Source of the DNA: a virus
Length of the DNA stretch: 40,754 bases
Strand: one strand, 5' to 3'
UHGV virus genome: UHGV-1474357
Shown: positions 1-40,754 of the stretch, piece after piece
Layout of the letters: each line of letters starts with the position of its first letter
Position numbering within the stretch: the first letter of the stretch is position 1
The notes under the pieces: generated by a model
What the model was told of the DNA's origin: nothing
Database searches by the model: none
What the model saw: the letters and a program-made list of their open reading frames with translations, nothing else
Position numbers and translations under genes: made by a program

Positions 1-80
1 TTATCAATGAAGTGAACGGTATTTCCCGCGTGGTGTATGACATCAGCGGCAAGCCACCAGCGACTATTGAGTGGGAATGA
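1..80 (+). CDS. guaA: 3' end of host gene (5' truncated by window); translation ends ...INEVNGISRVVYDISGKPPATIEWE*, recognised as GMP synthase C-terminus
   Basis: In-frame translation of 3-80 ending at TGA 78-80; C-terminal peptide recalled from memory as GuaA, not searched. Stop codon lies inside the att repeat. Confidence 0.7.
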   Translation, partial: INEVNGISRVVYDISGKPPATIEWE

Positions 81-82
81 TT
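66..82. repeat. attL core, 17-bp direct repeat ATTGAGTGGGAATGATT
   Basis: Exact 17-bp match to 40700-40716; lies just upstream of the integrase gene and overlaps the guaA stop codon. Confidence 0.8.
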
Positions 83-126
83 AACAGCTAACTCATAGCA
101 ACTCATTCCTATTCAGATACTAATTT

Positions 127-160
127 AACCCTCTGTTTTTACAGAGGGTTTTTGTTTTTA
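127..160 (+). terminator. Intrinsic terminator on the phage side of attL (AACCCTCTG-TTTTTA-CAGAGGGTT followed by TTTTGTTTTT)
   Basis: 9-bp perfect stem plus T-run immediately downstream of the guaA stop. The truncated host copy of a similar hairpin (AAACCCTCTGTT...) is seen after attR at 40733-40754. Confidence 0.6.
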
Positions 161-215
161 TGTATTCATTTCTATTCACTCTACACCATATTTTTCGTCG
201 GTACAGGTGACGGTA

Positions 216-230
216 TTACCTTAAAGGTAT
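216..230. promoter_or_regulatory. TTACC-N5-GGTAA-type dyad (TTACCTTAAAGGTAT), imperfect
   Basis: Member of the dispersed dyad family; upstream of the integrase start. Overlaps a second palindrome GGTAT-N6-ATACC. Confidence 0.3.
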
Positions 231-272
231 ACTCTCATACCGTCATGAAAATGGTTTCTATACGGGTGAATT

Positions 273-1529
273 GTGCTTACCGATACAAAATTAAAAAACC
301 TCAAGCCGCAGGACAAACTGTACAAGGTCTCCGATCGTGACGGGCTGTATGTAGCTGTGCTTACGTCAGGCACGGTCTCGTTTCGCTATGACTACCGTAT
401 CAACGGTCGCCGCGAAACACTGGTAATCGGGCAGTATGGGCGTGACGGTATCAGCCTGGCAGAAGCGCGAGAAGAACTGATTGCTGCAAAGAAGCTGCTT
501 AAAGCAGGCCAGTCACCGGCTGCGGCTAAACGTGACGGTATTAAAAAGATTCGTGGTGCCGAGACGTTTGCGGTACATACCGACAGTTATATGAAACACG
601 TCATCCTGGCTGACAGTACCCGCGCAATGAAGCAGGCGGTGATCGACCGTGACATACTTCCGGTTCTTGGCAACAAAATGATGGCTGAAATTACCACATC
701 AATGGTTCGTGATTTGTGTGACCGGATTGTCGAACGCGGTGGTCGGGCAACAGCAGTACAGGCCAGGGAGATCATCAGCAGCGTATACCGTCACGCCAAT
801 GACCGTGGTCATGGTTTGTTTAATCCTGCGGCTGACATTAAACCTTCGTCTATCGCCATATTTAAACCACGAGAGCGAACACTGACACCAGAAGAAATTG
901 GCCTGTTCTTCCGCACGCTGGATGCCATTGGTGCTATGGGCACTATGAAAATGGCTTTAAAGCTGGTGCTTATCACCATGGTTCGTAAGGGAGAATTCAC
1001 CAATGCAACGTGGGATGAAATAGATTTTAAAAAATGGACATGGACAATTCCTTCAGACCGCATGAAGGGAAGTCGGGCGCACGTTATTTACCTGCCTAAA
1101 CAGGCACAGGATATATTAGTCGGGTTGCAGATGTGCGCTGGTGGAAGTGAATATCTGGTTCCTGGTCGTTACAATTTCCGGAAGCCATTATCTAATGCCG
1201 CGCTGAACTCTCTGATCGACAGAACGGTGAAAATAATAAATGAAGATGGTGAGCATATTCAGGATTTTACTGTACATGATATGCGCCGTACAGCCAGTAC
1301 ATTGTTGCATGAGGCTGGTTATCCTTCAGACTGGATTGAAAAGGCTCTGGCACACGAGCAGAAAGGTGTGCGCGCCGTATATAACAAAGCGGAATACGCC
1401 AGACAGCGCGCCTACATGTTGCAGCAGTGGGCCGATATGATTGATTCCTGGATTAACGGGGAGCATACGGATCTGATTCCGTTCTCCCCGTCGAAGTTTG
1501 AGAAGTGGATGGAAGACAGTAATAAATAA
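273..1529 (+). CDS. int: Tyrosine site-specific integrase (GTG start)
   Basis: 418-aa ORF; N-terminus LTDTKLKNLKPQDKLYKVSDRDGLYVAV typical of P4/lambda-type integrase arm-binding domain; C-terminal HxxR...Y catalytic-type region (HDMRRTASTLL...YNKAEYARQRAYMLQQW); adjacent to attL. Confidence 0.93.
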   Translation: MLTDTKLKNLKPQDKLYKVSDRDGLYVAVLTSGTVSFRYDYRINGRRETLVIGQYGRDGISLAEAREELIAAKKLLKAGQSPAAAKRDGIKKIRGAETFAVHTDSYMKHVILADSTRAMKQAVIDRDILPVLGNKMMAEITTSMVRDLCDRIVERGGRATAVQAREIISSVYRHANDRGHGLFNPAADIKPSSIAIFKPRERTLTPEEIGLFFRTLDAIGAMGTMKMALKLVLITMVRKGEFTNATWDEIDFKKWTWTIPSDRMKGSRAHVIYLPKQAQDILVGLQMCAGGSEYLVPGRYNFRKPLSNAALNSLIDRTVKIINEDGEHIQDFTVHDMRRTASTLLHEAGYPSDWIEKALAHEQKGVRAVYNKAEYARQRAYMLQQWADMIDSWINGEHTDLIPFSPSKFEKWMEDSNK

Positions 1530-1531
1530 TT

Positions 1532-2191
1532 CTATCCTTCCTGGACTTTGGTAAGCGTCAGATTTCCGCAGAACACTGCGCCGGTGTCGATGTACATTTG
1601 GTTTGCATACACCAGTGGGTGATGTGCTGGCGTATGACCGAAGATGAACAAATCGGCACCGGTTATCTCCGAGACAATACCGTCCTGCGCGTCGCTAACC
1701 CGCTCACGATTCCATATCACCATTTCTTCCGGTACTGGCTTATCGAATGCGTATTCGTTGTGCGGGTAGTCTGCGTGGCAGATGACGACCTTCTTATTGC
1801 CGGTAACCAGTTCGATAATCATCGGGAGGTTGGTAACCTTTGGCAGAAGGTATTTGAGTTGCACATCCTGCTCAGAATCAAGTTGGTGCCACCATCCACC
1901 GCCGTTTGACATCCAATGTCCGAAACTTCCGCCGTTGACCAGTGCATCCAGCATCATCTGCTCATGGTTGCCACGAACAGCTCGGAACCACGGCATAGTA
2001 ATCAAATCCAGGCATTCGACGTTTTCAGCGCCGCGGTCAACAAGGTCACCAACGGAAATAAGCAAATCGCGCGCCGGGTCGAATGAAACTTTGTCGAGTT
2101 CGTTCATCAGCAGCGTGTAGCACCCATGCAGATCGCCGACGACGAAGATATTGCACCAGTCAGCGCCATTGATGCGTTGATATAGGTTCAT
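1532..2191 (-). CDS. Ser/Thr protein phosphatase (calcineurin-like metallophosphoesterase, lambda PP-like)
   Basis: Motifs [20 protein letters not shown]. Start set at internal ATG (MNLYQRING...) because ATG 2191-2189 overlaps the upstream TGA 2190-2188 (ATGA coupling). Confidence 0.85.
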
Positions 2192-2838
2192 GCTGCACGC
2201 TCCCGCCCCTGGTTGTCTGTTGGTGACAGCGGAGCATTGCTGAATGCATTTGTTAATCCGCCGATATCCAACGCGTATCCAGGGTGTAGTTGCACTGCCG
2301 GGTCTTCGCACTGATTACCCCAAACATCGAAGCCATGAGACGTCTGGCGGGCGAACAGTTCAATGCGAGAAACATCGCCTAATAATTGCACAAGTTTTTC
2401 ACGAACGATATCTGGCTTTCTTGAATGCTCAAGCCGCGGTGCGGTAAATGACTGAACGATCCCTGCATTAATGCGCGTAGGTAGTTTTCCCTTTACCGCA
2501 AACAGGCAATCTTCACTATTGGCGCGAGTCATGTGTCCCATACCCATAACCAGTTTATCTGGTTGTCGACTACCACATTTTATCCACGTGAAGCCCTTCA
2601 TCGTCATCAGACGGAATCCCCAGGCTTCAACAACTTTTAGTGCTTCGAGTGGTTGTGTTGGCACCCACCACATGGCCAACAGACAGTTTTCATCGGCCAA
2701 ATCCCACACAGGAAGGCGGCAGATATCCAGCACACTCATAACCGGATATTTAAAACCGGCACCGCGATTACCATCTGCGGCTTTGTCCCGGTATACCCAG
2801 GGTGGATCTGCATAGATTAGTGTGTATTTCTTAGTCAT
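2188..2838 (-). CDS. DNA N6-adenine methyltransferase, MT-A70 family
   Basis: Catalytic motif IYADPPW near N-terminus. ATG at 2838 chosen; an alternative GTG start at 2850 is possible. Confidence 0.8.
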
Positions 2839-3130
2839 AAACCACCCCACAACATCCTATGCCGCTATAGTCGCCACGGCGAAGGCCGTTACCTTTTGTG
2901 ATACATTGGTCCCTGCGAACCGCGATCCTTGCACGTTCAACATCACCAGAAGCAACATCCATACACTGAAGCCAAAGGTGAGCGGCAATGCGGAATTGCC
3001 CTTTTTTCTCTCTTTCAATCGCGCGTTTTTCGATCTCTATCGCCGCAGGAGTAACGGCGACAATCTTTGACGGACTGCGCATTGAAACCTTATTCATGTG
3101 ATATTTTTCAAGTCGGCTTAACTTTCTCAC
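2831..3130 (-). CDS. Hypothetical protein (99 aa, GTG start; alternative ATG at 3097)
   Basis: ORF co-oriented with the leftward operon; AGAGGG about 9 nt upstream of GTG 3130; no recognisable domain. Confidence 0.4.
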   Translation of the reverse strand: MRKLSRLEKYHMNKVSMRSPSKIVAVTPAAIEIEKRAIEREKKGQFRIAAHLWLQCMDVASGDVERARIAVRRDQCITKGNGLRRGDYSGIGCCGVVYD

Positions 3131-3239
3131 TTAATCCAACCCTCTCTGAAAATTAATGCCAGCAGATAAAGCCATGCTGAAACAGAGGCCAGGAATAAGT
3201 ACCATCCTGACCATTTGCTCCAGTGCCTTAGCAGCGCAC

Positions 3240-3488
3240 TCATGCAGCGTTGCTCACGGGACGATATACACGTTGCTGAACAGGAGGCTTTTTACCCTGG
3301 AACTCTGCCGGGCTTGCTGCCTGACGTTCATCAAGCCAACGCTCAACTTCATCACGGTTCCATGCGCAGCGTTTATCGGTGATATACCAGCGTTTAGGAA
3401 ATTCCCCTGCGCGCTCCATACGGTCGATAGTGCTCCATGACAGTGGCACCACCGCCAGGAGTTCTTTCTTACCTAATGCACCTTTCAT
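3240..3488 (-). CDS. AlpA-family DNA-binding protein, putative excisionase
   Basis: Sequence LLAVVPLSWSTIDRMERAGEFPKRWYITDKRCAWNRDEVERWL matches the AlpA/Xis winged-helix family; strong SD AGAGAGG before the ATG. Confidence 0.8.
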   Translation of the reverse strand: MKGALGKKELLAVVPLSWSTIDRMERAGEFPKRWYITDKRCAWNRDEVERWLDERQAASPAEFQGKKPPVQQRVYRPVSNAA

Positions 3489-3537
3489 GAATACCTCTCT
3501 TGGTTGCAGTGCGGCGCACGTGGCGCCGCGGTGGTGG

Positions 3538-4479
3538 TTACATAGATGTTTCGTTTAATTCTTCCCGACGAACGCTGTAAACGTCGGTTGCTTTTGCCAG
3601 CAGTTCGTCATCATCTGAAAGTTTTTGTGCAATGTATTTGTAAGCCTTATCCAGTTCGGAGACAGTGCTGTAATTCATCGCTGCGCTGGTAAAGGCCATC
3701 AGCATTTCTTCTGGATCACGGCTGTCCGATTTACGCGTTTGCTCATCAGGCTTTTTCGCTGGTTTAGCGTTGATCAGACTGTTCATTCCCGCAGCAGTGG
3801 TCGTTTGCGGAGTAATGTCTCGCTCAACGCGCGGTGCCGTTTCCTGTAATTCGTCTGGGGTGTAGACGCCCATGATTACGTCAGGACAGTGCAGGCGAGA
3901 CCAGCGTTTTGTCGCAAGGTATGCGAGTTGTTGTTTCGGATCACTGGCCCAAAGTGTGGAGTTTCTTACCTGTGCTTGAGACAGCATTAACTCAAGCACT
4001 CGAGGTTGATCCTCGCCCTTCATGGTTGCCCATACGCGAACACCGCAGCCTTCTTCGTCTTTTAGAGTCCAGCCTGGTGCGATATATGGATTGCCGTTTT
4101 TGGATGTTTTCTCAACAAACTTACCGATCACGCGTTCCCACGGCCCGAACCACTCGTAGTTGATGCGATCTTTTGTTGGCGACATCGTTGAGATAACTGC
4201 GTTTACTAATTGGGCTTCATAACCTAGCGTGCCGTTCACAACATGGGTTTTCTGAGCCACGGCAAACGGGTTCATTCCCCACTGCGCAGCCTGCATTGCC
4301 ACGGCCATGCAATCAGCTGGTTTCCCGGCGAGGTGCGCCGGTACCGTTACGCGGCTTTGCGCCATTACCTCGGCGAATTTCATCAGTTGGTTCAAGCCGT
4401 CTGGGCTGAAAATAGTTGCAGCAGTTCCAGCGATTGCTGTGTCTACTGGTGCGTTGATGTTTGCGATGTCGTTGCTCAT
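3538..4479 (-). CDS. recT: RecT-family single-strand annealing protein
   Basis: 313-aa product with RecT-like core (MAVAMQAAQWGMNPF...GYEAQLVNAV). Start ATG 4479-4477 overlaps the upstream gene stop (ATGA). Confidence 0.8.
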   Translation of the reverse strand: MSNDIANINAPVDTAIAGTAATIFSPDGLNQLMKFAEVMAQSRVTVPAHLAGKPADCMAVAMQAAQWGMNPFAVAQKTHVVNGTLGYEAQLVNAVISTMSPTKDRINYEWFGPWERVIGKFVEKTSKNGNPYIAPGWTLKDEEGCGVRVWATMKGEDQPRVLELMLSQAQVRNSTLWASDPKQQLAYLATKRWSRLHCPDVIMGVYTPDELQETAPRVERDITPQTTTAAGMNSLINAKPAKKPDEQTRKSDSRDPEEMLMAFTSAAMNYSTVSELDKAYKYIAQKLSDDDELLAKATDVYSVRREELNETSM

Positions 4480-5297
4480 ATGTACATATCCTGTTTGCGT
4501 GCCCACTCAGGGCGTTTAATGATTTCCACACCGCCCCATTCATCATTGATGCGGCATTCGTGATAGGTATTCAGATCCCGGCGGAACAGAGCGTGCCCGG
4601 CATCGACATCCGGCGCATCCAGCCCGAACACGCGTACCGGATACCGACCACAATCAATGCTTTCGCTCACGGCAAGAAAGAAAAAACCATGCGGCTGACC
4701 AGTAACCCTCATTGCGCCTTCGCGGTACATTGCGTCCTGCACGTGGTAGCGGAATTCCTCGATGTGACGTGCAAAACGGTCCATATCTGCAACCTTTTTC
4801 ACGTCGACGATCACGTTGTGCTCGTTCAGCCATTTGTCTGGACGAATTCGGCACAACTCACCCGTCTCTTCATCGTTCCAGTACATTGATGCTTCGCAGT
4901 AACCAGGTGCTTCCAGCATCCAGCGTGCCGCCGGGTGAGCCATTGCGCTATCACGCATCAGCTCCAGTTTCCGCCACTGCTCGGCATCAAGTACCGTAAT
5001 CCCCATATCCGCTACATCACGAAGAAATGCTTCTTCGTCAGCTTTACCTTGTTTCGTCCGACGATCGAACTTCGGTGAAACAATGAAGCGTTTGTCGAAT
5101 TCTCCAGGCTCCAGAAGCAGACAGTGCAATGCGGTTCCCATATCCAGTGCAGACTTTTTCTCTTCGTCTTCTGGTGCTGCCTGAACCCATTTAAGAAGCG
5201 CCGGATTCTTGGCAACCATGTCCAGTTGCGACTTACTCACGCCGTCACCGGCGTGGTAGTCTTCGTTGCTGATGTCGAAATAAATTCCCGGTTTCAT
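4476..5297 (-). CDS. PD-(D/E)XK-type exonuclease (RecE/DUF3799-like partner of RecT)
   Basis: N-terminus MKPGIYFDISNEDYHAGDGVSKSQL characteristic of the exonuclease-VIII-like family; positioned immediately upstream of recT, translationally coupled. Confidence 0.75.
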   Translation of the reverse strand: MKPGIYFDISNEDYHAGDGVSKSQLDMVAKNPALLKWVQAAPEDEEKKSALDMGTALHCLLLEPGEFDKRFIVSPKFDRRTKQGKADEEAFLRDVADMGITVLDAEQWRKLELMRDSAMAHPAARWMLEAPGYCEASMYWNDEETGELCRIRPDKWLNEHNVIVDVKKVADMDRFARHIEEFRYHVQDAMYREGAMRVTGQPHGFFFLAVSESIDCGRYPVRVFGLDAPDVDAGHALFRRDLNTYHECRINDEWGGVEIIKRPEWARKQDMYI

Positions 5298-5593
5298 GCC
5301 GCGTCCCTCTGCCCATCAAGCTGATCAGCCAGATCCCAGCGGGCGATAATTGCCATTGCCTCGCGCCGGTAGGCATCCATTAGTTCTTCGAACTCAGGGC
5401 TGTCTTTAGCGGCCTCCAGTACTTCCTGGCGAACGCCTTTAACTGTTACAACGTCGAAAGTTGATGCCAGTTGATGAAGCCGGATACTCTCAATCAGTTC
5501 AACTTGTCGGTCATATAGCTGTTCTGACAGACGGTAGTCCTTGTCGAATGCCAGCATGATTTTTTGAAGATTTTTCTGCTGATTAACGTTCAT
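5294..5593 (-). CDS. Hypothetical protein (99 aa)
   Basis: ORF in leftward operon; start MNVNQQ... at ATG 5593; stop overlaps exonuclease start. Confidence 0.55.
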   Translation of the reverse strand: MNVNQQKNLQKIMLAFDKDYRLSEQLYDRQVELIESIRLHQLASTFDVVTVKGVRQEVLEAAKDSPEFEELMDAYRREAMAIIARWDLADQLDGQRDAA

Positions 5594-5595
5594 TA

Positions 5596-5748
5596 TCAGC
5601 CCTCCCATATCTCGTTATCGTTGGCTACATCGCGAGCTTCTTTGCTGACGAAAGCCCACTTAATGCCTTCCTGTAAGGTGCGGAACTTCCAGCTCATGAA
5701 TCCGCATGCAGTAACGCAGTACCAACCGTTGATGATTTTCCACTGCAT
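5596..5748 (-). CDS. Hypothetical small protein (50 aa), first gene of leftward operon
   Basis: ATG 5748 preceded by GAGGT SD; stop TGA directly abuts next start (TGATAATG). Below the 60-aa ORF-track cutoff, found by manual translation. Confidence 0.35.
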   Translation of the reverse strand: MQWKIINGWYCVTACGFMSWKFRTLQEGIKWAFVSKEARDVANDNEIWEG

Positions 5749-5829
5749 AACTTGTTACCTCGGTCTGTTACCGTTGAGGTAATAATTATGCGTATATGGT
5801 TTGATGTCAATAGATATGAGTTAAAAAAA

Positions 5830-5844
5830 TTACCCGTTAGGTAA
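5830..5844. promoter_or_regulatory. TTACC-N5-GGTAA dyad (TTACCCGTTAGGTAA), candidate left operator
   Basis: Perfect dyad arms; sits just upstream of a minus-strand TTGACA -35-like hexamer (about 5813-5818) at the head of the leftward early operon. Confidence 0.45.
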
Positions 5845-5855
5845 TCGAATAGGCA

Positions 5856-5880
5856 ATAAAAAAGCCGCCATAAGGCGGCT
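5856..5880 (-). terminator. Intrinsic terminator downstream of repressor gene
   Basis: Hairpin AGCCGCC-ATAA-GGCGGCT followed on the minus strand by TTTTTTATT. Confidence 0.6.
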
Positions 5881-5901
5881 TACTTACTGAAAAATATGGT
5901 T

Positions 5902-6486
5902 TTATTGTTTGTTTTTTTCGTTCTGGTTGATGACAAATTCAATGTAACTTTCGATCTTTGCTTTCTCGGTTTCGGGTAACAATGCGTAGCGCGAGCGATC
6001 ATAGTTGATGGTCGCAGGGTCGTGCGGGTGAATCAGTAATTCATAGCCGTGACGCCCGAATGCGGATGCAACATTCTCCAGGGTGGAAATGGAAACGCTG
6101 ACCTCATTGTTTAACAGGCGGCTGATTGTCACCTGGGCTACGCCGGATGCGCGGTGAAGTTTTCCCTGTGTTGAAAGGTCGCGGCTTTCGCTCATCCAGC
6201 GTTCCAGGTTGTGAGCCGCCAGCTGGCCAATGTCGCTTGGGCCGACAGGCTGAAAACCTTCCTGAGAAAGCGAGCGATCGATATCAAGCCAGTTACGGGG
6301 TTTATTGGCGGCAGCTTCAATTTTTCGTGCAACCTGGTCGCCGATAACCTTCTTGCCAAGAGCCCAGCGGTTTACCAGATTTGCCTGAGTTCCAAGTTTT
6401 TCAGCCATCCGCGTCTGAACACCATTGAATTCACGGTCGATCAAGTCGTTGAGATTTTGCCTGCGGACGTCCTGGATACTTTTCAT
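5902..6486 (-). CDS. Prophage repressor (CI-like), two HTH-like segments, no S24 peptidase domain
   Basis: 194 aa; HTH-like segments (QTRMAEKLGTQANLVNRWALGKK and VAQVTISRLLNNEVSVSISTLENVASAFG); divergent from the Cro-like gene; no Ala-Gly/Ser-Lys LexA-like autocleavage module recognisable. Confidence 0.75.
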   Translation of the reverse strand: MKSIQDVRRQNLNDLIDREFNGVQTRMAEKLGTQANLVNRWALGKKVIGDQVARKIEAAANKPRNWLDIDRSLSQEGFQPVGPSDIGQLAAHNLERWMSESRDLSTQGKLHRASGVAQVTISRLLNNEVSVSISTLENVASAFGRHGYELLIHPHDPATINYDRSRYALLPETEKAKIESYIEFVINQNEKNKQ

Positions 6487-6541
6487 TTTCTGGAAAATCG
6501 CCTCATATATGAATCAGTAGATGATTCAATTTAAAGCAATA

Positions 6542-6556
6542 TTACCCAACAGGTAA
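6542..6556. promoter_or_regulatory. TTACC-N5-GGTAA dyad (TTACCCAACAGGTAA), candidate right operator 1
   Basis: Perfect dyad arms in the repressor/cro intergenic region. Confidence 0.5.
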
Positions 6557-6589
6557 ATGCACCCCACAGGTAACTATCCTTGATTTTTG

Positions 6590-6604
6590 TTACCTTATGG
6601 GTGA
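6590..6604. promoter_or_regulatory. TTACC-N5-GGTGA dyad (TTACCTTATGGGTGA), candidate right operator 2
   Basis: Imperfect dyad located between the -35-like and -10-like hexamers of the putative rightward promoter. Confidence 0.4.
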
Positions 6605-6640
6605 ATATTTATTATCTGAAATAAATATCAGGCAATAGCT

Positions 6641-6871
6641 ATGAGCGATAACGGACATTTCGATTTCAAAAAGCACTGGCTTGCACTTACTCCGGATGAG
6701 CGTGAAGCCTTCGCACAGGAAGCCGGAACGACGAGTCACTATATCCAGACTCACTTAACAGGTAAGCGCAAAATGCCAGGTAAGGTATTGATGAATGGGC
6801 TTTTTAAAGCCTGTAAAACAAGACAATGGCTGCGCTCAAAAGCAGAACTGGCATACTTCTTCTACTCATGA
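6641..6871 (+). CDS. Cro-like HTH regulator
   Basis: 76 aa, HTH-like segment AQEAGTTSHYIQTHLTGKRKMP; first gene of rightward operon, divergent from repressor. Confidence 0.7.
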   Translation: MSDNGHFDFKKHWLALTPDEREAFAQEAGTTSHYIQTHLTGKRKMPGKVLMNGLFKACKTRQWLRSKAELAYFFYS

Positions 6872-6893
6872 TATCCAGCCACAACCCTCTGTA

Positions 6894-6916
6894 GACCGCC
6901 ATCCGGCGGTCTTTTC
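6894..6916 (+). terminator. Intrinsic terminator immediately after cro-like gene (tR1-like)
   Basis: Hairpin GACCGCC-ATCC-GGCGGTC followed by TTTTC. Confidence 0.65.
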
Positions 6917-6926
6917 ATATCTATTC

Positions 6927-6941
6927 GTACCTCAAAGGTAA
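6927..6941. promoter_or_regulatory. GTACC-N5-GGTAA dyad (GTACCTCAAAGGTAA)
   Basis: Dyad-family member placed just downstream of the tR1-like terminator and upstream of the zinc-finger ORF and replication genes. Confidence 0.35.
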
Positions 6942-7021
6942 TAAAAAACCAAATCTGGTTGATCTTTTTTTTGTGTCAGCACAAAATGACCGTAATCCCA
7001 ATACTAATAACAGGGCTTACC

Positions 7022-7222
7022 ATGGAAATCATTACACGTATTGATGCCGCAAAGCGCGGACTTAAACGCTACTACACCGGAAAAACATGTAAGCACGGAC
7101 ATGACAGTGAACGCTGGGTTTACAACGGACACTGTGTTGAGTGCACCATGGAATCAAACCGTCGTATCAGGGCAGAGATTAAGCAGATCATGATTAATTC
7201 CTCCCCACAACATTCAAGCTGA
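7022..7222 (+). CDS. Small zinc-finger-like protein (66 aa), function unknown
   Basis: Cys/His pattern KTCKHGHDSERWVYNGHCVEC; ATG at 7022 inside the longer track ORF; position between cro and the replication initiator. Confidence 0.45.
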   Translation: MEIITRIDAAKRGLKRYYTGKTCKHGHDSERWVYNGHCVECTMESNRRIRAEIKQIMINSSPQHSS

Positions 7223-7237
7223 TAGCGGAGATTAATC

Positions 7238-8071
7238 ATGAGCAGACATGCAACAGATTGGGCCTGGGAGACAGATCCAGGTAGCTCATCATTAAAGCTC
7301 ATACTGCTCTCGATGGCTGACAGAGCCGATGAATATAACCTCTGCTACCCCAGCATAGAACGCCTCGTTAAAGACACTTGCCTGAATAAAAAAACCGTGC
7401 AGGCCGGGCTTATATCGCTCATGAAAATGGGGCTTATTTCAGATACCGGAGAGAGAAAGGGAGCGACAAAAAGAGTGCGGGTTTTCTCTCTTAATATAAC
7501 CAAAAACGGGAACATTAAAGGCAACCGGGAGGGGGGCAATGAACCCGAAAACGGTAATGTTACCGAAAACGGGAATATACCCAAAAACGGGATGTTGAAT
7601 GATCCCAAAAACGGGATGTTGAATGATCCCAAAAACGGGATCCAGAACCAGTCATATAACCAGTCATTTAACCAAGAGAGGGAGAGCAGGACAAAAACCG
7701 GGGATTCTGTTCCTCATGACCCCGGCGCAAACAACGCCGTGATGAATAACTTTGTTCCTCCTGGTGGGCCAGGGCAATTAGGTAAATTTGTCATGCATGA
7801 ACAATGGCAGCCATCAGATGACTTTCTTCGGAAAAGCTCATTGCAGGGAATCTACCTGGACAGTCTGCCAACGGCACAGGAACTTGCAGAGTTCAGAATT
7901 TACTGGATGGCTGAGGGTAAGGCATACCATCAGGCACAGTGGGAGCAGAAGCTGGCAAGGCGCATCCAGTTCTGTAGACAGAAATCAGGTGAAGTCAGAA
8001 AGAGCCTTGACTGGCATAACACTGACTGGATAGATGAGGTGTGGGATGAAATCAACTCCAGAACTTCTTAA
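7238..8071 (+). CDS. Replication initiation protein (O-like; N-terminal winged-helix, C-terminal DnaT-like region)
   Basis: N-terminus ATDWAWETDPGSSSLKLILLSMADRADEYNLCYPSIERL resembles phage replication-protein HTH; internal peptide repeats (PKNGMLND) coincide with DNA iterons; followed by P-like gene. Confidence 0.7.
   Translation: MSRHATDWAWETDPGSSSLKLILLSMADRADEYNLCYPSIERLVKDTCLNKKTVQAGLISLMKMGLISDTGERKGATKRVRVFSLNITKNGNIKGNREGGNEPENGNVTENGNIPKNGMLNDPKNGMLNDPKNGIQNQSYNQSFNQERESRTKTGDSVPHDPGANNAVMNNFVPPGGPGQLGKFVMHEQWQPSDDFLRKSSLQGIYLDSLPTAQELAEFRIYWMAEGKAYHQAQWEQKLARRIQFCRQKSGEVRKSLDWHNTDWIDEVWDEINSRTS
7500..7643. repeat. Iteron array (6 copies of CC(C)RAAAACGGRA, last three on a 24-bp period), putative origin of replication
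   Basis: Copies at 7500, 7544, 7563, 7580, 7604, 7628; embedded in the initiator gene as in lambda ori; adjacent inverted repeat GAGAGAGAAA / TTTCTCTCT at 7449-7491. Confidence 0.6.
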
Positions 8072-8828
8072 TGAGTACGATCGCTTTCGTGGTGGGCATG
8101 ACCACTCGACGGCGGTTGCTTCTGCTGACGATGAAAGGGCAAAGAAGGAGCAGGTTGCAAGAATTTTCAACGAAATGTTTGTCCAGTTACAGGCTGCATT
8201 TCCAGGCAGCATCGCTGCTATCAGCGAGCAAGGAAAGCTAAACGAATTTCGAAAACAATGGATGCTTGCGTTTCTGGAGAATGGGATCACAACAATGGAA
8301 CAGGTTAACGCTGGTATGCGCCACGCCCGCGCCAGTGAATCTCCGTTCTGGCCGTCGCCTGGGCAATTCATCAAGTGGTGCAAAGACAGCAAGATGGTTC
8401 TTGGCGTCACCATTGACGATGTGATGGCGGAGTTTCACCGGTACAGCAAGGAAAAAAGTTTATATCCTGGTGGTCCCGAAAGATTCCCGTGGCGACATCC
8501 GGTTATGTACTGGGTCGTATGTGATACCCGCCGTGCAATGTATCAGCGCCAGCTTAGCGAGATTGAGGTTGAGAAACACGCGCGCAGGCTGCTCGATGAT
8601 TGGGCGAAAAAGGTGGCTTCCGGACAGCAGATACCCGATCCGGTGATCAGCATACAGGCAAAGCCAGAACCCATGAGTACACCTCCGGACACAGGGAGAG
8701 ACGTTTACCATCCACCAGGGCGAAGTTTCGGGTGCATGCCTAACGCCGCCACCCTTGGGGGAATAACACCGGCGCAGTGGCTGATGGAGGAATACAGGCG
8801 GGGAAAGGCGGCAGGATTTATCAAGTAA
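8046..8828 (+). CDS. Replication protein P-like (helicase loader family)
   Basis: 260 aa; start at ATG 8046 (GAGG SD) overlapping the end of the O-like gene; sequence character consistent with the lambda P family; follows the initiator. Confidence 0.65.
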   Translation: MKSTPELLNEYDRFRGGHDHSTAVASADDERAKKEQVARIFNEMFVQLQAAFPGSIAAISEQGKLNEFRKQWMLAFLENGITTMEQVNAGMRHARASESPFWPSPGQFIKWCKDSKMVLGVTIDDVMAEFHRYSKEKSLYPGGPERFPWRHPVMYWVVCDTRRAMYQRQLSEIEVEKHARRLLDDWAKKVASGQQIPDPVISIQAKPEPMSTPPDTGRDVYHPPGRSFGCMPNAATLGGITPAQWLMEEYRRGKAAGFIK

Positions 8829-8832
8829 TACC

Positions 8833-8856
8833 AGCGCGATAGCGCATTTTTTTACG
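8833..8856 (+). terminator. Weak intrinsic terminator after P-like gene
   Basis: Short GC stem (GCGC-GATA-GCGC) followed by 7 T; the stem is only 4 bp. Confidence 0.35.
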
Positions 8857-8865
8857 TCTCGATGA

Positions 8866-8880
8866 TTACCTGATGGGTAA
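8866..8880. promoter_or_regulatory. TTACC-N5-GGTAA dyad (TTACCTGATGGGTAA)
   Basis: Perfect arms; about 20 bp upstream of TTGATT -35-like hexamer (8900-8905). Confidence 0.45.
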
Positions 8881-8927
8881 TAAAATATTCTAAAATCTAT
8901 TGATTTAGTGTCTTGTGTGGTTTTTAA

Positions 8928-8942
8928 TTACCTCAGGGGTAA
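8928..8942. promoter_or_regulatory. TTACC-N5-GGTAA dyad (TTACCTCAGGGGTAA)
   Basis: Perfect arms; begins at the last base of the TTTAAT -10-like hexamer (8923-8928), 4 nt before ATG 8946. Confidence 0.45.
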
Positions 8943-8945
8943 ATC

Positions 8946-9290
8946 ATGAGAAAACAGATACAGGCTCTTGGTCGACTCAAAACAGGCCAGATGAACAAAA
9001 CAGAATCTGCGTATTGCCAGCACCTTGAGCAGCGTAAACGTGCAGGGGAAATCGCCTGGTATCGGTTCGAGGGTATCAAGCTGCGGTTAGCTGATAACAC
9101 GTTTTATACGCCCGATTTCGCTGTGATGCTCGCCACCGGAGAGATGGAACTGCACGAAGTGAAAGGTTTCTGGACCGACGACGCCAGAGTGAAAACCAAA
9201 GTCGCCGCAGATCAGTATCCGTTCCGAATAATCGGGGTAACGGTTAAACCAAAGAAAGCAGGTGGCGGCTGGAACATCGAAGAGTTCTGA
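8946..9290 (+). CDS. DUF1064-like small phage nuclease-fold protein (VRR-NUC-like), putative
   Basis: 114 aa with pattern KTESAYCQHLEQRKRAGEI...LHEVKG recalled as DUF1064-like; assignment by pattern recognition only. Confidence 0.55.
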   Translation: MRKQIQALGRLKTGQMNKTESAYCQHLEQRKRAGEIAWYRFEGIKLRLADNTFYTPDFAVMLATGEMELHEVKGFWTDDARVKTKVAADQYPFRIIGVTVKPKKAGGGWNIEEF

Positions 9291-9351
9291 ATCGACGATC
9301 TTTTTAGTTATCAATGTAATCAATAAGTTATGTGGATAAGCGAGGGTAAAG

Positions 9352-9789
9352 ATGGAAAGTAATATCAAAGGGTTAGTTGCCGCCGGGCATGAGATGGCTT
9401 CGGAACTGAAAGCAGAATGTGGTGCCGTTGATATGCGCAGTGTGGCAAAGCTGATCAGCGATTTGGCAACGCAACTGGAAGTGCAACTGGTGCGTGCTAA
9501 TGCGCTGGCGGCGGAGAATGCGCTGGCTCGTAAAGCAGTTCAGGCATTTTGCGATGTTGTTGGCGACAGCACCGAGGTTATCTGCGAGGAGATTGGGCGA
9601 GATGGCGTTCTGGTTATTTTGGAGGCAATGAAGGCAACAGGAAATATGCCAGCCACCGATGCTTTCCTGTCTGAAGTGCGGGCGCAGGGGGTAGAGATGA
9701 TGCGCGAACATCCATCAATCAAACTTTGTTCTTTGACGCACATATGTGATGAGTTAGCCGCCCAGCTTCGCAAAGGAGGCAGCCAGTGA
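9352..9789 (+). CDS. Hypothetical protein (145 aa)
   Basis: ORF with GAGGG SD; no recognised domain. Confidence 0.55.
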   Translation: MESNIKGLVAAGHEMASELKAECGAVDMRSVAKLISDLATQLEVQLVRANALAAENALARKAVQAFCDVVGDSTEVICEEIGRDGVLVILEAMKATGNMPATDAFLSEVRAQGVEMMREHPSIKLCSLTHICDELAAQLRKGGSQ

Positions 9790-10484
9790 GCGAAATTAAT
9801 TACCAGGCACTGCGTGAGGCGGCAGAGAAAGCAACGTGTGGCGAGTGGTCGCTCGAATATGGAGATGGCCGATTTGATGGTGATGATGCACTAATTCATC
9901 GTGAAGTTGCTGGATATATTCCCATTTGCAGAATTGAAGGAGCGCATCCAGAAAGCCGTTTCTATGAAGATTTCCAAATGGAGCAGCAGGCCAATGCTGA
10001 ATTCATCGCCGCAGCCAATCCAGCTACCGTGCTGGCACTGCTGGATGAACGGGAAAGAAACCTGCAATACATCAAAAGCCGCGATCAGGAGAACGAGGAT
10101 ATTGCGCTTACGGTTGGGAAGCTGAGAGTTGAGCTTGAGGAGACAAAATCAAAACTCAACGAGCAGCGTGAGTATTACGAAGGTGTTATCTCGGATGGGA
10201 GTAAGCGCATTGCTGAACTAGAGGAGCGGGAAATAAAACCAGCCAAAGGTGAAGTTCTGGTCGTTGTATCTGGTTTTACTGGTTGCGGAAAAAGCGCCAT
10301 TGCCGGGGAAATAGAAATCGCGATGAAGGCTATTGGTGTACCGGTTAAGTGGACTAATGGCGATGCAGAAAAGCGCATGACTGGCGCTGACTGGCTGACT
10401 GCGATTGAGATGTACAAACCAACTGTGCGCATCGTGGAAGTTAATGTGCCACGCGCCCCTGGCATTCGCATCAAAGGAGAGTGA
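9786..10484 (+). CDS. Ead/Ea22-like protein with coiled-coil centre and C-terminal Walker-A-like motif
   Basis: GTG start overlapping previous stop; N-terminal CGEWSLEY motif typical of Ea22-like proteins; C-terminal GFTGCGKS (GxxGxGKS). Confidence 0.6.
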   Translation: MSEINYQALREAAEKATCGEWSLEYGDGRFDGDDALIHREVAGYIPICRIEGAHPESRFYEDFQMEQQANAEFIAAANPATVLALLDERERNLQYIKSRDQENEDIALTVGKLRVELEETKSKLNEQREYYEGVISDGSKRIAELEEREIKPAKGEVLVVVSGFTGCGKSAIAGEIEIAMKAIGVPVKWTNGDAEKRMTGADWLTAIEMYKPTVRIVEVNVPRAPGIRIKGE

Positions 10485-10485
10485 G

Positions 10486-10677
10486 ATGAACGGACAAATC
10501 TCAATTGTTCGGCCGGGAGCATGTGACGATCGCGAGATACGAATGATTATTCGTCTGGCGATGGGGAAAACAATAACGGCTCTCATTACTCCAGAAAATC
10601 TCGCATTAGCATTAACCGGAAAGTCAGACCTGCCAGTAGAGCTAAAGCTGCGAAATGTTGAGATTAAGGTGAAATAG
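10486..10677 (+). CDS. Hypothetical small protein (63 aa)
   Basis: ATG 10486 two nt after previous stop with AAAGGAGAG SD. Confidence 0.5.
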   Translation: MNGQISIVRPGACDDREIRMIIRLAMGKTITALITPENLALALTGKSDLPVELKLRNVEIKVK

Positions 10678-10679
10678 CT

Positions 10680-11867
10680 ATGACCACTATTACCAAAGAA
10701 CGTATCGAATTATTCATTAAAAATCCGCTTGATAACGGGCTTACCCGTGGCGAACAAATGGAAGTGGCACGAATTGCACTGGCATCGCTTGAGACAAAAC
10801 CAATAGGTGCATTCCACATTGCTGAACAGCAAGTTGACGGCACAAGTGACTACATCAAGGATGGAGAGTGGCCTATTGATAATGGGATTATTGAAGTCTA
10901 CGCCGCTCCGCCAGTACCGGTAGTACCTGCTGCATTACCTGAGAACGACGATGAGGACGGGCATGACATTGATTATCTTGAGCCATCTGAAGTTTACGCG
11001 CTTGGGCGAACAGCTGGATGGAACGCCTGCCGCGCCGCCATGCTTCAGTCCGGAAACTTTCGGGAAAACAAGAATTCGTCAACCAATAATTTTCGGGAAA
11101 TCGCGGAAACGTCAACCAACTATCCGGTAATTCCTAGTGAGGTGTTGTCCGCAATCCTGAAGGTTGCCAAGATTCGTGCCGATTTCGATGATTTTGACGG
11201 TGACAGGCGAGGTATCGGTGATTGTCTGGATGAGGCTGAGCAAGAGCTTATCGTTACCATTAACAAATATGCCAGTCAGTTGGCAGCAGAACCGATAGCG
11301 ACTAATGACGTTCGAGAGCAAACAGCCGTTCCGCCAGTTCCTGTAATACAGGCTGATGTCGCGCAGGCAATTGAAAAACTCAAACGGAAATTAGTGGAAT
11401 GCAATCGCTATAACTACTGCGCAGATGCAGTTAAGGGCGTTGAGTATGCCTGCCACGCTGCCATGCTTCAGGGTAGCCAACCTGTAAGCCAAACTTACAA
11501 GTTTCCAGTTAATACACCTTGCCAGGATGCGCCAGCCCATATCTGGCTGCAAACAGCTGGAGTATGGCCAGAAGATGGCGAGTTAAGCGAATTAACGTGG
11601 TGCAGCCACAATCAGCACCATGATGACACGCTATATGTTCGAGCTGACTTGGTAAATGGCAATTCTCCGGGAACTCCGGATGGTTGGATAAGCTGTAGTG
11701 AGCGAATGCCGAACGACGCGCAGTGGTGCGTAGTGAACACAGAATACGGGTATTACGTGCAATGCTGGTCTGAAGGTCAAGGGTGGCTTGGTGATGATAT
11801 CAGCATACCTGAATGCGATGTAATCAATTGGATGCCGCTACCAGAACCGCCGCAGGAGGCGAAATGA
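10680..11867 (+). CDS. Hypothetical protein with C-terminal DUF551-like domain
   Basis: 395 aa; C-terminal WISCSERMPNDAQWCVV...GQGWLGDD...NWMPLPEPP resembles DUF551 of prophage proteins; internal duplicated segment (AGWNACRAAMLQSG / YACHAAMLQGS). Confidence 0.65.
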   Translation: MTTITKERIELFIKNPLDNGLTRGEQMEVARIALASLETKPIGAFHIAEQQVDGTSDYIKDGEWPIDNGIIEVYAAPPVPVVPAALPENDDEDGHDIDYLEPSEVYALGRTAGWNACRAAMLQSGNFRENKNSSTNNFREIAETSTNYPVIPSEVLSAILKVAKIRADFDDFDGDRRGIGDCLDEAEQELIVTINKYASQLAAEPIATNDVREQTAVPPVPVIQADVAQAIEKLKRKLVECNRYNYCADAVKGVEYACHAAMLQGSQPVSQTYKFPVNTPCQDAPAHIWLQTAGVWPEDGELSELTWCSHNQHHDDTLYVRADLVNGNSPGTPDGWISCSERMPNDAQWCVVNTEYGYYVQCWSEGQGWLGDDISIPECDVINWMPLPEPPQEAK

Positions 11868-12124
11868 TGGATGTAAAAGAGAAGGTTTTGCAGGTGATGC
11901 GTTCCCGGGCTGCCCTGCAAGATAAAGCTCTCGGCGGGGAATATCCATTCAGGATGGCAACCTGGAATCTGCGGTTGGCAATGGAGAAGGAATTTCCTGA
12001 TGAAGAATGGCGTTCGGCGGATTTGCGCAAAATTCTTATGGAGCTGGCTAAAGACGGAACAGTATCCAAAGATACCCATGCCAGCCGGATTGGTCAGGCG
12101 GTATGGAGACTGGAGGTGAGGTAA
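11864..12124 (+). CDS. Hypothetical protein (86 aa)
   Basis: ATG 11864 overlaps the previous stop (ATGA), GGAGG SD at correct spacing. Confidence 0.6.
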   Translation: MMDVKEKVLQVMRSRAALQDKALGGEYPFRMATWNLRLAMEKEFPDEEWRSADLRKILMELAKDGTVSKDTHASRIGQAVWRLEVR

Positions 12125-12161
12125 TGGCTAACCTGCAACTTGCCGTCAAAGGTGAAAAGAT

Positions 12162-12350
12162 TTGAGGATTCGCATCATTAATAACACCGACAAGCATCCG
12201 GAAGATTATTTGGATTGCTCGTTAGCAGAGTGCGGTATTTCCGTATGGGATGAGTTCGATGTGATGCGTAAAACCGCTTACGGCTATGTCGTAATTCATA
12301 ACGGAGAAGAATTATTTGTTCGTCGGTCAGAATGCGTGGAATTGATATAA
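12162..12350 (+). CDS. Hypothetical small protein (62 aa, TTG start)
   Basis: ORF with AAGGTGA upstream; non-ATG start lowers confidence. Confidence 0.35.
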   Translation: MRIRIINNTDKHPEDYLDCSLAECGISVWDEFDVMRKTAYGYVVIHNGEELFVRRSECVELI

Positions 12351-12410
12351 GAGAATCTCCGCACATCGGCAACACACAGCTAAATATGTTCGCGATAAAG
12401 GTAAATATTG

Positions 12411-12749
12411 ATGGCTAAATCAGCAGCAGAGCGCAAAGCCGCTCAGAGAGCCAGACAAGCTGCATCTGGTGTGCGTAAGCTGGAAATTGTGCTTGATGCT
12501 CAGGAAATTGAAATGCTGGAGCGTAGCTGTGCCACGCGTCGCCCCGGGCGTGCGCCTTACGAATTTGGTGAGTATATTGCGTTACTGATCCGCCAGGATG
12601 ATGCACGCGTGCGCGGGCGTATAAAATCGATCAGCAGAAAACGTTGCGGTAAGTGTGGCGAGAGAGTTCCTGTGAATTCATGCCCGTGTAATGGTGACTC
12701 GCAATGCTGGGTGACCAAAGGCTGGCATGAAACGAAATTAATATTGTGA
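12411..12749 (+). CDS. Small zinc-ribbon protein (C-x2-C...C-x-C), possible late-gene regulator
   Basis: 112 aa; C-terminal CGKCGERVPVNSCPCNG; last gene before the terminase cassette. Confidence 0.5.
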   Translation: MAKSAAERKAAQRARQAASGVRKLEIVLDAQEIEMLERSCATRRPGRAPYEFGEYIALLIRQDDARVRGRIKSISRKRCGKCGERVPVNSCPCNGDSQCWVTKGWHETKLIL

Positions 12750-12755
12750 CATGTC
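12741..12755. repeat. 15-bp repeat TTGTGACATGTCACG (copy 1), contains perfect palindrome GTGACATGTCAC
   Basis: Exact 15-bp match to 15008-15022; the two copies bracket the terminase genes. Confidence 0.6.
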
Positions 12756-12798
12756 ACGAGTGGGTTATGCATGATGAATTTGATGGGCTTTGAATACT

Positions 12799-12824
12799 GC
12801 CGCCAACTATGGCGGCTTTATTTT
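12799..12824 (+). terminator. Intrinsic terminator immediately upstream of terminase small subunit
   Basis: Hairpin GCCGCC-AACTAT-GGCGGC followed by TTTATTTT. Confidence 0.65.
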
Positions 12825-12867
12825 GCATGGTACTATTACCACAACGGTAACTATTACCACGGTGGTT

Positions 12868-13464
12868 ATGATGCCTGCTGAACCTAAAACCTATAAACGC
12901 AAATCAACGCAATTTAAGCCACTAACAGCAATGCAGGAGGCTTATTGCCAGTCATACATCAAAACTCCTGAAAACCAGACTCAGGCAGCGATTAACGCAG
13001 GATTCTCCCCAAATACAGCGGCAGTTAAAGCCAGTGTCATGATGCGCGATGAACGCATTCAAAAACGCATTGCCGAGTTGATGGAGGAGCGCAACAAACG
13101 AATGCGTGTCAGTGCTGATTACGTTCTCATGCGCCTGGTGGAGATCGACCAGATGGACGTGATCGACATCCTCAACGACGATGGGAGCCTTAAACCAATC
13201 CGTGAGTGGCCGAAAATCTGGCGCACTACGCTTAGTGGCTTTGATCTGTCATCGACCATCATGAACATGAACGAGGATTCAATAGAGACAATCCTCAAAA
13301 AAATTAAATGGCCTGACAAGGTGAAGAACCTTGAGCTGATTGGTAAGCATGTTGATGTCAACGCATTCAAAGAACGTCTGGATGTTAATGTGAATGTGAC
13401 AATTGCTGATCGCATAGCAGCAGCCAGGAAGCGACTCAAAGAACGTCAGGATGGTAATCAGTGA
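12868..13464 (+). CDS. Terminase small subunit
   Basis: 198 aa from ATG 12868; position immediately upstream of and overlapping the large terminase (GTGA); helix-rich N-terminal region typical of TerS. Confidence 0.65.
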   Translation: MMPAEPKTYKRKSTQFKPLTAMQEAYCQSYIKTPENQTQAAINAGFSPNTAAVKASVMMRDERIQKRIAELMEERNKRMRVSADYVLMRLVEIDQMDVIDILNDDGSLKPIREWPKIWRTTLSGFDLSSTIMNMNEDSIETILKKIKWPDKVKNLELIGKHVDVNAFKERLDVNVNVTIADRIAAARKRLKERQDGNQ

Positions 13465-14936
13465 CAGATACAGCGTTATCTCCTGAAGAGCAGTTAATCG
13501 AGGATATTGCAGGGTTCACTCACGATCCGCTTGGCTATGCCCTCTATGCGTTCCCGTGGGGGGAAGATGGGACTGAACTGGCACATGCCACCGGTCCACG
13601 TCAGTGGCAGGCTGATGCGTTCCGAGAGATACGTGATCACCTGCAGAATCCAGAGACGCGCTATCAGCCGCTTATGCTGGCACGCGCTTCGGGTCACGGT
13701 ATTGGTAAATCCGCATTCATCTCAATGCTGATCAACTGGGGCATGTCCACTTGCGAGGATTGTAAGGTTGTGGTGACCGCCAACACCGACAACCAGCTAC
13801 GAACGAAGACCTGGCCGGAAATTATCAAGTGGTCGAACCTTGCTATCACGAAAGACTGGTTTACCTGTACCGCTACCGCGATGTACAGCAATGATCCTGG
13901 ACACGACAAGCGGTGGCGAGCTGACGCAATACCCTGGTCTGAGCACAACACTGAGGCATTCGCCGGACTACACAACGAGCGCAAACGCATCATCGTGGTA
14001 TTCGATGAAGCGTCGAACATTGCGGATCTGGTGTGGGAAGTTGCCGAGGGTGCACTAACGGACGAAGACACTGAGATTATCTGGGTGGCGTTCGGAAACC
14101 CGACGCGTAATACCGGACGTTTCCGCGAATGTTTCCGCAAATATAAACACCGCTGGAAAACTGCGCAGATTGACAGCCGAACGGTGGAAGGCACTAACAA
14201 ACAGCAGTTGCAGAAATGGGTTGATGACTACGGGGAAGACAGCGACTTCGTTAAAATCCGTGTGCGCGGCATATTCCCTGATGCATCTGAATTGCAGTTT
14301 ATCCCTACCGGTCTTACTGACGAGGCAATGAAACGGGTGGTAACCGCTGCGCAGGTGGCACATGCTCCGGTGATAATCGGCGTTGACCCGGCATACTCCG
14401 GCGTTGATGACGCGGTGATATACCTGCGGCAGGGGCTACACAGTAAGGTGCTGTGGACTGGCAACAAGACTACCGACGATCTGATTATGGCGAAGCGTAT
14501 CGCTGACTTTGAAGACCAGTATCAGGCTGACGCGGTGTTCATCGACTTCGGTTACGGAACCGGTTTGAAGTCAATCGGTGATGGCTGGGGTCGTACATGG
14601 CAACTTGTTCCGTTCGGTGGCGCGTCTACTGACCCGCAGATGCTCAACAAGCGTGGGGAGATGTTCAACTCATGCAAGACATGGCTGAGGCTGGGCGGCA
14701 TGCTGGATGACCAGGAAACAGCGGACGACCTGTCTGCGGCAGAGTACAAAGTTCGAGTGGACGGTAAAATCGTTATCGAACCGAAGGAAGATATCAAGGA
14801 GCGGCTTGGGCGTTCTCCTGGTAAAGGCGATGCGCTACTGCTGACGTTTGCGTTCCCTGTGTCGAAGCGTCTGCGAATTCCCGGGCAGCAGAACCAGCAA
14901 GGCAAGGCCATCACAGATTACGATCCATATGCTTAA
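13461..14936 (+). CDS. Terminase large subunit
   Basis: 491 aa; Walker-A-like region (LARASGHGIGKSAF), DEAS-type Walker B (VVFDEASNI) and C-terminal nuclease-like region; GTG start overlapping TerS stop. Confidence 0.88.
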   Translation: MTDTALSPEEQLIEDIAGFTHDPLGYALYAFPWGEDGTELAHATGPRQWQADAFREIRDHLQNPETRYQPLMLARASGHGIGKSAFISMLINWGMSTCEDCKVVVTANTDNQLRTKTWPEIIKWSNLAITKDWFTCTATAMYSNDPGHDKRWRADAIPWSEHNTEAFAGLHNERKRIIVVFDEASNIADLVWEVAEGALTDEDTEIIWVAFGNPTRNTGRFRECFRKYKHRWKTAQIDSRTVEGTNKQQLQKWVDDYGEDSDFVKIRVRGIFPDASELQFIPTGLTDEAMKRVVTAAQVAHAPVIIGVDPAYSGVDDAVIYLRQGLHSKVLWTGNKTTDDLIMAKRIADFEDQYQADAVFIDFGYGTGLKSIGDGWGRTWQLVPFGGASTDPQMLNKRGEMFNSCKTWLRLGGMLDDQETADDLSAAEYKVRVDGKIVIEPKEDIKERLGRSPGKGDALLLTFAFPVSKRLRIPGQQNQQGKAITDYDPYA

Positions 14937-14986
14937 TCCGCTGGTGGGGATAATGTCGTTGATATCCTCTGATGAGGATAAAACAA

Positions 14987-15010
14987 AGCCAGCTCATCGG
15001 CTGGCTGTTT
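14987..15010 (+). terminator. Hairpin with short T-run after terminase large subunit
   Basis: AGCCAGC-TCATC-GGCTGGCT followed by GTTT; weak T-run. Confidence 0.4.
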
Positions 15011-15022
15011 GTGACATGTCAC
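15008..15022. repeat. 15-bp repeat TTGTGACATGTCACG (copy 2)
   Basis: Exact match to 12741-12755; lies between convergent terL and the minus-strand orphan gene. Confidence 0.6.
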
Positions 15023-15026
15023 GGTG

Positions 15027-15446
15027 TTACTTAATGGCATTAAATCCAGCGTTGATGGCTTCCGCAATATTGATGGCACTTGTTTTATCGAAGTGCCCAT
15101 TCTGAATAAGCGCCGCATGCAGGCATTGTAACTTCATGTTGTATAAGTGTTCGCTCATGTAATCATTATCACTTTTTGCTTTAGCGTAAACAGCGCGAGA
15201 AATATCAAAAACATCGCCTTTTTCCATTTCAGAACGTTGTGCTGTTATCCAGTCATGGAACGTAACGCTAGTACCATGGTCTTCGCTAAGAGTTAACCCG
15301 GCCAGTCCCTCACTCTGAATTACTTCGTAATGCATTTCATTACCAGCAAAAACGCCATAAAAAATGCAGTCTTCAGCCTGAACGATACGAGAATATTTTA
15401 ATGGCCATTCATTTAGATACTTAGCCAACATATCAATTGTCTTCAT
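15027..15446 (-). CDS. Hypothetical protein (139 aa), orphan minus-strand gene inside the late region
   Basis: Strong SD AAGGTGAG before ATG 15446; opposite orientation to all flanking late genes; no recognised domain. Confidence 0.6.
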   Translation of the reverse strand: MKTIDMLAKYLNEWPLKYSRIVQAEDCIFYGVFAGNEMHYEVIQSEGLAGLTLSEDHGTSVTFHDWITAQRSEMEKGDVFDISRAVYAKAKSDNDYMSEHLYNMKLQCLHAALIQNGHFDKTSAINIAEAINAGFNAIK

Positions 15447-15455
15447 GATCTCACC

Positions 15456-15481
15456 TTAAAAAATGCCCGGCGAACCGGGCG
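15456..15481 (-). terminator. Intrinsic terminator 10 nt upstream of the orphan gene SD
   Basis: Minus-strand hairpin GCCCGG-TTCG-CCGGGC followed by ATTTTTTAA. Confidence 0.55.
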
Positions 15482-15555
15482 AACTGGAAGCAATGAGTTA
15501 TGCCTTCCGTGGCTGTACGGGTTTACAGCATGAAGTCATCGCAATGGCGTCCTGC

Positions 15556-15600
15556 TGTAAAAAGGGCGGTGATAGTCCTTCAAGGGAAACTATCACCGCC
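15556..15600 (-). terminator. Intrinsic terminator downstream of tRNA-Arg
   Basis: 12-bp stem (GGCGGTGATAGT / ACTATCACCGCC) followed on the minus strand by CTTTTTAC. Confidence 0.6.
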
Positions 15601-15643
15601 AAGCACCTGGAACTTCTGGCATCACGGTCCTTAGGCGTGATTC

Positions 15644-15720
15644 TGGCGTGGCATGCAGGATTCGAACCTGCGACCAACCGCTTAGAAGGCGGTTGCTCTG
15701 TCCGACTGAGCTAATGCCAC
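15644..15720 (-). tRNA. tRNA-Arg (anticodon UCU), argU-like, CCA encoded
   Basis: Minus-strand sequence GTGGCAT-TA-GCTC-AGTCGGACA-GAGC-A-ACCGC-CTTCTAA-GCGGT-TGGTC-GCAGG-TTCGAAT-CCTGC-ATGCCAC-G-CCA folds as a canonical cloverleaf with all four stems Watson-Crick paired; anticodon loop CU-UCU-AA. Confidence 0.9.
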
Positions 15721-16042
15721 AACGCTGAGAGCACTTAGCCTGTTAAGGCGCCACACTTTGTCGCGGCTCCATAAATGCTCTCATCGTTGTACCCTCGTCT
15801 CTTCCGAGGTGTCACACCGAATCGCCGGGATGGTGAATCCCCGTGCGCGGAATAAAACCGCTCGACTTGCACATTCCGGCTACCTGGTTCGTTTGCCCGA
15901 GCAAGGGAGGGTGCCCCTTAAACGTATCCAGACAGCTATCGGCGCATGTGCCATACACCGTACTGCTCAAAATAAAAGCTCACCCCACCTGTTCAATTTA
16001 ACGACAAGCCAGTCAGGTTAATAACCGGAATGAACTCTTTGC

Positions 16043-16057
16043 TTACCTGAAGGGTAA
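16043..16057. promoter_or_regulatory. TTACC-N5-GGTAA dyad (TTACCTGAAGGGTAA)
   Basis: Perfect arms; about 90 bp upstream of the small gene preceding the portal. Confidence 0.4.
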
Positions 16058-16147
16058 TAATTCGTGCGTTAAATGTCAACTGTCTACGATAAATAAATCA
16101 TATGTGGTTAAATTGGTAATAATTTAATTGCGTACGGAGTCATTGAT

Positions 16148-16354
16148 ATGTGCATGGGTAGCTCACCATCAGTGCCTGCAACACCAGAAGTTCAGGCAGC
16201 ACCACAGGAGCAGGATGCCGCCGTTGTTGATGCCCGCGACGAAGAAACACGTCGCCGTCGCGCTGCTGCTGGTCGTAGTTCTACGCTGCTTACCGGTTCT
16301 CAGGGCGACACATCAACCGCTAATACCAGCGGTAAAACGCTGCTTGGTCAGTAA
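16148..16354 (+). CDS. Hypothetical small protein (68 aa) upstream of portal
   Basis: GGAG SD before ATG 16148; low-complexity Arg/Ala/Thr-rich product; co-oriented with portal. Confidence 0.4.
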   Translation: MCMGSSPSVPATPEVQAAPQEQDAAVVDARDEETRRRRAAAGRSSTLLTGSQGDTSTANTSGKTLLGQ

Positions 16355-16368
16355 CCGGAGTCATTGAA

Positions 16369-18048
16369 ATGGCGGAAACAACTAAAGAGCGATTGAACAA
16401 ACAGTTCGCACAACTTGAAAGCGAGCGTCAGTCGTTCGAGCCGCACTGGCGCGAGTTGAGTGATTACATCAACCCGCGTGGTTCCCGCTTTCTGACTTCT
16501 GAGGTTAACCGTAACGATCGACGCAATACACGCATTATTGATTCGACCGGGACTATGGCGGCGCGCACTCTCGCCAGCGGCATGATGTCAGGCATCACAA
16601 GCCCCGCGCGTCCGTGGTTTCGCCTGGCTACGCCAGATCCTGAAATGATGGATTATGGCCCTGTTAAGTTGTGGCTTGAGGCGGTGCAGAACCGCATGAA
16701 CGATATGTTCAATAAGTCGAATCTCTATCAGTCGCTGCCGCAGTTATACGGAAGCCTCGGCACATACAGCACTGGTGCAATGGCAGTGCTGGAGGATGAC
16801 GAGGACATCATTCGCACAATGCCATTCCCGATAGGCAGTTACTACCTGGCTAACTCACCTCGTGGCAGTGTGGACACCTGTTTTCGCAAGTTCTCTATGA
16901 CTGTTCGTCAGCTTGTTCAGGAGTTCGGGCTAAATAACGTCAGCGAATCCGTAAAAAGCATGTGGGAAAGCGGCACCTACGAGAAGTGGATTGAAGTGAT
17001 GCATTCGGTTTACCCGAACATTGACCGCGATACATCGAAGCTGGATAGCAAGAACAAGCCATTCAAATCGGTTTATTACGAGGTTGGTGGCGATAACGAC
17101 AAGTTGTTGCGTGAGTCCGGATTCGATGAGTTTCCAATTATGGCCCCGCGCTGGGAAGTTAACGGCGAAGATGTTTATGGATCATCATGCCCGGGTATGC
17201 TGGCGCTTGGACCTGTTAAGGCATTGCAGCTTCTCCAGAAGCGCAAGTCGCAGTTGATTGATAAAGCCACCAATCCGCCGATGGTTGCTCCGAATTCCCT
17301 CAAGAATCAGCGTGCCTCCCTTCTTCCTGGCGACATCACGTATATCGATCAGATTACTGGTCAGGATGGTTTCAGGCCTGCTTATCTGGTTAACCCCAGT
17401 ACAGCAGATTTGGTGGCAGACATTCAGGACACTCGTCAAATCATTAACAGCGCCTACTTTGTCGATCTGTTCATGATGTTGCAGAACATCAATACCCGCT
17501 CGATGCCTGTGGAAGCGGTGATCGAAATGAAAGAAGAAAAACTTCTGATGTTGGGGCCGGTTCTGGAGCGCCTGAACGACGAATGTCTTAATCCTCTCAT
17601 TGATCGCTCTTTCTCGATGATGGTGCGTAAAAACATGCTGCCGCCACCGCCTGACGCGATGGAAGGCATGCCCCTGAAGGTCGAATACATTTCCGTCATG
17701 GCTCAGGCGCAGAAGTCTATCGGCCTGTCCAGTCTGGCGTCCACGGTTAACTTCATTGGTCAACTTGCGCAAGCGAAACCAGAAGCTCTCGACAAACTCA
17801 ACGTTGATCAGGCGATCGATGCATTCGCTGATATGTCCGGAGTGTCTCCAACCGTCATTGTTCCGCAGGAACAGGTTGAGCAGGCTCGCCAGCAACGGGC
17901 ACAGCAACAACAGCAGCAACAAATGATGGCGATGGGGATGGCGGCGGCACAGGGTGCCAAGACGCTAAGCGAAGCTAAAACTTCGGATCCGAGTGTTTTG
18001 TCAGCTATGGCGAATGCAGTTAGTGGTCAGGGTGGGCAATCACAATGA
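16369..18048 (+). CDS. Portal protein (T7 gp8-like head-to-tail connector)
   Basis: 559 aa, size and position (before scaffold and capsid) as in T7-like modules; Gln-rich C-terminal tail; sequence recognised as head-tail connector family from memory. Confidence 0.75.
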   Translation: MAETTKERLNKQFAQLESERQSFEPHWRELSDYINPRGSRFLTSEVNRNDRRNTRIIDSTGTMAARTLASGMMSGITSPARPWFRLATPDPEMMDYGPVKLWLEAVQNRMNDMFNKSNLYQSLPQLYGSLGTYSTGAMAVLEDDEDIIRTMPFPIGSYYLANSPRGSVDTCFRKFSMTVRQLVQEFGLNNVSESVKSMWESGTYEKWIEVMHSVYPNIDRDTSKLDSKNKPFKSVYYEVGGDNDKLLRESGFDEFPIMAPRWEVNGEDVYGSSCPGMLALGPVKALQLLQKRKSQLIDKATNPPMVAPNSLKNQRASLLPGDITYIDQITGQDGFRPAYLVNPSTADLVADIQDTRQIINSAYFVDLFMMLQNINTRSMPVEAVIEMKEEKLLMLGPVLERLNDECLNPLIDRSFSMMVRKNMLPPPPDAMEGMPLKVEYISVMAQAQKSIGLSSLASTVNFIGQLAQAKPEALDKLNVDQAIDAFADMSGVSPTVIVPQEQVEQARQQRAQQQQQQQMMAMGMAAAQGAKTLSEAKTSDPSVLSAMANAVSGQGGQSQ

Positions 18049-18341
18049 CAGATTACGAAGACGATCAACTGAAAGAAGAAAACGCCCGTAAGCAACGTGA
18101 CATGGCACAGCGTGAAATTGATGACATTCGCTTTGTCATGAGCAGTGAACAGGGGCGTCGCGTTGTCTGGTCGGTGCTGGAGAAAGGCCGTGTGTTTTCC
18201 GCTATCTCACCGATGGACGCTATGGCAATGGCATTTAATGAGGGGCAACGCAATCTGGCGCTGGAACTGTTTCAGCGCGTTATGGCGCATTGCCCTGAAC
18301 AGTATTTGAAGATGGCCAAAGAGGCCAGTGAACAGGAGTGA
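18045..18341 (+). CDS. Hypothetical protein (98 aa)
   Basis: ATG overlaps portal stop (ATGA); acidic N-terminus. Confidence 0.55.
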   Translation: MTDYEDDQLKEENARKQRDMAQREIDDIRFVMSSEQGRRVVWSVLEKGRVFSAISPMDAMAMAFNEGQRNLALELFQRVMAHCPEQYLKMAKEASEQE

Positions 18342-18343
18342 TC

Positions 18344-19039
18344 ATGAATTTATTTGAGCGTTTGCTGTATCGCCGTCTTTGCAATGAGCAACCAGTCGAT
18401 GGTGGAGCAGCTCCGGCTGCGTCAGAACCGTCAGCGCCTGCAGGTGATAACCCTGCTCCAGTTGGTGATCCATCACAACAGGAAGGTGATAAGCCACAAC
18501 CTGTTGCTGATGGCGATAAACCTGCTGATGACAAAAAGCCTGAAAACGATAAGCAGGATGAAAAAAAGGACGGCGATAAACCAGAGGGTGCGCCTGAAAA
18601 GTACGAGTTTCAGGCTGCCGAAGGCGTAGAGCTGGATACAGAAGCGTTGAAGGAATTCGAGCCGGTGGCGCGAGAACTAAACCTGACCAACGAGCAAGCG
18701 CAAAAGCTGGTTGATGCTTATCCGAAGATTCTGGCAGGTGTTCAGCAGCGCCAGGCAGAAGCCTGGCAGAAAACAACCGAGCAGTGGGCTGCGGATGTAA
18801 AAGCTGACAAAGAAATCGGTGGCGACAAGTTGATTTCTAACCTTAGCGCCGCACAGCGTGCGCTTGACCAGTTCGGGACACCTGAACTCAAAGAATATCT
18901 GAACACCACCGGGCTGGGTAATCACCCTGATCTGGTCAAAACGTTCGTGAAAATCGGAAAGGCGATGTCTGAAGATGGCATGGTCACCGGTGGTAATGAA
19001 GGCCAGCGTAGTGCGGCCGAAGTGCTCTATGGCAAATAA
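18344..19039 (+). CDS. Scaffolding protein (putative)
   Basis: 231 aa, highly acidic/Pro-Ala rich N-terminal half and helical C-terminal half; located between portal and capsid; GGAG SD. Confidence 0.6.
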   Translation: MNLFERLLYRRLCNEQPVDGGAAPAASEPSAPAGDNPAPVGDPSQQEGDKPQPVADGDKPADDKKPENDKQDEKKDGDKPEGAPEKYEFQAAEGVELDTEALKEFEPVARELNLTNEQAQKLVDAYPKILAGVQQRQAEAWQKTTEQWAADVKADKEIGGDKLISNLSAAQRALDQFGTPELKEYLNTTGLGNHPDLVKTFVKIGKAMSEDGMVTGGNEGQRSAAEVLYGK

Positions 19040-19053
19040 GAGAGGAAATGACA

Positions 19054-20040
19054 ATGGCTGTTAAAGGCTTAACTGCGCTAACGCTGGCTGACTGGGGTAA
19101 GCGCGTCGATCCAAACGGGAAAGTCGATAAGATTATCGAGCTTCTCGGTCAAACTAACCCGATCCTTCAGGATATGCCCTTTGTCGAAGGGAACCTTCCT
19201 ACCGGACACCGAACCACCATTCGTTCTGGTTTACCTTCAGCTACCTGGCGTTTGCTGAACTATGGCGTACAGCCAAGCAAATCAACCACAGTGCAGGTAA
19301 CCGATTCCGTTGGCATGCTGGAAACCTATGCTGAAGTCGATAAGTCACTGGCTGATCTGAACGGCAATACCGCTGAATTCCGCCTGTCTGAAGACCGCGC
19401 ATTTATTGAAGCGATGAATCAGCAGATGGCGCAGACGCTGTTTTATGGTGATTCCAGCGTTAACCCTCAGCAGTTTATGGGACTGTCCTCCCGCTATTCC
19501 AGCCTGTCTGCGGGTAATGCTCAGAACATCATTGATGCTGGTGGCACGGGTACAGATAACACCTCAATCTGGTTAGTGGTGTGGGGCGAAAACACCGTGC
19601 ATGGCATCTTCCCGAAAGGGCAGAAGGCTGGCATCCAGATGGAAGATAAAGGCCAGGTGACACTGGAAGATGCTAATGGCGGCAAGTACGAAGGCTATCG
19701 CACCCATTACAAATGGGATAACGGACTTGCTCTGCGTGACTGGCGTTATGTTGTTCGCATTGCAAACATCGATGTCAGCAATCTTTCAGAACCATCCTCT
19801 GCCGCAAATATTGCCAAGTTGATGGTTAAGGCACTGCATCGCATTCCAAACCGTGGCATGGGCCGCCCGGTGTTCTACATGAACCGCACTGTAGGCCAGG
19901 CTCTTGATCTGCAATCTCTGGAGAAAACATCTCTGGCTATCAGCGTAAAAGAGACAGAAGGCGAGTGGTGGACTTCATTCCGTGGTGTACCAATCCGTGA
20001 AACTGATGCGCTTCTGGAAACAGAAGCCCGCGTGGTGTAA
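19054..20040 (+). CDS. Major capsid protein
   Basis: 328 aa; position after scaffold; followed by a hairpin. Alternative ATG at 19048. Confidence 0.75.
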   Translation: MAVKGLTALTLADWGKRVDPNGKVDKIIELLGQTNPILQDMPFVEGNLPTGHRTTIRSGLPSATWRLLNYGVQPSKSTTVQVTDSVGMLETYAEVDKSLADLNGNTAEFRLSEDRAFIEAMNQQMAQTLFYGDSSVNPQQFMGLSSRYSSLSAGNAQNIIDAGGTGTDNTSIWLVVWGENTVHGIFPKGQKAGIQMEDKGQVTLEDANGGKYEGYRTHYKWDNGLALRDWRYVVRIANIDVSNLSEPSSAANIAKLMVKALHRIPNRGMGRPVFYMNRTVGQALDLQSLEKTSLAISVKETEGEWWTSFRGVPIRETDALLETEARVV

Positions 20041-20056
20041 CGCCTGTTATTAACCT

Positions 20057-20076
20057 GTGGGTCGTAACAGACCCAC
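20057..20076 (+). promoter_or_regulatory. Stable hairpin after capsid gene (no T-run), possible processing site or partial terminator
   Basis: GTGGGTC-GTAACA-GACCCAC perfect 7-bp stem 17 nt after the capsid stop. Confidence 0.35.
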
Positions 20077-20091
20077 TAATGGAGAAAGAAG

Positions 20092-20529
20092 ATGATCACC
20101 GACAAACTGTTGATGTTCTCCGAAGCTCAGGCGGTTACGAATACCGCGGCTTCTACTGACGTAATCGATCTCGGTCCAATTGACGGAAAACGTCGTGATA
20201 TCGGCGTGGGTTACCCGCTTGAGTTTTGGGCGCTGGTTAACACAGCCGCCGCGGCAAGCGGTGATGCAACTGTAAACATCCAGTTGCAGACGAGTGAGAA
20301 TAACAGCTCATGGACCACTATTTATGATAGTGGCGCACTGGCAAAGACCGCCCTGACAGCAGGTAAACGAGTTGTTTCTGCAAAGGTGCCTGCCGGTGTT
20401 CAGCGATATCTGCGTGTTAACTACTCCGTCGCAACTGGCCCACTAACGGCTGGCAAATTCACTGCGGGTATCAGTCTGGATGTTGATGCCAATACGCCGT
20501 ACCCGATCCGCTCAAAAGTAACTGGTTAA
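20092..20529 (+). CDS. Hypothetical virion protein (145 aa), possible capsid decoration protein
   Basis: Located immediately after major capsid gene; Ala/Thr/Gly-rich beta-type composition. Confidence 0.5.
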   Translation: MITDKLLMFSEAQAVTNTAASTDVIDLGPIDGKRRDIGVGYPLEFWALVNTAAAASGDATVNIQLQTSENNSSWTTIYDSGALAKTALTAGKRVVSAKVPAGVQRYLRVNYSVATGPLTAGKFTAGISLDVDANTPYPIRSKVTG

Positions 20530-20539
20530 GGTGATATCG

Positions 20540-20875
20540 ATGTCAGGTGAGAAACCAAGATACCGCGTTCTGCGCCTCTCTCATATCCATAACACTCTGT
20601 GGCCGGAGGGGGCAGAAATCGAATACGAAGGTGAGCCTGGTAGCGCACTGGAACCTGTTAACGATGCAGCCAGACAGGCAAAAGCAAAAGTTGCAGGAAA
20701 GGTGTCAATGGCAGCAACCAGCACCAAAATCATCAACGATGTGTCAGATGATGGTGAACTGGATAAGCTCCGTGAAGAGTACGAATTGCTCTTTAACGAG
20801 AAGCCACACCATAACGCCAAAGCCGAAACGCTACGCGAGAAGATCGCAGATAAGCGTAAAGAACTGGGCGTGTAA
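20540..20875 (+). CDS. Hypothetical protein (111 aa)
   Basis: ATG 20540 with AAGGTGA SD; followed by intrinsic terminator. Confidence 0.5.
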   Translation: MSGEKPRYRVLRLSHIHNTLWPEGAEIEYEGEPGSALEPVNDAARQAKAKVAGKVSMAATSTKIINDVSDDGELDKLREEYELLFNEKPHHNAKAETLREKIADKRKELGV

Positions 20876-20893
20876 GCCTCGCGAATCAGACAA

Positions 20894-20913
20894 GGGGCTT
20901 CGGCCCCTTTATT
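20894..20913 (+). terminator. Intrinsic terminator between head and tail gene blocks
   Basis: GGGGC-TTCG-GCCCC followed by TTTATT. Confidence 0.65.
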
Positions 20914-20931
20914 GCAGGAGTATAGAAACTT

Positions 20932-21537
20932 ATGGCCTCTGTAGTAGAGATCTGCAATCGTGCGCTGTCCAATATTGGCAACAGCCGCAGCATTAACAGC
21001 CTGACGGAAGCCAGCAAGGAAGCGGGGGAATGTTCGCTGCACTTTGAGGCCTGCCGTGATGCTGTGCTTTCTGATTTTGACTGGAACTTTGCTACCAAAC
21101 GCGTGGCGCTTGCAGATACGAGCAATCCACCGCCTGACTGGGAATATGCGTACCAGTACCCGTCAGATTGTCTGCGCATTACTGAAATTATGCTTCCTGG
21201 TGTACGCAATCCAACAGCAGCAATGCGCGTTCAGTACGAAGTTGGTGCAGACACCAACGGAACAGGAAAGTTGATCTACACAGACCAGCCGCAGGCATGG
21301 CTCAAGTATGTCTCTCGCGTTTCAGATGTGAACATGTTTGATGCCATTTTTATGGAGGCGTTGGCCTGGCGTCTTGCGGCAGCTATTAACATGGCGCTGA
21401 CTGGGAATGCAGACCTCGGTACGTTTGCCCTCAATATGTACAATCGCGTGATTCTTAGTGCTGGCTCGCATAGCCAGAATGAATCACAGGAACCACAGCC
21501 ACCGGTTGATGAGTTTACCATTGCGAGGTTGTCCTGA
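20932..21537 (+). CDS. Tail tubular protein A-like (T7 gp11-like), putative
   Basis: 201 aa; size and position match T7 gp11 in a gp11-gp12-gp13-gp14-gp15-gp16-gp17 syntenic series. Confidence 0.55.
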   Translation: MASVVEICNRALSNIGNSRSINSLTEASKEAGECSLHFEACRDAVLSDFDWNFATKRVALADTSNPPPDWEYAYQYPSDCLRITEIMLPGVRNPTAAMRVQYEVGADTNGTGKLIYTDQPQAWLKYVSRVSDVNMFDAIFMEALAWRLAAAINMALTGNADLGTFALNMYNRVILSAGSHSQNESQEPQPPVDEFTIARLS

Positions 21538-24008
21538 TGGCTATCAGTTGGATCCAGCCCAGCTTTGCCGGTGGTGAGATTGGACCGTCGTTGTACGGGC
21601 GTATTGACATGGCGAAGTACCAGGTGGCATTGCGCAAGTGCGATAACTTTATCGTGCGGCAGTATGGCGGTGTTGAGAATCGACCTGGTACGCGTTTTGT
21701 CGGTGCCGCCAAATACCCAAATCGGAAATGCCGCCTGATCCCGTTCCAGTTCTCGACTGTTCAGACCTATGCTCTGGAGTTCGGACACCAGTACATGCGC
21801 GTTATCAAAGATGGTGCGTTGGTGCTGAACAGCAGCAATGTTATTTATGAAATTGCCACGCCATATACTGAAGCCGATCTGTTCCGAATTAAATTCACGC
21901 AAAGCGCCGACGTGCTTACGCTGGTTCATCCGGCATACCCGCCGAAAGAGTTGCGTCGCTATGCGCATGACAACTGGCAACTGGTTGATGTGGTAACGAA
22001 GAACGGGCCATTTGAAGATATCAATATTGACGAGTCAGTGACGGTTTATGCCAGCGCCAGCACCGGGACAATTACGTTAACGGCAAGCGCCTCTATTTTT
22101 GGCGCGGAGCAGGTAGGCAAATTGTTCTATCTGGAACAGCCTGCAGTGGATTCTGTGCCAGTATGGGAAACCAGTAAGAGTACGTCAATTGGCGATATTC
22201 GCCGTGCAGACAGTAACTACTATCGCGCCGTTACAGTAGGCAAAACAGGCACTTTGCGCCCTTCGCATACAGAAGGCACATCATGGGATGGCTGGGGCGG
22301 ATCCGGTGATGATGATACCGGCATTGAGTGGGAGTATCTGCACAGTGGTTTTGGCATTGCCCGTATCTCTGCTGCAAATGGAACTACTGCAACTGCCGAG
22401 GTGATTTCCTATATCCCTTCGCAGGTAGTTGGCGAGGATAATGCCAGCTATAAATGGGCTAAATATGCCTGGAACAGTGTTAATGGTTATCCTGGCACTG
22501 TTGTTTATTATCAACAACGTCTTTACTTCGCCGCATCGACTGCGTTTCCTCAGACTATCTGGGCCAGCCGTACCGGGGATTATAAGGATTTTGGCAAAAG
22601 CAATCCTACGCAGGATGACGACAGAATTATCTACACCTATGCCGGGCGTCAGGTTAATGAGATCCGTCACCTGATTGATGTTGGTTCGCTGGTGGCGCTG
22701 ACTTCCGGAGGTGAGTACGTCATCACTGGCGACCAGAACAAAGTGCTTACCCCATCATCATTTGCATTCAGCTCTCAGGGATCAAATGGCTCGAGCAATG
22801 TCCCACCAATTGCCGTGGCGAATATTGCTCTGTTCGTCCAGGAGAAAGGCAGTGTTGTCCGTGATCTGGCCTACTCATTCGATGTTGACGGCTATCAGGG
22901 GAACGACCTTACTATCCTTGCCAATCATCTTTTTCAGAAGCACAGCATTGTTGACTGGTGCTTCTCAATAGTCCCTTACTCCAGCGCCTTCTGCATCCGT
23001 GATGACGGTAAATTACTGGTGATGACCTATTTGCGTGATCAGCAGGTTTTTGCATGGGCACCACAATCCAGTACTGGAAAATATGAAAGCACATGCAGTA
23101 TCAGCGAAGGCAATGAAGATGCGGTGTATTTCGTCGTTAACCGAACCGTTAACGGGCAAACAGTGAGATACATCGAGCGACTGTCCAGCCGTTTATTTAC
23201 CAGCGATGAAGATGCTTTCTTTGTTGATTCTGGCCTTAGCTATGATGGAAGAAATACGTCTGACAGAACGATGATCATCACTGGTGGTTCTGGCGAATGG
23301 GATTACCGCGCGGAATATACAATCAGTGTTTCTGGTGGTGCGTACTTCACCAGTAGTGATGTCGGCGCGCAACTACAGTTCCCTTATACCGGAACTGATC
23401 CTGATACTGGCGATGAGGTGTCAAAAGAATTACGTTGCGACATTATTTCTGTAACCAGCAATACCGCTGTAGTGGTTCGTGCTAACAGGAACGTCCCGCC
23501 ATCCCTCAGGAATGTGGCCACCACGAACTGGCAGATGGCGCGCCGGACATTTGGAGGCCTGTCTCATCTTGAAGGCCAGACCGTAAACATTCTCTCTGAT
23601 GCGAACGTGGAACCACAGAAAGTGGTTTCCGGAGGTGCCGTCACGCTGGAATCACCGGGGGCTGTAGTGCACATCGGCCTGCCAATAACTGCTGAATTCG
23701 AAACACTGGATATCAACATTAACGGACAGGAAACGCTGCTGGACAAAAAACAGGTGATCCCGTCCGTTACTCTGGTTGTGAATGCCAGTCGCGGCATCTG
23801 GGCGACTACGCCCGGCGGTAAATGGTACGAATATCCACAGCGTGAATTCGAGTTCTACGATGATCCTGTTGATGATGCTACCGGAAAAGTAGAAGTGAAA
23901 CTGGACAGTAACTGGGGCAAAAACGGACGTGTAAAAATCCGTCAGCTTGATCCGTTGCCGCTGTCTGTTCTTGCCGTTATTCCTCGCCTTACTGTTGGTG
24001 GGTTCTGA
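21537..24008 (+). CDS. Tail tubular protein B-like (T7 gp12-like), putative
   Basis: 823 aa; size and position match T7 gp12; start overlaps previous stop. Confidence 0.65.
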   Translation: MAISWIQPSFAGGEIGPSLYGRIDMAKYQVALRKCDNFIVRQYGGVENRPGTRFVGAAKYPNRKCRLIPFQFSTVQTYALEFGHQYMRVIKDGALVLNSSNVIYEIATPYTEADLFRIKFTQSADVLTLVHPAYPPKELRRYAHDNWQLVDVVTKNGPFEDINIDESVTVYASASTGTITLTASASIFGAEQVGKLFYLEQPAVDSVPVWETSKSTSIGDIRRADSNYYRAVTVGKTGTLRPSHTEGTSWDGWGGSGDDDTGIEWEYLHSGFGIARISAANGTTATAEVISYIPSQVVGEDNASYKWAKYAWNSVNGYPGTVVYYQQRLYFAASTAFPQTIWASRTGDYKDFGKSNPTQDDDRIIYTYAGRQVNEIRHLIDVGSLVALTSGGEYVITGDQNKVLTPSSFAFSSQGSNGSSNVPPIAVANIALFVQEKGSVVRDLAYSFDVDGYQGNDLTILANHLFQKHSIVDWCFSIVPYSSAFCIRDDGKLLVMTYLRDQQVFAWAPQSSTGKYESTCSISEGNEDAVYFVVNRTVNGQTVRYIERLSSRLFTSDEDAFFVDSGLSYDGRNTSDRTMIITGGSGEWDYRAEYTISVSGGAYFTSSDVGAQLQFPYTGTDPDTGDEVSKELRCDIISVTSNTAVVVRANRNVPPSLRNVATTNWQMARRTFGGLSHLEGQTVNILSDANVEPQKVVSGGAVTLESPGAVVHIGLPITAEFETLDININGQETLLDKKQVIPSVTLVVNASRGIWATTPGGKWYEYPQREFEFYDDPVDDATGKVEVKLDSNWGKNGRVKIRQLDPLPLSVLAVIPRLTVGGF

Positions 24009-24472
24009 TGATCGATGTTCAAATTATTCCCGCAACCGAAGAGCATCTTCAGATGATTTTGCCGGATGTTCGTCAGGCTGATATTGACGAACTGTATGCG
24101 GTATCACTGATGACTACCGAAGATGCGCTGCGTGTTGGTCTGCGTACTTCGACTATGGCCTGGTCAGGATTTGCGAACGGAGAACTGGTAACCATGTTTG
24201 GCGTATCTCCGGCGTCAATGATCGGTGGCAATGGTACGCCCTGGCTGGTAGGAACCAGCCGTATTGAAAAATATCAGAAGACATTTCTTCGCCACTGCCG
24301 CCCTGTATTGCAGCAGATGCTGGCAGTTTATCCGCGCCTGGAAAACTACGTCGACGAGCGAAACCATGTTGCCAAAGCATGGCTGCACTGGCTTGGATTC
24401 AGGCTTGAAGAAGCCGCGCCTTATGGTGCTCTTGGTCTTAATTTCCACAGATTTCACATGGAGAGAAAATAA
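24008..24472 (+). CDS. Internal virion protein A-like (T7 gp13-like), putative
   Basis: 154 aa; synteny only. Confidence 0.5.
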   Translation: MIDVQIIPATEEHLQMILPDVRQADIDELYAVSLMTTEDALRVGLRTSTMAWSGFANGELVTMFGVSPASMIGGNGTPWLVGTSRIEKYQKTFLRHCRPVLQQMLAVYPRLENYVDERNHVAKAWLHWLGFRLEEAAPYGALGLNFHRFHMERK

Positions 24473-25047
24473 TGTGCGATCCGGTTATTGCTGGTGGCGC
24501 AATGCTCGCCATGAGTGGCATTCAGGCATACACCCAGTACCAACAGGGAAAGTATGCCTCGAAGGTTGCAGAAGCGAACGCAGATATAGCCACTGCTCAG
24601 GCAAATGATGCAATAAACAGAGGTAACGCTGAAGCTGAGCAACGGCGCAGAGAGACCCGACAGCGGCTTGGTACACAGGCGGCGACAATGGGGGCGACCG
24701 GCGCCGATTTATCTACAGGTAACGCGCTGGATATATTTGGTGACACTGCTCAGTTCGGCGCTCTTGATTCGCTGACGACGGTGAATAACGCGCAACGCGA
24801 GGCTTACGGTTATCAGGTTCAGGCTGCCAACTATAAAGCAGAAGCCAGTTCAGCCCGTAAACAGGGGAATGTGGGAGCAGCAACAACATTGCTCACTGCG
24901 CCTCTGAAGGCATACGGTGCGTACCAGATGTTTGGTGGGACGTGGAGTCCGTTCTCTAAAGGAAGTACATCTAGTGGTGGGACGCCAATGTTATCTAACT
25001 CAGGTTTTATGAATTCTGACTCCCGATTCAAAATAGGAGGTTACTGA
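24472..25047 (+). CDS. Internal virion protein B-like (T7 gp14-like), putative
   Basis: 191 aa, begins MC..., Ala/Gln-rich; size and order match T7 gp14. Confidence 0.55.
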   Translation: MCDPVIAGGAMLAMSGIQAYTQYQQGKYASKVAEANADIATAQANDAINRGNAEAEQRRRETRQRLGTQAATMGATGADLSTGNALDIFGDTAQFGALDSLTTVNNAQREAYGYQVQAANYKAEASSARKQGNVGAATTLLTAPLKAYGAYQMFGGTWSPFSKGSTSSGGTPMLSNSGFMNSDSRFKIGGY

Positions 25048-27794
25048 TGCCTGTTGTTCCTACTACATCCGGACGCCAGGTGCAAAGTCGTGGTGTGCAA
25101 ACCGGTGGTTTTCAAACCTTCGATGTTCCTCAAGCAGGTCAGGTGCTGGCGAATGTCGCAGATCAGTATGCGGTGGCATATGGTGAAGCCAGGCAGAAAG
25201 CGAATGTTGCTATGGCCCAGGAGGCGTTACTGCAATTTAACCAATTTGCAGATGACCAGATTAACAACCCAGAAAATGGGCTGATTTCTAAACAGGGTAA
25301 AAACGCTCTTGGTCAGAGTGACGCTGTTATGAAAAATATGCAGGAAAGGGCTCAGGCATTATTAGGCTCAATTCCTGAAAGTGAGGAAAGGAATAAATTA
25401 TCCTTTCAACTCCAGCAGTCTATGCAGTCTTATTACAATCAGGCACGTCGATATGAAGTTGGGCAGTTTCAGCAATTCCAAGATCAAACGTATTTGTCAG
25501 GAAATGCATTGGCTGTCACTCAGTCTGCGGGGCTATATAGCGATAACCAAGCATTTGTCGATTTAGCCAAGCAGCGATTTGAATCTATTGATCAATACGC
25601 TGATGCGCATGGGCTTCCTGATGAGTGGCGTGTTCAGCAGAAAACTCAGCTCAAGGAACAAATGGGGCAGCAAGCATGGATAGGAAATATCGCTCAAAAA
25701 TACAACGAGTTTCTTCAGGTTAATGGAGAGCCAGGGGATCTTGACGGTGTGAGCCGTGCAATGTCACATGGTAATTCATTGGATGCTCGTGGTTTACGTA
25801 ATAATAATCCTGGTAATATTGAAGCGAGCAAATCTAACCCGTGGGAAGGTCAGATCGGTAGCGATGGACGTTTTGCAACGTTTGCTACCCCTGAGCATGG
25901 AATCCGCGCGTTGGGTAAAAATATGTTGTCTTACCAGCGTCAAGGCTATGACACCGTTAGCGAGATTGTTAATCGTTATGCTCCGGCTAGTGATGGTAAT
26001 AATACTGATGCTTATATTAGGGCATTGTGTGGTGAGCTTGGTGTTGGGGAGAATGATCAGCTTGATATCTCTAACCCAAAGACACTAGCTGCTTTATGTG
26101 CTGGGATTATTAAACACGAAAATGGCAGTATGCCTTATAGCACCGAACAGCTTGAAACTGGTATCTCGGCAGCCCTTGGTCTAACTAACCTTGATTCACC
26201 TAAGCGTTATACGGGCAATGCGGCATTTGATGCTATGAGCCCTCAAATGCAAATACAGGCATTGAGGCAGGCTAATGAGCTGAGAAATCAGTACCGCCAG
26301 CAGTATGCGGACCAGCTTAGCACCGTAGTTAAAGATGCATATTCAGCCCTTGATGAAGGATTGAAACCTGAGCAGTTACCTTCTGAGGACGATTTTATCC
26401 GGGCCAATGGTCCGCGCATTGGCGCTATGAAGTGGAAGGATATGCAGGCGCAGATACAATATGGAGGTGTCATTGGTGCCGCTAAAGACCTCACTCCAGA
26501 AGGACGACAAGACATTCTTGAACGTTTACGTCCACAGGATCCAAACGCTCCTGGATTTGCAGCTAACCAGCAACGCTGGGAGAAAATGCAGGCCAAATTT
26601 AAAGAGATGGATAGGGAGTGGGAGATTCAGCAGGGAAGAAACAGGTTCGTGTCTTCAATGCAAAATAACTTCCCGCTGGACCCGAACGACAAAAACAATC
26701 AGGCAGCGGTAGACCGTTATTTCGCGCAGGATATCGCGCCTTCGTTTTCCATATCTGATCCGCAGAGCATCAATACACTGGTCACCGTCACAACTAAAAG
26801 CGGCATGATACCAACTCAGGTTAAAACAATGCTTAACAGTGGAGCAACATCAAGAGATCCTGCGCTGGTTGTCCCGATGGCAAAATTCTACGGTCAGTTA
26901 TTCGATAATAATCCGGCGGCAGCGGCAACACTTGATAAAAGTACGATGGCATTTTACGGCAAGGTTTACGATTATTCCCGCGCTGGCGTGCCGGAGGATA
27001 AGGCTGTTGATATGGCTTACAGCCAGGTGTTCCAACAGGATGACCGAATGAAACAGATGCTTTCCACTGCCATGCGAGACAAAAAATATGTCGCGGCGAG
27101 GGCAACTGCTGCACAAAATAACGCCAGCAGTCTGACTTCCTTTGGTTCGTGGTCTCCGGATATTACCGATCCAGGAAAATCAAATGCGGCCTATCAGCGA
27201 GATTACCAGACAATTTACGATGCTAACTTTGTACAGACAGGTGGCGATGCAGAACAGGCTGAGAAAATGACCAATGCCATGATCAGAACCACTTGGGGAG
27301 TTTCTACGGTTAATGGCAAAGCAGAGGTTATGAAGTATGCACCTGAGGCATTGTACGGAGTAAATAATGGTGCTGGTAACTGGATACAGGGGCAGTGGGA
27401 GCAGGAAAAACGCGAGCTTAAATCAAAATCCTTTGGCGGTCCTCGCAGTGATACGGACTTAATACTTGTTTCTGATGGCCTTACGGCAAGGGATAGGAGT
27501 TATGCTGTTATGGTTTTACAGCCTGACGCAAACGGAGCGATAGAACCGAGAAATTATATTGGAGAAAATGGTCTCCCTGTTCGTTTCAAGCCGGATCAGC
27601 TGACATCTCCAATGTACAGGCAAACCATTCAGTTCCAGCAACAGCGTGTTGATGAGGCTAGAGTGCGGAGAGAAGGCAATCCGCTGCCGCAGTTCAGCAA
27701 TAAAGATGGATATACTCCTCCAGATCTGACCAAACCATTCGGTTATGGTTCAGCCAATTACCTTCCGAGCAATATATACGCAGGGGGCAAATAA
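25047..27794 (+). CDS. Internal virion/ejection protein C-like (T7 gp15-like), putative
   Basis: 915 aa; synteny and size; contains NNPGNIE...GSDGRFATFATPEHGIRALGKNMLSY segment reminiscent of virion-associated peptidoglycan hydrolase motifs (unverified). Confidence 0.6.
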   Translation: MPVVPTTSGRQVQSRGVQTGGFQTFDVPQAGQVLANVADQYAVAYGEARQKANVAMAQEALLQFNQFADDQINNPENGLISKQGKNALGQSDAVMKNMQERAQALLGSIPESEERNKLSFQLQQSMQSYYNQARRYEVGQFQQFQDQTYLSGNALAVTQSAGLYSDNQAFVDLAKQRFESIDQYADAHGLPDEWRVQQKTQLKEQMGQQAWIGNIAQKYNEFLQVNGEPGDLDGVSRAMSHGNSLDARGLRNNNPGNIEASKSNPWEGQIGSDGRFATFATPEHGIRALGKNMLSYQRQGYDTVSEIVNRYAPASDGNNTDAYIRALCGELGVGENDQLDISNPKTLAALCAGIIKHENGSMPYSTEQLETGISAALGLTNLDSPKRYTGNAAFDAMSPQMQIQALRQANELRNQYRQQYADQLSTVVKDAYSALDEGLKPEQLPSEDDFIRANGPRIGAMKWKDMQAQIQYGGVIGAAKDLTPEGRQDILERLRPQDPNAPGFAANQQRWEKMQAKFKEMDREWEIQQGRNRFVSSMQNNFPLDPNDKNNQAAVDRYFAQDIAPSFSISDPQSINTLVTVTTKSGMIPTQVKTMLNSGATSRDPALVVPMAKFYGQLFDNNPAAAATLDKSTMAFYGKVYDYSRAGVPEDKAVDMAYSQVFQQDDRMKQMLSTAMRDKKYVAARATAAQNNASSLTSFGSWSPDITDPGKSNAAYQRDYQTIYDANFVQTGGDAEQAEKMTNAMIRTTWGVSTVNGKAEVMKYAPEALYGVNNGAGNWIQGQWEQEKRELKSKSFGGPRSDTDLILVSDGLTARDRSYAVMVLQPDANGAIEPRNYIGENGLPVRFKPDQLTSPMYRQTIQFQQQRVDEARVRREGNPLPQFSNKDGYTPPDLTKPFGYGSANYLPSNIYAGGK

Positions 27795-30700
27795 TGCCGA
27801 TATATGAACAGGATCCTAAAGAGTTGCTTGGCGAGGATATTCAGCAAATAGCAGCACCTGATGACAGTAATTTCTATATGGAAACACCTTCTTTGCTTTC
27901 TGCTGTGAACCCATTTACCAGTGATCAACGCGTTCAAAGGTCTAGACAAGCAGCATTTCGTATAGATAACACGCTGGGTAGCTTTATTGCCAGTGCTCCT
28001 TTCAGTCAGTTTGACAGGGTTGAAGGATATAACCCATTTGATAACGATGCAGCAGATATTAAAGGCTATGAAGATTTTGCAGATTCGTTTATCAACTCCG
28101 GTTCGCATGAAGAAACAATGGCAATTAAACATCGAATCGATAAGCAAAGAACAGATAGAGAATATCTATCTGAAATGGGTGGTGCTGGTACTATTTCAAG
28201 CTTAGCAATGGGAATGATAGACCCGGTTAATGTGGCTGCAATGTTCATCCCTGTAGGGGCGGTAGCGCGTGGAGGAAGTATTGCTGAGACGGCAGGGCGT
28301 TTTGCCCTGGCGAATGCTGCTGGTGGGGGAGTATCAGAAGCCGCATTACAGGCCACTCAGGAAGCTCGCTCACCGATGGAGAGCGTATCGAACGTTGTTG
28401 TTGATGCTCTCGTTGGTGGGATCCTTGGTGCTGGTGCACAGCTACTTGCTGGACCTAGCGCGCGCGAGGCAGTGGTTAACTCAGTAGGTAATCATTTGCG
28501 AGGTATGGATTCTCCTCAAAGCATTGGTGCAGCTCAGGTTTTCAATACCACACTCGATCAGGAACAGCTCGCTGGACTTGGACTTGCTAACAAAACGTTG
28601 AGTGTCACTCCTGCTGGCCGCTTGGCGCAATCACCATCTCTTGTCTCCCGTCAGATTAACCAGCAGCTTGCCGAAAATAACTATTTCTTCGCCAAAAATG
28701 ATGAGGGGTTGGCTACGTTTACGGCAGTCGAGACTAAGATTAAGCAATACGACGCCATGCTTTATAAGCAGATGGAAGCCACTCGTGATGCTTATCAGCA
28801 GTACAGCAAATCTGTTAGCGCCCGCGGCGTGAAGAGGATGAACTTTATTGATTTCAATGAAGCTGTTGGCATGGCCATGCGCCGTGGTGATCAGAGTGAT
28901 ATTCCTGAGGTTTCACAAGCAGCCGCCAGAATCCGCCCCATTTTCGAGATCACAAAAGCCCGTATGCAGGAACTGGGGATCCTTCCTGAGGATATCGATG
29001 TCGTGACGGCGAAAAGTTATCTTCCCCGCATTTATAAGTTCGATAAGATACTTTCCGACCGCACTGAATTCAGAGGGCGAATTGCCAACTGGATACAAGG
29101 GATTAGTGCCAAAGGTGCTGACAAGGCAGGTCAGCGAATTGAAAGGATAAATTCATTGCTAAAAACTGCAGAGGAATCGGCACCGCGCGCTGATGCTCTC
29201 GCTAGTGAAATCGCTGAAGCGGAGAAATGGTCTGGTAAAAAAATTCTACTCATGGAAGAACTGGATAAACGAAATAAGCTTATATCTCAGGAGACTGACA
29301 CACAGGCGCGTCTTACAAGAATAGAAAAAGAGTTGGCCGAGACTTCATCAGAAAAACTTCAGGCAAGAATGATGAAAGAAAGCTCTGACCTTAAAACACG
29401 CCTTGATGATATAGCGCAGGCAAAGAGTGAGCTTCCTGTCTATCAGCGCCATATGGAGTTGCTGGATAATCCACGGAAATATCGTTCTGAGCTTCGCCGA
29501 CTGCAAAAACGGGCAAATTCAACCACAAGGCTGAATGCAAGCCGCGAACGAGCACTGAAGCAGATGGAGCCTCTATCCCGAGAGGAAGCAGAGGACGCTG
29601 CTGACGAGATCGTGAATAAAATAATAGGCGCACCTTCCGGGCTTGTACCAGCCGATATTATCCCAGAGAGACTCGTTGGTCGGGCTGGTTTCACTAAAAG
29701 CAGAACGCTGCTTATTCCTGATGAGCGTATAGAAGATTTTCTTGAATCAGATGTTAACTACATCATGGAAAGTTATCTCCGGCAGGTGGCACCAGAAATT
29801 GAGCTGACTGCGCAGTTTGGCCGTAAAGATATGGGGGAGCAAATCCGTCAGGTTAGTGAGGAATATACCCGGCTAATAAAAGAGGCTAAAACACCTAAAC
29901 GACGTGCAGTTCTTGAGAAGCAACGGGAGGCTGATATTAGGGATATTACGGCTATGCGTGATCGACTGCTTGGTACTTACGGTGCACCTCAAGATCCACG
30001 CAGTTTCTTTGTTCGTGCCGGGCGAGTTGCTAGGAATATTAACTTCCTCCGTTTGCTTGGTGGAATGACTGTCTCCGCTGCAACTGATCTGATGCGACCG
30101 ATGATGCAGCATGGCCTGAGAAAATCTCTCGGACCAATGGTAAGCATGCTTAAAAATATGGACTCAGTGAAAATTGCAACCAGGGATTTGCGAGAAATGG
30201 CCGTTGGGCTTGATTATGTCCTGTCTACGCGTACAAAGGCTATAGCGGATCTTACTGACCCCTATAGCCGGAGAAGCGCCGCTGAGCGAGGTCTGAACTG
30301 GATGACGCAGAAATTCGGTAACTGGACGCTGATGAATCAGTGGAACAGCGCACTTAAATCATGGTCTGGGATGATAGTGCAGTCGAGGATACTTGACGCG
30401 GCTCGCCAAGTTTCTGCTGGTGGCACGCTCTCCAAAAGTGAAATGCGGAAGATGGCACAGGTCGGCATCAATGAAGATGTTCTGCGTCGAATCGGGGAGC
30501 AATTCGGGAAGCACGGAGAGGATATGGACGGGCTGTTAACCGGGCATAGTCATCTGTGGGATGACCGTTTCGCTAGAGAGATTTTCCAGTCTGCAGTGCT
30601 GAAAGATGTAGACTCAGTGATTGTAACGCCTGGCGTAGGTGATACACCGCTGTTTTTTAGTAAAGAAGGCTGGAAGATGATCACGCAGTTCAAAACGTTT

Positions 30701-31183
30701 ATCTTCGCACAGCATAACAGGGTGCTGGTATCTGGTATCCAGCAGGGCGATGCTGCATTCTATCTTGGTGCGCTTGGCACGATTGCGCTTGGCTCAATGG
30801 TCTATATGATGAAACAGAAGTTAAGCGGTCGCGATATTGACTACAGCTGGAATAACCTTGTGAAAGAGGGGATCGACCGGGGCGGAATGCTTGGCTGGCT
30901 CTCTGAGCCGCTGAATACCGTTGAGAACATAAGCGGTGGTAGGTTTGGTCTTGGCGCGATGTTTGGTGCGCCTCCGGTATCAAGGTTTCAGAGTCGTAAT
31001 GCTATTGGTGCTTTACTTGGTCCTACCTTTGATCTTGGCGGTGATGCCGCGACGGTTGCGAATGGTGTACTTAACGGAGAATTTGACAGCCAGCAAACCC
31101 ACGCGGTCCGTAAAATGCTACCTTTTCAGAACCTGTGGGCGATATCACCATTACTAAATAAAGTTGAAGAGCAGATGAAATAG
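27794..31183 (+). CDS. Internal virion/ejection protein D-like (T7 gp16-like), putative
   Basis: 1129 aa; synteny and size; hydrophobic segment near C-terminus (AFYLGALGTIALGSMVYMM). Confidence 0.6.
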   Translation: MPIYEQDPKELLGEDIQQIAAPDDSNFYMETPSLLSAVNPFTSDQRVQRSRQAAFRIDNTLGSFIASAPFSQFDRVEGYNPFDNDAADIKGYEDFADSFINSGSHEETMAIKHRIDKQRTDREYLSEMGGAGTISSLAMGMIDPVNVAAMFIPVGAVARGGSIAETAGRFALANAAGGGVSEAALQATQEARSPMESVSNVVVDALVGGILGAGAQLLAGPSAREAVVNSVGNHLRGMDSPQSIGAAQVFNTTLDQEQLAGLGLANKTLSVTPAGRLAQSPSLVSRQINQQLAENNYFFAKNDEGLATFTAVETKIKQYDAMLYKQMEATRDAYQQYSKSVSARGVKRMNFIDFNEAVGMAMRRGDQSDIPEVSQAAARIRPIFEITKARMQELGILPEDIDVVTAKSYLPRIYKFDKILSDRTEFRGRIANWIQGISAKGADKAGQRIERINSLLKTAEESAPRADALASEIAEAEKWSGKKILLMEELDKRNKLISQETDTQARLTRIEKELAETSSEKLQARMMKESSDLKTRLDDIAQAKSELPVYQRHMELLDNPRKYRSELRRLQKRANSTTRLNASRERALKQMEPLSREEAEDAADEIVNKIIGAPSGLVPADIIPERLVGRAGFTKSRTLLIPDERIEDFLESDVNYIMESYLRQVAPEIELTAQFGRKDMGEQIRQVSEEYTRLIKEAKTPKRRAVLEKQREADIRDITAMRDRLLGTYGAPQDPRSFFVRAGRVARNINFLRLLGGMTVSAATDLMRPMMQHGLRKSLGPMVSMLKNMDSVKIATRDLREMAVGLDYVLSTRTKAIADLTDPYSRRSAAERGLNWMTQKFGNWTLMNQWNSALKSWSGMIVQSRILDAARQVSAGGTLSKSEMRKMAQVGINEDVLRRIGEQFGKHGEDMDGLLTGHSHLWDDRFAREIFQSAVLKDVDSVIVTPGVGDTPLFFSKEGWKMITQFKTFIFAQHNRVLVSGIQQGDAAFYLGALGTIALGSMVYMMKQKLSGRDIDYSWNNLVKEGIDRGGMLGWLSEPLNTVENISGGRFGLGAMFGAPPVSRFQSRNAIGALLGPTFDLGGDAATVANGVLNGEFDSQQTHAVRKMLPFQNLWAISPLLNKVEEQMK

Positions 31184-31184
31184 G

Positions 31185-32036
31185 ATGAAAAAAATAAATT
31201 TGTTTTTTGGCATAGTGCTTTCAATAGTCTCTGTAAATCCTACAGCTGCCAGTTCATTGCAATGCAATAAGGATAACTTTGATGCATGCAAAACGTGTGA
31301 ACAATTATCAAAGGCTATCGACTTAAAAGAACCTAATCGTGGCGATTACTATAGAGGGGCTTTATGGAATGGGCTTTACGCCTCTTATGTAATTAATTGC
31401 CCTGTGGTTGCTGAGAAGTTACTGAGCCATGGTGCTATACCATCATATGGCGGATATATGGGGTCTATGGGGGCGGTTCTGACAGGAAAATGGCCTCATA
31501 ACAATGAATCAATAAATCTTTCATGGGCAGATTTGCTTATAAAACATGGATTTGATGTTAATAGGCATACGGGGAATTATAAATCAGCTACTGAAGTATG
31601 GGCTATAGATAAAAAACAGATTGAATATAAGTCAGTTTTTGACAAGTTAATTCAATCCAGCGAAGTAAAACCACTCGATCCTTCAAGAAATTTAGAATGG
31701 TGTGCGTCTGAAGGGTATCGCTCAGTTGTCGTTTATTCCCTTAACTCATGTATAGAAAATGCTATAAAACGTTTGGATGATGGTGTTTCTTCAGCGTCTG
31801 ATATTTCATCAGCAGCCGTAAATTCCTGTACTAGCGATGTAGAAAATTTCAATAAGCATTTGGCATGCAAAGCAGCTGTTAAAGAAAACTCTGATAAAGA
31901 GAGAAGCGACGTTTACCAGTTATTAACCAGTGATAGTCAAATGAATAAAAATGTTATTGATATGCTGAAGGAAAGAAATATTGAAACGGTTCTTGAATTT
32001 AGAGCTGAAAATCGATCAGCGAAAACTGCACAGTGA
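31185..32036 (+). CDS. Secreted protein with ankyrin-like repeats (AT-rich cargo gene)
   Basis: N-terminal signal peptide (MKKINLFFGIVLSIVSVNPTAAS); repeat-like segments LLSHGAIPS and LLIKHGFDVNRHTGN; clearly lower GC than flanking virion genes; strong terminator follows. Confidence 0.55.
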   Translation: MKKINLFFGIVLSIVSVNPTAASSLQCNKDNFDACKTCEQLSKAIDLKEPNRGDYYRGALWNGLYASYVINCPVVAEKLLSHGAIPSYGGYMGSMGAVLTGKWPHNNESINLSWADLLIKHGFDVNRHTGNYKSATEVWAIDKKQIEYKSVFDKLIQSSEVKPLDPSRNLEWCASEGYRSVVVYSLNSCIENAIKRLDDGVSSASDISSAAVNSCTSDVENFNKHLACKAAVKENSDKERSDVYQLLTSDSQMNKNVIDMLKERNIETVLEFRAENRSAKTAQ

Positions 32037-32057
32037 TCAAACAGGCCGCTTTCGCGG
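32033..32057 (+). terminator. Intrinsic terminator after secreted ankyrin-like gene
   Basis: AGGCCGC-TTTC-GCGGCCT followed by TGTTTTT. Confidence 0.7.
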
Positions 32058-32065
32058 CCTTGTTT

Positions 32066-32227
32066 TTAACGAATGCCACCGCCACCCGGGCGGGAATCCG
32101 CAGAACGCCCACCGCAGCGGGAGCCGTCAGCAGCAGTGTCGCTGTCGTGCTGACAACGACCGGCAAAGGCCTGAGTTGAAGCTACCAGAGACAACAAAAC
32201 GAACAGTGCAGCAAATGCTTTTTTCAT
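32066..32227 (-). CDS. Putative small secreted protein (53 aa)
   Basis: Internal ATG gives MKKAFAALFVLLSLVASTQAFA signal-peptide-like N-terminus; -35/-10-like TTGACG / TATAGA upstream; weak SD, so low confidence. Confidence 0.3.
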   Translation of the reverse strand: MKKAFAALFVLLSLVASTQAFAGRCQHDSDTAADGSRCGGRSADSRPGGGGIR

Positions 32228-32300
32228 TGTGAAATTTCCATCTATAAGCCACCTCAATGTGGCGTCAATGAGTGTAGCACTGACTTTTGTTTCGTCCATA

Positions 32301-32323
32301 AAAAAGCCCTCAGTGCGGGCTTA
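32301..32323 (-). terminator. Intrinsic terminator after the two-gene cassette
   Basis: Minus-strand hairpin AAGCCCGCACTGAGGGCTT followed by TTTTT. Confidence 0.5.
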
Positions 32324-32698
32324 ATTAACTTCGAGGATAATAGAATCTTTAGACTTGAATCCCACTTTCCTCATGGCTGTAATGACGTTTTGGATAACCC
32401 ACGTTTTCCCAAACTCTCTTTCGTGTACAATGGCGCAAGGAAAATGAAGGGCGCTTTTGTTGCACTTTATGGTGAAAGTTGTACCTTCAGCAAAATCCAA
32501 AACAGTCTGCAGATGTGCAGATATAAACGATTTAAACACATCTTCAAGCTCAGCAAGAGTAATTGGCGGTTTGTTCCTCTCGTCGTTCAGGCGTTCATAT
32601 GCTGCGTGAAATGAAAAGTGAATTCTTGCCGCATCTTCTTGCAAGATCTCGTTAATCTCATCCTCAAGATCAATGAGTTGTTGTTCTGTTATAGACAT
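32321..32698 (-). CDS. Hypothetical protein (125 aa), second gene of overlapping two-gene cassette
   Basis: ATG 32698 overlaps the upstream gene end by 10 nt; acidic helical N-terminus; AT-rich. Confidence 0.55.
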   Translation of the reverse strand: MSITEQQLIDLEDEINEILQEDAARIHFSFHAAYERLNDERNKPPITLAELEDVFKSFISAHLQTVLDFAEGTTFTIKCNKSALHFPCAIVHEREFGKTWVIQNVITAMRKVGFKSKDSIILEVN

Positions 32699-32907
32699 AG
32701 ATAACGGGAGGTCGCCTCACTTATTTTTTGATTTAATTCATCATCATTGGATGCACGTACAGTAGCAACATGCTTACTTTGGCGTAGGGTCCCAATTCTG
32801 ATATCAAATTCTTCATTATCGAAAGAGTCAACGAAAACAGCTTTACCAGTTTCTGGATGGTAAAAAGAGGCATAGTTTTGGTTGAGTTGCATATCAAATT
32901 TAAACAT
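32689..32907 (-). CDS. Hypothetical protein (72 aa), first gene of overlapping two-gene cassette
   Basis: Strong SD GGGAGGA before ATG 32907; dyad operator about 118 bp upstream. Confidence 0.55.
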   Translation of the reverse strand: MFKFDMQLNQNYASFYHPETGKAVFVDSFDNEEFDIRIGTLRQSKHVATVRASNDDELNQKISEATSRYLCL

Positions 32908-33024
32908 ATCATCCTCCCATACGGGAACAGACGTGACTTACATACGGTGTGATTTTGACTAGTTAACTTTCTGCAGCAAAACCATCACGGTAACTACAAA
33001 CTAAAATGTTACAAATCAACTTTC

Positions 33025-33039
33025 TTACCTTTGGGGTAA
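33025..33039. promoter_or_regulatory. TTACC-N5-GGTAA dyad (TTACCTTTGGGGTAA)
   Basis: Perfect arms; on the minus strand it sits 5 nt upstream of a TTGATT -35-like hexamer ahead of the two-gene cassette. Confidence 0.45.
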
Positions 33040-33065
33040 TAGTACGCTATTCACCTGCAATCTGT

Positions 33066-33090
33066 ACAGAATTATTTAAAGGCACATCCC
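33066..33090 (-). terminator. Hairpin after antirepressor-like gene
   Basis: Minus-strand GGCACAGGGATGTGCC followed by TTTAAATAATT. Confidence 0.4.
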
Positions 33091-33105
33091 TGTGCCGCCG
33101 TTCTG

Positions 33106-33762
33106 TCAGAAGACCCCTGCCTTGTCGTTGATGTATTCCGCGTGGGTCTGGATATCACGCAGGCATTTACTCACACCGACGATGTAGCAGAACATGGTAG
33201 TCAGCTCCGCCGCCGCGCCCGATACGTCGTGCCCGTCGTCCTGTAACTGGTTCAGCAGATTCATCAGCAGTGAGTTCTCCGTCAGGCCGAGAACACCAGA
33301 TGGGGAATGAATCAGGCTGCGGTAGCCGGGCTTCAGTGGGGCGCTGTATTCTTTTTTGTCTTCCAGCTTGATCGCCTCCATAATGGCGGGCATGAAGCCT
33401 GACAAGACCTTCTCCACTTTTGTTTCTTGTTGTCTTAAACGTTTCTCGCATTCAATGAAGTAGCGTCGCACCTGGCGACCTTTTTCGTTACGCTCGACCA
33501 TCGCCAGCTCTTTGGCTGTATCAAGGGTGAGGTGGTACTCTTTGCGGTTGTGGCCGCCTCTACCAGATGTTTGCTTTCCCAAATTGGAAAGCAAAATATA
33601 GTCTTGATTTTCAATGAATTCGTATTCTGATATGCGATTTGTAATCCATGCTGCAAACACCTTTTTAACACCTAAAAAAGCGTGCAGATCGCGGGCATTA
33701 CAAAGTAGGGCTGTTTCGTTAGATATAGTGCCGTTGAATACGGGGATGAGTTGAGCGTTCAT
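33106..33762 (-). CDS. Antirepressor-like protein (Bro-N/AntA-like N-terminal domain, Ant C-terminal domain)
   Basis: 218 aa; N-terminus [27 protein letters not shown] and central [26 protein letters not shown] resemble phage antirepressor families; GGAG SD; C-terminal 70 aa homologous to the small gene at 34913-35170. Confidence 0.7.
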
Positions 33763-33920
33763 GATGGCGTCTCCACTTAGCGAATTACATCACCACCGCT
33801 GAGACCAATCAGATGGTGGTGAACTGAACGGAGTTGGTCTTACCGGCCTAAGTGGTACCGGCGTCCTTTCGGACCCCCATTCAGCCCACCATAATTCTGG
33901 CATGACTGTGCTATACGCAT

Positions 33921-34030
33921 AAAAAAACCACGTCTGGCGTGGTATGCGCCACTTAGTAATCCGGGAGACCAATCCCGGCACTGGATTTTGCCAGTGCCCG
34001 ATTACTATGGCACAAGAGGAGTGCAATGTA
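33921..34030 (-). ncRNA. Candidate structured leader / small RNA with intrinsic terminator upstream of antirepressor gene
   Basis: Minus-strand hairpins GGCACTGG-CAAAAT-CCAGTGCC and CCGGGA-TTGGTC-TCCCGG, then terminator ACCACGCC-AGA-CGTGGT plus TTTTTTT (33921-33943); promoter-like TTGATT / TTATCA hexamers at about 34081-34049 and a dyad operator at 34034-34048; no credible ORF. Confidence 0.3.
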
Positions 34031-34033
34031 AAT

Positions 34034-34048
34034 TTACCGCAAAGGTAA
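34034..34048. promoter_or_regulatory. TTACC-N5-GGTAA dyad (TTACCGCAAAGGTAA)
   Basis: Perfect arms; directly abuts the -10-like hexamer of the putative leftward ant promoter. Confidence 0.45.
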
Positions 34049-34126
34049 TGATAAACGCGAAGAAATATTAAAATCAACCGTATTTGGTTGATTGCGTTTA
34101 ACGCTTGATCACCTGAAAGCAAGATA

Positions 34127-34141
34127 TTACCTTTAAGGTAA
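34127..34141. promoter_or_regulatory. TTACC-N5-GGTAA dyad (TTACCTTTAAGGTAA)
   Basis: Perfect arms; 20 nt upstream of ATG 34162. Confidence 0.45.
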
Positions 34142-34161
34142 TGTTATTGTGAGGAAAAGCA

Positions 34162-34890
34162 ATGGAAGTTTTCTGGATAGTTGTTGGTGTGGTTGCGGTG
34201 ATTATTTACGTTATCAACCAGAACAAGACTAAGATCTCTGATCGTACGGTCGTTAATCATAACAAAACGATAAAGACCGAAGATGGGGAGATAACGATTA
34301 ATCGTACACAGGTGATAGAACACACCTCTACTCAGTTTCAAAAAACTGGAGGTAATGCGCCTAATATTTCCGCACCTCCTGCTTATGATAGTGCGGTAAT
34401 CCAGACATATTATAAACAGCAGGAGTTAGCAAAAGAGAGGCAACTGATTCAGCCAAAGCCGTTTACAGCTGAGCTTCCACCTGGAGTGTCAACGCGTCCG
34501 GCATATCATGGAAGATTCCCTGGTGATGACATATCGTCTCAGTCATCTAAAAAAGCACCTCAGGCAGTATCAGAGCCAGCAAGAATACCTTCTGTATCGC
34601 CGCCAAAAGAAGAATCAGCTAACAGAGTTTCAAGTGGTAGCAAGCAGTGCTTGCGATGCAGAATAAACCTACCATATGAAAAATTCAGGAAATCGTCAAA
34701 AAATCCAGATGGATTGACTAAGTGGTGTGCAAGGTGTCTCGATGGCCCAAAGAATACACGCCATATGAAGTGGTGCCCAATTTGTAATGTCCGCAGAAAA
34801 CGAACAAGCTTTTACCCTAATAATCAAAATGCGGATGGCTTAATGGCATGGTGCAAAACGTGCTGGGACGAGCACAAAGCGAAACGATAG
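34162..34890 (+). CDS. Membrane-anchored protein with repeated zinc-ribbon-like motifs
   Basis: N-terminal TM helix (VFWIVVGVVAVIIYVI); C-terminal repeats of C-x2-C...NPDGL..WC..C (CLRCRINLPYEKFRKSSKNPDGLTKWCARC; CPICNVRRKRTSFYPNNQNADGLMAWCKTC); AT-rich; bidirectional terminator follows. Confidence 0.6.
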   Translation: MEVFWIVVGVVAVIIYVINQNKTKISDRTVVNHNKTIKTEDGEITINRTQVIEHTSTQFQKTGGNAPNISAPPAYDSAVIQTYYKQQELAKERQLIQPKPFTAELPPGVSTRPAYHGRFPGDDISSQSSKKAPQAVSEPARIPSVSPPKEESANRVSSGSKQCLRCRINLPYEKFRKSSKNPDGLTKWCARCLDGPKNTRHMKWCPICNVRRKRTSFYPNNQNADGLMAWCKTCWDEHKAKR

Positions 34891-34914
34891 GCCGCTCTTG
34901 CGGCCTTTAAATTT
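34890..34914. terminator. Bidirectional intrinsic terminator between convergent genes
   Basis: GGCCGC-TCTT-GCGGCC flanked by A/T runs; stem nearly identical to the terminator at 32033-32057. Confidence 0.6.
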
Positions 34915-35170
34915 ACCGGGTTTGTTTTCGTAATTGTTCGGCACAATAGTCGAGATGTGTTTGCAGATCCTGCATAGACATCTGTGAGCTGGTGACGTAG
35001 TTAATCAGTGCAGTCAGTTCGGCAAGTGGGCCATCGACATTAAATCCATCCTTATCGAGATCCCGGAGTAATTTCATCAAGTGCGATCCCTCCACCAGTG
35101 ACCTGACGCCTCCCGGCGTGTGAATCCTTTCGGTAAATCCGTCTTCCAGTGGATAGTGATACTGCTGCAT
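34913..35170 (-). CDS. Small protein (85 aa) homologous to the antirepressor C-terminal domain; candidate SOS-controlled antirepressor
   Basis: About 40% identity by eye to residues about 150-218 of the 33106-33762 product (shared PL, IH.P.GV, LM.LL, DG..V.G, AELT, D.QTH..Y); GGAG SD; LexA box 19 bp upstream of the ATG. Confidence 0.6.
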   Translation of the reverse strand: MQQYHYPLEDGFTERIHTPGGVRSLVEGSHLMKLLRDLDKDGFNVDGPLAELTALINYVTSSQMSMQDLQTHLDYCAEQLRKQTR

Positions 35171-35188
35171 CTTATCTTCTCCATGCAA

Positions 35189-35210
35189 TAACTGTATGTT
35201 TATACAGTAA
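35189..35210. promoter_or_regulatory. LexA (SOS) box TAACTGTATGTTTATACAGTAA
   Basis: Matches CTGT-N8-ACAG with AT-rich spacer and TA flanks (consensus TACTGTATATATATACAGTA); contains TATAAA -10-like hexamer on the minus strand; positioned 19 bp upstream of ATG 35170. Confidence 0.6.
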
Positions 35211-35246
35211 CAAATAATTTGTTTGCTATCCAGCACGTTTTGCAAA

Positions 35247-35261
35247 TTACCCGAAAGGTAA
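35247..35261. promoter_or_regulatory. TTACC-N5-GGTAA dyad (TTACCCGAAAGGTAA)
   Basis: Perfect arms; between the LexA-boxed small gene and the tailspike gene. Confidence 0.45.
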
Positions 35262-35365
35262 TATCTATTGGTATTTACAGTCTTTTTATCCATATATGGT
35301 TTTTCAGGTAATAGAATAACCAGATATGCGGCGCAACGGGTGCTGCGACTATCTGGAGATTTAAC

Positions 35366-38300
35366 ATGACGGTCTCAACCGAAGTTGACCACAACGAATA
35401 CACCGGTAACGGCGTTACGACATCGTTTCCGTATACTTTTCGAATTTTCAGAAAATCAGACCTGGTTGTTCAGGTGTCTGACCTGAACGGGAACGTAACA
35501 GAATTGGTCCTGGATACCGGTTATACGGTAACTGGGGCGGGCACTTATAGTGGCGGTTCTGTGGTTCTTCCGTCTCCGCTTGCTACTGGATGGCGAATTA
35601 CGATAGATCGTGTGCTTGATGTAGTGCAGGACACAGACCTTCGCAATCAGGGAAAATTTTTCCCCGAAGTGCATGAAGATGCCTTTGACTACCTGACGAT
35701 GCTGATCCAGCAATGTTTTGGGTGGTTCAGACGTGCATTGATGAAACCATCTTTGCTTGCAAAATATTACGATGCAAAGCAAAACAAAATTTCTAACCTT
35801 GCAGATCCATCATTTGAGCAGGACGCTGTAAATAATCGCTCAATGCGTAATTATGTCGATGCTGCAATCGCCGGAGTTGTTGGTGGTTTTGGTTGGTTTA
35901 TTCAGTATGGTTCTGGGGCTGTGTACCGAACGTTCCAGGATAAAATGCGTGATGCTATTAGCCCCAAAGATTTTGGAGCTGTTGGTGATGGTATAAATGA
36001 CGATTCCACTGCAATAAGCGCGTGCCTTGAAGCCTCATCTCCAGGTTATAAAATTGACGGATTAGGGCTTACTTTTAAAGTATCAACTCTTCCGGATGTC
36101 AGTCGATTTAAAAATGCTCGTTTTTTATTTGAGAGAATACCGGGCCAGCCTCTTTTTTATGCTTCTGAAGATTTTATCCAGGGAGAGTTATTTAAAATTA
36201 CAGATACACCGTGGTACAACGCCTGGACGCAGGATAAAACGTTTGTATATGACAATGTCATCTATGCGCCTTTTATGGCTGGAGACCGCCATGGTGTAAA
36301 TAACCTCCATGTTGCATGGGTTCGCTCAGGAGATGACGGGAAGACCTGGACAACGCCGGAATGGCTTACAGATTTACATGAAAACTATCCCACAGTTAAC
36401 TATCACTGCATGAGTATGGGGGTTGTCAGAAATCGCCTTTTTGCTGTAATTGAGACGCGGACCGTGAGAGGAAATAAACTGCAGGTTGCAGAGTTGTGGG
36501 ATCGCCCAATGAGTCGCAGCCTTCGCGTTTATGGTGGTATAACGAAAGCAGCAAATCAGCAAGTCGCTTATATTCGCATTACTGATCACGGATTATTTGC
36601 TGGTGATTTTGTCAACTTCTCAAACTCTGGTGTTACAGGTGTTACCGGGAATATGACGGTGACTACTGTTATTGATAAAAATACCTTTACAGTTACGACG
36701 CAAAATACCCAGGATGTGGATCAGAATAACGAGGGTAGATACTGGAGTTTTGGCACATCATTTCACTCGTCACCATGGAGAAAAACCAGTCTTGGAACTA
36801 TTCCTTCTTTTGTTGACGGAAGCACTCCTGTTACTGAGATTCACAGTTTTGCGACGATTAGCGATAACAGTTTTGCTGTTGGCTACCATAATGGTGATAT
36901 TGGTCCACGCGAGCTTGGGATACTCTATTTCTCTGATGCTTTCGGTTCTCCTGGTAGCTTTGTTCGCAGACGCATACCTGTAGAATATGAGGCGAATGCA
37001 TCTGAGCCATGTGTAAAATATTATGATGGCATTCTGTATCTGACGACCAGGGGGACATTAAGTACTCAACCCGGTAGTTCATTGCACAGAAGCTCTGATT
37101 TAGGTACATCATGGAATTCTCTTCGCTTCCCAAATAATGTTCATCACTCAAACCTTCCTTTTGCCAAAGTTGGCGATGAGCTGATTATTTTTGGCAGTGA
37201 GCGCGCATTTGGTGAGTGGGAAGGAGGAGAACCTGATAACCGTTATGCAGGAAATTATCCAAGAACATTTATGACCAGAGTTAACGTCAATGAGTGGAGT
37301 CTGGATAATGTAGAGTGGGTTAATGTTACTGATCAGATTTATCAGGGCGGAATAGTTAACTCTGCGGTTGGTGTTGGTTCAGTTTGTATCAAAGACAACT
37401 GGCTGTACTACATTTTCGGTGGGGAAGACTTTCTAAACCCATGGAGCATAGGGGATAACAACAGAAAATATCCTTATGTTCACGATGGTCACCCGGCTGA
37501 TTTGTATTGTTTCAGGGTGAAAATTAAACAGGAAGAATTTGTTTCAAGGGATTTTGTCTACGGAGCCACTCCTAACAGAACGCTTCCTACTTTTATGTCG
37601 ACGTCAGGCGTGAGGACGGTTCCTGTACCCGTTGATTTCACAGATGATGTTGCCGTCCAGTCACTGACTGTCCATGCAGGTACATCAGGACAAGTTCGCG
37701 CGGAAGTCAAACTTGAGGGTAATTACGCCATTATTGCGAAGAAAGTACCGTCTGATGATGTTACCGCTCAGAGATTAATCGTTAGCGGCGGTGAAACAAC
37801 GTCTTCAGCAGATGGTGCAATGATAACGTTGCATGGTTCCGTAAGCAGTACTCCACGTCGCGCGGTATATAACGCACTCGAACATCTTTTTGAGAACGGA
37901 GATGTTAAACCTTATCTTGATAATGTAAATGCTCTTGGTGGTCCGGGAAACAGGTTCTCGACAGTTTATCTTGGCTCCAATCCTGTGGTTACCAGTGACG
38001 GAACATTAAAGACAGAGCCGGTCTCTCCTGACGAAGCATTGCTGGATGCCTGGGGTGACGTCAGGTATATCGCTTATAAATGGCTGAACGCTGTCGCTAT
38101 AAAGGGGGAAGAAGGGGCGAGGATACATCATGGTGTAATCGCGCAGCAACTTCGTGATGTTCTTATTTCTCACGGACTCATGGAAGAAGAAAGCACAACA
38201 TGCCGCTATGCCTTTCTTTGCTATGACGATTATCCCGCAGTATATGATGACGTCATTACTGGCCAAAGGGAAATGCCGCTGACTGATAATGAAGGGAGCA

Positions 38301-38485
38301 TCATTGTTGATGAGGATGATAATCCAGTGATGGTAATGGAAGACATCATTGAGCGCGTTGAAATAACGCCAGCAGGATCTAGATGGGGGGTCAGACCTGA
38401 TCTCTTATTCTATATCGAGGCGGCATGGCAGCGCAGAGAAATGGATAAGATAAAAGAGCGGATTCAGTCTCTGGAAGAACGTTAA
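35366..38485 (+). CDS. Tailspike/tail fibre: T7 gp17-like N-terminal adaptor, sialidase-fold domain with Asp-boxes, C-terminal intramolecular chaperone domain; endosialidase-like
   Basis: 1039 aa; N-terminal conserved particle-binding pattern (FPYTF...DLRNQGKFFPEVHEDAFDYL); Asp-box motifs SGDDGKTW and SSDLGTSW; C-terminal segment (GVIAQQLRDVLISHGLMEEESTTCRYAFLCYDDY...) typical of auto-cleaving chaperone domains; GGAG SD. Confidence 0.8.
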   Translation: MTVSTEVDHNEYTGNGVTTSFPYTFRIFRKSDLVVQVSDLNGNVTELVLDTGYTVTGAGTYSGGSVVLPSPLATGWRITIDRVLDVVQDTDLRNQGKFFPEVHEDAFDYLTMLIQQCFGWFRRALMKPSLLAKYYDAKQNKISNLADPSFEQDAVNNRSMRNYVDAAIAGVVGGFGWFIQYGSGAVYRTFQDKMRDAISPKDFGAVGDGINDDSTAISACLEASSPGYKIDGLGLTFKVSTLPDVSRFKNARFLFERIPGQPLFYASEDFIQGELFKITDTPWYNAWTQDKTFVYDNVIYAPFMAGDRHGVNNLHVAWVRSGDDGKTWTTPEWLTDLHENYPTVNYHCMSMGVVRNRLFAVIETRTVRGNKLQVAELWDRPMSRSLRVYGGITKAANQQVAYIRITDHGLFAGDFVNFSNSGVTGVTGNMTVTTVIDKNTFTVTTQNTQDVDQNNEGRYWSFGTSFHSSPWRKTSLGTIPSFVDGSTPVTEIHSFATISDNSFAVGYHNGDIGPRELGILYFSDAFGSPGSFVRRRIPVEYEANASEPCVKYYDGILYLTTRGTLSTQPGSSLHRSSDLGTSWNSLRFPNNVHHSNLPFAKVGDELIIFGSERAFGEWEGGEPDNRYAGNYPRTFMTRVNVNEWSLDNVEWVNVTDQIYQGGIVNSAVGVGSVCIKDNWLYYIFGGEDFLNPWSIGDNNRKYPYVHDGHPADLYCFRVKIKQEEFVSRDFVYGATPNRTLPTFMSTSGVRTVPVPVDFTDDVAVQSLTVHAGTSGQVRAEVKLEGNYAIIAKKVPSDDVTAQRLIVSGGETTSSADGAMITLHGSVSSTPRRAVYNALEHLFENGDVKPYLDNVNALGGPGNRFSTVYLGSNPVVTSDGTLKTEPVSPDEALLDAWGDVRYIAYKWLNAVAIKGEEGARIHHGVIAQQLRDVLISHGLMEEESTTCRYAFLCYDDYPAVYDDVITGQREMPLTDNEGSIIVDEDDNPVMVMEDIIERVEITPAGSRWGVRPDLLFYIEAAWQRREMDKIKERIQSLEER

Positions 38486-38492
38486 AAAAAAG

Positions 38493-38512
38493 CCCGCAAT
38501 ATTTTGCGGGTA
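38493..38512. terminator. Hairpin after tailspike gene (GCCCGCAA-TATT-TTGCGGGT), possible terminator
   Basis: 8-bp stem preceded by an A-run on the plus strand; no T-run follows on the plus strand, so activity is uncertain. Confidence 0.35.
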
Positions 38513-38791
38513 TCAAAAACGGAGTTTGTGAAAAGTTATCTTTGAATTCTATCATGAATCAGTACGTATTTTAAATACATGTTCAGGTTTATTACACCAT
38601 AGCATTATTAAATACAAAATTAAGTCTATGGTTCCTGTACAACTGCCCCCACTCTGCTGGCTCGTTCTGTAAAATCATTAGTACTTTTATTGAGATATAT
38701 GATATGGAACAATAATGATTCATATATGGTTTACTATGCGGGGTTAGTCATCAATAATTGACTGGCTTATAGATAGTAAACAGGAGAAAGT

Positions 38792-39196
38792 ATGTCTGCT
38801 CAAGTAACAAGTGAGCAATTAAATCAGTTGCTTAGTTTTGGTTCTCTTGCTGCAGTTATTGCAGGTGTCCCTCCGGAGGTTGCTTTAGGGGCTTTGGCTG
38901 GGGCGGTAATTTTTGTTACCTCTGCAGTAGAGTACCCCATCCGTCGCCGGGTGCTCCTGTCGATGCTCAGCTTTCTTTGCGGCCTTCTCTTTTACAAACC
39001 AGCAGCATCAATTCTTATCGGCATAGCCAGCCTGATCCCTACCATCACGCAGGACTCTTTTGAAAAAGGGATTGTTTTCTCTGCAGGCGCATTCGTGTCA
39101 GCAATTGTCGCTGTGCGTATTGGTATATGGCTCTATCACCGTTCCGATAATCCACGCGAGTTAATTCCGGGGAGAAAAGACGATGGTAACGCATGA
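38792..39196 (+). CDS. Membrane protein, putative holin/antiholin
   Basis: 134 aa with several hydrophobic helices; first gene of lysis cassette; GGAGAAAG SD. Confidence 0.5.
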   Translation: MSAQVTSEQLNQLLSFGSLAAVIAGVPPEVALGALAGAVIFVTSAVEYPIRRRVLLSMLSFLCGLLFYKPAASILIGIASLIPTITQDSFEKGIVFSAGAFVSAIVAVRIGIWLYHRSDNPRELIPGRKDDGNA

Positions 39197-39491
39197 GTTT
39201 TTTTTGCTTATCACTAATGCAGTTATTTGCACTGGCATAGCAATTCGCGTTGTCACATTCCGGCGTAACGGCTCTCAACATCGAAGGTGGGGAGGATGGC
39301 TTGCTTATTTCCTGATTGTTGCTGCGGCCAGTATTCCTGTTCGAGTCGCCTATGCAATCTGGTTACGTACGCCAATGGCTGTGGATTTATCTGAGGTCAT
39401 TATCAACGCTGTCATGCTGGCTGCGGTTATTAAAACGCGCGGTAACGTCGTTCAAATTTTTAAAGTATCGAGGTCTAAACATGGAGATTAA
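39183..39491 (+). CDS. Putative holin (three predicted TM segments)
   Basis: 102 aa, three hydrophobic segments and charged C-terminus; overlaps previous gene by 14 nt and endolysin by 11 nt. Confidence 0.55.
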
Positions 39492-40110
39492 ACAATTCCA
39501 GCGAGCTGCTGGTATCAGCGAGGCACTGGCCGCACGCTGGTTCTCGCATATAACTTCTGCGATGAAAGAGTTTGGTATCAGCAAAGCAGAAGATCAGGCA
39601 ATGTTTATTGCTCAAGCCGGGCATGAGTCTGGGGGCTTCACCAGGTTGCAGGAGAATTTCAACTACAGTGTCAGCGGACTGGCTAACTTCGTTCGGGCTG
39701 GGCGTCTCACTCAGGGGCAGGCTAATGCACTGGGGCGCCGTGCTGGTGAACCACCATTGCCACTTGAGCGCCAGCGCGCAATCGCAAATCTGGTATACAG
39801 CAAACGCATGGGGAACAATGCCCCTGGTGATGGCTGGAATTACCGAGGGCGCGGACTTATCCAGATTACCGGTTTGAATAACTATCGTGATTGCGGAAAC
39901 GGTCTGAAGGTTGACCTGCTGGAGAGCCCTGAACTGCTGGCGCAGGACGAATATGCGGCTCGTAGCGCGGCGTGGTTCTTCGCCAGCAAAGGATGCATGA
40001 AGTATACCGGCGATATTGCACGTGTAACTCTGATTATCAATGGTGGCCGGAACGGCATCGACGACCGGCGAGCGCGGTACATCACTGCCAGTAAGGTGCT
40101 GGCGGTATGA
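39481..40110 (+). CDS. Endolysin, glycoside hydrolase family 19 (chitinase-like lysozyme)
   Basis: 209 aa from ATG 39481 (GAGGT SD); motifs [12 protein letters not shown] and [16 protein letters not shown] typical of GH19 phage endolysins. Confidence 0.8.
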
Positions 40111-40589
40111 TCTGGGCATTCGTAAAAGCATACTGGAAACAGTTTCTTATCGTGGCAGTGCTTGCTGTTCTGGTCATATCAGGAGTGGTTGCTTGGAATA
40201 TACACGGCAGTCGCCAGTACGATGCCGGGTATGCTCAGGCGGAAGAAGACCGCAAAGCCGAAGAAGACAAAGTTCGTCAGTACTACGAACAGGAGAAAGT
40301 GACCAATGAACGTGAAGCTCAGCAGAGGATCGACCAGGCGCGCAATGATGCTCTTGATGCTGCCGCTAGCGCTGGCCGGTTGCAGCAACAACTCTTTGCC
40401 ATCCGTGAGCAGCTCAGGCAGTATAACGCCATTGTCGGCGCTGGGTCGTCAGCCGCAGACACCGGAGTTTTGCTTGCCGACGTGCTCAGCAAATCTCTCG
40501 AGAGAAACAGACAACTGGCAGAGTATGCTGACCGGGCAGCCGAAGCCGGAAGAGTCTGCGAAAAACAGTACGACACTTTGACCAGATAG
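40107..40589 (+). CDS. Rz-like i-spanin
   Basis: 160 aa; N-terminal TM ([17 protein letters not shown]) followed by coiled-coil-like helical region; ATG overlaps endolysin stop; embedded lipoprotein ORF in +1 frame. Confidence 0.7.
40345..40581 (+). CDS. Rz1-like o-spanin lipoprotein, embedded in Rz in +1 frame
   Basis: [13 protein letters not shown] lipobox, Pro/Ser-rich mature region; entirely inside the Rz ORF. Confidence 0.55.
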   Translation: MMLLMLPLALAGCSNNSLPSVSSSGSITPLSALGRQPQTPEFCLPTCSANLSRETDNWQSMLTGQPKPEESAKNSTTL

Positions 40590-40699
40590 CATGGCATTTT
40601 TCATGGTACTGATTTCCGGTGACGGTATATAAAACGGTACGGGAAAAATTGAGATTTGGAAAAATGTTATCACTCAATTGGTTATGGTTATCGTAAATA

Positions 40700-40716
40700 A
40701 TTGAGTGGGAATGATT
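40700..40716. repeat. attR core, 17-bp direct repeat ATTGAGTGGGAATGATT
   Basis: Exact match to 66-82; followed by a sequence resembling the native host terminator. Confidence 0.8.
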
Positions 40717-40754
40717 TGACCCTGCACTATGAATGAACAAAACCCTCTGTTACT

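What the first reader, a model, noticed from the sequence alone, without database searches (positions are those of the whole stretch)
216..35261. Dispersed TTACC-N5-GGTAA dyad family (at least 12 copies) marks promoters across the whole prophage, including accessory genes
The 15-bp dyad occurs with perfect arms at 5830, 6542, 8866, 8928, 16043, 33025, 34034, 34127 and 35247, and with one mismatch at 216, 6590 and 6927. Every copy is intergenic. Several sit in a fixed relation to sigma70-like hexamers (TTGATT -35 recurs at 6580, 8900, and on the minus strand near 33019 and 34081; the dyad abuts the -10 at 8923-8942 and 34034-34054). Two copies occupy the classical operator position between the divergent repressor and cro genes. 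A short palindrome this frequent and this strictly intergenic is unlikely by chance in 40 kb. It implies one regulator, most simply the repressor at 5902-6486, directly controls the immunity promoters, the replication promoter, a promoter before the portal block and at least four promoters in the accessory island.
Basis: seen in the sequence. Interest (0 to 1): 0.75.

Follow-up and report, generated by a model that had tools for sequence, protein, structure and literature searches.

The report
Known repressor operators of epsilon15-like prophage
The repeated TTACC-N5-GGTAA palindrome is real and far above chance, but it is the repressor-binding site family already annotated in the sister phage epsilon15, here seen in a phiV10-like E. 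coli prophage, so it is a correct rediscovery rather than a new system.

Summary
The window holds 11 perfect and 4 one-mismatch TTACC-N5-GGTAA dyads, where shuffles give 0.00 and 0.68, and all are non-genic. The window is a complete phiV10/epsilon15-like (Uetakevirus) prophage with att sites at 66-82 and 40700-40716. The same dyad is the most over-represented 5+5 palindrome in all five other Uetakevirus genomes examined, from four host genera, and sits at orthologous positions. The epsilon15 RefSeq record already annotates seven of these sites as repressor-binding sites. The window repressor (5902-6486) is 100% identical to phiV10 p40 and aligns full-length with the solved SPC32H Rep (E=4e-42). 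Distant repressors sharing only its N-terminal domain carry related dyads whose half-site changes with the recognition helix. Details added here:
- Operator pairs 62, 93 or 125 bp apart bracket promoters, with one operator fused to the -10 hexamer.
- One operator sits on the predicted start of a promoter that precedes the isrK and C4 RNAs and an antirepressor gene.
- A LexA box lies 55 bp from the operator upstream of the small ant gene.
- The "accessory island" is the antirepressor and tailspike region.

The parts
66..40716 (.). Complete phiV10/epsilon15-like (Uetakevirus) prophage between the 17-bp att core repeats ATTGAGTGGGAATGATT (66-82 and 40700-40716)
   Evidence: The att core sequence is quoted in PMC9782041.
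5902..6486 (-). Rep, the prophage repressor (194 aa). It has an N-terminal HTH DNA-binding domain, a middle HTH-like domain and a C-terminal tetramerisation region, and no S24 peptidase domain.
   Evidence: 100% identical to phiV10 p40. E=4e-42 full-length to SPC32H Rep, PDB 5D50. Pfam and PHROG hits. NLVNRW invariant in 5 genera-spanning homologues.
6641..6871 (+). Cro-like small regulator, divergent from rep. It may bind the same operators.
   Evidence: phrog_35 'transcriptional repressor'. 58-84% identical across the genus.
216..230 (.). Operator (one mismatch, GGTAT) in the int promoter. The variant arm forms the -10 hexamer TATACT (228-233).
   Evidence: The same GGTAT variant lies upstream of int in all five other genomes.
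5768..5782 (.). Promoter-proximal operator of the leftward early promoter P_L. It is centred on the predicted start site, and the -10 hexamer AATTAT (5787-5782) is fused to it.
   Evidence: Footprint alignment A4.
5830..5844 (.). Upstream operator of P_L, 62 bp from 5768 and just downstream of the rep terminator (5881-5862).
   Evidence: The spacing is 62 bp in 5 genomes and 63 bp in BUCT711.
5782..5810 (-). P_L core promoter: -35 TTGACA 5810-5805, 17-nt spacer, -10 AATTAT 5787-5782
   Evidence: CTATTGAC and ATTATTACC are invariant in 6 genomes.
6542..6556 (.). Operator in the rep-cro intergenic region, on the rep side
6559..6573 (.). Degenerate (two-mismatch) middle operator in the rep-cro region, 17 bp from 6542 as in epsilon15 and SPC32H
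6590..6604 (.). Operator (one mismatch) overlapping the -35 hexamer and spacer of the rightward promoter (-35 TTGTTA 6587, -10 TATTAT 6610)
6927..6941 (.). Operator (one mismatch) just after the cro terminator (6893-6912), about 60 bp upstream of the putative replication-operon promoter
   Evidence: Orthologous sites in phiV10, Tyrion and BUCT711.
8866..8880 (.). Upstream operator of the middle-operon promoter, 62 bp from 8928
   Evidence: The spacing is 62 bp in 6 of 6 genomes.
8928..8942 (.). Promoter-proximal operator of the middle-operon promoter (-35 TTGATT 8900-8905, -10 TTTAAT 8923-8928), centred on the predicted start site, 3 nt before ATG 8946
   Evidence: Footprint alignment A3.
12836..12868 (.). 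Two abutting operators (12836-12850 perfect, 12854-12868 one mismatch) between a terminator and the corrected small terminase start (ATG 12871). They cover a weak promoter whose -10 is TACTAT (12831-12836).
   Evidence: The same 18-bp pair occurs in phiV10, epsilon15 and Tyrion. The epsilon15 site is annotated as repressor-binding.
16043..16057 (.). Operator between the tRNA-Arg / p03 region and the gp3-portal block. The best-scoring promoter faces left (-35 16086 or 16079, -10 AATTAT 16062-16057).
   Evidence: Orthologous in all 6 genomes. Annotated as repressor-binding in epsilon15.
33025..33039 (.). Operator downstream of the antA-type gene and upstream of the leftward cargo genes 32907-32321. 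A degenerate partner lies at 32979.
   Evidence: Arms are conserved while spacers differ in three other E. coli prophages.
33106..33762 (-). AntA-type antirepressor whose C-terminal 75 residues resemble the small Ant
   Evidence: Pfam AntA at 4e-26; phrog_377 and phrog_450. 42% identical to the small Ant.
33812..33997 (-). isrK-like RNA (33997-33921, with terminator) and C4 antisense RNA (33896-33812) in the leader of the antirepressor gene
   Evidence: Rfam scores of 67.7 and 61.2 bits, above gathering. The same pair follows the operator in phiV10 and Tyrion.
34034..34048 (.). Operator centred on the predicted start site of the leftward promoter (-35 TTGATT 34077-34072, -10 TATCAT 34053-34048) that lies upstream of isrK, C4 and antA
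34127..34141 (.). Operator 93 bp upstream of 34034 and 21 nt before the rightward cargo gene 34162-34890
   Evidence: Equivalent sites lie 93 or 125 bp from the partner in other prophages.
34913..35170 (-). Small antirepressor Ant (85 aa)
   Evidence: 88% identical to SPC32H Ant. phrog_450.
35192..35207 (.). LexA-box-like CTGTATGTTTATACAG overlapping the putative ant promoter -10 (TACTGT)
   Evidence: The 55-bp offset to the operator is conserved in five genomes and three further prophages.
35247..35261 (.). Operator between the divergent ant gene and the tailspike gene (35366-38485), about -57 from the ant start site and about -70 from the tailspike start site
   Evidence: Annotated as repressor-binding in epsilon15 (19895-19911).

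Best explanation
The dyads (extended consensus ATTACC-N5-GGTAAT) are the operators of the prophage repressor Rep (5902-6486). Rep is a non-cleavable, tetramer-forming HTH repressor of the epsilon15/SPC32H type.

How repression would work. Pairs of N-terminal HTH domains read the two TTACC half-sites. At the leftward early promoter, the middle-operon promoter and the promoter upstream of isrK, C4 and the antirepressor gene, the proximal operator is fused to the -10 hexamer (nnnnAT|TACC) and covers the predicted start site. Bound Rep there would occlude RNA polymerase. A second operator sits exactly 62 bp (or 93 or 125 bp) upstream, close to 6, 9 or 12 helical turns. It probably serves the second DNA-binding pair of the same tetramer. 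At int, and at the rightward promoter in the rep-cro region, the operator lies inside the core promoter. In front of the small terminase gene two abutting operators cover a weak, probably activator-dependent late promoter. In the lysogen one protein would therefore silence every transcription unit directly, with no antitermination cascade needed.

How induction would work. LexA release frees the small ant gene (LexA box 35192-35207). Ant then disassembles Rep, and this also derepresses the second, Rep-controlled antirepressor.

Shown here: the sites, their enrichment, their conservation and geometry, and the homologies. Inferred: binding, looping and the order of events.
For: Enrichment: 11 perfect and 4 one-mismatch sites against 0.00 and 0.68 in shuffles. 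One perfect site in 200 kb of host chromosome. All sites fall in the 8.5% of the window that is non-genic.

Conservation: an unbiased census of all 5+5 dyads puts TTACC-N5-GGTAA first in the window and in phiV10, epsilon15, SPC32H, Tyrion and BUCT711, with 8-11 copies each. The sites are at orthologous positions.

Prior annotation: the epsilon15 RefSeq record marks seven such sites as repressor-binding.

Footprints: the arms, the -35 (CTATTGA), the fused -10 and the 62-bp spacing are invariant while spacers and flanks drift. In other E. coli prophages with different cargo cassettes the arms persist while the spacers differ.

The protein: Rep aligns full-length with SPC32H Rep, PDB 5D50. NLVNRW is invariant and there is no S24 domain.

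Half-site tracks the N-terminal domain: PseuP_224 cI has TTACC-N4-GGTAA three times, JBD68 has N4 variants, Turba has TAACC-N5-GGTTA and an Acinetobacter prophage has TTAGT-N5-ACTAA. Each sits next to the repressor gene, and PseuP_224 has no homologue of the Cro-like protein in the two small ORFs upstream of its cI gene.

Literature held: SPC32H Rep binds palindromic sites as a tetramer, with the DNA-binding pairs drawn from different dimers (PMC9638917). It has DBD, MDD and TetDloop domains, with the paired MDDs about 100 Å apart (PMC9986798). Overexpressing the identical repressor of phage ZX5 cuts holin and endolysin mRNA by more than 99.9% (PMC9782041).

Induction module: Ant is 88% identical to SPC32H Ant. 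The LexA box is at a conserved offset from the operator.
Against: No binding experiment exists for the phiV10-type Rep, and none can be done here. The primary papers on epsilon15 and SPC32H operators are not in the held library. What was shown experimentally for the dyad itself therefore rests on the GenBank annotation and on my memory.

The one-mismatch class is not enriched over host density by count alone.

Several sites do not overlap a convincing core promoter: 33025, 35247, 6927, and 16043 on the plus strand. Simple occlusion cannot be the whole story.

Promoters were predicted from consensus only, and the generic scan finds no excess of promoter-like sites.

The Cro-like protein is even better conserved than Rep and may share the sites.

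Spacings of 17-18, 46-48 and 76 bp are not integral helical turns.
Confidence: 0.83

Rival explanations
1. The dispersed dyads are mainly the targets of the Cro-like protein (6641-6871) or are shared with it. It would act as a lytic-phase repressor that shuts early and accessory promoters, with Rep using only the immunity-region sites.
For: The Cro-like protein is classed with transcriptional repressors (phrog_35). It is more conserved across the genus than Rep, at 58-84% against 43-78% identity, with an invariant AGTTSHYIQ-HLT stretch, as expected for a conserved DNA target. In lambda-type switches Cro and CI share operators (general knowledge).
Against: TTACC-type dyads accompany distant repressors that share only the Rep N-terminal domain and have no homologue of the Cro-like protein in the neighbouring ORFs. 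The half-site covaries with the Rep-type recognition helix. The epsilon15 annotators assign the sites to the repressor. Shared binding is not excluded.
Confidence: 0.1
2. The dyads at upstream positions (-57 to -70; sites 6927, 16043, 35247 and the -62 partners) are activator sites. Either a late or middle transcription activator (for example the 12408-12749 regulator or the PerC-like protein) binds them, or Rep itself acts there as a class-I-type activator.
For: The late promoters have poor -35 hexamers (12809 ATGGCG; weak plus-strand hits at 16043 and 35247). A centre near -61.5 is the classical class I activator position (general knowledge). A regulator gene lies immediately upstream of the terS operators (phrog_536).
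Against: The same dyad sits on the predicted start sites of P_L, the middle-operon promoter and the promoter upstream of isrK, C4 and antA, and inside the int and rightward core promoters. Those are repressor positions. The dyad also occurs at early promoters and in the immunity region. No evidence links the other regulators to this sequence.
Confidence: 0.05
3. The palindrome works at the RNA level, as a hairpin for termination, processing or stability, or it is a compositional or chance artefact.
For: Each site can form a 5-8 bp hairpin. Several lie next to terminators. The epsilon15 record annotates RNase III sites in some of the same intergenic regions.
Against: The hairpins are weak, at -1.7 to -6.2 kcal/mol, and no terminator-like site reported by the scan overlaps a dyad. 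Upstream members of the pairs lie between a terminator and the next promoter, so they are probably not transcribed. The arms are conserved as sequence, with no compensatory changes. Chance is excluded by shuffles and by the host sample.
Confidence: 0.02

Closest known systems
Repressor operators of Salmonella phages epsilon15 (gp38) and SPC32H (Rep-Ant switch); genus Uetakevirus
   Same: The same 17-bp palindrome ATTACC-N5-GGTAAT occupies the same genomic positions: before int, two or three sites at P_L, the rep-cro region, the pair before the middle operon, before terS, before gp3/portal, and between ant and the tail fibre gene. Rep is homologous over its full length. Ant is 88% identical. 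A LexA box lies at the ant promoter. From memory, not checkable here: Kropinski et al. 2007 gave the consensus ATTACCWDWWNGGTAAT, Kim & Ryu 2013 showed LexA control of ant, and Kim et al. 2016 solved the Rep and Rep-Ant structures.
   Different: The phiV10-type Rep is only about 42% identical overall. The window and phiV10, Tyrion and other E. coli prophages carry extra operators at an isrK/C4-antirepressor cassette and before cargo genes, which epsilon15 and SPC32H lack. There is an extra operator after the cro terminator. The window has no site before its lysis cassette, whereas epsilon15 has one.
Phage P1 C1 repressor with its many dispersed operators, including the one at the immI operon (c4-icd-ant)
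   Same: One repressor directly controls many scattered operons, among them an antirepressor operon whose leader encodes a C4 antisense RNA. The window has a C4 Rfam hit of 61 bits directly behind an operator-covered promoter and in front of an ant gene. The P1 facts are from general knowledge.
   Different: The P1 operator is an asymmetric 17-mer and C1 is an unrelated protein. P1 is a plasmid prophage and a myovirus. No icd homologue was looked for here.
Mycobacteriophage L5 gp71 'stoperators' and Streptomyces phiC31 repressor conserved inverted repeats
   Same: About 10 to 30 copies of one short repressor site lie in short intergenic gaps across the whole genome, extending repression beyond the immunity region (general knowledge).
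   Different: L5 sites are asymmetric, depend on orientation and block elongation inside operons. Here the sites are palindromic and sit at promoters, after terminators. The proteins are unrelated.
Lambda CI/Cro with OL and OR
   Same: A tripartite operator lies between divergent repressor and cro-like genes. The design is cooperative and multi-operator, and a looping-competent oligomeric repressor is involved.
   Different: Lambda has only two operator clusters and controls late genes through the N and Q antitermination cascade. CI is cleaved with the help of RecA, whereas this Rep has no S24 domain and is predicted to be inactivated by an antirepressor.

Membership tests
Uetakevirus (epsilon15/SPC32H-type) Rep-operator regulon | Repressor homologous to epsilon15 gp38 / SPC32H Rep: N-terminal HTH domain, middle dimerisation domain and C-terminal tetramerisation region, with no S24 autocleavage domain | tested here: met
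   E=4e-42 over residues 1-190 to PDB 5D50. Pfam finds HTH domains only. 69 invariant columns in a 5-genome alignment.
Uetakevirus (epsilon15/SPC32H-type) Rep-operator regulon | Palindromic operator ATTACC-N5-GGTAAT, multi-copy, at the positions annotated as repressor-binding in epsilon15 | tested here: met
Uetakevirus (epsilon15/SPC32H-type) Rep-operator regulon | Small antirepressor Ant next to the tailspike gene, with a LexA box at its promoter | tested here: met
   Ant is 88% identical to SPC32H Ant. There is a perfect CTGT-N8-ACAG at 35192-35207, at a conserved 55-bp offset from the operator.
Uetakevirus (epsilon15/SPC32H-type) Rep-operator regulon | Genome synteny with the genus and integration at the guaA att core | tested here: met
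   97-98% identity to phiV10 over most early and structural genes. The att core occurs at both ends. That this core is the attP of phiV10 and epsilon15 in guaA is stated in PMC9782041.
Uetakevirus (epsilon15/SPC32H-type) Rep-operator regulon | Physical binding of Rep to the dyads and repression of the adjacent promoters | not testable with these tools
   Only indirect support. Overexpressing the identical ZX5 repressor abolishes late-gene mRNA (PMC9782041). SPC32H Rep binds palindromic DNA as a tetramer (PMC9638917).
P1 immI-like antirepressor module (repressor-controlled promoter, C4 antisense RNA, ant) | C4 antisense RNA gene upstream of, and co-oriented with, an antirepressor gene | tested here: met
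   Rfam RF01695 at 61.2 bits against a gathering score of 45, at 33896-33812. The AntA-domain protein is at 33762-33106. The same arrangement occurs in phiV10 and Tyrion.
P1 immI-like antirepressor module (repressor-controlled promoter, C4 antisense RNA, ant) | C4 target sites in the ant mRNA leader and an icd-like ORF | not tested
   Not examined.
Mycobacteriophage L5-type stoperators | Asymmetric site with an orientation bias relative to transcription, placed inside operons | tested here: not met
   The sites are perfect palindromes. They lie after terminators and on or next to promoters.
Intrinsic terminators | G+C-rich stem followed by a T-run | tested here: not met
   No dyad coincides with a terminator-like site in the scan. 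The hairpins are -1.7 to -6.2 kcal/mol.

The most novel reading that the evidence does not exclude
The operators may be wired for promoter micro-loops and a feed-forward induction switch, which, as far as I could check, has not been described.

Paired operators lie at fixed, helically phased distances: 62 bp in all six genomes at two promoters, and 93 or 125 bp at the antirepressor cassette. These are close to 6, 9 and 12 turns. One member of each pair is fused to the -10 hexamer. A single Rep tetramer, with its two DNA-reading pairs about 100 Å apart, could then clamp each promoter in a small loop.

Rep would also directly repress a second antirepressor. This is a protein with an AntA, Bro-N or ORF6N N-terminal domain; in the window its C-terminal part resembles Ant. 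Its gene lies behind the isrK and C4 RNAs. LexA-triggered Ant would thus unlock a self-reinforcing burst of antirepressor.

Mobile cargo cassettes (YafO toxin-antitoxin, HNH-like genes) join the Rep regulon through their own operator.
Probability: 0.35. Interest if true: 0.5.

Novelty: already known. Interest (0 to 1): 0.25.

Why it matters
As a discovery it matters little. The dispersed dyad is the repressor operator family of epsilon15-like phages, and it is already marked as repressor-binding in the epsilon15 reference record.

It does show that a sequence-only reader recovered a real regulon and assigned it to the right protein.

The added anatomy gives concrete, cheap experiments on how a tetrameric, antirepressor-controlled phage repressor silences a whole genome without an antitermination cascade. 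That anatomy comprises the -10-fused operators, the phase-locked pairs, the operator-controlled isrK/C4-antirepressor cassette and the LexA-boxed ant gene.

It also matters for annotation of the many E. coli prophages of this type. In one search, 866 of 5426 complete genomes matched some part of the 2.4-kb antirepressor region; most of those matches are partial.

Tried and rejected
- **Literature.** I tried to read the primary papers: Kropinski 2007 (PMC2698709), Kim & Ryu 2013 (PMC3807360) and Kim 2016 (PMC4983836), by DOI, PMC id and PubMed id. None is held. Full-text searches for the consensus string found nothing, and two broader searches gave only irrelevant hits.
- **Terminator or RNA hairpin.** Rejected: weak hairpins, no overlap with any terminator-like site in the scan, and sequence rather than pairing conservation.
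- **Chance or composition.** Rejected by shuffles and by the host sample.
- **L5-type stoperators.** Rejected because the sites are palindromic and placed at promoters.
- **Methylation or restriction target.** Considered and dropped without a test. Strict intergenic placement and fusion to promoter hexamers fit an operator, not a modification site.
- **Lysis cassette site.** I looked for a site upstream of the lysis genes, where epsilon15 has a perfect one. The window has none with up to 2 mismatches in 38600-38800. That segment was replaced together with the tailspike module.
- **Generic promoter scan.** It shows no overall excess of promoter-like sites, so promoter assignments rest on geometry and cross-genome conservation only.
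- **Covariation within the genus.** This cannot separate Rep from the Cro-like protein, because both are conserved. I therefore went to distant N-terminal-domain relatives instead.

Full report
**1. Observation**

A pattern search finds 11 perfect TTACC-N5-GGTAA dyads, at 5768, 5830, 6542, 8866, 8928, 12836, 16043, 33025, 34034, 34127 and 35247. Four more have one mismatch, at 216, 6590, 6927 and 12854. Dinucleotide-preserving shuffles give 0.00 and 0.68 sites respectively.

Three copies were missed. A two-mismatch copy at 6559 sits where epsilon15 has a perfect middle operator. Flanks extend the consensus to ATTACC-N5-GGTAAT.

In 200 kb sampled from E. coli K-12 there is 1 perfect and 13 one-mismatch sites. 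Perfect sites are therefore about 54-fold denser in the window. The one-mismatch class is not enriched by number alone.

By my gene list 8.5% of the window is non-genic, and all 15 sites lie there. For 12836 and 12854 this needs the small terminase start at ATG 12871. Homology to epsilon15 TerS starts there, and a terminator lies inside the longer ORF.

**2. What the window is**

The window is a complete prophage bounded by the att core ATTGAGTGGGAATGATT at 66-82 and 40700-40716. PMC9782041 gives that core as the attP of phiV10 and epsilon15 in guaA. The early and structural regions are 97-98% identical to phiV10 and phiv142-3. This places it in the genus Uetakevirus (epsilon15-like podoviruses).

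**3. The dyad is genus-wide and already annotated**

A census of every 5+5 palindrome with 0-12 bp spacers puts TTACC-N5-GGTAA first in the window. It is also first in phiV10, epsilon15, SPC32H, Enterobacter phage Tyrion and Klebsiella phage BUCT711, with 8-11 perfect copies each.

Mapping the flanks back to the window shows orthologous positions:
- upstream of int, always with the same GGTAT variant arm;
- a pair or triple at the leftward early promoter;
- two or three sites between rep and the cro-like gene;
- a pair before the middle operon;
- a pair before terS;
- one before the gp3/portal block;
- one between ant and the tailspike gene;
- one before the large antirepressor cassette.

The epsilon15 RefSeq record carries seven 'protein_bind, repressor, lysogeny' features. 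Read out, they are exactly this palindrome. The finding is therefore a rediscovery of the family's predicted operator set. From memory, Kropinski et al. 2007 reported the consensus ATTACCWDWWNGGTAAT. I could not open that paper.

**4. Who binds**

The ORF at 5902-6486 is 100% identical to phiV10 p40 and to the ZX5 repressor (PMC9782041). It aligns over its full length with SPC32H Rep, PDB 5D50 (E=4e-42). It has HTH domains and no S24 peptidase domain. Across five homologues spanning four host genera, NLVNRW in the N-terminal domain is invariant although overall identity falls to 43%.

The Cro-like protein is also conserved, so I looked outside the genus.
- Pseudomonas phage PseuP_224 has a cI with the same N-terminal domain (39% identity, E=1e-12) but an S24-type C-terminus. 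Neither of the two small ORFs upstream of its cI gene is homologous to the Cro-like protein. Three TTACC-N4-GGTAA dyads flank its gene.
- JBD68 has TAACC-N4-GGTAA and TTACC-N4-GGTTC.
- Turba, whose recognition helix differs, has TAACC-N5-GGTTA.
- An Acinetobacter prophage, with a helix that differs again, has TTAGT-N5-ACTAA.

The half-site thus follows the Rep-type N-terminal domain.

Held papers add three points. SPC32H Rep binds palindromic sites as a tetramer, with the DNA-binding pairs contributed by different dimers (PMC9638917). It has DBD, MDD and a looping-type tetramerisation domain, with the paired MDDs about 100 Å apart (PMC9986798). Overexpressing the ZX5 repressor removes more than 99.9% of holin and endolysin mRNA.

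**5. Anatomy at the promoters**

Promoter positions come from consensus scoring and cross-genome footprints.

| Promoter | Strand | -35 | -10 | Predicted start | Operator centres relative to start |
|---|---|---|---|---|---|
| Leftward early (P_L) | minus | TTGACA 5810 | AATTAT 5787-5782 | ~5775 | 5768 at +0; 5830 at -62 |
| Middle operon | plus | TTGATT 8900 | TTTAAT 8923-8928 | ~8935 | 8928 at +0; 8866 at -62 |
| Upstream of isrK, C4, antA | minus | TTGATT 34077 | TATCAT 34053-34048 | ~34041 | 34034 at +0; 34127 at -93 |

In each of these promoters the last base of the -10 hexamer is the first T of TTACC. The outer AT of the extended operator therefore doubles as the end of the -10.

Alignments of six genomes show that both operators, CTATTGA at the -35, the fused -10 and the spacing are invariant while the spacers and flanks vary. 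The pair spacing is 62 bp in 6 of 6 genomes at the middle operon. At P_L it is 62 bp in five genomes and 63 bp in BUCT711.

At the antirepressor cassette the spacing is 93 bp or, in other E. coli prophages, 125 bp. Distances of 62, 93 and 125 bp are 5.96, 8.94 and 12.02 turns at 10.4 bp per turn. This fits same-face cooperative binding or a small loop made by one tetramer. That step is inference.

The other sites:
- At int the operator lies between -35 and -10, and its variant arm GGTAT creates the -10 TATACT. This explains why the 'mismatch' is conserved in all six genomes.
- In the rep-cro region, 6590 overlaps the -35 and spacer of the rightward promoter. Sites 6542 and 6559 lie towards rep.
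- Before terS two abutting operators cover a weak promoter (-10 TACTAT, poor -35) directly after a terminator.
- Sites 6927, 33025 and 35247, and 16043 on the plus strand, do not overlap a convincing core promoter.
- The best promoter at 16043 faces left, towards a tRNA-Arg(TCT) gene at 15644-15720.

**6. The 'accessory island'**

The region from 33 to 35.3 kb is the antirepressor region.

Behind the operator-covered promoter at 34041 lie an isrK-like RNA (33997-33921, with its terminator) and a C4 antisense RNA (33896-33812). Both score above the Rfam gathering threshold. Next comes an AntA-domain protein (33762-33106). Its C-terminal 75 residues are 42% identical to the small Ant. phiV10 and Tyrion have the same operator-isrK-C4 arrangement in front of different antirepressor genes.

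The small Ant (34913-35170) is 88% identical to SPC32H Ant. A perfect LexA-type box lies at 35192-35207 over its putative -10, always 55 bp from the operator.

Other E. coli prophages swap the cargo in this region (Bro-N or ORF6N antirepressors, YafO toxin-antitoxin, an HNH-like gene). They keep four operators with conserved arms and different spacers.

**7. Mechanism proposed**

Rep tetramers would occupy operators at essentially every transcription unit. Each unit is insulated by a terminator. This silences the prophage directly.

DNA damage removes LexA from the ant promoter. Ant then disassembles Rep. All units fire together, including the Rep-repressed second antirepressor, which would reinforce the decision.

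Shown here: the sites, their statistics, conservation, geometry and homologies. Inferred: binding in this phage, looping, feedback, and any role of the upstream-only operators.

**8. Rivals**

- The Cro-like protein as the main binder is not excluded as a co-binder. It is disfavoured as the sole binder.
- An activator-site reading fits a few upstream sites. It does not fit the sites on predicted start sites or inside core promoters.
- RNA hairpin or terminator readings, and chance, are rejected.

**9. Comparison and verdict**

The system belongs to the epsilon15/SPC32H Rep-operator family. Every defining feature I could test is met. Only physical binding is untestable here.

It works like the P1 C1 regulon: many dispersed operators, one of them guarding a C4-ant operon. 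It also resembles the L5 and phiC31 dispersed-operator repressors. It is not a member of any of those families.

The finding is real and correctly interpreted, but it is already known for this family, so interest is low (0.25). The residual novelty lies in the phase-locked, -10-fused operator pairs and in the operator-controlled isrK/C4-antirepressor cassette. I estimate a probability of about 0.35 that these amount to an undescribed looping and feed-forward design.

Noticed in passing
window 15644-15720 (-): A tRNA-Arg(TCT) gene (Rfam 73 bits; ARAGORN). It overlaps ORF 15463-15714 (+), which phiV10 annotates as hypothetical protein p04. That ORF is probably a mis-call. phiV10 and BUCT711 have the same unannotated tRNA, and SPC32H annotates it.
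   Followed up: partly
window 33812-33997 (-): An isrK Hfq-binding sRNA (67.7 bits) and a C4 antisense RNA (61.2 bits) lie in tandem between an operator-covered promoter and an antirepressor gene. This resembles P1 immI and the Gifsy-1 isrK module. It is also present in phiV10 (20278-20463) and Tyrion (21171-21356).
   Followed up: partly
window 33106-33762 (-) and 34913-35170 (-): The prophage has two antirepressor-type proteins. The AntA-domain protein carries a C-terminal domain 42% identical to the small SPC32H-type Ant (same PHROG 450), which suggests that both target Rep.
   Followed up: partly
window 34913-35170 versus 5902-6486: Ant is 88% identical to SPC32H Ant, whereas Rep is only about 42% identical to SPC32H Rep. 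The antirepressor is far more conserved than its presumed target.
   Followed up: no
window 35192-35207: A perfect LexA-box-like CTGTATGTTTATACAG lies over the putative ant -10. Its 55-bp offset to the Rep operator is conserved in the window and seven of the eight other phages and prophages examined; BUCT711 has only a one-mismatch box at a different offset.
   Followed up: partly
window 35290-35317: An invariant GGTAATAGAAT (an operator half-site fused to a TAGAAT -10) preceded by CATATA-GGTTTTT occurs upstream of the tailspike gene in all six genomes. It may be the tailspike promoter with a site for another regulator.
   Followed up: no
window 7492-7644, inside ORF 7238-8071: Six copies of an 18-24 bp iteron (core CCCAAAAACGGGA) plus a 12-bp tandem lie within the replication-initiator gene. 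This is probably the phage origin, as in lambda ori inside gene O.
   Followed up: partly
window 12790-12870; L001 41-121: The phiV10 RefSeq small terminase start (TTG) appears about 27 codons too long. Homology to epsilon15 TerS begins at ATG 12871, and the extension contains a terminator and two operators.
   Followed up: yes
L010 2921-2975 and 3822-3836; L011 1924-1985; L012 1905-2000; L013 1888-2000: Repressors of Pseudomonas and Acinetobacter phages share the Rep N-terminal domain but have different C-termini, including S24. They have related dyads with 4- or 5-bp spacers. The half-site (TTACC, TAACC or TTAGT) changes with the recognition helix.
   Followed up: partly
L014 2264-3287; L016 1804-2743: In other E. 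coli Uetakevirus-like prophages a YafO-family toxin-antitoxin cassette occupies the slot of the window's 34162-34890 gene. It is preceded by a Rep operator 12 nt before its first gene.
   Followed up: no
L004 2605-2669 (-): An int-alpA RNA hit (44 bits) in Enterobacter phage Tyrion. The window has no counterpart.
   Followed up: no

Follow-up and report, generated by a model that had tools for sequence, protein, structure and literature searches.

MatP organizes the Ter macrodomain of the E. coli chromosome through a 13-bp site, matS (GTGACRNYGTCAC). In phage lambda, the Q protein and its site, qut/QBE at PR', form a late antitermination module, the site being embedded in the late promoter with a promoter-proximal pause. 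Ribbon-helix-helix (RHH) repressors, such as P22 Arc and Mnt, MetJ, CopG, and omega of pSM19035, bind short dyad or heptad operators, which classically overlap promoters. Conserved "boundary" or "linker" sequences have reportedly been described at the mosaic joints of lambdoid phages, as have morons (Juhala et al. 2000; Clark et al. 2001). These systems offer points of comparison for a short repeated dyad in a phiV10/epsilon15-like (Uetakevirus) prophage, UHGV virus genome UHGV-1474357. The window analyzed here is the whole 40,754-nt stretch, and the features of the locus are as follows.

12411-12749, plus strand: reg, encoding a putative regulator of 112 aa (phrog_536), with its TGA stop inside dyad copy 1
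12745-12758, no strand: dyad copy 1 (site 1), T-GTGACATGTCAC-G
12767-12793, plus strand: conserved mini-ORF of 8 codons (MHDEFDGL-stop), beginning 9 nt past copy 1
12799-12825, plus strand: intrinsic terminator of the early-right operon (stem 12799-12816, followed by a T-run)
12835-12869, no strand: two operator-like dyads, ATTACC-N5-GGTAAY, directly upstream of terS
12871-14936, plus strand: terS-terL cassette (terS 12871-13464, terL 13461-14936), between the dyad copies
14987-15006, no strand: bidirectional terminator hairpin directly left of copy 2
15010-15023, no strand: dyad copy 2 (site 2), T-GTGACATGTCAC-G
15027-15446, minus strand: cargo gene (phrog_4846, function unknown), with its stop 4 nt from copy 2
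18097-18108, no strand: degenerate near-copy GTGACATGGCAC, within a coding region

The exact 15-mer TTGTGACATGTCACG occurs twice in the window, at 12744-12758 and 15009-15023, both on the plus strand, which is far more often than chance would give. The pair of identical 15-mers had been noticed in a preliminary description of this DNA, which placed them at 12741-12755 and 15008-15022; the pair is real, but these positions are shifted by 3 and 1 nt. The perfect 12-bp palindrome that it described in each copy, GTGACATGTCAC, is present at 12746-12757 and 15011-15022. With up to two mismatches to the 15-mer allowed, the window holds four matches against 0.03 expected, a number reached in none of 100 shuffles; the motif is not one of similar frequency throughout the genome. 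Identity between copies 1 and 2 ends at the 15 bases and the flanks differ. The palindrome extends to the 14-bp dyad YGTGACATGTCACR (consensus YGTGAC-AT-GTCACR), and none of the 12 palindrome positions varies from one context to another. Only this window has the "TT" of the 15-mer; most relatives have AGTGTGAC at site 1. The common functional core is therefore the 12-14-bp dyad and not the 15-mer, and we take YGTGACATGTCACR as the functional unit. The near-copy at 18097-18108 is kept in close relatives only, is missing from distant ones, and is probably without function.

The dyad is unchanged in relatives while the flanking DNA has diverged. Far from being absent from relatives with the same terminase, the exact dyad occupies site 1 in 76/78 close relatives, and a one-mismatch form does so in the remaining two. 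Among enterobacterial species-level relatives from other genera, site 1 is exact in 12/14 despite diverged flanks; the other two have a one-mismatch variant at site 1 and an exact copy at site 2. Site 2 is less constant: of the 78 close relatives, 63 have an exact copy, 5 a copy with one mismatch, and 10 none. Site 2 is present in half of the species-level relatives (7/14) and in epsilon15, which has a third copy after gp18. A constant orientation, in which the late strand reads T..G and the variable DNA is always to the right, was ruled out by c..a, c..g, and t..a flanks and by the reversed arrangement at site 3 of the E. coli relatives. The flank statistics are biased, because many of those loci had been picked using the 14-mer.

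The protein encoded beside copy 1, Reg, is the product of the last early gene before terS and has homologues in epsilon15 (gp49), phiV10 (gp55), and N15 (gp46). Its family, phrog_536, is currently annotated as "hypothetical" or "transcriptional regulator". Reg appears to consist of an RHH-like core, preceded by a basic helix at the N terminus and followed by a Cys-rich C-terminal tail. Searches of Reg against MatP, the Pfam RHH families, and any PDB chain found no sequence homology. It differs from the RHH repressors in its additional tail and in matching no Pfam RHH model; furthermore, the dyads, unlike classical operators, do not overlap promoters. The sole promoter-like match at copy 1, a sigma-70 promoter with GTGACA as the -35 element (GTGACA-18-CATGAT), is not kept in relatives, which vary in the DNA that follows the dyad on the right. 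The dyads lie instead at the ends of transcription units (after reg, after terL, and in epsilon15 after gp18), and other copies lie between convergent genes or within genes.

Reg and the dyad occur together well beyond the close relatives of the window. In lambdoid loci that were fetched solely through a 47%-identical Reg homologue, the exact 12-mer was found in 60/62, where 0.05 copies would be expected by chance. Across lineages, the co-occurrence of Reg and dyad was 14/14 versus 0/28. Phages with divergent Reg homologues (N15, phiKO2, a Yersinia P2-like phage, and a Vibrio siphophage) have the form GTGAC-NN-GTCAC with another center, often again overlapping a stop codon, and the central dinucleotide (AT, TG, GC, AC, or CT) varies by Reg subfamily. 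The dyad lies inside a cII/YdaT-like gene in lambdoid phages and inside repA in N15, in both cases within coding regions upstream of replication genes. Some phages carry one dyad only. In all, the phages with Reg and dyad span podoviruses, lambdoid and N15-like siphoviruses, P2-like myoviruses, and Vibrio siphoviruses. The dyad family follows the Reg family and not the terminase. SopB centromeres were considered as an explanation of the variant sites in N15 and ruled out, as the sequence of IR1-4, published as GTGCGACCnnGGTCGCAC (PMC7205306), differs.

At both site 1 and site 2, one edge of the dyad is the exact point where homology among relatives stops; a short conserved sequence lies at the junction of homologous and non-homologous DNA. 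The dyad is a mosaic joint at operon ends, adjoining variable cargo genes. The cargo position next to site 2 is occupied by at least seven different sequences among relatives. In several genera, cargo with its own LexA-controlled promoter is inserted directly past site 1, and one locus (L042) contains tandem cassettes of terminator, dyad, and cargo. Cargo genes as known defense systems were ruled out, as PADLOC gave no match for them. The preliminary description had suggested a recombination scar around an exchanged terminase module. The dyad does sit at mosaic joints, but the element is invariant and selected and is no scar; terS-terL between the copies is invariable, and the variation lies in the cargo DNA that adjoins each copy on one side. 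The arrangement has in common with the lambdoid boundary sequences a short conserved sequence where homology ends and adjoining accessory genes flanked by terminators. It differs in that the dyad is strictly invariant, tied to one protein family, and present in several unrelated morphotypes, which argues that recombination is not its primary molecular function.

We propose, from these sequence patterns, that the dyad is very probably the cognate DNA-binding site of Reg. A regulator binding site was one of the options in the preliminary description, and it is supported by the co-occurrence and co-variation of the dyad with a DNA-binding-like protein across unrelated phages. Reg, as the last gene product of the early-right operon, would dimerize and bind each dyad symmetrically; the conserved basic N-terminal helix may read the invariant GTGAC half-sites, and the variable β-strand may read the central dinucleotide. 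The dyads are at unit ends and not in promoters, and Reg is therefore proposed to act on elongating RNA polymerase. Bound Reg would be an orientation-independent roadblock or insulator; after it has built up, the borders that separate early, late, and convergently transcribed cargo units would be strengthened. Exchange of cargo between phages at the dyad would be a side effect, the mosaic joint arising because the dyad is the sole invariant stretch amid unrelated DNA. We infer the physical binding of Reg to the dyad, the geometry of the RHH dimer, and the direction of the transcriptional effect (roadblock or insulator versus antitermination). To the proposal as a whole, that Reg binds YGTGAC-AT-GTCACR as a roadblock or insulator at unit ends and that mosaic joints follow as a side effect, we assign a probability of roughly 0.5.

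A more far-reaching version is offered tentatively, as a speculation. Reg and GTGAC-NN-GTCAC might form a widespread and as yet undescribed "genome punctuation" system of temperate phages, with a phage-encoded MatP-like protein on mini-matS sites at module ends. Together with the mini-ORF (M-x-D-E-F-D-G-F) and the terminators, such a system might set how much transcription passes between modules and define hot spots for the insertion and exchange of accessory, defense, and conversion genes, and it might interface with the chromosome-organizing machinery of the host.

Among the competing explanations, Q-like antitermination survives best, although we regard it as unlikely. Reg on the dyad would modify RNA polymerase to read through 12799-12825 into terS and the late genes, and further copies would re-load the factor. 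The locus does share the lambda Q-qut-tR' layout, in which the regulator is the last early gene and its DNA site lies directly downstream, followed by a terminator and the late genes: reg ends in copy 1 and a terminator follows 41 nt on. This hairpin (12799-12816), which had been described as the terS terminator, closes the preceding operon; terS begins at 12871. The terminator is placed between copy 1 and the terS promoter region and is kept in relatives. Site 3 of epsilon15 has a similar layout, and there and at site 3 of the E. coli relatives the dyad is 0-3 nt upstream of a plus-strand terminator. As with Q and qut, gene and site move jointly between phages. The Cys-rich tail of Reg could contact RNA polymerase, and the promoterless mini-ORF and cargo ORFs past site 1 require read-through. 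However, the dyad comes without a conserved promoter, pause element, or sigma-dependent pause, and similarity of Reg to Q proteins was not found. The dyads are multiple, some lying between convergent genes or, as in the lambdoid phages and N15, within coding regions ahead of replication genes. At site 2 the dyad is downstream of a plus-strand terminator. Antitermination would also be unnecessary, as every late unit is served by a promoter of its own that carries a repressor operator. Sites of the form ATTACC-N5-GGTAAY, with 16 matches versus 1.2 expected, are dispersed and mark the starts of plus-strand units, and the epsilon15 record labels their equivalents repressor-binding sites.

A role in DNA architecture seems doubtful. 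Here, oligomers of Reg would pair dyads in the manner of MatP, looping the 2.3-kb terminase cassette or the genome, or would engage the host chromosome-organizing machinery, with no control of transcription. The half-sites of matS and of the dyad are identical, but the spacer is 3 bp in matS and 2 bp in the dyad; the window, epsilon15, and N15 have the 2-bp form only, and a search of the window for matS gave no match even with one mismatch allowed. Comparison of Reg with MatP by hhalign returned a probability of 0.1-0.2%, the MatP homologues gathered being near-identical and adding nothing to the profile. Where MatP has a four-helix bundle and coiled coil, Reg has, by sequence comparison, its Cys-rich tail. 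The dyads are on phage genomes at operon ends, in contrast to matS in the chromosomal terminus, and phages with a single dyad also speak against pairing.

A role of the dyad in recombination alone is improbable; in this reading it would have no regulatory role and would be kept as a hot spot or cassette junction that promotes cargo exchange, through short homology used by a phage RecT/RecE-like system or through some site-specific enzyme. Such a reading accounts for the homology breaks exactly at the dyad edge at sites 1 and 2, for the tandem cassettes, and for the LexA-controlled cargo directly past site 1. It leaves unexplained the strict invariance of 12 positions, the dyad symmetry, and the co-variation of the center with Reg subfamilies. 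Moreover, the copies inside the cII/YdaT-like gene and N15 repA lie in conserved coding regions without any exchange, and no recombinase is linked to the dyad.

We consider it very improbable that the dyad is a site for a host factor (MatP, CRP, SlmA, or similar), a structured RNA in 3' UTRs, or a chance repeat. Besides its matS-like half-sites, the dyad resembles the CRP half-sites TGTGA/TCACA, but the spacing is off for matS and, by inspection, also for CRP (4 bp versus 6), and the centers in E. coli phages are different ones, each following its own Reg variant. The dyad is transcribed at gene ends beside terminators, as an RNA element would be; the predicted hairpin is nevertheless weak (-2.7 to -4.2 kcal/mol, z-scores -0.7 to +0.3), and there are no compensatory changes, the variants seen being single changes that break the symmetry. 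A chance repeat is excluded by the window statistics and by the co-occurrence with Reg. Least probable of all is the packaging element of the preliminary description, a pac site or terminase recognition element, since the dyad tracks Reg and not TerL. Copy 1 is ~110 nt upstream of terS, the copies flank terS-terL, and a copy in Vibrio phage K233 is 31 nt upstream of terS. But N15, phiKO2, and the P2-like phage, whose terminases are unrelated and whose cos ends are known, also have dyads, distant from the packaging genes; lambdoid dyads are inside early genes, and the 10/78 close relatives that lack site 2 have 99-100% identical TerL. A genome end (cos or pac) at copy 1 had been considered because the phiV10 GenBank record starts inside the palindrome; it was rejected, as the start of that record simply follows the stop of its last gene. 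The ZX5 record is circular.

A literature search returned no paper with GTGACATGTCAC, and no description of the motif was found in the searchable literature. Variant forms of the dyad matched solely mammalian (mouse skin and ES-cell) studies, unrelated to phages, and the ZX5 paper and the Uetakevirus literature are silent on the reg gene and the motif. If confirmed, binding of Reg to the dyad would give a function and a precise DNA target to phrog_536 in hundreds of enterobacterial and Vibrio prophages, including phiV10/epsilon15-like, N15-like, and P2-like phages. It would also mean that some temperate phages mark the ends of units by a protein-bound dyad, besides the repressor operators at their starts, which bears on what insulates early, late, and lysogenic-conversion genes from one another. 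With half-sites identical to those of matS and an apparent resemblance to MatP at the level of the fold, the system poses a testable evolutionary question. The dyad would, furthermore, be a sequence landmark for cargo (moron) insertion, useful in finding new accessory or anti-defense genes.

Several smaller features accompany the dyads. Copy 2 had been placed just after terL; it does follow terL, but at 72 nt past the stop and right behind the terminator at 14987-15006. This hairpin has a good T-run on the minus strand and a weaker one on the plus strand, and a terminator beside site 2 is kept in relatives even with a different hairpin sequence. In GC-rich phages, arrays of GTGAC/GTCAC half-sites are found inside an O-like replication gene with no Reg close by; we set these aside as a separate phenomenon. 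The mini-ORF past copy 1 stops 5 nt ahead of the terminator stem. Tightly associated with the dyad, it merits a study of its own. The 3.25 Mb of related loci contain 78 instances of the pattern M-x-[DY]-E-F-D-x-[FLV]-stop, of which 75 are within 50 nt of a dyad. Synonymous positions vary, which indicates that the predicted peptide is under selection.

A 15-mer, TTGTGACATGTCACG, occurs exactly twice in the window (12744–12758 and 15009–15023, + strand), and a perfect palindrome, GTGACATGTCAC (the 12-mer), lies within both copies. The preliminary description had reported two identical 15-mers, each with the palindrome, flanking the terminase cassette; both are present, although the positions it gave were 3 and 1 nt too low. 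When up to two mismatches were allowed, four matches were found against 0.03 expected, a number reached in 0 of 100 shuffles. The two copies (sites 1 and 2) are identical over 15 bases and no further. A near-copy with one mismatch, GTGACATGGCAC (18097–18108), lies within a gene, is kept in close relatives only, and is regarded as incidental. The window spans a complete phiV10/epsilon15-type prophage (genus Uetakevirus).

Features of the window
273–1529, integrase
12411–12749 (+), reg, encoding the 112-aa putative regulator Reg; its TGA stop is overlapped by site 1
12767–12793 (+), 8-codon mini-ORF after site 1
12799–12825, intrinsic terminator after the mini-ORF
12835–12869, two operator-like dyads between the terminator and terS
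12871–13464, terS
13461–14936, terL
14987–15006, bidirectional terminator downstream of terL, with site 2 directly after it
15027–15446 (−), gene of unknown function; its stop is 4 nt from site 2
16369–18048, portal

The hairpin near site 1, earlier assigned to terS, instead closes the early operon, because the order is reg, site 1, mini-ORF, terminator, operators, terS. A Chi site, GCTGGTGG (14940–14947), lies 4 nt past the terL stop in the window and in many, not all, close relatives; it might shield DNA intermediates of replication or packaging from RecBCD. A tRNA-Arg(TCT) gene (15644–15720, −) also lies in the variable stretch that separates terL from the portal gene, and is followed by two minus-strand terminators (15600–15565 and 15480–15465) and then the cargo (variable accessory) gene.

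Conservation was examined in 80 IMG/VR contigs with TerL 99–100% identical (78 informative loci) and in 14 enterobacterial species-level relatives with TerL 74–95% identical (Klebsiella, Citrobacter, Erwinia, Rahnella, Buttiauxella, Kluyvera, and others). Among the close relatives, site 1 matched the 12-mer exactly in 76/78 loci and departed from it at one position in the remaining two; the phiV10 form, GTGACATGTTAC, likewise has one mismatch. Site 2 was exact in 63, mismatched at one position in 5, and absent from 10. At the species level the site 1 12-mer was unchanged in 12/14 despite diverged flanks, with a one-mismatch variant in the remaining two loci (L083 and L091), and site 2 was present in 7/14. 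In most relatives site 1 is AGTGTGAC, which makes the 15-mer identity peculiar to the window. Where contexts are unbiased, position −1 is Y and position +1 is R, and all four combinations occur; the element is therefore a 14-bp dyad, YGTGACATGTCACR, without intrinsic orientation. An apparent conserved orientation proved to be an artefact of picking loci by the 14-mer. Three exact copies are present in epsilon15: one past gp49, one past the terL terminator, and one over the gp18 stop just before a terminator. The window has a bidirectional terminator, GGCCGCTTTCGCGGCC (32044–32059), between the gene at 31185–32036 and a small minus-strand secreted/lipoprotein-like gene, and no dyad there; in many E. 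coli relatives a third dyad directly adjoins the equivalent hairpin, and a variable + strand gene lies next to that dyad. The linear phiV10 GenBank record (NC_007804.2) begins halfway through the site 1 palindrome, which divides the element between the record ends.

To judge from sequence comparisons, the dyad tracks Reg rather than the terminase. Across 42 loci with TerL homologues (GTDB species), the exact 12-mer was found in 14/14 with Reg and any GTGAC-NN-GTCAC in 0/28 without it, a comparison confounded by host clade. A second set, of 62 IMG/VR lambdoid loci, was obtained solely via a Reg homologue 47% identical to that of the window, a nin-region gene that follows a DnaB-like gene. The exact 12-mer lay within 7 kb in 60/62 of these (69 copies in 839 kb; 0.05 expected). 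Some copies fall within a cII/YdaT-like gene, whose codon context can change without loss of the 12-mer; others are intergenic, 0.3–2 kb ahead of reg, or past a capsid-region gene 7 kb downstream. One further prophage type has both Reg and the dyad upstream of xis-int. When 120 random exact 14-mer matches were drawn from IMG/VR, Reg was in the same stretch in 46, and many of the rest were the other Uetakevirus sites. The independent contexts number about ten after allowing for shared ancestry.

Divergent Reg homologues accompany variant dyads in which the half-sites and 2-bp spacing are unchanged and the centre differs; about 0.04 such dyads per genome are expected by chance.

Variant dyads beside divergent Reg homologues
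N15 (gp46), GTGAC-TG/CA-GTCAC, three copies, one over the gp46 stop
phiKO2 (gp45), GTGAC-TG/CA-GTCAC, three copies, syntenic with N15, flanks diverged
Yersinia P2-like phage, TGTGACGCGTCACA, one copy, on the Reg stop codon
Vibrio siphophage K233, GTGAC-AC/GC-GTCAC, three copies, one 31 nt upstream of terS
Loci L194 and L083, centre CT, after or downstream of reg
Locus L305, centre GT, directly past the reg stop

In alignment, the presumed DNA-reading strand differs with the centre (K-L-E-I with AT, R-R-D-W with TG, E-I-R-A with GC), and an N-terminal AER...R helix is kept across the classes. A host protein as the reader of the dyad is argued against because N15 and phiV10 both infect E. coli and their centres differ. 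The Reg-distal dyads of N15 (28550 and 33237) and phiKO2 (27784 and 32664) are syntenic, one about 620 nt into the repA replicase gene and the other between the repA operon and the terminator before the antirepressor operon; elongation control there would affect replication and anti-immunity. The N15 dyads are not the SopB centromeres, GTGCGACCnnGGTCGCAC, which differ in sequence (PMC7205306). No such dyad was found in Vibrio phage 10N.286.54.E5_PE002, which has a distant Reg homologue. Five IMG/VR contigs of 58–68% GC (L144, L163, L173, L192, and L230) have iteron-like GTGAC/GTCACGC half-site arrays around an exact 12-mer; the L230 array falls within an O-like replication-initiator gene. The arrays have no Reg homologue nearby and are probably origins read by another protein.

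Reg belongs to phrog_536, annotated "transcriptional regulator", and gave no sequence match in Pfam, NCBIfam, or the PDB. Its homologues are named "hypothetical", and the epsilon15 and phiV10 records annotate the protein by similarity only. The sequence has three parts: a basic N-terminal helix (AERKAAQRARQ), a strand-helix-helix pattern (RKLEIVLD-AQEIEMLERSCA...GEYIALLIRQDDA), and a Cys-rich tail. Two AlphaFold models (pLDDT 55 and 65) both place a helix at 5–19, an extended segment at 22–29, and helices at 30–43 and from 52.

We consider the dyad to be the probable cognate site of Reg (roughly 80%), the best-supported part of our interpretation. A regulator binding site was one option in the preliminary description, and it is favored here by the way the dyad follows and co-varies with the adjoining Reg, its putative reader. 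The effect of Reg binding is one that we infer from site position. Dyads are placed at gene ends or close to them and fall between consecutive or convergent units, each with its own operator-bearing promoter; a GC-rich hairpin adjoins 12/33 contexts compared with 4% of random positions. In lambdoid and N15-like phages they are located in early operons, either upstream of replication genes or inside them. Most simply, the dyad would serve as a roadblock or insulator that works in either orientation. Reg, as a late-early gene product, would accumulate and so activate it; Reg-bound dyads would then keep early, late, and cargo transcription apart and, in some phages, feed back on reg's own operon. 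The leading alternative is that the dyad is a Q-like loading site for antitermination, as the order gene, site, terminator, late genes suggests. A third possibility is an architectural role like that of MatP. The matS site, GTGACRNYGTCAC, has the same half-sites with one extra central base; a sequence-profile comparison of Reg with MatP was negative, and the window contains no 13-bp matS. We regard MatP as Reg's closest analogue in structure and function, with no family assignment. A packaging site, also proposed earlier, is argued against by dyads that occur in cos phages and in early genes distant from every terminase, and by the dispensability of site 2. An RNA element was rejected (hairpins of −2.7 to −4.2 kcal/mol, not better than shuffles; a centre itself palindromic and invariant; rare variants that break symmetry without compensation), as were a conserved promoter at the dyad and, by inspection, a CRP-like site (spacing 4 bp versus 6).

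The literature search found no paper with the dyad motif or discussing the Reg gene family. A small dimeric regulator with a dyad site is already known in kind. The Reg family, its site, and the placement at unit ends and at its own stop codon appear to be new, as do the element's spread over five phage architectures, its matS-like half-sites, and the mini-ORF that accompanies it.

This mini-ORF (consensus M-x-[D/Y]-E-F-D-[G/R]-[F/L]-stop, 8 codons; MHDEFDGL in the window) lay within 50 nt of a dyad in 75/78 instances across 3.25 Mb of loci, including L084 and L025. At site 1 it is on the + strand, its stop 5 nt ahead of the terminator stem; at site 2 of some relatives it is on the minus strand, and in epsilon15 (locus L125, 2158–2184, −) it is ATGA-coupled to gp50. 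Third codon positions vary, which argues that the peptide is under selection, and the mini-ORF may be a translation-coupled attenuator or encode a small peptide.

Homology among relatives stops at one dyad edge. The variable part is not the terS-terL cassette that the copies bracket. To the right of site 2 there are at least seven unrelated or strongly diverged minus-strand genes across relatives. To the right of site 1 the alternatives are the window's mini-ORF form, a 186-bp insertion with a promoterless ORF, and, in several genera, cargo with its own LexA-box promoter; locus L042 has two terminator-dyad-cargo units in tandem. The dyad marks the conserved edge of cargo regions. The joints are most simply a consequence of the dyad's invariance, the 14-mer and adjoining terminator being the sole homology that otherwise unrelated cargo regions share. 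The opposite edge is the promoter of the next unit, bearing an ATTACC-N5-GGTAAT operator-like dyad. This 17-bp dyad has 16 matches in the window (≤2 mismatches; 1.2 expected), at 5767–5845, 6541–6557, 6926–6942, 8865–8943, 12835–12869, 16042–16058, 33024–33040, 34033–34142, and 35246–35262. It is found within the immunity region and also ahead of terS, the portal operon, the tailspike gene, and further + strand units. Equivalent sites are labelled repressor-binding sites in the epsilon15 GenBank record, so the late and cargo units seem to be under direct repressor control. In six loci (L083, L086, L090, L093, L127, and L128) cargo directly after site 1 has a strong sigma-70 promoter overlapped by a LexA box (e.g., TACTGTTTAAATGTACAGTA). 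These inserts, some of which encode a UmuD-like protein, are SOS-controlled morons at a hot spot.

Follow-up and report, generated by a model that had tools for sequence, protein, structure and literature searches.

We found that a structured RNA of about 240 nt and a predicted intrinsic terminator downstream of it (T1) form a module transferred between temperate phages that are unrelated to each other, and that this module lies nearly always close behind a strong early promoter. The example described here is on the minus strand of the window (the whole 40,754-nt stretch of DNA that was analysed), which is a phiV10/epsilon15-like podophage (Uetakevirus). Read along the minus strand, the locus consists of an operator-covered promoter, a leader of ~80 nt, the structured RNA (~243 nt), tRNA-Arg(UCU), T1, a second predicted terminator (T2), the gene ORF139 and a third hairpin (T3), in that order:

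16051..16079, minus strand: sigma-70 promoter, with −35 TTGACA at 16079-16074, a 17-nt spacer and −10 TACCCT at 16056-16051
16043..16057, overlapping the −10 hexamer: palindromic operator TTACCTGAAGGGTAA (TTACC-N5-GGTAA)
15964..16044, minus strand: leader of ~80 nt from the probable transcription start to the structured RNA, placed from the promoter position
15963-15721, minus strand: structured RNA, whole, ~240 nt; its 3' end adjoins the 5' end of tRNA-Arg
15789..15963, minus strand: RNA core, helices P1-P5 and a pseudoknot (covariance model R1)
15866..15884, minus strand: 19-mer GGUAGCCGGAAUGUGCAAG in the junction after P2, invariant in the BLAST-derived alignment A3
15721..15788, minus strand: P6, a stem of 14 bp (CAACGAUGAGAGCA / UGCUCUCAGCGUUG) whose apical insert varies; the 3' end of P6 adjoins tRNA position +1
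15644..15720, minus strand: tRNA-Arg(UCU), argU-like, CCA encoded (ARAGORN tRNA-Arg(tct); Rfam)
15556..15600, minus strand: T1, predicted long-stem intrinsic terminator, GGCGGUGAUAG...CUAUCACCGCC then CUUUUUACA
15481..15555, minus strand: conserved T1-T2 spacer, ACGCCAUUGCGAUGAC...GCUGUAAACC
15458..15480, minus strand: T2, GC-rich hairpin and U6, the recombination boundary of the cargo slot
15027..15457, minus strand: SD AAGGUGAG (15457-15450) and ORF139 (15446-15027), phrog_4846, one allele of a variable slot
14987..15006, no strand assigned: T3 hairpin between the convergent genes terL and ORF139; terminator-like on the minus strand, and a plus-strand terminator in the phiV10 annotation

The layout of promoter, RNA, tRNA (in some phages), T1, T2 and cargo slot is common to Uetakevirus phages of E. 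coli, Salmonella, Klebsiella and Enterobacter. A preliminary description of this locus had reported an insertion made up of a tRNA-Arg, two terminators and a 139-aa orphan gene. All of these parts are present where it placed them, the minus-strand ORF at 15027-15446 is real, and both terminators are conserved minus-strand hairpins, to which T3, located after the ORF, has to be added. The term 'insertion' does not hold, because the layout is conserved genus-wide and is not recent; variation is confined to the cargo gene and, in part, the tRNA. Three features had been overlooked: a strong promoter beneath the operator, ~600 nt upstream; the conserved RNA, whose ~240 nt take up most of 427 nt considered empty; and the fact that T1 accompanies this RNA in unrelated phages.

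The RNA has a covarying structure that is read from the minus strand. The five helices of its core covary, as does a pseudoknot in which the P4 loop (CACC) pairs with GGUG. In the alignment 96.2% of cells are paired and 12 pairs show compensatory change, a level of pairing and covariation that was reached by none of 500 shuffles, and controls slid along the sequence pair at only 27-45%. Covariance model R1 finds one copy in the window, with a score of 140.6 bits (E = 3.6e-44). Because the invariant G-U pairs are valid on the minus strand only, we rejected a DNA-level element such as an att site or a replication origin as the identity of this region. The 19-mer, which we used as a search bait, is unchanged in all copies examined; its 5' six bases are the 3' strand of P2, and its other 13 bases (CGGAAUGUGCAAG) are unpaired in the model. 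The P2-loop sequence CCUUG and the sequence GCAAG, candidate partners in another pseudoknot, are both invariant. The P6 stem is kept between lineages by means of G-C to A-U changes, and its apical insert ranges from 40 to 110 nt. A search of Rfam 15 with positions 15721-16147 gave no match at the gathering score, and none at E <= 5 for the RNA. Nor is the RNA described in the literature that we covered on Uetakevirus tRNAs, mEp phages, the P1 ban operon and antitermination RNAs. In public records it is overlaid with spurious CDS calls.

Transcription from the promoter upstream of the RNA probably starts near position 16044. The promoter scan caught a shifted version of this promoter, and the TTGACA-17-TACCCT arrangement was taken from reading the sequence. 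The geometry TTGACA-17-TACC(C/T)T occurs upstream of the RNA in 29 of the 36 Uetakevirus-like loci, and also in epsilon15. The operator sequence TTACC-N5-GGTAA has 15 copies in the window, compared to an expectation of 0.68, and epsilon15 has an equivalent site, to which its GenBank record assigns binding of repressor and IHF.

By searching complete E. coli genomes we found the RNA in 1843 of 5426. In lambdoid prophages without an N gene at that place (mEp460, Ayreon, Stx2c and Stx2a phages, and the yfdP-type), the RNA and T1 follow closely on PL: the cI terminator and OL/PL come first, then, after ~35 nt, the RNA, T1 and another long hairpin that has a U-run, with the first early-left gene 43 nt further on. 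These lambdoid carriers have a single copy of the RNA, with none at PR. We found no N-like gene after PL in them; their first early-left ORF is YfdP-like and has no arginine-rich N-terminus. Other prophage types have a consensus promoter followed by the RNA and then by T1. In P1-like plasmids the RNA is located in the tRNA/ban operon, 15 nt after tRNA(CAT), without T1 and with no terminator ahead of ban. The T1 motif is present in 25 of the 36 Uetakevirus-like loci and 32 of the 38 lambdoid loci. At 20 or more of 36 diverse loci, the distance from a terminator to the next ORF on the same strand is 10-60 nt, which leaves too little room for a promoter.

The position of the RNA in the window, with zero spacer between it and the 5' end of tRNA-Arg, could mean that it serves solely as a 5' leader through which the neighbouring tRNA is matured or regulated. 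Its location just past tRNA(CAT) in P1-like plasmids fits such a role, as do T-arm-like pieces inside the P6 inserts. However, there is no tRNA near the RNA in any of the 38 lambdoid loci, in 9 of the 36 Uetakevirus-like loci, or in 19 of 20 other loci, and we regard a tRNA-dedicated leader as very improbable.

The hairpin of T1 (15600..15565) has a 14-bp stem followed by CTTTTT (approximately −22 kcal/mol), and that of T2 (15480..15465) has six GC pairs followed by ATTTTTT (approximately −11 kcal/mol). T1, T2 and T3 all consist of a GC-rich hairpin with a U-run directly after it, and all are predicted to terminate transcription. A terminator scan found 4 sites, compared to 1.6 ± 1.6 expected from shuffles, a count that by itself is weak evidence. 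The real support for T1 and T2 as predicted terminators comes from their cross-genus conservation with compensatory stem changes; those in T1 are seen in Uetakevirus, lambdoid and other contexts, and the 5' flank of T1 (UGUGUAGUCUUGGCGG) is, like the RNA, conserved from one context to another. The T-run of T2 (15463-15458) leads straight into the SD (AAGGTGAG, 15457-15450) of ORF139, whose ATG is at 15446.

We found no sigma-70-like promoter, in minus-strand orientation, in the interval from the tRNA to the ATG of ORF139, and a promoter scan gave no sigma-70 match within the T1-T2 spacer. The preliminary description was therefore right that there is no sigma-70 promoter between T2 and the start codon, and consequently transcription of ORF139 must arrive through T1 and T2. 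It also proposed expression by terminator read-through; given the operator-promoter upstream, the conserved RNA and the partnership of that RNA with T1, what looked like passive read-through is probably an RNA-based termination-control module. The structured RNA may control read-through of T1 and T2. A different source of transcription would be a non-consensus or activator-dependent promoter hidden in the T1-T2 spacer, with T2 acting as a 5'-UTR attenuator or stabilising hairpin for ORF139, and with the RNA-tRNA unit ending at T1, unrelated to the cargo. One block of the spacer (ACGCCATTGCGATGAC...GCTGTAAACC) is indeed highly conserved in phages of E. coli, Klebsiella and Salmonella, in contrast to the variable sequence on either side, but neither the scan nor inspection revealed a sigma-70-like hexamer pair at a legal spacing. 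Moreover, three loci (L002, L053 and L054) have lost the T2-proximal half of the spacer, kept this block, and still carry an ORF139 homologue, and the spacer is absent from the lambdoid copies. We think a hidden promoter improbable.

The cargo position is where unrelated genes are swapped. Among phages that are nearly identical, the fixed slot between T2 and T3 is occupied by unrelated genes (Phage_gp49_66, Tad2-like genes (PF11195), genes for membrane or coiled-coil proteins of 200-310 aa, or ORF139), and the cassettes all diverge exactly past the T2 T-run. The Tad2-like genes, which are anti-Thoeris genes, are in the slot at two loci (L006 and L017). Some cassettes arrive with an operator-bearing promoter of their own; those without a promoter begin right after the T-run and hence rely on transcription from upstream. 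Accessory-gene hotspots, such as the anti-defence loci that hold Tad2, likewise have a fixed slot with unrelated genes. A classical moron (promoter-gene-terminator) has its own promoter, whereas the ORF139 and gp49 cassettes have none; and morons are expressed from the prophage, whereas these cassettes lie in a lytic unit under repressor control. We rejected a prophage-expressed moron as the identity of the ORF139 cassette, because it lacks its own promoter and the operator covers the promoter upstream.

ORF139 itself had no match in sequence searches of Pfam, PADLOC or PDB, and in PHROGs it matched phrog_4846, a family of unknown function. A profile search of 1.84 billion proteins gave 35 representatives, none of them informative. 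Foldseek searches of PDB and BFVD with two AF2 models (pLDDT 62 for the first and 83.8 for the second) gave nothing useful, the best PDB match having an E-value of 1.7. In these searches no similarity in sequence or fold connects ORF139 with Tad2 or known anti-defence families, and its sole link to them is its position.

The tRNA is canonical and argU-like, as the preliminary description had it. Its Rfam tRNA score is 73.3 bits (gathering score 29), its identity to K-12 argU is 84.5% over positions 7-77, with a different acceptor stem, and its CCA end is encoded (...GCCACGCCA). Identical copies are annotated as tRNA-Arg by PGAP, and the same tRNA is already annotated in the O157 typing phages 9 and 10, phiv142-3, SPN9TCW and vB_EcoP_ZX5. 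Other phage-encoded argU-like tRNA-Arg(UCU) genes are likewise canonical and read AGA, but the tRNA in the window differs from them in being embedded between a structured RNA and its terminator, T1. Across the phage there are 7.9 AGA and ~6.6 AGG codons per 1000, usage that is above what is typical of E. coli, and AGA is concentrated in the tailspike gene (17 codons), the ORF at 27794-31183 (12) and the ORF at 7238-8071 (8). The tRNA had been suggested to support translation of AT-rich cargo, which does not apply to ORF139, where there are no AGA and no AGG codons. The preliminary description amounts to a moron-like insertion of an orphan gene and a codon-supplementing tRNA, expressed by unregulated read-through and with no special role for the DNA upstream. 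The tRNA, the terminators, the lack of a proximal promoter and the AGA and AGG frequencies all agree with it. Nevertheless, with a layout conserved across the genus, a covarying RNA and a conserved operator-promoter in the 'empty' DNA, and an ORF139 free of the codons concerned, we doubt it strongly.

We instead propose, at somewhat less than an even chance, that the locus is a single early leftward unit, held by the repressor, in which the RNA acts in cis to pass polymerase over T1 and T2 into promoterless cargo. The phage repressor would hold this unit off. Once made, the RNA would act on the polymerase that is transcribing it, by analogy with the put RNA of phage HK022, so that transcripts from the promoter could cross both terminators and reach the cargo gene. 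The tRNA would be excised from the same transcript, with a cut at the P6/tRNA junction for which RNase P is the likely enzyme because of that junction, and the cargo would be an early accessory gene, possibly an anti-defence gene. The layout of the locus is what suggests antitermination. The recurrence of the promoter-RNA-T1 logic in independent contexts (lambdoid and other prophages) favours this cis model, as does the lambdoid location of the RNA between PL and the first early-left gene with no N gene there. So do the terminators placed too near the next ORF for a promoter to fit, and the reliance of the promoterless cassettes on transcription from upstream. Against it, the stem of T1 is 14 bp long, and T1 and the conserved flank 5' of it may be no more than the place where a stand-alone RNA gene stops; in P1-like plasmids the RNA is present although no T1 or other terminator precedes ban; and the lambdoid phages have only one copy, with none behind PR. 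In the conAn system of B. subtilis, terminators with stems of this length are resistant to processive antitermination (PMC10325885).

A stand-alone noncoding RNA gene that ends at T1 is a serious rival to the cis model, although we consider it rather unlikely. It would run from the promoter through the RNA, with the tRNA simply carried along, to T1, its product would act in trans early in lytic growth (as a decoy, a sponge or a binder of a conserved host component, for instance), and ORF139 would receive leak-through only. The predicted strength and the long stem of T1, its conservation and that of its flank alongside the RNA across contexts, and the P1-like copies, which face no terminator to overcome, all agree with such a gene. 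So does the 19-nt segment, whose invariance across genera (13 nt of it unpaired) is as expected for contact with a conserved partner. On the other hand, a terminated gene in lambdoid prophages would stand between PL and the whole early-left operon, with no space for another promoter; many cargo genes begin, promoterless, 10 nt past T2; and no trans target was identified.

For the cis model, the closest known counterpart is putL of HK022, which is located just downstream of PL and works without protein factors (PMC9378689). The put elements and the window RNA share a position behind a repressor-controlled early promoter in a temperate phage lacking N; downstream of both come terminators, followed by promoterless early genes, and in neither is a dedicated protein gene evident. 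The lambdoid copies of the RNA are likewise promoter-proximal in the early operon of N-less phages with terminators downstream. However, put is ~70 nt long with two stems, whereas the window RNA is three times larger (~175-243 nt) and has another fold, with five helices and a pseudoknot; HK022 has L and R copies of put, whereas the RNA, for which antitermination is putative, has one copy per genome. We rejected homology to put because neither nhmmer nor covariance model R1 had a match in the HK022 put regions, a lack that also counts against the cis model; the sole nhmmer match in HK022 was a 16-mer occurring by chance within the coding region of nun. The base of P1 (CGGCG/CGUCG) resembles that of putL stem I by eye but is too short to count.

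The RNA shares with the lambda N/nut system its place in the PL leader. It has a 5-bp hairpin with a purine-rich GAAGAGA loop that we take to be reminiscent of nutL boxB (GAAGA), but the loop has 7 nt and that of lambda boxB has 5. The 3' strand of P6 (UGCUCUYW) presumably resembles boxA; we rejected an rrn or lambda boxA as a defining feature because this strand is paired and covaries away in some members (L098, L106 and L120).

To our knowledge, HK022 put is essentially the only well-studied RNA that by itself makes bacterial RNA polymerase terminator-resistant. We tentatively suggest, and with some reserve, that the RNA and T1 represent a new protein-independent class of termination control, a second and unrelated 'put-like' RNA that reprograms E. 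coli RNA polymerase, which has spread horizontally among Uetakevirus phages, N-less lambdoid and other prophages (and, without T1, P1-like plasmids), occurs in roughly one in three complete E. coli genomes, and serves as an entry gate for early accessory (anti-defence) genes and tRNAs. If this is true, the element would be structurally unrelated to put and far more widespread, would give a new handle on nascent-RNA control of elongation and a compact synthetic-biology part, and would explain how the early-left operon is expressed in lambdoid prophages without N behind PL, including Stx2c and Stx2a converting phages. Even if it acts in trans, it is a highly conserved unannotated noncoding RNA in those 1843 E. 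coli genomes. The variable slot is a practical place to hunt for new early phage accessory or anti-defence genes, with ORF139 as one candidate.

The RNA also recalls the CI RNA of P4 and the C4 RNA of P1/P7, leader-derived immunity RNAs which regulate termination or translation: like them it would be a structured RNA processed out of an early or immunity leader, probably by RNase P in view of the tRNA junction. It differs from them in that we identified no complementary target repeats for it, and no member of the Rfam C4 clan matches the RNA region; the real C4 of the window, with isrK, is at 33.8-34.0 kb.

The region matches temperate podophages of the phiV10/epsilon15 type, genus Uetakevirus, in a sequence search with a 1.7-kb query. 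HEMP4 and PAS61 align across the entire 1.7 kb (95.7% and 92.1% identity), whereas in phiV10 and in O157 typing phages 9 and 10 the segment containing ORF139, a gene for a 139-aa protein, is missing, so that the match, at 98% identity, covers only 76% of the query. All these relatives share the order plus-strand terminase genes, minus-strand block, 68-aa ORF, portal gene. The features of the block are:

16079-16051, minus strand: promoter TTGACA, 17-nt spacer, TACCCT (sequence inspection)
16043-16057: palindrome TTACCTGAAGGGTAA, which contains the -10 hexamer of this promoter
15644-15720, minus strand: tRNA-Arg(TCT), the sole tRNA called in the window by ARAGORN
15600..15565, minus strand: T1, terminator-like hairpin with 14 pairs (terminator scan)
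15480..15465, minus strand: T2, terminator-like hairpin with 6 GC pairs (terminator scan)
15027-15446, minus strand: ORF139 (ORF finding)
15006..14987, minus strand: T3, terminator-like hairpin (terminator scan)

The features listed in the preliminary description are thus real and singly ordinary: a minus-strand tRNA-Arg(UCU), a 139-aa gene on the same strand, and two terminators between them. The tRNA scores 73.3 bits against Rfam, has an encoded CCA end, is 84.5% identical to K-12 argU, and is already annotated in several relatives; about 505 of 5426 complete E. coli genomes carry a copy with at least 95% identity. The second terminator was said to lie close to the Shine-Dalgarno (SD) sequence, and the T2 U-run in fact passes directly into the SD AAGGUGAG. 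A promoter scan from the tRNA to the ORF139 ATG detected none, in agreement with the same description as regards the stretch after T2. In the phiV10 record the T3 hairpin (14987-15006) is annotated as a plus-strand rho-independent terminator, so plus-strand late transcripts leaving terL should stop there too. Transcription of the 68-aa ORF and the portal operon would in that case have to begin anew in 16058-16147, an interval in which we found no sigma-70 match, or depend on read-through over 1.1 kb of antisense DNA.

The gene between T2 and T3 had been described as part of an insertion, but the layout is conserved among relatives and only the gene is swapped. Across 80 IMG/VR contigs with a 99-100% identical portal, the tRNA and the 68-aa ORF are always 427 nt apart, and the spacing between the terL stop and the tRNA varies from 314 to about 1480 nt. 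The latter interval houses at least eight unrelated genes, all on the minus strand, the commonest being Phage_gp49_66 (PF13876), followed by ORF139 relatives; others are Tad2-like (PF11195), 200-310-aa membrane or coiled-coil proteins, and several orphans, and in some phages the slot is empty. All cassettes diverge exactly after the T2 T-run. No promoter accompanies the cassettes of gp49, ORF139 and several other genes, which have in common an SD right after T2; larger cassettes have their own promoter overlapping a TTACCTTnnAGGTA palindrome. Tad2 (DUF2829) is an anti-Thoeris sponge (bioRxiv 10.1101/2023.05.01.538930), and since Tad2-like genes occur here the slot has, by position, the look of a locus for early accessory or anti-defence genes.

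ORF139 itself falls in phrog_4846, a family of unknown function. It has no match in Pfam, PADLOC or PDB sequence searches, and a profile search of 1.84 billion proteins returned only 35 representatives. Its AF2 model is rated good (pLDDT 83.8) and has no PDB neighbour (best E 1.7); its BFVD neighbours are all unnamed or uncharacterised phage proteins. The C-terminal helical hairpin (residues 90-139, window 15027-15176) is a separate module: it is 75-85% identical in P0092, P0098 and Tyrion gp53, whose N-terminal domains are unrelated, and in P0103 and P0108 it is fused to a further C-terminal domain.

The palindrome over the promoter belongs to a repeated element, TTACC-N5-GGTAA, with 15 copies in the window versus 0.68 expected (at 216, 5768, 5830, 6542, 6590, 6927, 8866, 8928, 12836, 12854, 16043, 33025, 34034, 34127 and 35247). 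The copies are often paired, 50-90 nt apart, and look like a dispersed operator set, comparable to the numerous C1 operators scattered through P1; a perfect TTGACA lies 17 nt upstream of the copy at 16043 alone. The equivalent site in the epsilon15 record is annotated as repressor and IHF binding, and the TTGACA-17-TACCCT geometry recurs upstream of the structured RNA described below in 29 of 36 Uetakevirus-like loci. Therefore the minus-strand block is an early unit, presumably silent in the lysogen. The copies at 34034 and 34127 adjoin Rfam matches above the gathering score to C4 antisense RNA (33812-33896, minus strand, 61.2 bits) and isrK (33921-33997, minus strand, 67.7 bits), which are antisense immunity RNAs of the P1/P7 type, here in a Uetakevirus.

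The tRNA had been thought to support translation of the adjacent AT-rich cargo, but AGA and AGG codons are both absent from ORF139 (GC 0.40). Over 51 ORFs of the window, picked mechanically, AGA and AGG reach 7.9 and 6.6 per 1000 codons, higher than the roughly 2 and 1 typical of E. coli. The AGA-richest genes are the tailspike gene (17) and the ORFs at 27794-31183 (12), 7238-8071 (8) and 25047-27794 (7). Plausibly the tRNA benefits late genes and a few early ones, not the neighbouring cargo.

Between the promoter and the tRNA lies a conserved structured RNA. Over 15721-15961, the 241 nt immediately upstream of the tRNA, the sequence shares about 81% identity with non-coding DNA from lambdoid phages that are not related to this one (mEp460, cdtI, Ayreon, 2H10, and Stx2c and Stx2a phages). 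Of 5426 complete E. coli genomes, 1843 have matches, which include 554 places on plasmids, and PGAP annotates nothing over them. Alignments spanning Escherichia, Salmonella, Klebsiella, Enterobacter, Citrobacter, Kosakonia, Kluyvera, Erwinia and others show five helices (P1-P5), invariant single-stranded blocks that include the 19-mer GGUAGCCGGAAUGUGCAAG, and a pseudoknot that pairs the P4 loop with a strand further downstream (CACC/GGUG in 20 sequences, AACC/GGUU in 4). Across 24 distinct sequences 96.2% of cells are paired, with compensatory change at 12 of 33 pairs; none of 500 shuffles reached these values, and sliding the partner strand lowers pairing to 27-45%. We assign the RNA to the minus strand, that of the tRNA, because several invariant G-U pairs are valid only there. 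A covariance model of the core scores the window copy at 140.6 bits and finds no second copy in the window, and an Rfam 15 search gave no match even at E ≤ 5. A sixth stem, P6, has a variable apical insert and ends exactly at tRNA position +1. In SPN9TCW, Stx2a_1447 and BUCT554 this insert carries T-arm-like motifs (GGTTCGAATCC, GGTTCAATTCC), with acceptor-like pairing as well in BUCT554; such pieces could be remnants of decayed tRNAs or form a tRNA-like domain. Three CDS calls in public records, PhiV10p04 (phiV10 NC_007804; locus L001, 2222-2473), mEp460_037 (L087, 2430-2798) and SJJBTUD_0037 (Ayreon; L089, 2561-2680), overlie the tRNA-Arg/T1 region or the structured RNA and are probably spurious; the stretch of the phiV10 RefSeq record examined lists no tRNA.

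We compared the contexts of the RNA at 107 non-redundant IMG/VR loci. The T1 motif is present at 32 of 38 lambdoid loci, with no tRNA in the module, and at 25 of 36 Uetakevirus-like loci, which carry tRNA-Arg (23), tRNA(CAT) (4) or none (9). It is absent from 13 P1-like loci (tRNA(CAT) in 9, none in 4). In P1-like plasmids the RNA begins 15 nt downstream of tRNA(CAT), and ban or a toxin gene comes next. A regex found no T1 at the 20 other loci (one tRNA(CAT), 19 none), but by eye a variant follows the RNA in such prophages, and a consensus promoter again precedes it. Read along the RNA strand, the lambdoid phages have cI and its terminator, then OL/PL and, after about 35 nt, the RNA; T1 follows, then another long hairpin with a U-run and, 43 nt later, yfdP-like early-left genes. 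No N gene is present. Promoter, RNA and T1 are therefore the ancestral module, in which the tRNA is a passenger that entered between RNA and terminator. This module acts as a landing pad for different tRNAs (loci L121-L240).

Promoterless genes lie 10-60 nt behind strong terminators at at least 20 of 36 diverse loci, and in lambdoid phages an entire early operon lies behind two terminators without N. The most economical reading of this arrangement is cis antitermination: like HK022 put (PMC9378689), the RNA would alter its own transcribing polymerase and so allow it to pass T1 and T2, and the tRNA would be freed by RNase P and 3' processing. We hold this reading tentatively, at somewhat below an even chance, because of four opposing points. 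The RNA has no detectable homology to put; no terminator stands in the way of the P1-like copies; the T1 stem is 14 bp, and a long stem of this type confers resistance to antitermination in another system (PMC10325885); and T1, whose flanks (UUGGCGG...CCGCCCUUUUUACA) are kept and whose stem covaries across contexts, would suit a stand-alone RNA gene equally well. A stand-alone RNA acting in trans is accordingly a serious if rather unlikely alternative, and passive leak through the terminators, a promoter hidden in the conserved T1-T2 spacer, or a role of the RNA in tRNA maturation each seem less likely still. The value of the region lies in what had been overlooked: a structured RNA, widespread, well supported and unannotated, that is partnered by a dedicated terminator and follows early phage promoters. 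It is a candidate for a new, RNA-based means of controlling termination, and one that can be put to the test.

P2 and T1 have in common a pyrimidine-rich loop motif, YUCCCUUGA, that recurs across lineages. The deletion that removed the RNA core and the tRNA from epsilon15 (L003, 2200-2330, minus strand) runs between copies of the 13-nt repeat TTCCCTTGATGCT that lie in the apical loop of P2 and in the loop of T1.

Follow-up and report, generated by a model that had tools for sequence, protein, structure and literature searches.

The relationship between T7 and the tail and internal virion proteins of the epsilon15 group of temperate podoviruses was published in 2016 (Hardies et al.; PMC4819975), with epsilon15 gp12 matching T7 gp12 at E < 1e-10. 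The layout is also stated in RefSeq notes, which give epsilon15 gp11 an HHpred match to T7 gp11 (3j4b), and an ejection-protein review reports a T7-like internal core stack in epsilon15. The same gene order (terS-terL-portal-Bbp19-scaffold-MCP-Bbp16-adaptor-nozzle-ejection proteins-fibre) is found in Bordetella phage BPP-1, Burkholderia phage BcepC6B, and Pseudomonas phage AF, whose portals are 28 to 45% identical (tblastn) to the one described here. These three phages differ from it in their early and replication modules, receptor-binding proteins, and hosts, and BPP-1 has a T7-like DNA polymerase, primase, and gp2.5-like protein. Among relatives for which portal, connector, nozzle, and tailspike-anchor structures have been solved, Cobetia marina phage Carin-1 (PDB 8ck0/8ck1) is the closest; it is a marine phage whose depolymerase domain differs.

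We analyzed a stretch of 40,754 nucleotides (here, the window), and it is very probably an Escherichia coli prophage of the epsilon15/phiV10 group (genus Uetakevirus), apparently intact. The prophage extends from 66 to 40716 (40.65 kb) and is bounded by 17-bp att repeats: the attL core ATTGAGTGGGAATGATT (66..82) and, as an exact direct repeat, the attR core (40700..40716). Bases 1 to 81 translate to a peptide ending in GKPPATIEWE and a stop, which we take to be the GuaA C terminus. In another genome, the right flank of a closely related prophage is yfgI-yfgH-yfgG-pdeF. The attP core attgagtgggaatgatt adjoins the integrase, which is a feature of Uetakevirus. This tyrosine integrase (273..1529, + strand; Pfam Arm-DNA-bind_3, Phage_int_M, and Phage_integrase) would have mediated integration at the 17-bp core, beside the host sequence at the window's left end. 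The att repeat is identical to the attP of phiV10, epsilon15, and ZX5 (PMC9782041).

The whole-genome comparison with known temperate podoviruses that an earlier note on this DNA had proposed gave, by megablast, 96 to 98% DNA identity to the Uetakevirus phages PAS61, phiv142-3, EC.W1-9, and phiV10, which covered 58 to 82% of the left arm (1 to 16147) and 40 to 80% of positions 16148 to 38485. DNA identity to epsilon15 was ∼75% over 31%. From the terminase through the gp14 homologue, the proteins are 95 to 100% identical to those of phiV10, TL-2011b, or EC.W1-9; overall, the window's proteins are 95 to 100% identical to phiV10 and 43 to 95% identical to epsilon15. The window resembles phiV10 and epsilon15 in its attP core, integrase, lambda-like early region, terminase, portal, capsid, adaptor, nozzle, gp13- and gp14-like proteins, tailspike anchor, and lysis cassette, and it lacks their O-antigen-modifying genes.

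The early and lysis regions have a lambdoid organization, as the earlier note had described: integrase, repressor/cro, O/P-like replication, RecT/exonuclease, and Rz/Rz1 genes are all present. Besides the integrase, the left arm encodes an MT-A70 methylase, RecT, a PD-(D/E)XK exonuclease (Pfam), an HTH repressor (5902 to 6486) with a divergent Cro-like ORF of 76 aa (6641 to 6871), a DnaT/O-like protein, and lambda P. The lysis cassette (38792..40589, + strand; Pfam) comprises two holins, a GH19 endolysin, Rz (DUF2514), and an embedded Rz1 lipoprotein, which lies in the +1 frame inside Rz and carries a lipobox. ARAGORN identified a tRNA-Arg(TCT) on the − strand (15644..15720).

The terminase and structural genes lie on the + strand. 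TerS (12790 to 13464; Pfam Terminase_2, phrog_51) and TerL (13461 to 14936) are each 99% identical to their phiV10 counterparts. TerL scored 181 bits on phrog_2, as compared with 195 bits for Sf6 gp2 and 33 bits for T7 gp19, which belongs to phrog_38 (453 bits); T7 gp18 is in phrog_1351, not the TerS family phrog_51. The proposal that terminase genes of a T7-type module had been relocated upstream of the portal thus does not hold, since TerL falls in the PHROG family of Sf6 gp2 and not in that of T7. The predicted packaging enzyme is a terminase grouped broadly with Sf6 gp2 rather than with T7 gp19.

All ten ORFs for which the earlier note had given place, order, and size, from portal to tailspike, are present on the + strand; its list left out operon genes for proteins of 98, 145, 114, and 283 aa. 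The late structural operon opens with a 68-aa homologue of epsilon15 gp3 (16148..16354), identified by protein comparison (100% identical to phiV10 p06 and 88% to epsilon15 gp3). The 559-aa portal protein (16369..18048) belongs to the T7 gp8 family (Pfam PF12236, E 5e-187), with reciprocal matches to T7 gp8 on phrog_332 and phrog_449, an hhalign E of 2.9e-10 over 478 columns against the T7-group gp8 alignment, and 598 bits against the Carin-1 portal (PDB 8ck0). It is followed by a 98-aa Bbp19-like protein (18045..18341; Pfam PF25181) and a probable scaffolding protein (18338..19039; phrog_458), encoded by an ORF of 233 aa from a GTG start or 231 aa from an in-frame ATG at 18344. The database label of the latter is "protease," and a Pfam search of it gave no protease domain; the scaffold role is probable from its position and composition (an acidic, Pro/Ala-rich N terminus). 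The major capsid protein (19048..20040; 330/328 aa) is of the epsilon15 gp7/BPP-1 Bbp17 type (Pfam PF20911 GP7, E 2e-149), and its pairing with a PF12236 portal is characteristic of Uetakevirus. Next come a 145-aa Bbp16-like capsid cement/decoration protein (20092..20529; Pfam PF21190, E 3e-47) and a 114-aa epsilon15 gp9 homologue (20531..20875; phrog_590; 99% identical to phiV10 p12).

The gene for the epsilon15 gp10 capsid staple is cleanly absent from the alignment between 20875 and 20932, and tblastn of epsilon15 gp10 and phiV10 p13 against the window gave no match. It is important to note that this staple is typical of epsilon15 and phiV10, both of which have it, but is not a criterion for the genus. 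Because the gene is missing, the capsid surface is expected to differ from the epsilon15 structure. Judged by homology to proteins in the epsilon15 and Carin-1 structures, the predicted capsid is an HK97-fold shell of the epsilon15/BPP-1 type with a Bbp16-like cement protein, and the predicted vertex holds a portal of the T7 gp8 family.

The absence of gp10 could be taken as decay, together with the frameshifted tailspike of a close relative in strain CUVET20-PYO2, such that the window would be a defective, noninducible remnant that merely keeps its structural genes. We regard this as distinctly unlikely. Both att cores are intact, and the listed ORFs are all full length. Gene order in the structural operon follows that of EC.W1-9, an isolated, plaque-forming phage whose structural ORF lengths equal those of the window throughout, and gp10 is also missing from EC.W1-9, BPP-1, BcepC6B, and AF. 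An apparently intact prophage remains the reading adopted here.

Downstream of the head genes, the portal-adaptor-nozzle order of the "transient tail homology group" of Hardies et al. (2016) is maintained. The 201-aa tail adaptor (tubular tail protein A, T7 gp11-like; 20932..21537) aligned with the gp11 group at an hhalign E of 4.5e-4 over 172 columns (next best in its row, 0.45) and with the Carin-1 "Connector Protein" (PDB 8ck1_E) at E 3e-26 (95 bits). The 823-aa tail nozzle (tubular tail protein B, T7 gp12-like; 21537..24008) matched the gp12 group at E 5.5e-12 in its central domain (250 to 517) and the Carin-1 "Tail Nozzle" (PDB 8ck1_A) at 726 bits. The short tail is thus predicted to be built from an adaptor ring resembling gp11 and a nozzle resembling gp12. 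Homologues of gp13, gp14, and gp16, a further feature of that group, follow. The 154-aa internal virion protein A (T7 gp13-like; 24008..24472) shares phrog_308 with T7 gp13 (hhalign E 5.6e-12). The 191-aa internal virion/ejection protein B (24472..25047) scored 33.7 bits on Pfam PF24072 T7_gp14 (cutoff, 27), and PGAP labels its homologue "virion core protein, T7 gp14 family"; its hhalign match to gp14 was weak (E 0.017) yet the best in its row. Both this link and that between the adaptor and gp11 are weak in hhalign with these small alignments, and they rest on Pfam, PDB naming, and published HHpred notes.

The 915-aa ejection protein (25047..27794) occupies the gp15 position and carries an inserted muralytic domain at aa ∼247 to 399; the top three Foldseek matches of its model were all T7 gp15, a fold-level hint. 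The 1,129-aa ejection protein D (T7 gp16 family; 27794..31183) shares phrog_342 with T7 gp16, covers profile positions 192 to 1227, and is without the gp16 N-terminal lytic domain. It aligned with the gp16 group at E 1.2e-8 and with the epsilon15 gp17 group at E 1.6e-9 (hhalign). From the adaptor gene through this one, every start overlaps the preceding stop by 1 nt. The muralytic domain therefore sits in the gp15-position protein of the window, whereas in T7 it is at the N terminus of gp16. The gp13-like, gp14-like, gp15-position, and gp16-like proteins are predicted to be packaged inside the particle and ejected after adsorption, when the muralytic domain of the 915-aa protein would digest peptidoglycan and the ejected proteins may form a channel through the envelope, by analogy with T7.

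In an 11 by 9 matrix of profile-profile comparisons (hhalign), all comparisons with an E of ≤0.001 fell on the predicted pairing, and the remaining 92 had an E of ≥0.017. On sequence evidence, the collinearity with T7 exceeds chance, with homologues of gp8, gp11, gp12, gp13, gp14, gp16, and the gp17 N terminus in the same order; gp8, gp13, gp16, and the gp17 N terminus also share PHROG families with the window. The T7-like virion module proposed earlier therefore stands for the portal, tail, and ejection proteins, and the profile comparison with T7 recovered the pairings for gp8, gp11, gp12, gp13, gp16, and the gp17 N terminus, with that for gp14 weak. Neither the scaffold (hhalign E 0.25 against T7 gp9) nor the major capsid protein (E 0.78 against T7-group gp10) has a detectable sequence relationship to T7, and the scaffold is an analogue rather than a detectable homologue. 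Because tblastn of the window's proteins against T7 gave no match at E ≤ 0.01 and pairwise BLASTP gave a single short, weak match (E 0.002), the relationship is visible only at the profile level.

Gene order and sizes parallel to T7 gp8 to gp17, along with true homology of several proteins (hhalign), might point to a recent chimera, in which a lambdoid prophage acquired its particle genes as a module from a lytic phage of the T7 type (Autographiviridae) and the terminase genes were moved. We consider this very improbable given that the T7 similarity is seen by profiles only, that the capsid, scaffold, and terminase come from other families, and that the layout is conserved across the distant temperate phages BPP-1, BcepC6B, AF, and epsilon15. 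A tblastn search with the portal matched 198 phage records, with no T7-group (Autographiviridae) phage among the organism names and matches listed. The gp10 capsid, gp9 scaffold, and gp18/gp19 terminase of Autographiviridae were not found by hhalign and PHROG comparison, and no ORF outside the structural genes exceeds 491 aa, a size too small for a T7-type RNA polymerase; Pfam matches in the early region correspond to integrase, RecT, exonuclease, repressor, a DnaT-like protein, and lambda P. The window further differs from T7 in its extra cement protein, its temperate lifestyle, and a terminase upstream of the portal. Nor is the mosaic recent or unusual, since the same layout is kept in epsilon15, phiV10, BPP-1, BcepC6B, Pseudomonas phage AF, and VP5. 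Such elements had also been called uncommon, but of 5,426 complete E. coli genomes, 504 carry the block from adaptor to gp14 at ≥80% coverage, and they are therefore not uncommon. The union of a T7-type tail and ejectosome with the lambda-like early region of a temperate phage is the ancestral, conserved architecture of the group and no new mosaic; the genes for the tail and for DNA ejection are anciently related to those of T7, a relationship already known, and prophages of this kind are common.

The ejection cassette of the window differs from that of phiV10 and epsilon15, with proteins of 915, 1,129, and 283 aa as compared with ∼840, 600 to 630, and 820 to 920 aa; the match of the 915-aa protein to theirs is confined to its first ∼500 residues (45%). 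The 283-aa protein (31185..32036), whose gene begins 1 nt past the stop codon of the gp16 homologue, is Cys rich and all alpha with a signal-peptide-like N terminus (alignment and AF2 model; pLDDT, 75). Alignment of its family, which is confined to 22 sequence clusters in Enterobacterales, shows strictly conserved Cys residues and a hydrophobic leader at the N terminus. Its model had no Foldseek match in the PDB at E ≤ 0.001. The protein is found in EC.W1-9 and missing from phiV10, epsilon15, and TL-2011b. The three proteins might make up a functionally distinct ejectosome, in which the 283-aa protein would be a novel component that acts in the periplasm or a factor for superinfection exclusion linked to the ejection proteins, although we consider this unlikely.

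Between the ejection genes and the tailspike sits a 3.3-kb, predominantly reverse-strand block of regulatory/moron genes (32066..35293; Pfam AntA, PHROGs, and tblastn), which was missing from the earlier list. It includes an AntA/Bro-N antirepressor (33106 to 33762; Pfam AntA), a 242-aa Zn-ribbon protein (34162 to 34890, + strand), and an epsilon15 gp19 homologue (34913 to 35293; tblastn, 84% identity).

The 1,039-aa tailspike (35366..38485; Pfam, PDB, and hhalign) consists of a T7 gp17-like anchor (aa 1 to ∼170), a K1 endosialidase (205 to 876), and a C-terminal intramolecular chaperone (Pfam match at aa 877 to 937). Pfam recovered End_N_terminal, End_beta_propel, End_beta_barrel, End_tail_spike, and Peptidase_S74 domains, and PDB matches included K1F EndoNF (1v0e/3gvl, 1,045 bits) and 3gw6 (318 bits). 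As in the CUS-3 and K1F endosialidases, there are a catalytic beta-propeller, a beta-barrel insert, a stalk, and a C-terminal chaperone (Pfam PF12217 [771 bits], PF12195, PF12219, PF12218, and PF13884); the particle-binding N terminus, however, is of the Uetakevirus type, not the P22 type (CUS-3) or the K1F type. It matched the T7-group gp17 N terminus at E 5.5e-10 (hhalign) and the Carin-1 anchor at 118 bits. This gp17-like domain is predicted to hold the spikes on the particle, where the endosialidase would degrade the K1 polysialic-acid capsule. The predicted host range is therefore K1 E. coli, whereas the spikes of phiV10 and epsilon15 are O-antigen specific. Close prophage relatives occur in IHE3034, APEC O18, and ST95 strains.

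The endosialidase-coding part (∼36064 to 38456) is 99.3% identical at the DNA level to CUS-3 siaK1, and TerL shares a broad PHROG family with Sf6 gp2, as might be expected of a P22-like (Lederbergvirus) prophage such as CUS-3. The match to CUS-3 is, however, limited to ∼2.4 kb, the portal is PF12236 (T7 gp8 family) rather than the P22 gp1 type, the capsid is of the epsilon15 gp7 type, and the tailspike anchor shares 68 to 92% identity with its counterparts in the compared phages of the Uetakevirus type, which leaves a P22-like identity a negligible probability. EC.W1-9 (PP445227) has the same gp10-less head region and 915/1,129/283-aa cassette (98 to 100% protein identity) but a different receptor-binding domain, annotated "eliminase." The published temperate Uetakevirus vB_EcoP_ZX5 (MW722083) shares the three-domain plan of the tailspike (a T7-like anchor, an endosialidase, and a chaperone) and differs elsewhere in the structural region, as it matches only 40% of positions 16148 to 38485. 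The window joins these two known variants.

As a discovery, the locus carries little weight, since its architecture is the published epsilon15/phiV10 (Uetakevirus) design, for which the link to T7 had already been drawn. It illustrates module exchange within the group: the endosialidase is common to the unrelated prophage CUS-3, alternative ejection cassettes occur, and only some members carry the gp10 staple. Its practical value lies in annotation, with gene-by-gene labels for a predicted K1-capsule-specific temperate podovirus of ExPEC-type E. coli.

By megablast against deposited phages, the window was 96 to 98% identical to the Escherichia phages PAS61, phiv142-3, HEMP4, ZX5, TL-2011b, EC.W1-9, and phiV10 and about 75% identical to Salmonella phage epsilon15; the genus Uetakevirus has phiV10 and epsilon15 as its type members. 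A 17-bp direct repeat, ATTGAGTGGGAATGATT, is found at positions 66-82 and 40700-40716. To the left of the repeat, 81 bases close an open reading frame (ORF) with ...GKPPATIEWE*, presumably the C terminus of GuaA, and in one genome carrying a close relative of the prophage, the right flank was yfgI-yfgH-yfgG-pdeF. The repeats and flanks together place the prophage at 66-40716, running from the integrase on the left to the lysis cassette on the right. According to the ZX5 paper (PMC9782041), the attP of phiV10, epsilon15, and ZX5 is exactly this 17-bp sequence. Close prophage relatives were found in IHE3034, APEC O18, and ST95 strains. The block of genes from the adaptor to the gp14 homologue was present, at a coverage of at least 80%, in 504 of 5,426 complete E. 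coli genomes, and the 90%-identity cluster of the nozzle protein held 4,579 member sequences, so the premise of an earlier note that such elements are uncommon fails. The element is a standard member of a known and common phage group. Its reading as a P22-like prophage was rejected.

An ORF scan reproduced exactly the structural genes listed in the earlier note, all on the plus strand between 16369 and 38485 (559, 233, 330, 201, 823, 154, 191, 915, 1129, and 1039 aa; the 233-aa ORF is 231 aa from an internal ATG, and the 330-aa ORF may also be read as 328 aa). From the adaptor gene through the 1129-aa gene, every start codon shares 1 nt with the stop codon of the gene before it. Missing from that list were four other members of the operon (98 aa, 18045-18341; 145 aa, 20092-20529; 114 aa, 20531-20875; and 283 aa, 31185-32036) and a mostly reverse-strand block of 3.3 kb (32066-35293) situated after the last ejection gene and ahead of the tailspike. 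A tRNA-Arg(TCT) gene (15644-15720, minus strand) lies between the terminase and portal genes, antisense to the late operon.

The listed homologues of the nozzle protein were all at least 82% identical and of no use for a deep profile, and we therefore built diverse alignments from phage genomes, with T7, phiKMV, SP6, and P-SSP7 on one side and epsilon15, BPP-1, VP5, BcepC6B, and Pseudomonas phage AF on the other. Each role was aligned inside its group, and all profiles were compared against all with hhalign. The nozzle (823 aa, 21537-24008) matched gp12 in its central domain (E, 5.5e-12; hhalign probability, 97.5%), the 154-aa protein (24008-24472) matched gp13 (E, 5.6e-12; 97.5%), the portal (16369-18048) matched gp8 (E, 2.9e-10; 96.8%, 478 columns), the 1129-aa protein (27794-31183) matched gp16 (E, 1.2e-8; 95.6%), and the adaptor (201 aa, 20932-21537) matched gp11 over almost its full length (E, 4.5e-4; 33%, 172 columns). 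Epsilon15 gp17 also matched gp16 (E, 1.1e-3). The match of the 191-aa protein (24472-25047) to gp14 was weak but the top of its row (E, 0.017). No signal was obtained for the probable scaffold (18338-19039) against gp9 (E, 0.25), the capsid protein (19048-20040) against gp10 (E, 0.78), or the 915-aa protein (25047-27794) against gp15 (E, 0.76); these three pairs are among the other 92 comparisons of the matrix, all with an E value of at least 0.017. For the 915-aa protein, an enriched alignment of 20 sequences, tried whole and as N-terminal, lysozyme, and C-terminal parts, likewise gave no hhalign signal against T7-group gp15 or gp16. Pairwise BLASTP against T7 gp11, gp12, gp15, and gp16 was uninformative, with a single match between residues 700-783 of the 915-aa protein and residues 559-639 of gp15 (E, 0.002), and phmmer against the PDB returned nothing for the 191-aa protein or the large terminase (TerL) and nothing meaningful for the 1129-aa protein. 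Judged from these profiles, most of the tail and ejection genes are genuinely homologous to those of T7. Recent capture of a T7 module was rejected.

Independent sources gave a similar assignment. The portal belongs to PF12236, and it and T7 gp8 each match the other's PHROG; the 191-aa protein falls over the cutoff in PF24072 (T7_gp14); and PHROGs 308 and 342 are common to T7 gp13 and the 154-aa protein and to T7 gp16 and the 1129-aa protein, respectively. At its N terminus (residues 1 to ∼170), the tailspike has several PHROGs in common with the N terminus of T7 gp17, and this anchor aligned with T7-group gp17 N termini at an hhalign E value of 5.5e-10. The nearest solved structures for the portal, adaptor, nozzle, and tailspike anchor were those of Cobetia phage Carin-1, named by their depositors portal, connector, tail nozzle, and tail fibre (the phage of entries 8CK0/8CK1 was identified indirectly via the Dpo31 tailspike paper, as a literature search on the PDB codes gave no match). 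The gene-by-gene parallel drawn earlier from size and order holds for the portal, adaptor, nozzle, 154-aa, and 1129-aa proteins by profiles, for the 191-aa protein by Pfam, and for the spike N terminus; it had no profile support for the scaffold, the capsid, or the 915-aa protein as gp15.

This relationship of the tail and ejection genes to T7 had been published before. An "epsilon15 homology group" including BPP-1, BcepC6B, VP5, and SC1 was defined by Hardies et al. (2016; PMC4819975), who found that epsilon15 gp12 strongly matches T7 gp12 (HMM-HMM E < 1e-10), assigned epsilon15 gp17 as the homologue of IVP-D (gp16), could not confirm an IVP-C by sequence, and placed the epsilon15 terminase and capsid with those of siphoviruses. 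The gp12 match, gp17 as IVP-D, and an IVP-C unconfirmed by sequence were reproduced independently here. Further, an HHpred match of gp11 to T7 gp11 is noted in the RefSeq entry for epsilon15, E. coli homologues of the 191-aa protein carry the PGAP name "virion core protein, T7 gp14 family," and a 2022 review noted a T7-like core stack in epsilon15 (PMC8954989).

Other parts of the virion region are not T7-like. By Pfam, the capsid protein is of the epsilon15 gp7 family (PF20911), and its gene is followed by one for a Bbp16-type (BPP-1) cement protein. The 233-aa protein bears the database label "protease," but Pfam found no protease domain in it, and its acidic Pro/Ala-rich N terminus and position suggest a scaffold. 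TerL (13461-14936) scores on phrog_2, as does Sf6 gp2, whereas T7 gp19 is phrog_38, and the small terminase (12790-13464) is Pfam Terminase_2; the terminase is thus of another family, and the proposal that T7 terminase genes had been relocated upstream of the portal was rejected. The longest ORF outside the structural genes was at most 491 aa, too short for a T7-type RNA polymerase.

The window cleanly lacks the epsilon15 gp10 "capsid staple" gene (phiV10 p13, TL-2011b gp32) at 20875-20932 while retaining the Bbp16-like cement gene, an arrangement shared with the isolated phage EC.W1-9 as well as with BPP-1, BcepC6B, and AF. Among these close relatives, the ejection cassette (25047-32036) takes at least three forms: 915, 1129, and 283 aa in the window and EC.W1-9; 905 and 1004 aa in TL-2011b, a pair to which the window cassette is 29 to 42% identical; and three proteins in phiV10 and epsilon15, in which tblastn did not recognize the window cassette except for the first ∼500 aa of the 915-aa protein. 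By profile, the C-terminal half of the 1129-aa protein matched the epsilon15 gp17 group (E, 1.6e-9). The genes on either side still share 95 to 100% identity with their counterparts in phiV10, TL-2011b, and EC.W1-9. The 283-aa ORF, starting 1 nt past the stop codon of the gp16 homologue, encodes a protein with a signal-peptide-like leader and invariant cysteines, from a family of only 22 sequence clusters, all in Enterobacterales; its predicted model was all-alpha (pLDDT, 75) and had no significant match in Foldseek against the PDB, its ankyrin-like matches being weak (E > 1).

The lambdoid temperate backbone described in the earlier note was borne out: integrase, repressor/Cro, O-like/P, RecT/exonuclease, and Rz/Rz1. 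Pfam confirmed the tyrosine integrase, a metallophosphatase, an MT-A70 methylase, RecT, a PD-(D/E)XK exonuclease, an HTH repressor (194 aa), a DnaT/HTH "O-like" protein, lambda P, and Ead/Ea22, and a Cro-like 76-aa ORF is divergent from the repressor. For lysis, Pfam identified two holins, a GH19 endolysin, and a DUF2514 Rz, and Rz1 (lipobox LALAGC) is nested in Rz in the +1 frame. The repressor (5902-6486, minus strand) has two HTH-like regions without an S24 peptidase domain, and a Pfam AntA/Bro-N antirepressor (33106-33762, minus strand) lies far from it, in the reverse block of the late region. This combination suggests that induction may proceed via the antirepressor and not by repressor self-cleavage. 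Inside the same block, a 242-aa plus-strand protein (34162-34890) has repeated Zn-ribbon-like segments, which weakly match endonuclease VII and Lar-like restriction-alleviation families.

Residues 205-876 of the tailspike (1039 aa, 35366-38485) matched K1F EndoNF with 1045 bits and are followed by an S74 chaperone; on its sequence, the spike is a K1 polysialic-acid endosialidase. An endosialidase homologue in strain CUVET20-PYO2 is annotated as frameshifted (NZ_CP115386.1, 8273-11391), so this prophage is decaying in some of its copies. The same endosialidase spike on a Uetakevirus backbone has already been published for ZX5 (PMC9782041). The catalytic part in the window has 99.3% DNA identity to siaK1 of CUS-3, a P22-like prophage, and is fused to an N-terminal anchor of the Uetakevirus type. 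This CUS-3-like endosialidase on a Uetakevirus anchor points to a receptor-binding module common to unrelated lineages of temperate podoviruses.

Follow-up and report, generated by a model that had tools for sequence, protein, structure and literature searches.

In bacteriophage T4, the small protein Spackle (Sp) acts in the periplasm, where it inhibits the tail lysozyme (gp5) of incoming phages (PMC7677548). Sp is an exported, helical protein with a disulfide, and the working principle proposed below for ORF283, a protein of a temperate podovirus, is the same; the two proteins show no homology. Another precedent comes from Stenotrophomonas rhizophila, whose T6SS effector Tae5 has an Enc34-like N-terminal domain and immunity proteins that carry signal peptides; among these is Tai5a, whose gene lies immediately upstream (PMC13340143). 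Tai5a was considered as a relative of the N-terminal module of ORF283 (the N-module) and rejected, the sequences being unrelated, so the Tae5/Tai5a system is a precedent for the logic and not for the family.

Periplasmic immunity proteins are signal-peptide proteins encoded beside signal-less toxin genes, an arrangement shared by the stand-alone N-module pairs described below. ORF283 itself is unlike immunity genes: it is phage cargo with no adjacent toxin gene, and the hydrolase domain concerned lies within a virion protein. In Enterobacter cloacae, Tli is an ankyrin-repeat immunity protein with a scaffold like that of the N-module, but it neutralises a lipase; 7ubz_A is among the fold-search matches.

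HK97 gp15, reportedly described by Cumby and colleagues in 2012, is said to be a moron-encoded superinfection exclusion protein of the late operon. Exclusion morons of late operons resemble ORF283 in being low-GC inserts in or at the end of a structural operon, with a terminator and a patchy presence. Classic morons carry their own promoter, whereas none is detectable for ORF283, and HK97 gp15 is an inner-membrane protein, whereas ORF283 is predicted to be a soluble ankyrin protein.

The 'Ankyphages' of sponge symbionts encode ANKp, an ankyrin protein with a signal peptide that has been linked to evasion of eukaryotic immune cells (bioRxiv 10.1101/608950). ORF283 is likewise a phage-encoded ankyrin protein with a predicted signal peptide; the neighbourhoods of ORF283 and its homologs point instead to a bacterial or phage cell-wall hydrolase.

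ORF283 and its place in the phage genome

The window, the whole stretch of 40,754 nucleotides analysed here, is a complete epsilon15/phiV10-like (Uetakevirus-like) temperate podovirus of Escherichia coli. Among phage records, Escherichia phage EC.W1-9 comes closest, with 98.7% identity over the region. ORF283 is the last gene of the late operon (Table 1) and is followed by a block of minus-strand genes that includes the Ant antirepressor, then by the tailspike gene and the lysis genes.

Table 1. Features of the late operon and subdivisions of ORF283, in coordinates of the window
Feature	Position	Strand	Description
Tail protein	21537-24008	+	Late operon
Two small internal virion proteins	24008-25047	+	One matches the T7 gp14 family
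gp15-like ejection (internal virion) protein	25047-27794	+	915 aa; phrog_1044, phrog_992
Enc34-type (PHA02564) muralytic domain	25785-26132	+	aa 247-362 of the gp15-like protein (RGLRNNNPGNI ... HENGS)
gp16-like ejection protein	27794-31183	+	1129 aa; stop one base ahead of the ORF283 ATG
ORF283	31185-32036	+	283-aa two-domain protein, predicted to be exported; span includes the stop codon
Predicted Sec-type signal peptide (MKKINLFFGIVLSIVSVNPTAASS)	31185-31256	+	aa 1-24; cleavage probably after AAS/ASS; by inspection
N-module	31257-31664	+	aa 25-160; cysteine cap and about three predicted ankyrin repeats; C27, C35, C38 and C72 invariant
C-module	31665-32033	+	aa 161-283; predicted helical bundle, motif C-x9-LDDGVSSASDISSAAVNSC; C173, C189, C215 and C228 invariant
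Intrinsic terminator	32043-32070	+	Closes the late operon; convergent minus-strand genes also end here

ORF283 is a genuine gene and not a chance reading frame, because phrog_6118 matches it end to end (E 1.7e-200), 22 homologs occur in E. coli, Klebsiella, Serratia, Morganella and Providencia (39-99% identity for the full-length ones), two E. coli alleles have a dN/dS of 0.18, and 106 of 5426 complete E. coli genomes carry the gene. Of the 5426 genomes, 120 contain the gp16-like 3' end, and ORF283 is found in 106 of these 120. The whole protein has no useful match in Pfam, NCBIfam or PADLOC, and none of the PADLOC defence models fits it. A sequence search of the PDB gave at best E ~1, to DARPins, and a fold search of BFVD gave no match below E 0.09. 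The lysozyme-inhibitor families Ivy, MliC/PliC, PliG and LprI, as represented in Pfam and NCBIfam, do not match either, and a literature search on the RefSeq protein WP_000723561 found no paper mentioning it.

Shortened versions of 162-192 aa occur in E. coli and metagenome records (P0012, P0013, P0018), and a metagenome contig (L067, 3989-4842) holds a copy split into 216 aa and 58 aa. Since truncated and split copies exist, the function of ORF283 appears to be lost occasionally.

A sequence-only reading of this DNA had placed the gene directly 3' of the gp16-like stop and had described strongly reduced GC, a strong terminator and co-transcription with the late genes. The first three of these features are borne out by measurement and the last is probable. 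A TAG at 31181-31183 and a single G (31184) precede the ATG at 31185. The GC content of ORF283 is 36.9% (GC3 28.2%), against 46.8-48.1% in the gp15-like and gp16-like genes and 48.3% in the whole window. Behind the gene, a hairpin at 32043-32060 with a 7-bp stem (six G-C pairs) and a 4-nt loop is followed by TGTTTTTAA; its folding energy is -19.2 kcal/mol (z = -3.07 against shuffles). Within the 600 nt upstream, the top score of any sigma-70-like site is 6.8, which is about the median for 600-nt windows of the late operon and thus not above background, and a second promoter scan likewise found none. Because no upstream promoter exceeds background, ORF283 is probably co-transcribed with the late genes, and because it has no well-spaced Shine-Dalgarno sequence, its translation is probably coupled to that of gp16. 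In the Morganella ortholog a GAGG is present and the gap is 31 nt. ORF283 therefore has the composition of a moron (36.9% versus about 48% GC) and, as described next, a moron's presence and absence among close relatives; as to a promoter and terminator of its own, the terminator is there and the promoter is not.

In every genome examined (Morganella L002-L004, Serratia L005-L006 and 30 IMG/VR contigs), the fused gene lies directly behind the gp16-like gene in the same virion module. Three of the 30 contigs are distant, with 25-31% identity in the C-module. ORF283 diverges in step with its neighbours: identities to the Morganella and Serratia phages are 41% and 61% for ORF283, 44% and 57% for gp15, and 56% and 79% for gp16. 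The Morganella (L002 10001-10813) and Serratia (L005 10001-10822) orthologs have 35-40% GC, compared with 51-54% for gp15 and gp16. The low GC has thus been upheld over long divergence, with no drift toward the composition of the flanks.

The gene is missing from phiV10, from the Klebsiella phages ST512-KPC3phi13.3 and Kp4865-1 and from some E. coli prophages, all of which keep the virion genes. Other genes occupy the slot. In phiV10 (L009 9346-9486) it holds a 46-aa membrane protein followed by the same terminator, and in ST512-KPC3phi13.3 a 204-aa protein with no leader; the 204-aa Klebsiella phage protein between the gp16-like gene and the terminator is located at L008 6394-7008. Some E. 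coli prophages with a near-identical gp16 (L092 1985-2887, CS5L; L093) carry two genes there, for a 146-aa exported protein on the opposite strand and a 149-aa protein. None of these slot proteins (146, 149, 204 and 46 aa) has a Pfam or PADLOC match. As the gene is dispensable and the slot variable, yet the position conserved, ORF283 is accessory cargo that one phage lineage has long kept.

Two observations concern the genes on either side. Converging on the ORF283 terminator, a minus-strand gene at 32066-32227 encodes a small protein of 53 aa, in which the leader (MKKAFAALFVLLSLVASTQAFA) is followed by GRCQHDSD...GGGIR. The protein matches phrog_14503 ('membrane associated protein, moron'), and roughly 500 complete E. 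coli genomes contain the stretch, many more than contain ORF283. The gp16-like protein (27794-31183) is near-identical to that of L125 (3595-6984) save for dense substitutions at aa 117-180, which look like a recombination patch.

Predicted export signal and module architecture

The signal peptide and the ankyrin-like repeats of the sequence-only reading were followed up separately. On inspection, the N-terminus consists of MKK, a 14-residue hydrophobic stretch (INLFFGIVLSIVSV) and NPTAASS; the first part is basic and the last places small residues ahead of the likely cleavage site, in line with the claim of a cleavable signal peptide. In the structure model residues 1-24 are disordered (pLDDT <50), and the N-termini of homologs vary in sequence while remaining hydrophobic, conservation starting at the first cysteine. 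These features argue strongly for export by Sec, and the eight cysteines that are invariant among homologs (Table 1) are compatible with disulfide formation in the periplasm. A lipoprotein reading was rejected, as no homolog has a lipobox ahead of the first cysteine. The protein had also been called secreted. The predicted leader speaks for export; a Sec leader delivers a protein to the periplasm only, and nothing indicates release from the cell.

When 1.8 billion representative proteins were searched exhaustively by profile, ORF283 resolved into two modules. Residues ~6-155 match stand-alone proteins of 155-175 aa that have their own leader and the same four cysteines, whereas residues ~160-275 match another set of stand-alone exported proteins, of 110-160 aa, with the motif C-x9-(L/I)DDGxS(P/T)ASDIA-x7-C. 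No Pfam family covers either set. The stand-alone homologs stem from soil, marine and freshwater metagenomes.

The N-module profile reaches proteins with Pfam Ank domains (P0059, E 9e-10; P0076; P0057) and, by way of a repeated 'LL..GA.P' signature, also matches a PDB entry for human ankyrin (E 0.004). Modelled alone from 16 diverse sequences, the module is predicted with a pLDDT of 91.4 and a pTM of 0.82 as three successive units of a hairpin and two helices. The Pfam Ank models do not match ORF283 at E values up to 1. On the strength of the profile matches and the modelled hairpin-helix-helix units, the N-module is assigned to the ankyrin superfamily by predicted fold, below the Pfam sequence threshold. 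The ankyrin-like repeats noted from the sequence thus hold for the N-terminal half, where structure prediction yields an ankyrin fold; the C-terminal half is a different module. That C-module is modelled as a helical bundle with pLDDT >90. Its profile matches no PDB structure by sequence, its fold matches are generic helical bundles only, and a profile search of genome contigs returned two loci.

The N-module also occurs fused to TPR, to beta-rich tails and to other ankyrins. Larger proteins containing it include some of 458-479 aa encoded beside an integrase, one of 480 aa with TPR and one of 764 aa with canonical ankyrin repeats (marine metagenome contigs L076, L078, L080 and L081; proteins P0054 and P0057). 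As it is found within several larger proteins, the N-module is a mobile building block. A search of 70 related proteins for an N-module joined directly to the hydrolase domain found no case.

Enc34-type hydrolases in the operon and beside stand-alone modules

The PHA02564 family is muralytic, with a catalytic glutamate in the HENG motif, and has been judged a GH73/GH23-related glycosidase (PMC8943055). In the window, a domain of this type lies in the gp15-like gene, where the motif RGLRNNNPGNIEAS...FATPEHGIRALGKNMLSYQRQGYDTVSEIVNRYAP...HENGS lies near nt 25797. [quoted passage not shown] A motif scan finds the same domain in the gp15-like proteins of Morganella, Serratia, Klebsiella and phiV10 phages, and all 30 phage contigs with the fused ORF283 gene and an 8-kb flank have it in the upstream gp15-like gene. 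In the window, ORF283 follows the hydrolase-coding segment of its operon at a distance of about 5 kb, and the gp16-like gene lies in between. PHROGs labels families with the Enc34-type domain as endolysin, tail-injection transglycosylase or tape measure protein.

The match of PHROG 342 ('internal virion protein with endolysin domain') to the gp16-like protein starts no earlier than profile position 192, so the gp16-like protein has no counterpart of the N-terminal portion of that family; in this phage the muralytic domain is in the gp15-like protein instead. Relatives of the Morganella/Providencia type have, besides the gp15 domain, a 158-aa Enc34-type enzyme as endolysin behind two holins (L002 14247-14723; L095 12211-12687; L096 15142-15618). 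The endolysins of the E. coli and Serratia phages are of other types.

For the neighbourhoods of the stand-alone modules, all ORFs of 35 metagenome loci and of the earlier ones were scored with HMMs for the three domains, and the N-module proteins were clustered; the pattern scan for the N-module used a trimmed alignment, the first one being too diverse. In 14 independent clusters the N-module is not fused to the C-module. Six of them show the gene adjacency known from effector-immunity pairs, with a PHA02564-like gene overlapping or 0-4 nt away. By a rough estimate, adjacency to so rare a family in 6/14 clusters is far beyond chance. The hydrolase gene is downstream in L044/45, L050/51, L053/84 and L077, and upstream in L048/49 and L052, where it is more divergent and fused to DUF3892. 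In L044/L045 and L050/L051 it overlaps the N-module stop and encodes a leaderless product of ~180 aa beginning RGIRNNNPGNIR. An exported binder beside a leaderless cell-wall hydrolase is the pattern of periplasmic toxin-immunity pairs. The remaining eight clusters have no adjacent hydrolase gene, several of their contigs being short. Some of the paired leaderless hydrolases end in histidine-rich tails such as DRSHRHHRHRHHH (L050 4263-4802; L053 4384-5031; L077 4329-4961).

Prophages keep genes that are expressed during lysogeny just after the repressor. In L011 and L041 a stand-alone C-module, opposite a Cro-like gene, follows a same-strand CI-like repressor (HTH plus Peptidase_S24) at a distance of 10 nt in one case and 63 nt in the other. 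Two others are on islands in Thauera (L047) and in an IMG/VR contig (L087), one with an integrase, an AlpA-like regulator and a primase and the other with a small terminase subunit, which look like phage satellites. All four informative contexts of the C-module are thus mobile elements tied to phages, which suggests, more loosely, a part in exclusion.

Proposed role and alternatives

From these data we infer a chain of export, binding, inhibition and biological pay-off. In an epsilon15/phiV10-like temperate podovirus, ORF283 would be a moron-like accessory gene closing the operon of the ejection proteins, and its product would be exported by Sec to the periplasm and stabilised there by disulfides. 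The N-terminal ankyrin module would bind and block peptidoglycan hydrolase domains of the Enc34 type (PHA02564). The likeliest target would be the muralytic domain of the gp15-like protein, which would be needed in the periplasm for DNA passage across the cell wall, so that superinfecting phages of the same group might fail to bring their DNA into a cell that makes ORF283, or to damage its wall. The fused C-module would probably add a second periplasmic activity, either anti-phage or anchoring. Such a two-part 'anti-ejectosome' protein would bar its own kind, and a Spackle-like principle would have arisen independently in temperate podoviruses.

That ORF283 is a periplasmic inhibitor of the ejectosome muralytic domain, working by Spackle-like logic, is put forward tentatively, as a possibility with somewhat less than an even chance. 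It is suggested because stand-alone N-modules in six of 14 clusters adjoin Enc34-type hydrolases and the same domain occurs in gp15 of the same operon, and is in this sense an argument of guilt by association. The wider proposal, that ORF283 is the first member of a new family of periplasmic ankyrin inhibitors of PHA02564 hydrolases, fused to a second exclusion module of prophages and satellites, is doubtful.

Several points count against an inhibitor. More than half of the stand-alone clusters (8/14) show no hydrolase neighbour, and ankyrin repeats bind many kinds of partner. Known exclusion genes are usually expressed early or from the prophage, while ORF283 is a late gene with no promoter above background; late expression could keep secondary adsorption from damaging the wall of a progeny-filled cell. 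The Enc34-type endolysin of the Morganella/Providencia-type relatives would also be opposed by a broad inhibitor produced late, so the inhibitor would have to be specific for the gp15 domain or be present in low amounts.

The passage of DNA of short-tailed phages across the cell wall, and how it is blocked, is poorly understood. The link to the hydrolase, which rests on gene neighbourhoods, is new as far as can be told; a poorly targeted literature search found no inhibitors of PHA02564 enzymes. If true, it would provide a natural inhibitor for a recently described muralytic class that serves as endolysin, ejection-protein domain and T6SS toxin, a second and independent example of the Spackle strategy, and a function for two unannotated families of small exported proteins, one of them found beside prophage repressors. 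The proposal is readily testable, as EC.W1-9, which has the gene, is a cultured phage and relatives lacking it are available.

ORF283 might instead have a role in the periplasm or envelope that is unrelated to the hydrolase, the ankyrin module being a generic binder used, for example, in receptor masking, in lysis timing or in binding another component of the ejectosome or envelope. The absence of an adjacent hydrolase from 8/14 stand-alone clusters would agree with this, as would the range of other N-module fusion partners. Expression from the late operon would suit a role in lysis or release, and the contexts of the C-module (after CI, on satellites) suggest exclusion while naming no target. 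The adjacency in the other six clusters, far in excess of chance for a rare hydrolase, and the presence of the same domain in the operon here make such an unrelated role unlikely.

Inhibition of the same Enc34-type hydrolases could also serve another end, as orphan immunity with which the prophage would protect its lysogen from bacterial wall toxins delivered in a T6SS-like manner. Unlike T6SS immunity systems, the stand-alone pairs examined here have no T6SS, Rhs, PAAR or VgrG genes beside them. ORF283 is strictly tied to the ejection operon of one lineage, in five genera, with which it diverges in step, and its expression in a lysogen is doubtful because it has no promoter of its own. A defence against bacterial toxins is therefore quite unlikely.

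The suggestion made from the sequence, that ORF283 is a host-interaction or effector-like factor, fared less well. An effector acting on an animal host would combine features known from ANKp (phage-encoded, with signal peptide and ankyrin repeats; bioRxiv 10.1101/608950), and carriers of the gene include extraintestinal pathogenic strains such as IHE3034 and APEC O18. Against this, the predicted Sec leader stops at the periplasm, and neither a signal for a secretion system nor a partner is present; strains with the gene stem from surface water and from many host species; the stand-alone homologs, which pair with a bacterial cell-wall hydrolase, are from soil, marine and freshwater metagenomes; and no eukaryote-directed feature was found. 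The neighbourhoods point to Enc34-type hydrolases and to prophage immunity regions, and an effector role is improbable, with only a slim chance.

A part in the virion or its assembly, as minor ejection protein or chaperone, could be read from the position directly 3' of three ejection-protein genes and from the apparent translational coupling to gp16, but it is very unlikely, with next to no chance, as the sequence-only reading had also judged, because the predicted leader, with its disulfide cysteines, would take the protein out of the cytoplasm where assembly occurs, close relatives keep the same virion genes while having no ORF283, and the composition of the gene is foreign to the operon.

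Two further features of the window lie outside the late operon. At 34162-34890 (+), after the antirepressor block and ahead of the tailspike gene, a 242-aa protein is encoded that combines an N-terminal membrane helix with repeated cysteine pairs in its C-terminal part and shows a weak Stc1-like match (E 5e-4); its gene ends at a second strong terminator (34889-34906). A tRNA-Arg gene (anticodon TCT) is located inside the prophage at 15644-15720 (-), upstream of the 559-aa ORF (16369-18048) that opens the late operon.

Follow-up and report, generated by a model that had tools for sequence, protein, structure and literature searches.

Two overlapping genes in the antirepressor region of a Uetakevirus prophage: a candidate toxin-antitoxin-like module of a family not yet described

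The DNA analysed here (the window; 40,754 nucleotides of the virus genome UHGV-1474357) carries two small overlapping genes whose products are annotated merely as "hypothetical", and the locus raises the question of what such a gene pair does in the genome that harbors it. The sequence-only reading had placed the pair in the gp16-gp17 interval of a T7-like genome, where normally nothing would be found. A T7-type organisation is not present in the window. The att core reported for phiV10, epsilon15 and ZX5, ATTGAGTGGGAATGATT (PMC9782041), occurs at both window ends (66-82 and 40700-40716), so that the window holds one complete integrated prophage; its morphogenesis block shares 97-98% nucleotide identity with the Escherichia phages EC.W1-9, TL-2011b, phiV10 and vB_EcoP_ZX5, all four of which are temperate podoviruses of the genus Uetakevirus (PMC9782041). 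In combination with the encoded CI-like repressor, antirepressors and C4 RNA, these data identify the window as a temperate Uetakevirus (epsilon15/phiV10/TL-2011b-like) prophage of E. coli, i.e. a podophage, and the position of the gene pair as part of an immI-like antirepressor and moron region. The features of this region are the following (window coordinates):

32066..32227, minus strand: gene of a 53-aa protein with a signal-peptide-like N-terminus (WP_000708858.1); backbone, downstream edge of the cargo slot
32297..32322, minus strand: intrinsic-terminator-like hairpin with T-run (-11 kcal/mol, z -2.2); shared backbone
32321..32698, minus strand: gene 2, 125 aa, pI 5.2; open reading frame of an uncurated enzyme-like domain superfamily, predicted toxic effector
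32689..32907, minus strand: gene 1, 72 aa, acidic (pI 5.2); predicted small protein inhibitor or antitoxin-like partner
32912..32918, minus strand: Shine-Dalgarno sequence GGGAGGA of gene 1, read from the sequence, 4 nt before the ATG
32908..33024, minus strand: cargo-specific leader that differs between slot variants (BLAST boundaries) and contains TTGATT (33019-33014)
33025..33039, no strand assigned: palindrome TTACC-N5-GGTAA, TTACCccaaaGGTAA; backbone, candidate operator of a phage regulator
33039..33068, minus strand: candidate backbone promoter reading into the slot (-35 TGTACA at 33068-33063, 18 nt, -10 TACTAT at 33044-33039)
33081..33096, minus strand: hairpin GGCACA-GGGA-TGTGCC followed by TTTAAATAATT, after the BRO-N stop codon (-10.1 kcal/mol, z -2.45); conserved backbone
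33106..33792, minus strand: BRO-N/AntA antirepressor gene (Pfam AntA, E 4e-26; RefSeq "BRO-N domain-containing protein"); upstream edge of the slot
33812..33896, minus strand: C4 antisense RNA of the P1/P7 immI type (Rfam RF01695, 61.2 bits, GA 45, E 8e-11), upstream of the antirepressor gene
33921-33997: isrK-like RNA (Rfam RF01394, 67.7 bits), upstream of the antirepressor gene

With the ejection-protein genes on one side and the tailspike on the other, the cassette occupies the distal end of the immI-like region, a classic site of morons in P22-like and epsilon15-like phages and, in P22-like phages, also of exclusion genes. Judged by the Rfam and Pfam matches, the C4 RNA, the isrK-like RNA, the a1/b1 target (also found by Rfam upstream of the antirepressor gene) and the antirepressor gene itself form a P1/P7-type immI antirepressor circuit; the Bro-N protein of a related phage promotes the lytic cycle (PMC9782041).

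An 861-nt query across the cassette matched 463 of 5,426 complete E. coli genomes, in only four of them at full length (CP031215, CP189657, SEC470 and ETEC H10407), the remaining genomes matching the two flanks only. BLAST comparison with prophages that carry other cargo (loci L002-L004) defined the cargo boundaries: The shared upstream flank stops at about 33020-33025, and the shared downstream flank begins in all cargo variants at 32321-32323, the stop codon of the 125-aa gene, which leaves the cargo between about 33024 and about 32322. Alternative occupants of the same slot are a 59-aa ORF followed by a YafO-family toxin (in TL-2011b and many genomes), a DUF4760 or a DUF2335 protein, one protein of about 210 aa, or two hydrophobic proteins of 62 and 110 aa, none of which is related to the window pair. 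The 53-aa gene at the downstream edge is annotated by RefSeq in L001, L003 and L004, and as "putative transmembrane anchored protein" in TL-2011b. According to this comparison, the interval between the BRO-N gene and the 53-aa gene is an accessory-gene hotspot of Uetakevirus prophages.

The boundaries also bear on the operator and terminator that had been regarded as the cassette's own: Both signals exist, but as both the terminator and the palindrome fall outside the cargo, they belong to the shared backbone. The palindrome TTACC-N5-GGTAA is present in 11 perfect copies in the window versus 0.00 expected (100 shuffles), which rules out a chance 5-bp repeat, and four further copies deviate by one mismatch. 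These copies are positioned in regulatory intergenic regions: They flank the CI-like HTH gene (5902-6486) on both sides, including the interval between this gene and the divergent cro-like gene (6641-6871), lie ahead of the gene at 8946 as well as of the terminase and portal regions, and surround the antirepressor genes. In 9 of the 11 perfect copies, a hexamer that agrees with TATAAT in four or more of six positions (background about 20%) stands in register before the palindrome and shares its final T with the start of the latter. Upstream of the slot, the palindrome is retained in L002-L004 and, with one mismatch, in Klebsiella; in the window the -10 element TACTAT is fused to it. The backbones of TL-2011b and KC-Dl-1 read TTGCAG-17-TACTAT directly continued by TACC..GGTAA, and the Klebsiella prophage backbone reads TTGCAA-17-TATATT continued by TACCTCAACGGTAc; the window and SCZE5 have lost 6 nt and thereby have a shorter TTGCAG spacing, and TGTACA at 18 nt is the alternative -35 element. 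From this arrangement we infer that a phage regulator has its operator in the palindrome, which covers the start site of a backbone promoter that reads into whichever cargo is present. Since the promoter start is overlaid by a phage-wide palindrome, whether the cassette is expressed probably depends on the state of a phage regulator; if the CI-like repressor binds the palindrome, induction or infection would turn the cassette on. The cargo-specific leader itself contains weak promoter candidates only, and the consensus promoter scan found no minus-strand promoter in it. The hexamer TTGATT, formerly taken for a -35 element, has no acceptable -10 hexamer at 16-18 nt (TAGTTA, 2/6) and is absent from the top promoter candidates. 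The hairpin behind the BRO-N gene may act as a weak terminator or attenuator.

The gene structure itself was found as the sequence-only reading had described it: two ORFs of 72 and 125 aa with a 10-nt overlap (ATGTCTATAA), a strong Shine-Dalgarno sequence ahead of the first, and a low GC content (38.8% for the cassette versus 48.3% for the window). A strong Shine-Dalgarno sequence precedes gene 1 in nearly all homologous loci, while inspection of the sequence revealed none for gene 2; the translation of the latter therefore probably depends on coupling to gene 1.

Enterobacter, Pantoea, Salmonella and Klebsiella encode close homologs of both proteins side by side. The Klebsiella pneumoniae pair (70+125 aa, 4-nt overlap) resides in the same slot downstream of Bro-N and is very common (thousands of assemblies); the Pantoea allii pair stands alone in the chromosome, with transporter, acyltransferase and cupin genes around it. 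A search through only the 72-aa family gathered 22 species-level loci from Klebsiella, Pantoea, Winslowiella, Rahnella, Yersinia, Saccharophagus, Microbulbifer, Cellvibrio, Oceanospirillaceae, Thioploca, Burkholderia, Pseudoduganella, a Pseudomonas megaplasmid and Martelella. An ORF of the 125-aa domain follows directly downstream in 20 of them, truncated or split between frames in four (L017, L018, L029, and L024, where both genes are affected); in the other two (L020 and L032) it is absent and the small gene intact. The reverse search through the 125-aa family yielded 35 loci (14 metagenomic with 35-64% identity, 21 from IMG/VR with 57-100%), all of which possess the 72-aa partner directly upstream; 34 of these partner genes are intact, and that of L051 runs into the end of the contig. 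The partner is even present beside 125-aa homologs only 32-37% identical to that of the window. In the homologous loci the genes overlap by 4 nt or are separated by a short gap, and the leaders usually comprise a promoter-like site (62% versus 20% background) and a strong Shine-Dalgarno sequence. The contexts include the prophage slot, the chromosome, the vicinity of an IS200-type transposase, of an integrase (Yersinia), and a Pseudomonas megaplasmid; where the locus is chromosomal, its neighbours are either an integrase or transposase or housekeeping genes without relation to it. Across the Proteobacteria, in different orders of which both products are conserved at the protein level, the two genes form an obligate pair that is also maintained outside prophages.

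The decay of the pair is asymmetric: The 125-type gene is lost or degraded in 6 of 22 loci versus 0 orphan 125 genes in 35 (Fisher p=0.002, an optimistic value, given the close relationship among several loci and the chance that assembly errors account for some of the splits). Such an asymmetry would be expected if a genome can retain the 125-aa protein only in the presence of the 72-aa protein. It should be added, as a point against a TA-like reading, that the loss pattern would also fit a 72-aa effector with a dispensable 125-aa accessory protein.

Database searches agree with the earlier statement that no motif can be assigned to either protein. Neither matched Pfam, NCBIfam or PADLOC (PADLOC-DB v2, 0 families) at E<=1, PDB sequence searches returned nothing meaningful, and the PHROGs matches were confined to families of unknown function (14630 and 14518 for the two proteins, also 23027). 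In the literature, no publication on either protein was found by accession, locus tag or DUF names.

Of the structure models that had been proposed as a check, that of the 72-aa protein is confident and reveals a beta4-alpha arrangement, with TriX, TriTu, T7 Gp1.2 and AcrIF24 among the best structural neighbours, whereas that of the 125-aa protein is unusable (pLDDT 49). For the 72-aa protein, neither the Pfam/NCBIfam searches revealed a DNA-binding domain (HTH, RHH, AbrB or Phd) nor did the top structure matches include a DNA-binding fold, and the BFVD structure search with its model gave nothing at E<=0.001. The missing DNA-binding domain, together with the missing homology to a known toxin, antitoxin or defence protein, is a further point against a TA-like reading. 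The 72-aa profile had no match in any multidomain protein carrying the 125-aa domain; the idea that the cassette is a split version of such proteins is ruled out, as no hidden 72-aa copy is present in them.

The 125-aa protein has many relatives: A profile search of 1.84 billion cluster representatives retrieved 680 proteins at E<=1e-3. Of the best 150 of these 680 representatives, 47 consist of the domain alone, 43 carry it at the C-terminus, 42 at the N-terminus and 17 internally. Across 32 diverse copies (about 25-45% identity), the residues H31, R36, R41, T107, R110, K111 and F114 are invariant and E12, F32, N38, D39, N42, I46, E50, P87 and M109 near-invariant, all of them polar or structural residues, the motifs being FTxHFxDRxNDxRNxPxIT, LNxPxV and KTIMRKKxFK. 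With its acidic pI of 5.2, the window protein departs from the superfamily, which is basic (median pI 9.2), yet keeps every invariant residue. That both cassette proteins are acidic, as opposed to the basic superfamily, also counts against a TA-like reading. In marine phages the domain is found unpaired inside modular proteins of 450-1100 aa, where its partner domains appear in shuffled order (cytidylyltransferase-like CTP_transf_like, Zeta-toxin/AAA_33 P-loop kinase, DUF5824, DUF3008, DUF5661, DUF5754, HNH), and the 72-aa partner is absent from 66 of 66 marine phage-type loci. One multidomain relative is encoded among virulent-phage early genes, in the company of DnaB, T4-type RNA ligase 1, an AAA_33 kinase, phosphatases and RNR. 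This sharing of a domain matches, in favor of a TA-like reading, the toxin and effector domains that are common to TA systems and phage polyvalent proteins (PMC5512222).

No consistent Pfam family match was obtained among the superfamily members. The sole Pfam signal, MuF_C in 1 of 32 members (E 0.003-0.006), is out of register with H31, and the putative MuF_C/PBECR link is therefore regarded as noise; the window protein itself has no PBECR1-5 or MuF_C match at E<=1. The Mu gp30 seed provided only four near-identical fragments, too few for a MuF_C profile comparison. Nine domain stretches indicated by the profile search in the 5,704-aa protein P0152 were not reproduced on local search and are disregarded.

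The core of the sequence-only reading, an autonomous, coupled accessory cassette in a moron position and a candidate TA, abortive-infection or superinfection-exclusion pair of an undescribed family, is supported by the sequence comparisons, i.e. by the hotspot that alternatively holds the YafO pair, the obligate pairing, the asymmetric loss, and the absence of a known family. Our preferred interpretation is that the cassette is an autonomous toxin-antitoxin-like module (effector plus protein inhibitor) of a family not yet described that was captured as prophage cargo; we assign to it a probability of about 50%. In such a module, the 125-aa protein would be the active, potentially harmful component, a compact enzyme-like domain. 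[quoted passage not shown] The invariant His in the predicted N-terminal helix, the Thr in the C-terminal KTIMRKK motif and the accompanying Arg/Lys residues of the 125-aa domain would resemble metal-independent BECR-type RNases, so that cleavage or modification of nucleic acid, probably of RNA, appears the most likely chemistry. The 72-aa beta4-alpha protein would be made first and in excess, owing to its strong Shine-Dalgarno sequence, the lack of one for gene 2 and the 10-nt overlap, and would neutralise the 125-aa protein by direct binding. Transcription would enter from the backbone promoter whose start region is covered by TTACC-N5-GGTAA. Release of the effector, by loss of the inhibitor or by a phage trigger, might then lead to cell arrest, and cell arrest to an abortive-infection/exclusion or an addiction-type benefit to the prophage. 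The prophage of a related phage has no obvious host phenotype, but that phage does not carry this cargo (PMC9782041).

A rather unlikely alternative, although the first to be weighed against a toxin-inhibitor module, is a non-toxic enzyme of phage-host conflict with a helper, in which the 125-aa domain would be benign or act in counter-defence on RNA or nucleotides and the 72-aa protein would be its regulatory subunit, chaperone or specificity factor; in the prophage, such an enzyme would act at induction or infection, e.g. against a host defence or a competing phage. The fusion partners of the domain in the marine phage proteins fit this explanation, as CTP_transf_like, AAA_33/Zeta-type kinase and HNH are domains of nucleotide or RNA metabolism, as does the multidomain relative among early genes with T4-type RNA ligase 1, AAA_33 kinase and phosphatases; moreover, with its promoter overlaid by a phage-wide candidate operator, the cassette may be silent in lysogens. 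The 72-aa protein, however, is missing from all 66 phage-type loci and from every multidomain protein, so that the enzyme does not need this partner to function. In agreement with neutralisation, the partner is encountered precisely where a bacterial genome keeps the domain in the long term, and the pair is also found in plain chromosomal contexts with no phage nearby.

Quite improbable is the inverse assignment of roles, an effector with its regulator of the Acr-Aca type or in the manner of HicAB with reversed order, according to which the 72-aa protein would be the effector (a small toxin, or a small inhibitor acting on a host or phage target) and the 125-aa protein a nucleic-acid-binding regulator or antidote. 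Matches to an HTH, HicA, HicB or Aca family were not obtained, and seven invariant residues, among them His, Thr, Arg and Lys, at about 25% identity have the appearance of an active site rather than of a sequence-specific reader of DNA. In phages, the domain is fused to enzymes and does not stand beside small effector genes. Finally, intact 72-aa orphans lacking an antidote would be unexpected if the 72-aa protein were the toxin. An ordinary structural or housekeeping gene pair, or a chance occurrence of non-coding ORFs, agrees with the location between virion-associated genes and tailspike and with the purely "hypothetical" annotation, but is refuted as far as comparative data reach, given that the pair is present in only four of about 460 E. 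coli prophages sharing the flanks (unrelated cargo in the rest), is found outside phages, and consists of two proteins conserved across Proteobacteria orders, of which the 72-aa protein folds confidently in its model.

Returning to the toxin-inhibitor module, a far-reaching extension may be formulated that we consider possible, though with more doubt than conviction: The 125-aa protein would define an extensive, uncurated superfamily of enzymes, with at least 680 clusters (50% identity), that acts unpaired in early polyvalent proteins of marine virulent phages, whereas Proteobacteria and their prophages would keep it only together with a dedicated 70-aa beta-sheet inhibitor; the Uetakevirus pair would then be an abortive-infection or host-shutoff switch under the control of a phage regulator, combining a novel chemistry directed at RNA or nucleotides with a novel antitoxin fold.

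No new principle is required to explain the locus; what it offers is a new family of known type. If the toxin-inhibitor interpretation is true, the pair represents a TA or defence family undetected by Pfam, NCBIfam and PADLOC that is abundant in Klebsiella pneumoniae prophages and present in ETEC H10407, and would offer a first functional entry point to a domain that giant proteins of marine phages commonly contain. The cassette family is invisible to present annotation resources and linked to a large uncharacterised phage domain superfamily. Irrespective of the interpretation, the slot between the BRO-N and the 53-aa gene can be used for mining accessory and defence genes, and the phage-wide, promoter-associated palindrome is a testable candidate operator for the regulatory circuit of the genus.

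In comparison with known systems, the neighbourhood of the cassette, downstream of a C4-RNA-controlled antirepressor gene, is that of the immI regions of P22 and P1/P7 (c4 RNA-ant, with sieA and other morons near ant); the likeness is limited to this neighbourhood, as neither P22 nor P1 has a counterpart of the cassette itself. HicAB likewise combines two small genes, the small toxin first and the larger antitoxin second; the cassette, however, gave no Pfam HicA or HicB match at E<=1, and the intact orphan copies of the 72-aa-type gene argue against the small gene being the toxin, unlike in HicAB. BECR and PBECR domains are found both on their own and within polyvalent proteins of phages (Iyer et al. 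2017, PMC5512222), and the 125-aa domain shares with them the size of about 115-125 aa and the occurrence either solo or at the ends of large modular phage proteins. [quoted passage not shown] It differs from them in being undetected by the Pfam PBECR1-5 and MuF_C models, and in its fusion partners, which are MuF, portal and MPTase domains in PBECR proteins but CTP_transf_like, AAA_33/Zeta, DUF5824, DUF3008, DUF5661 and DUF5754 here. The 125-aa domain may thus work like a BECR-type RNase, but as it fails the profile test, it is not classed as a BECR member. The 72-aa protein, for its part, resembles polymorphic-toxin immunity proteins and small phage inhibitors (TriX, TriTu, T7 Gp1.2, AcrIF24) as a small acidic protein of a beta-sheet plus helix.

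With type II TA systems in general, the cassette has in common the co-oriented, overlapping small genes in one operon, the Shine-Dalgarno sequence before gene 1 only, and the inheritance and movement as a unit through unrelated contexts. In type II modules the toxin on its own arrests growth and is neutralised by the bound antitoxin; for the cassette, the pattern of orphan and degraded genes is indirect evidence on this point. Classical type II antitoxins carry a DNA-binding domain and autoregulate their operon, whereas the 72-aa protein possesses no such domain, and neither protein is homologous to a catalogued toxin or antitoxin family (no match in Pfam, NCBIfam and PADLOC; PHROGs families of unknown function only). 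The small-ORF/YafO pair of TL-2011b and many E. coli prophages, whose 59-aa and YafO proteins have no BLASTP or HMM similarity to the window pair, occupies the same slot between the same flanks, also has the small gene first, is likewise autonomous and mobile, and shares with the window cassette the asymmetric retention of the small gene.

Two perfect copies of the ATGAGTGGGAATGATT-type att core (sequence ATTGAGTGGGAATGATT), a type reported from phiV10, epsilon15 and ZX5 (PMC9782041), are present at positions 66-82 and 40700-40716; the window is therefore a single complete prophage, integrated at a guaA-type site. Within it, perfect TTACC-N5-GGTAA palindromes were found 11 times (0 expected):

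5768, 5830, 6542, 8866, 8928, 12836, 16043, 33025, 34034, 34127, 35247: perfect copies
216, 6590, 6927, 12854: copies with one mismatch

The perfect copies occupy intergenic regulatory regions, among them the two flanks of the CI-like repressor gene, and a -10-like hexamer is joined in register to nine of them. The palindrome, which is not described in the paper on the Uetakevirus relative ZX5 (PMC9782041), is regarded as a candidate operator for the regulatory circuit of Uetakevirus.

The backbone promoter that precedes the cargo slot (window 33045-33060; TL-2011b, L002, 4050-4072) shows a 6-nt indel (ACTGTG/ACTGGG) between TTGCAG and TACTAT. The segment is missing from the window and from E. 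coli SCZE5, which leaves a -35/-10 spacing of about 11 nt instead of 17. Promoter strength at the slot may differ from prophage to prophage. The 3' portion of the BRO-N gene (window 33082-33339) recurs as an inverted copy, 93-94% identical, within the second antirepressor gene of TL-2011b (L002 5158-5414) and KC-Dl-1 (L004 4095-4352). As a result, the slot and the 53-aa gene are enclosed in both by a 258-nt inverted repeat, on which recombination might act to bring about inversion or an exchange of cargo. The SCZE5 cargo is a 62+110-aa pair (L003 3112-3634); both proteins are strongly hydrophobic and probably reside in the membrane, and the pair is a candidate exclusion module, other in kind in the same slot.

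Further ORFs of the window are the following:

31185-32036, plus strand: 283-aa ORF with a signal-peptide-like N-terminus
34162-34890, plus strand: gene of a 242-aa protein whose N-terminus holds a hydrophobic segment and whose C-terminus is rich in Cys
34913-35293, minus strand: small ORF adjoining the 242-aa gene

The 283-aa ORF is very AT-rich (GC 0.37), convergent to the cassette and had no match in Pfam. It is also found in SCZE5, but in TL-2011b and KC-Dl-1 an Ant/Arc module takes its place; it is therefore a second variable accessory locus. The 242-aa protein gave a weak Stc1 match (E 5e-4), and copies of the palindrome occur upstream of both its gene and the small ORF. Judged by eye, the C-terminal part of the latter is similar to the BRO-N protein's C-terminal domain.

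Two of the contigs with homologs of the cassette proteins show further features:

L048 340-923: cassette-type pair (metagenomic contig)
L048 2368-2538: start of a second 72-aa-family gene
L011 143-2124 and 10001-11596: multidomain relative and RNA-repair-like gene set

On L048 the second gene begins about 1.4 kb downstream of the pair, at the contig end, and is possibly part of a tandem second module. The virulent-phage contig L011 (JGI Ga0438755_307977) encodes a 531-aa multidomain relative of the 125-aa domain and, in the same early region, an RNA-repair-like set of genes (T4-type RNA ligase 1, an AAA_33 kinase and two metallophosphatases); this gene company hints at an RNA-related role of the domain.

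Immediately upstream of the BRO-N/AntA gene, Rfam identified three RNA elements:

33812-33896, minus strand: C4 antisense RNA
33921-33997, minus strand: isrK-like RNA
33958-34010, minus strand: c4 a1/b1 target

In consequence, the mechanically called 110-aa ORF (33790-34122, minus strand) is probably not a gene. The RNA set constitutes an antirepressor control circuit of the P1/P7 immI type, here in an epsilon15-like podophage.
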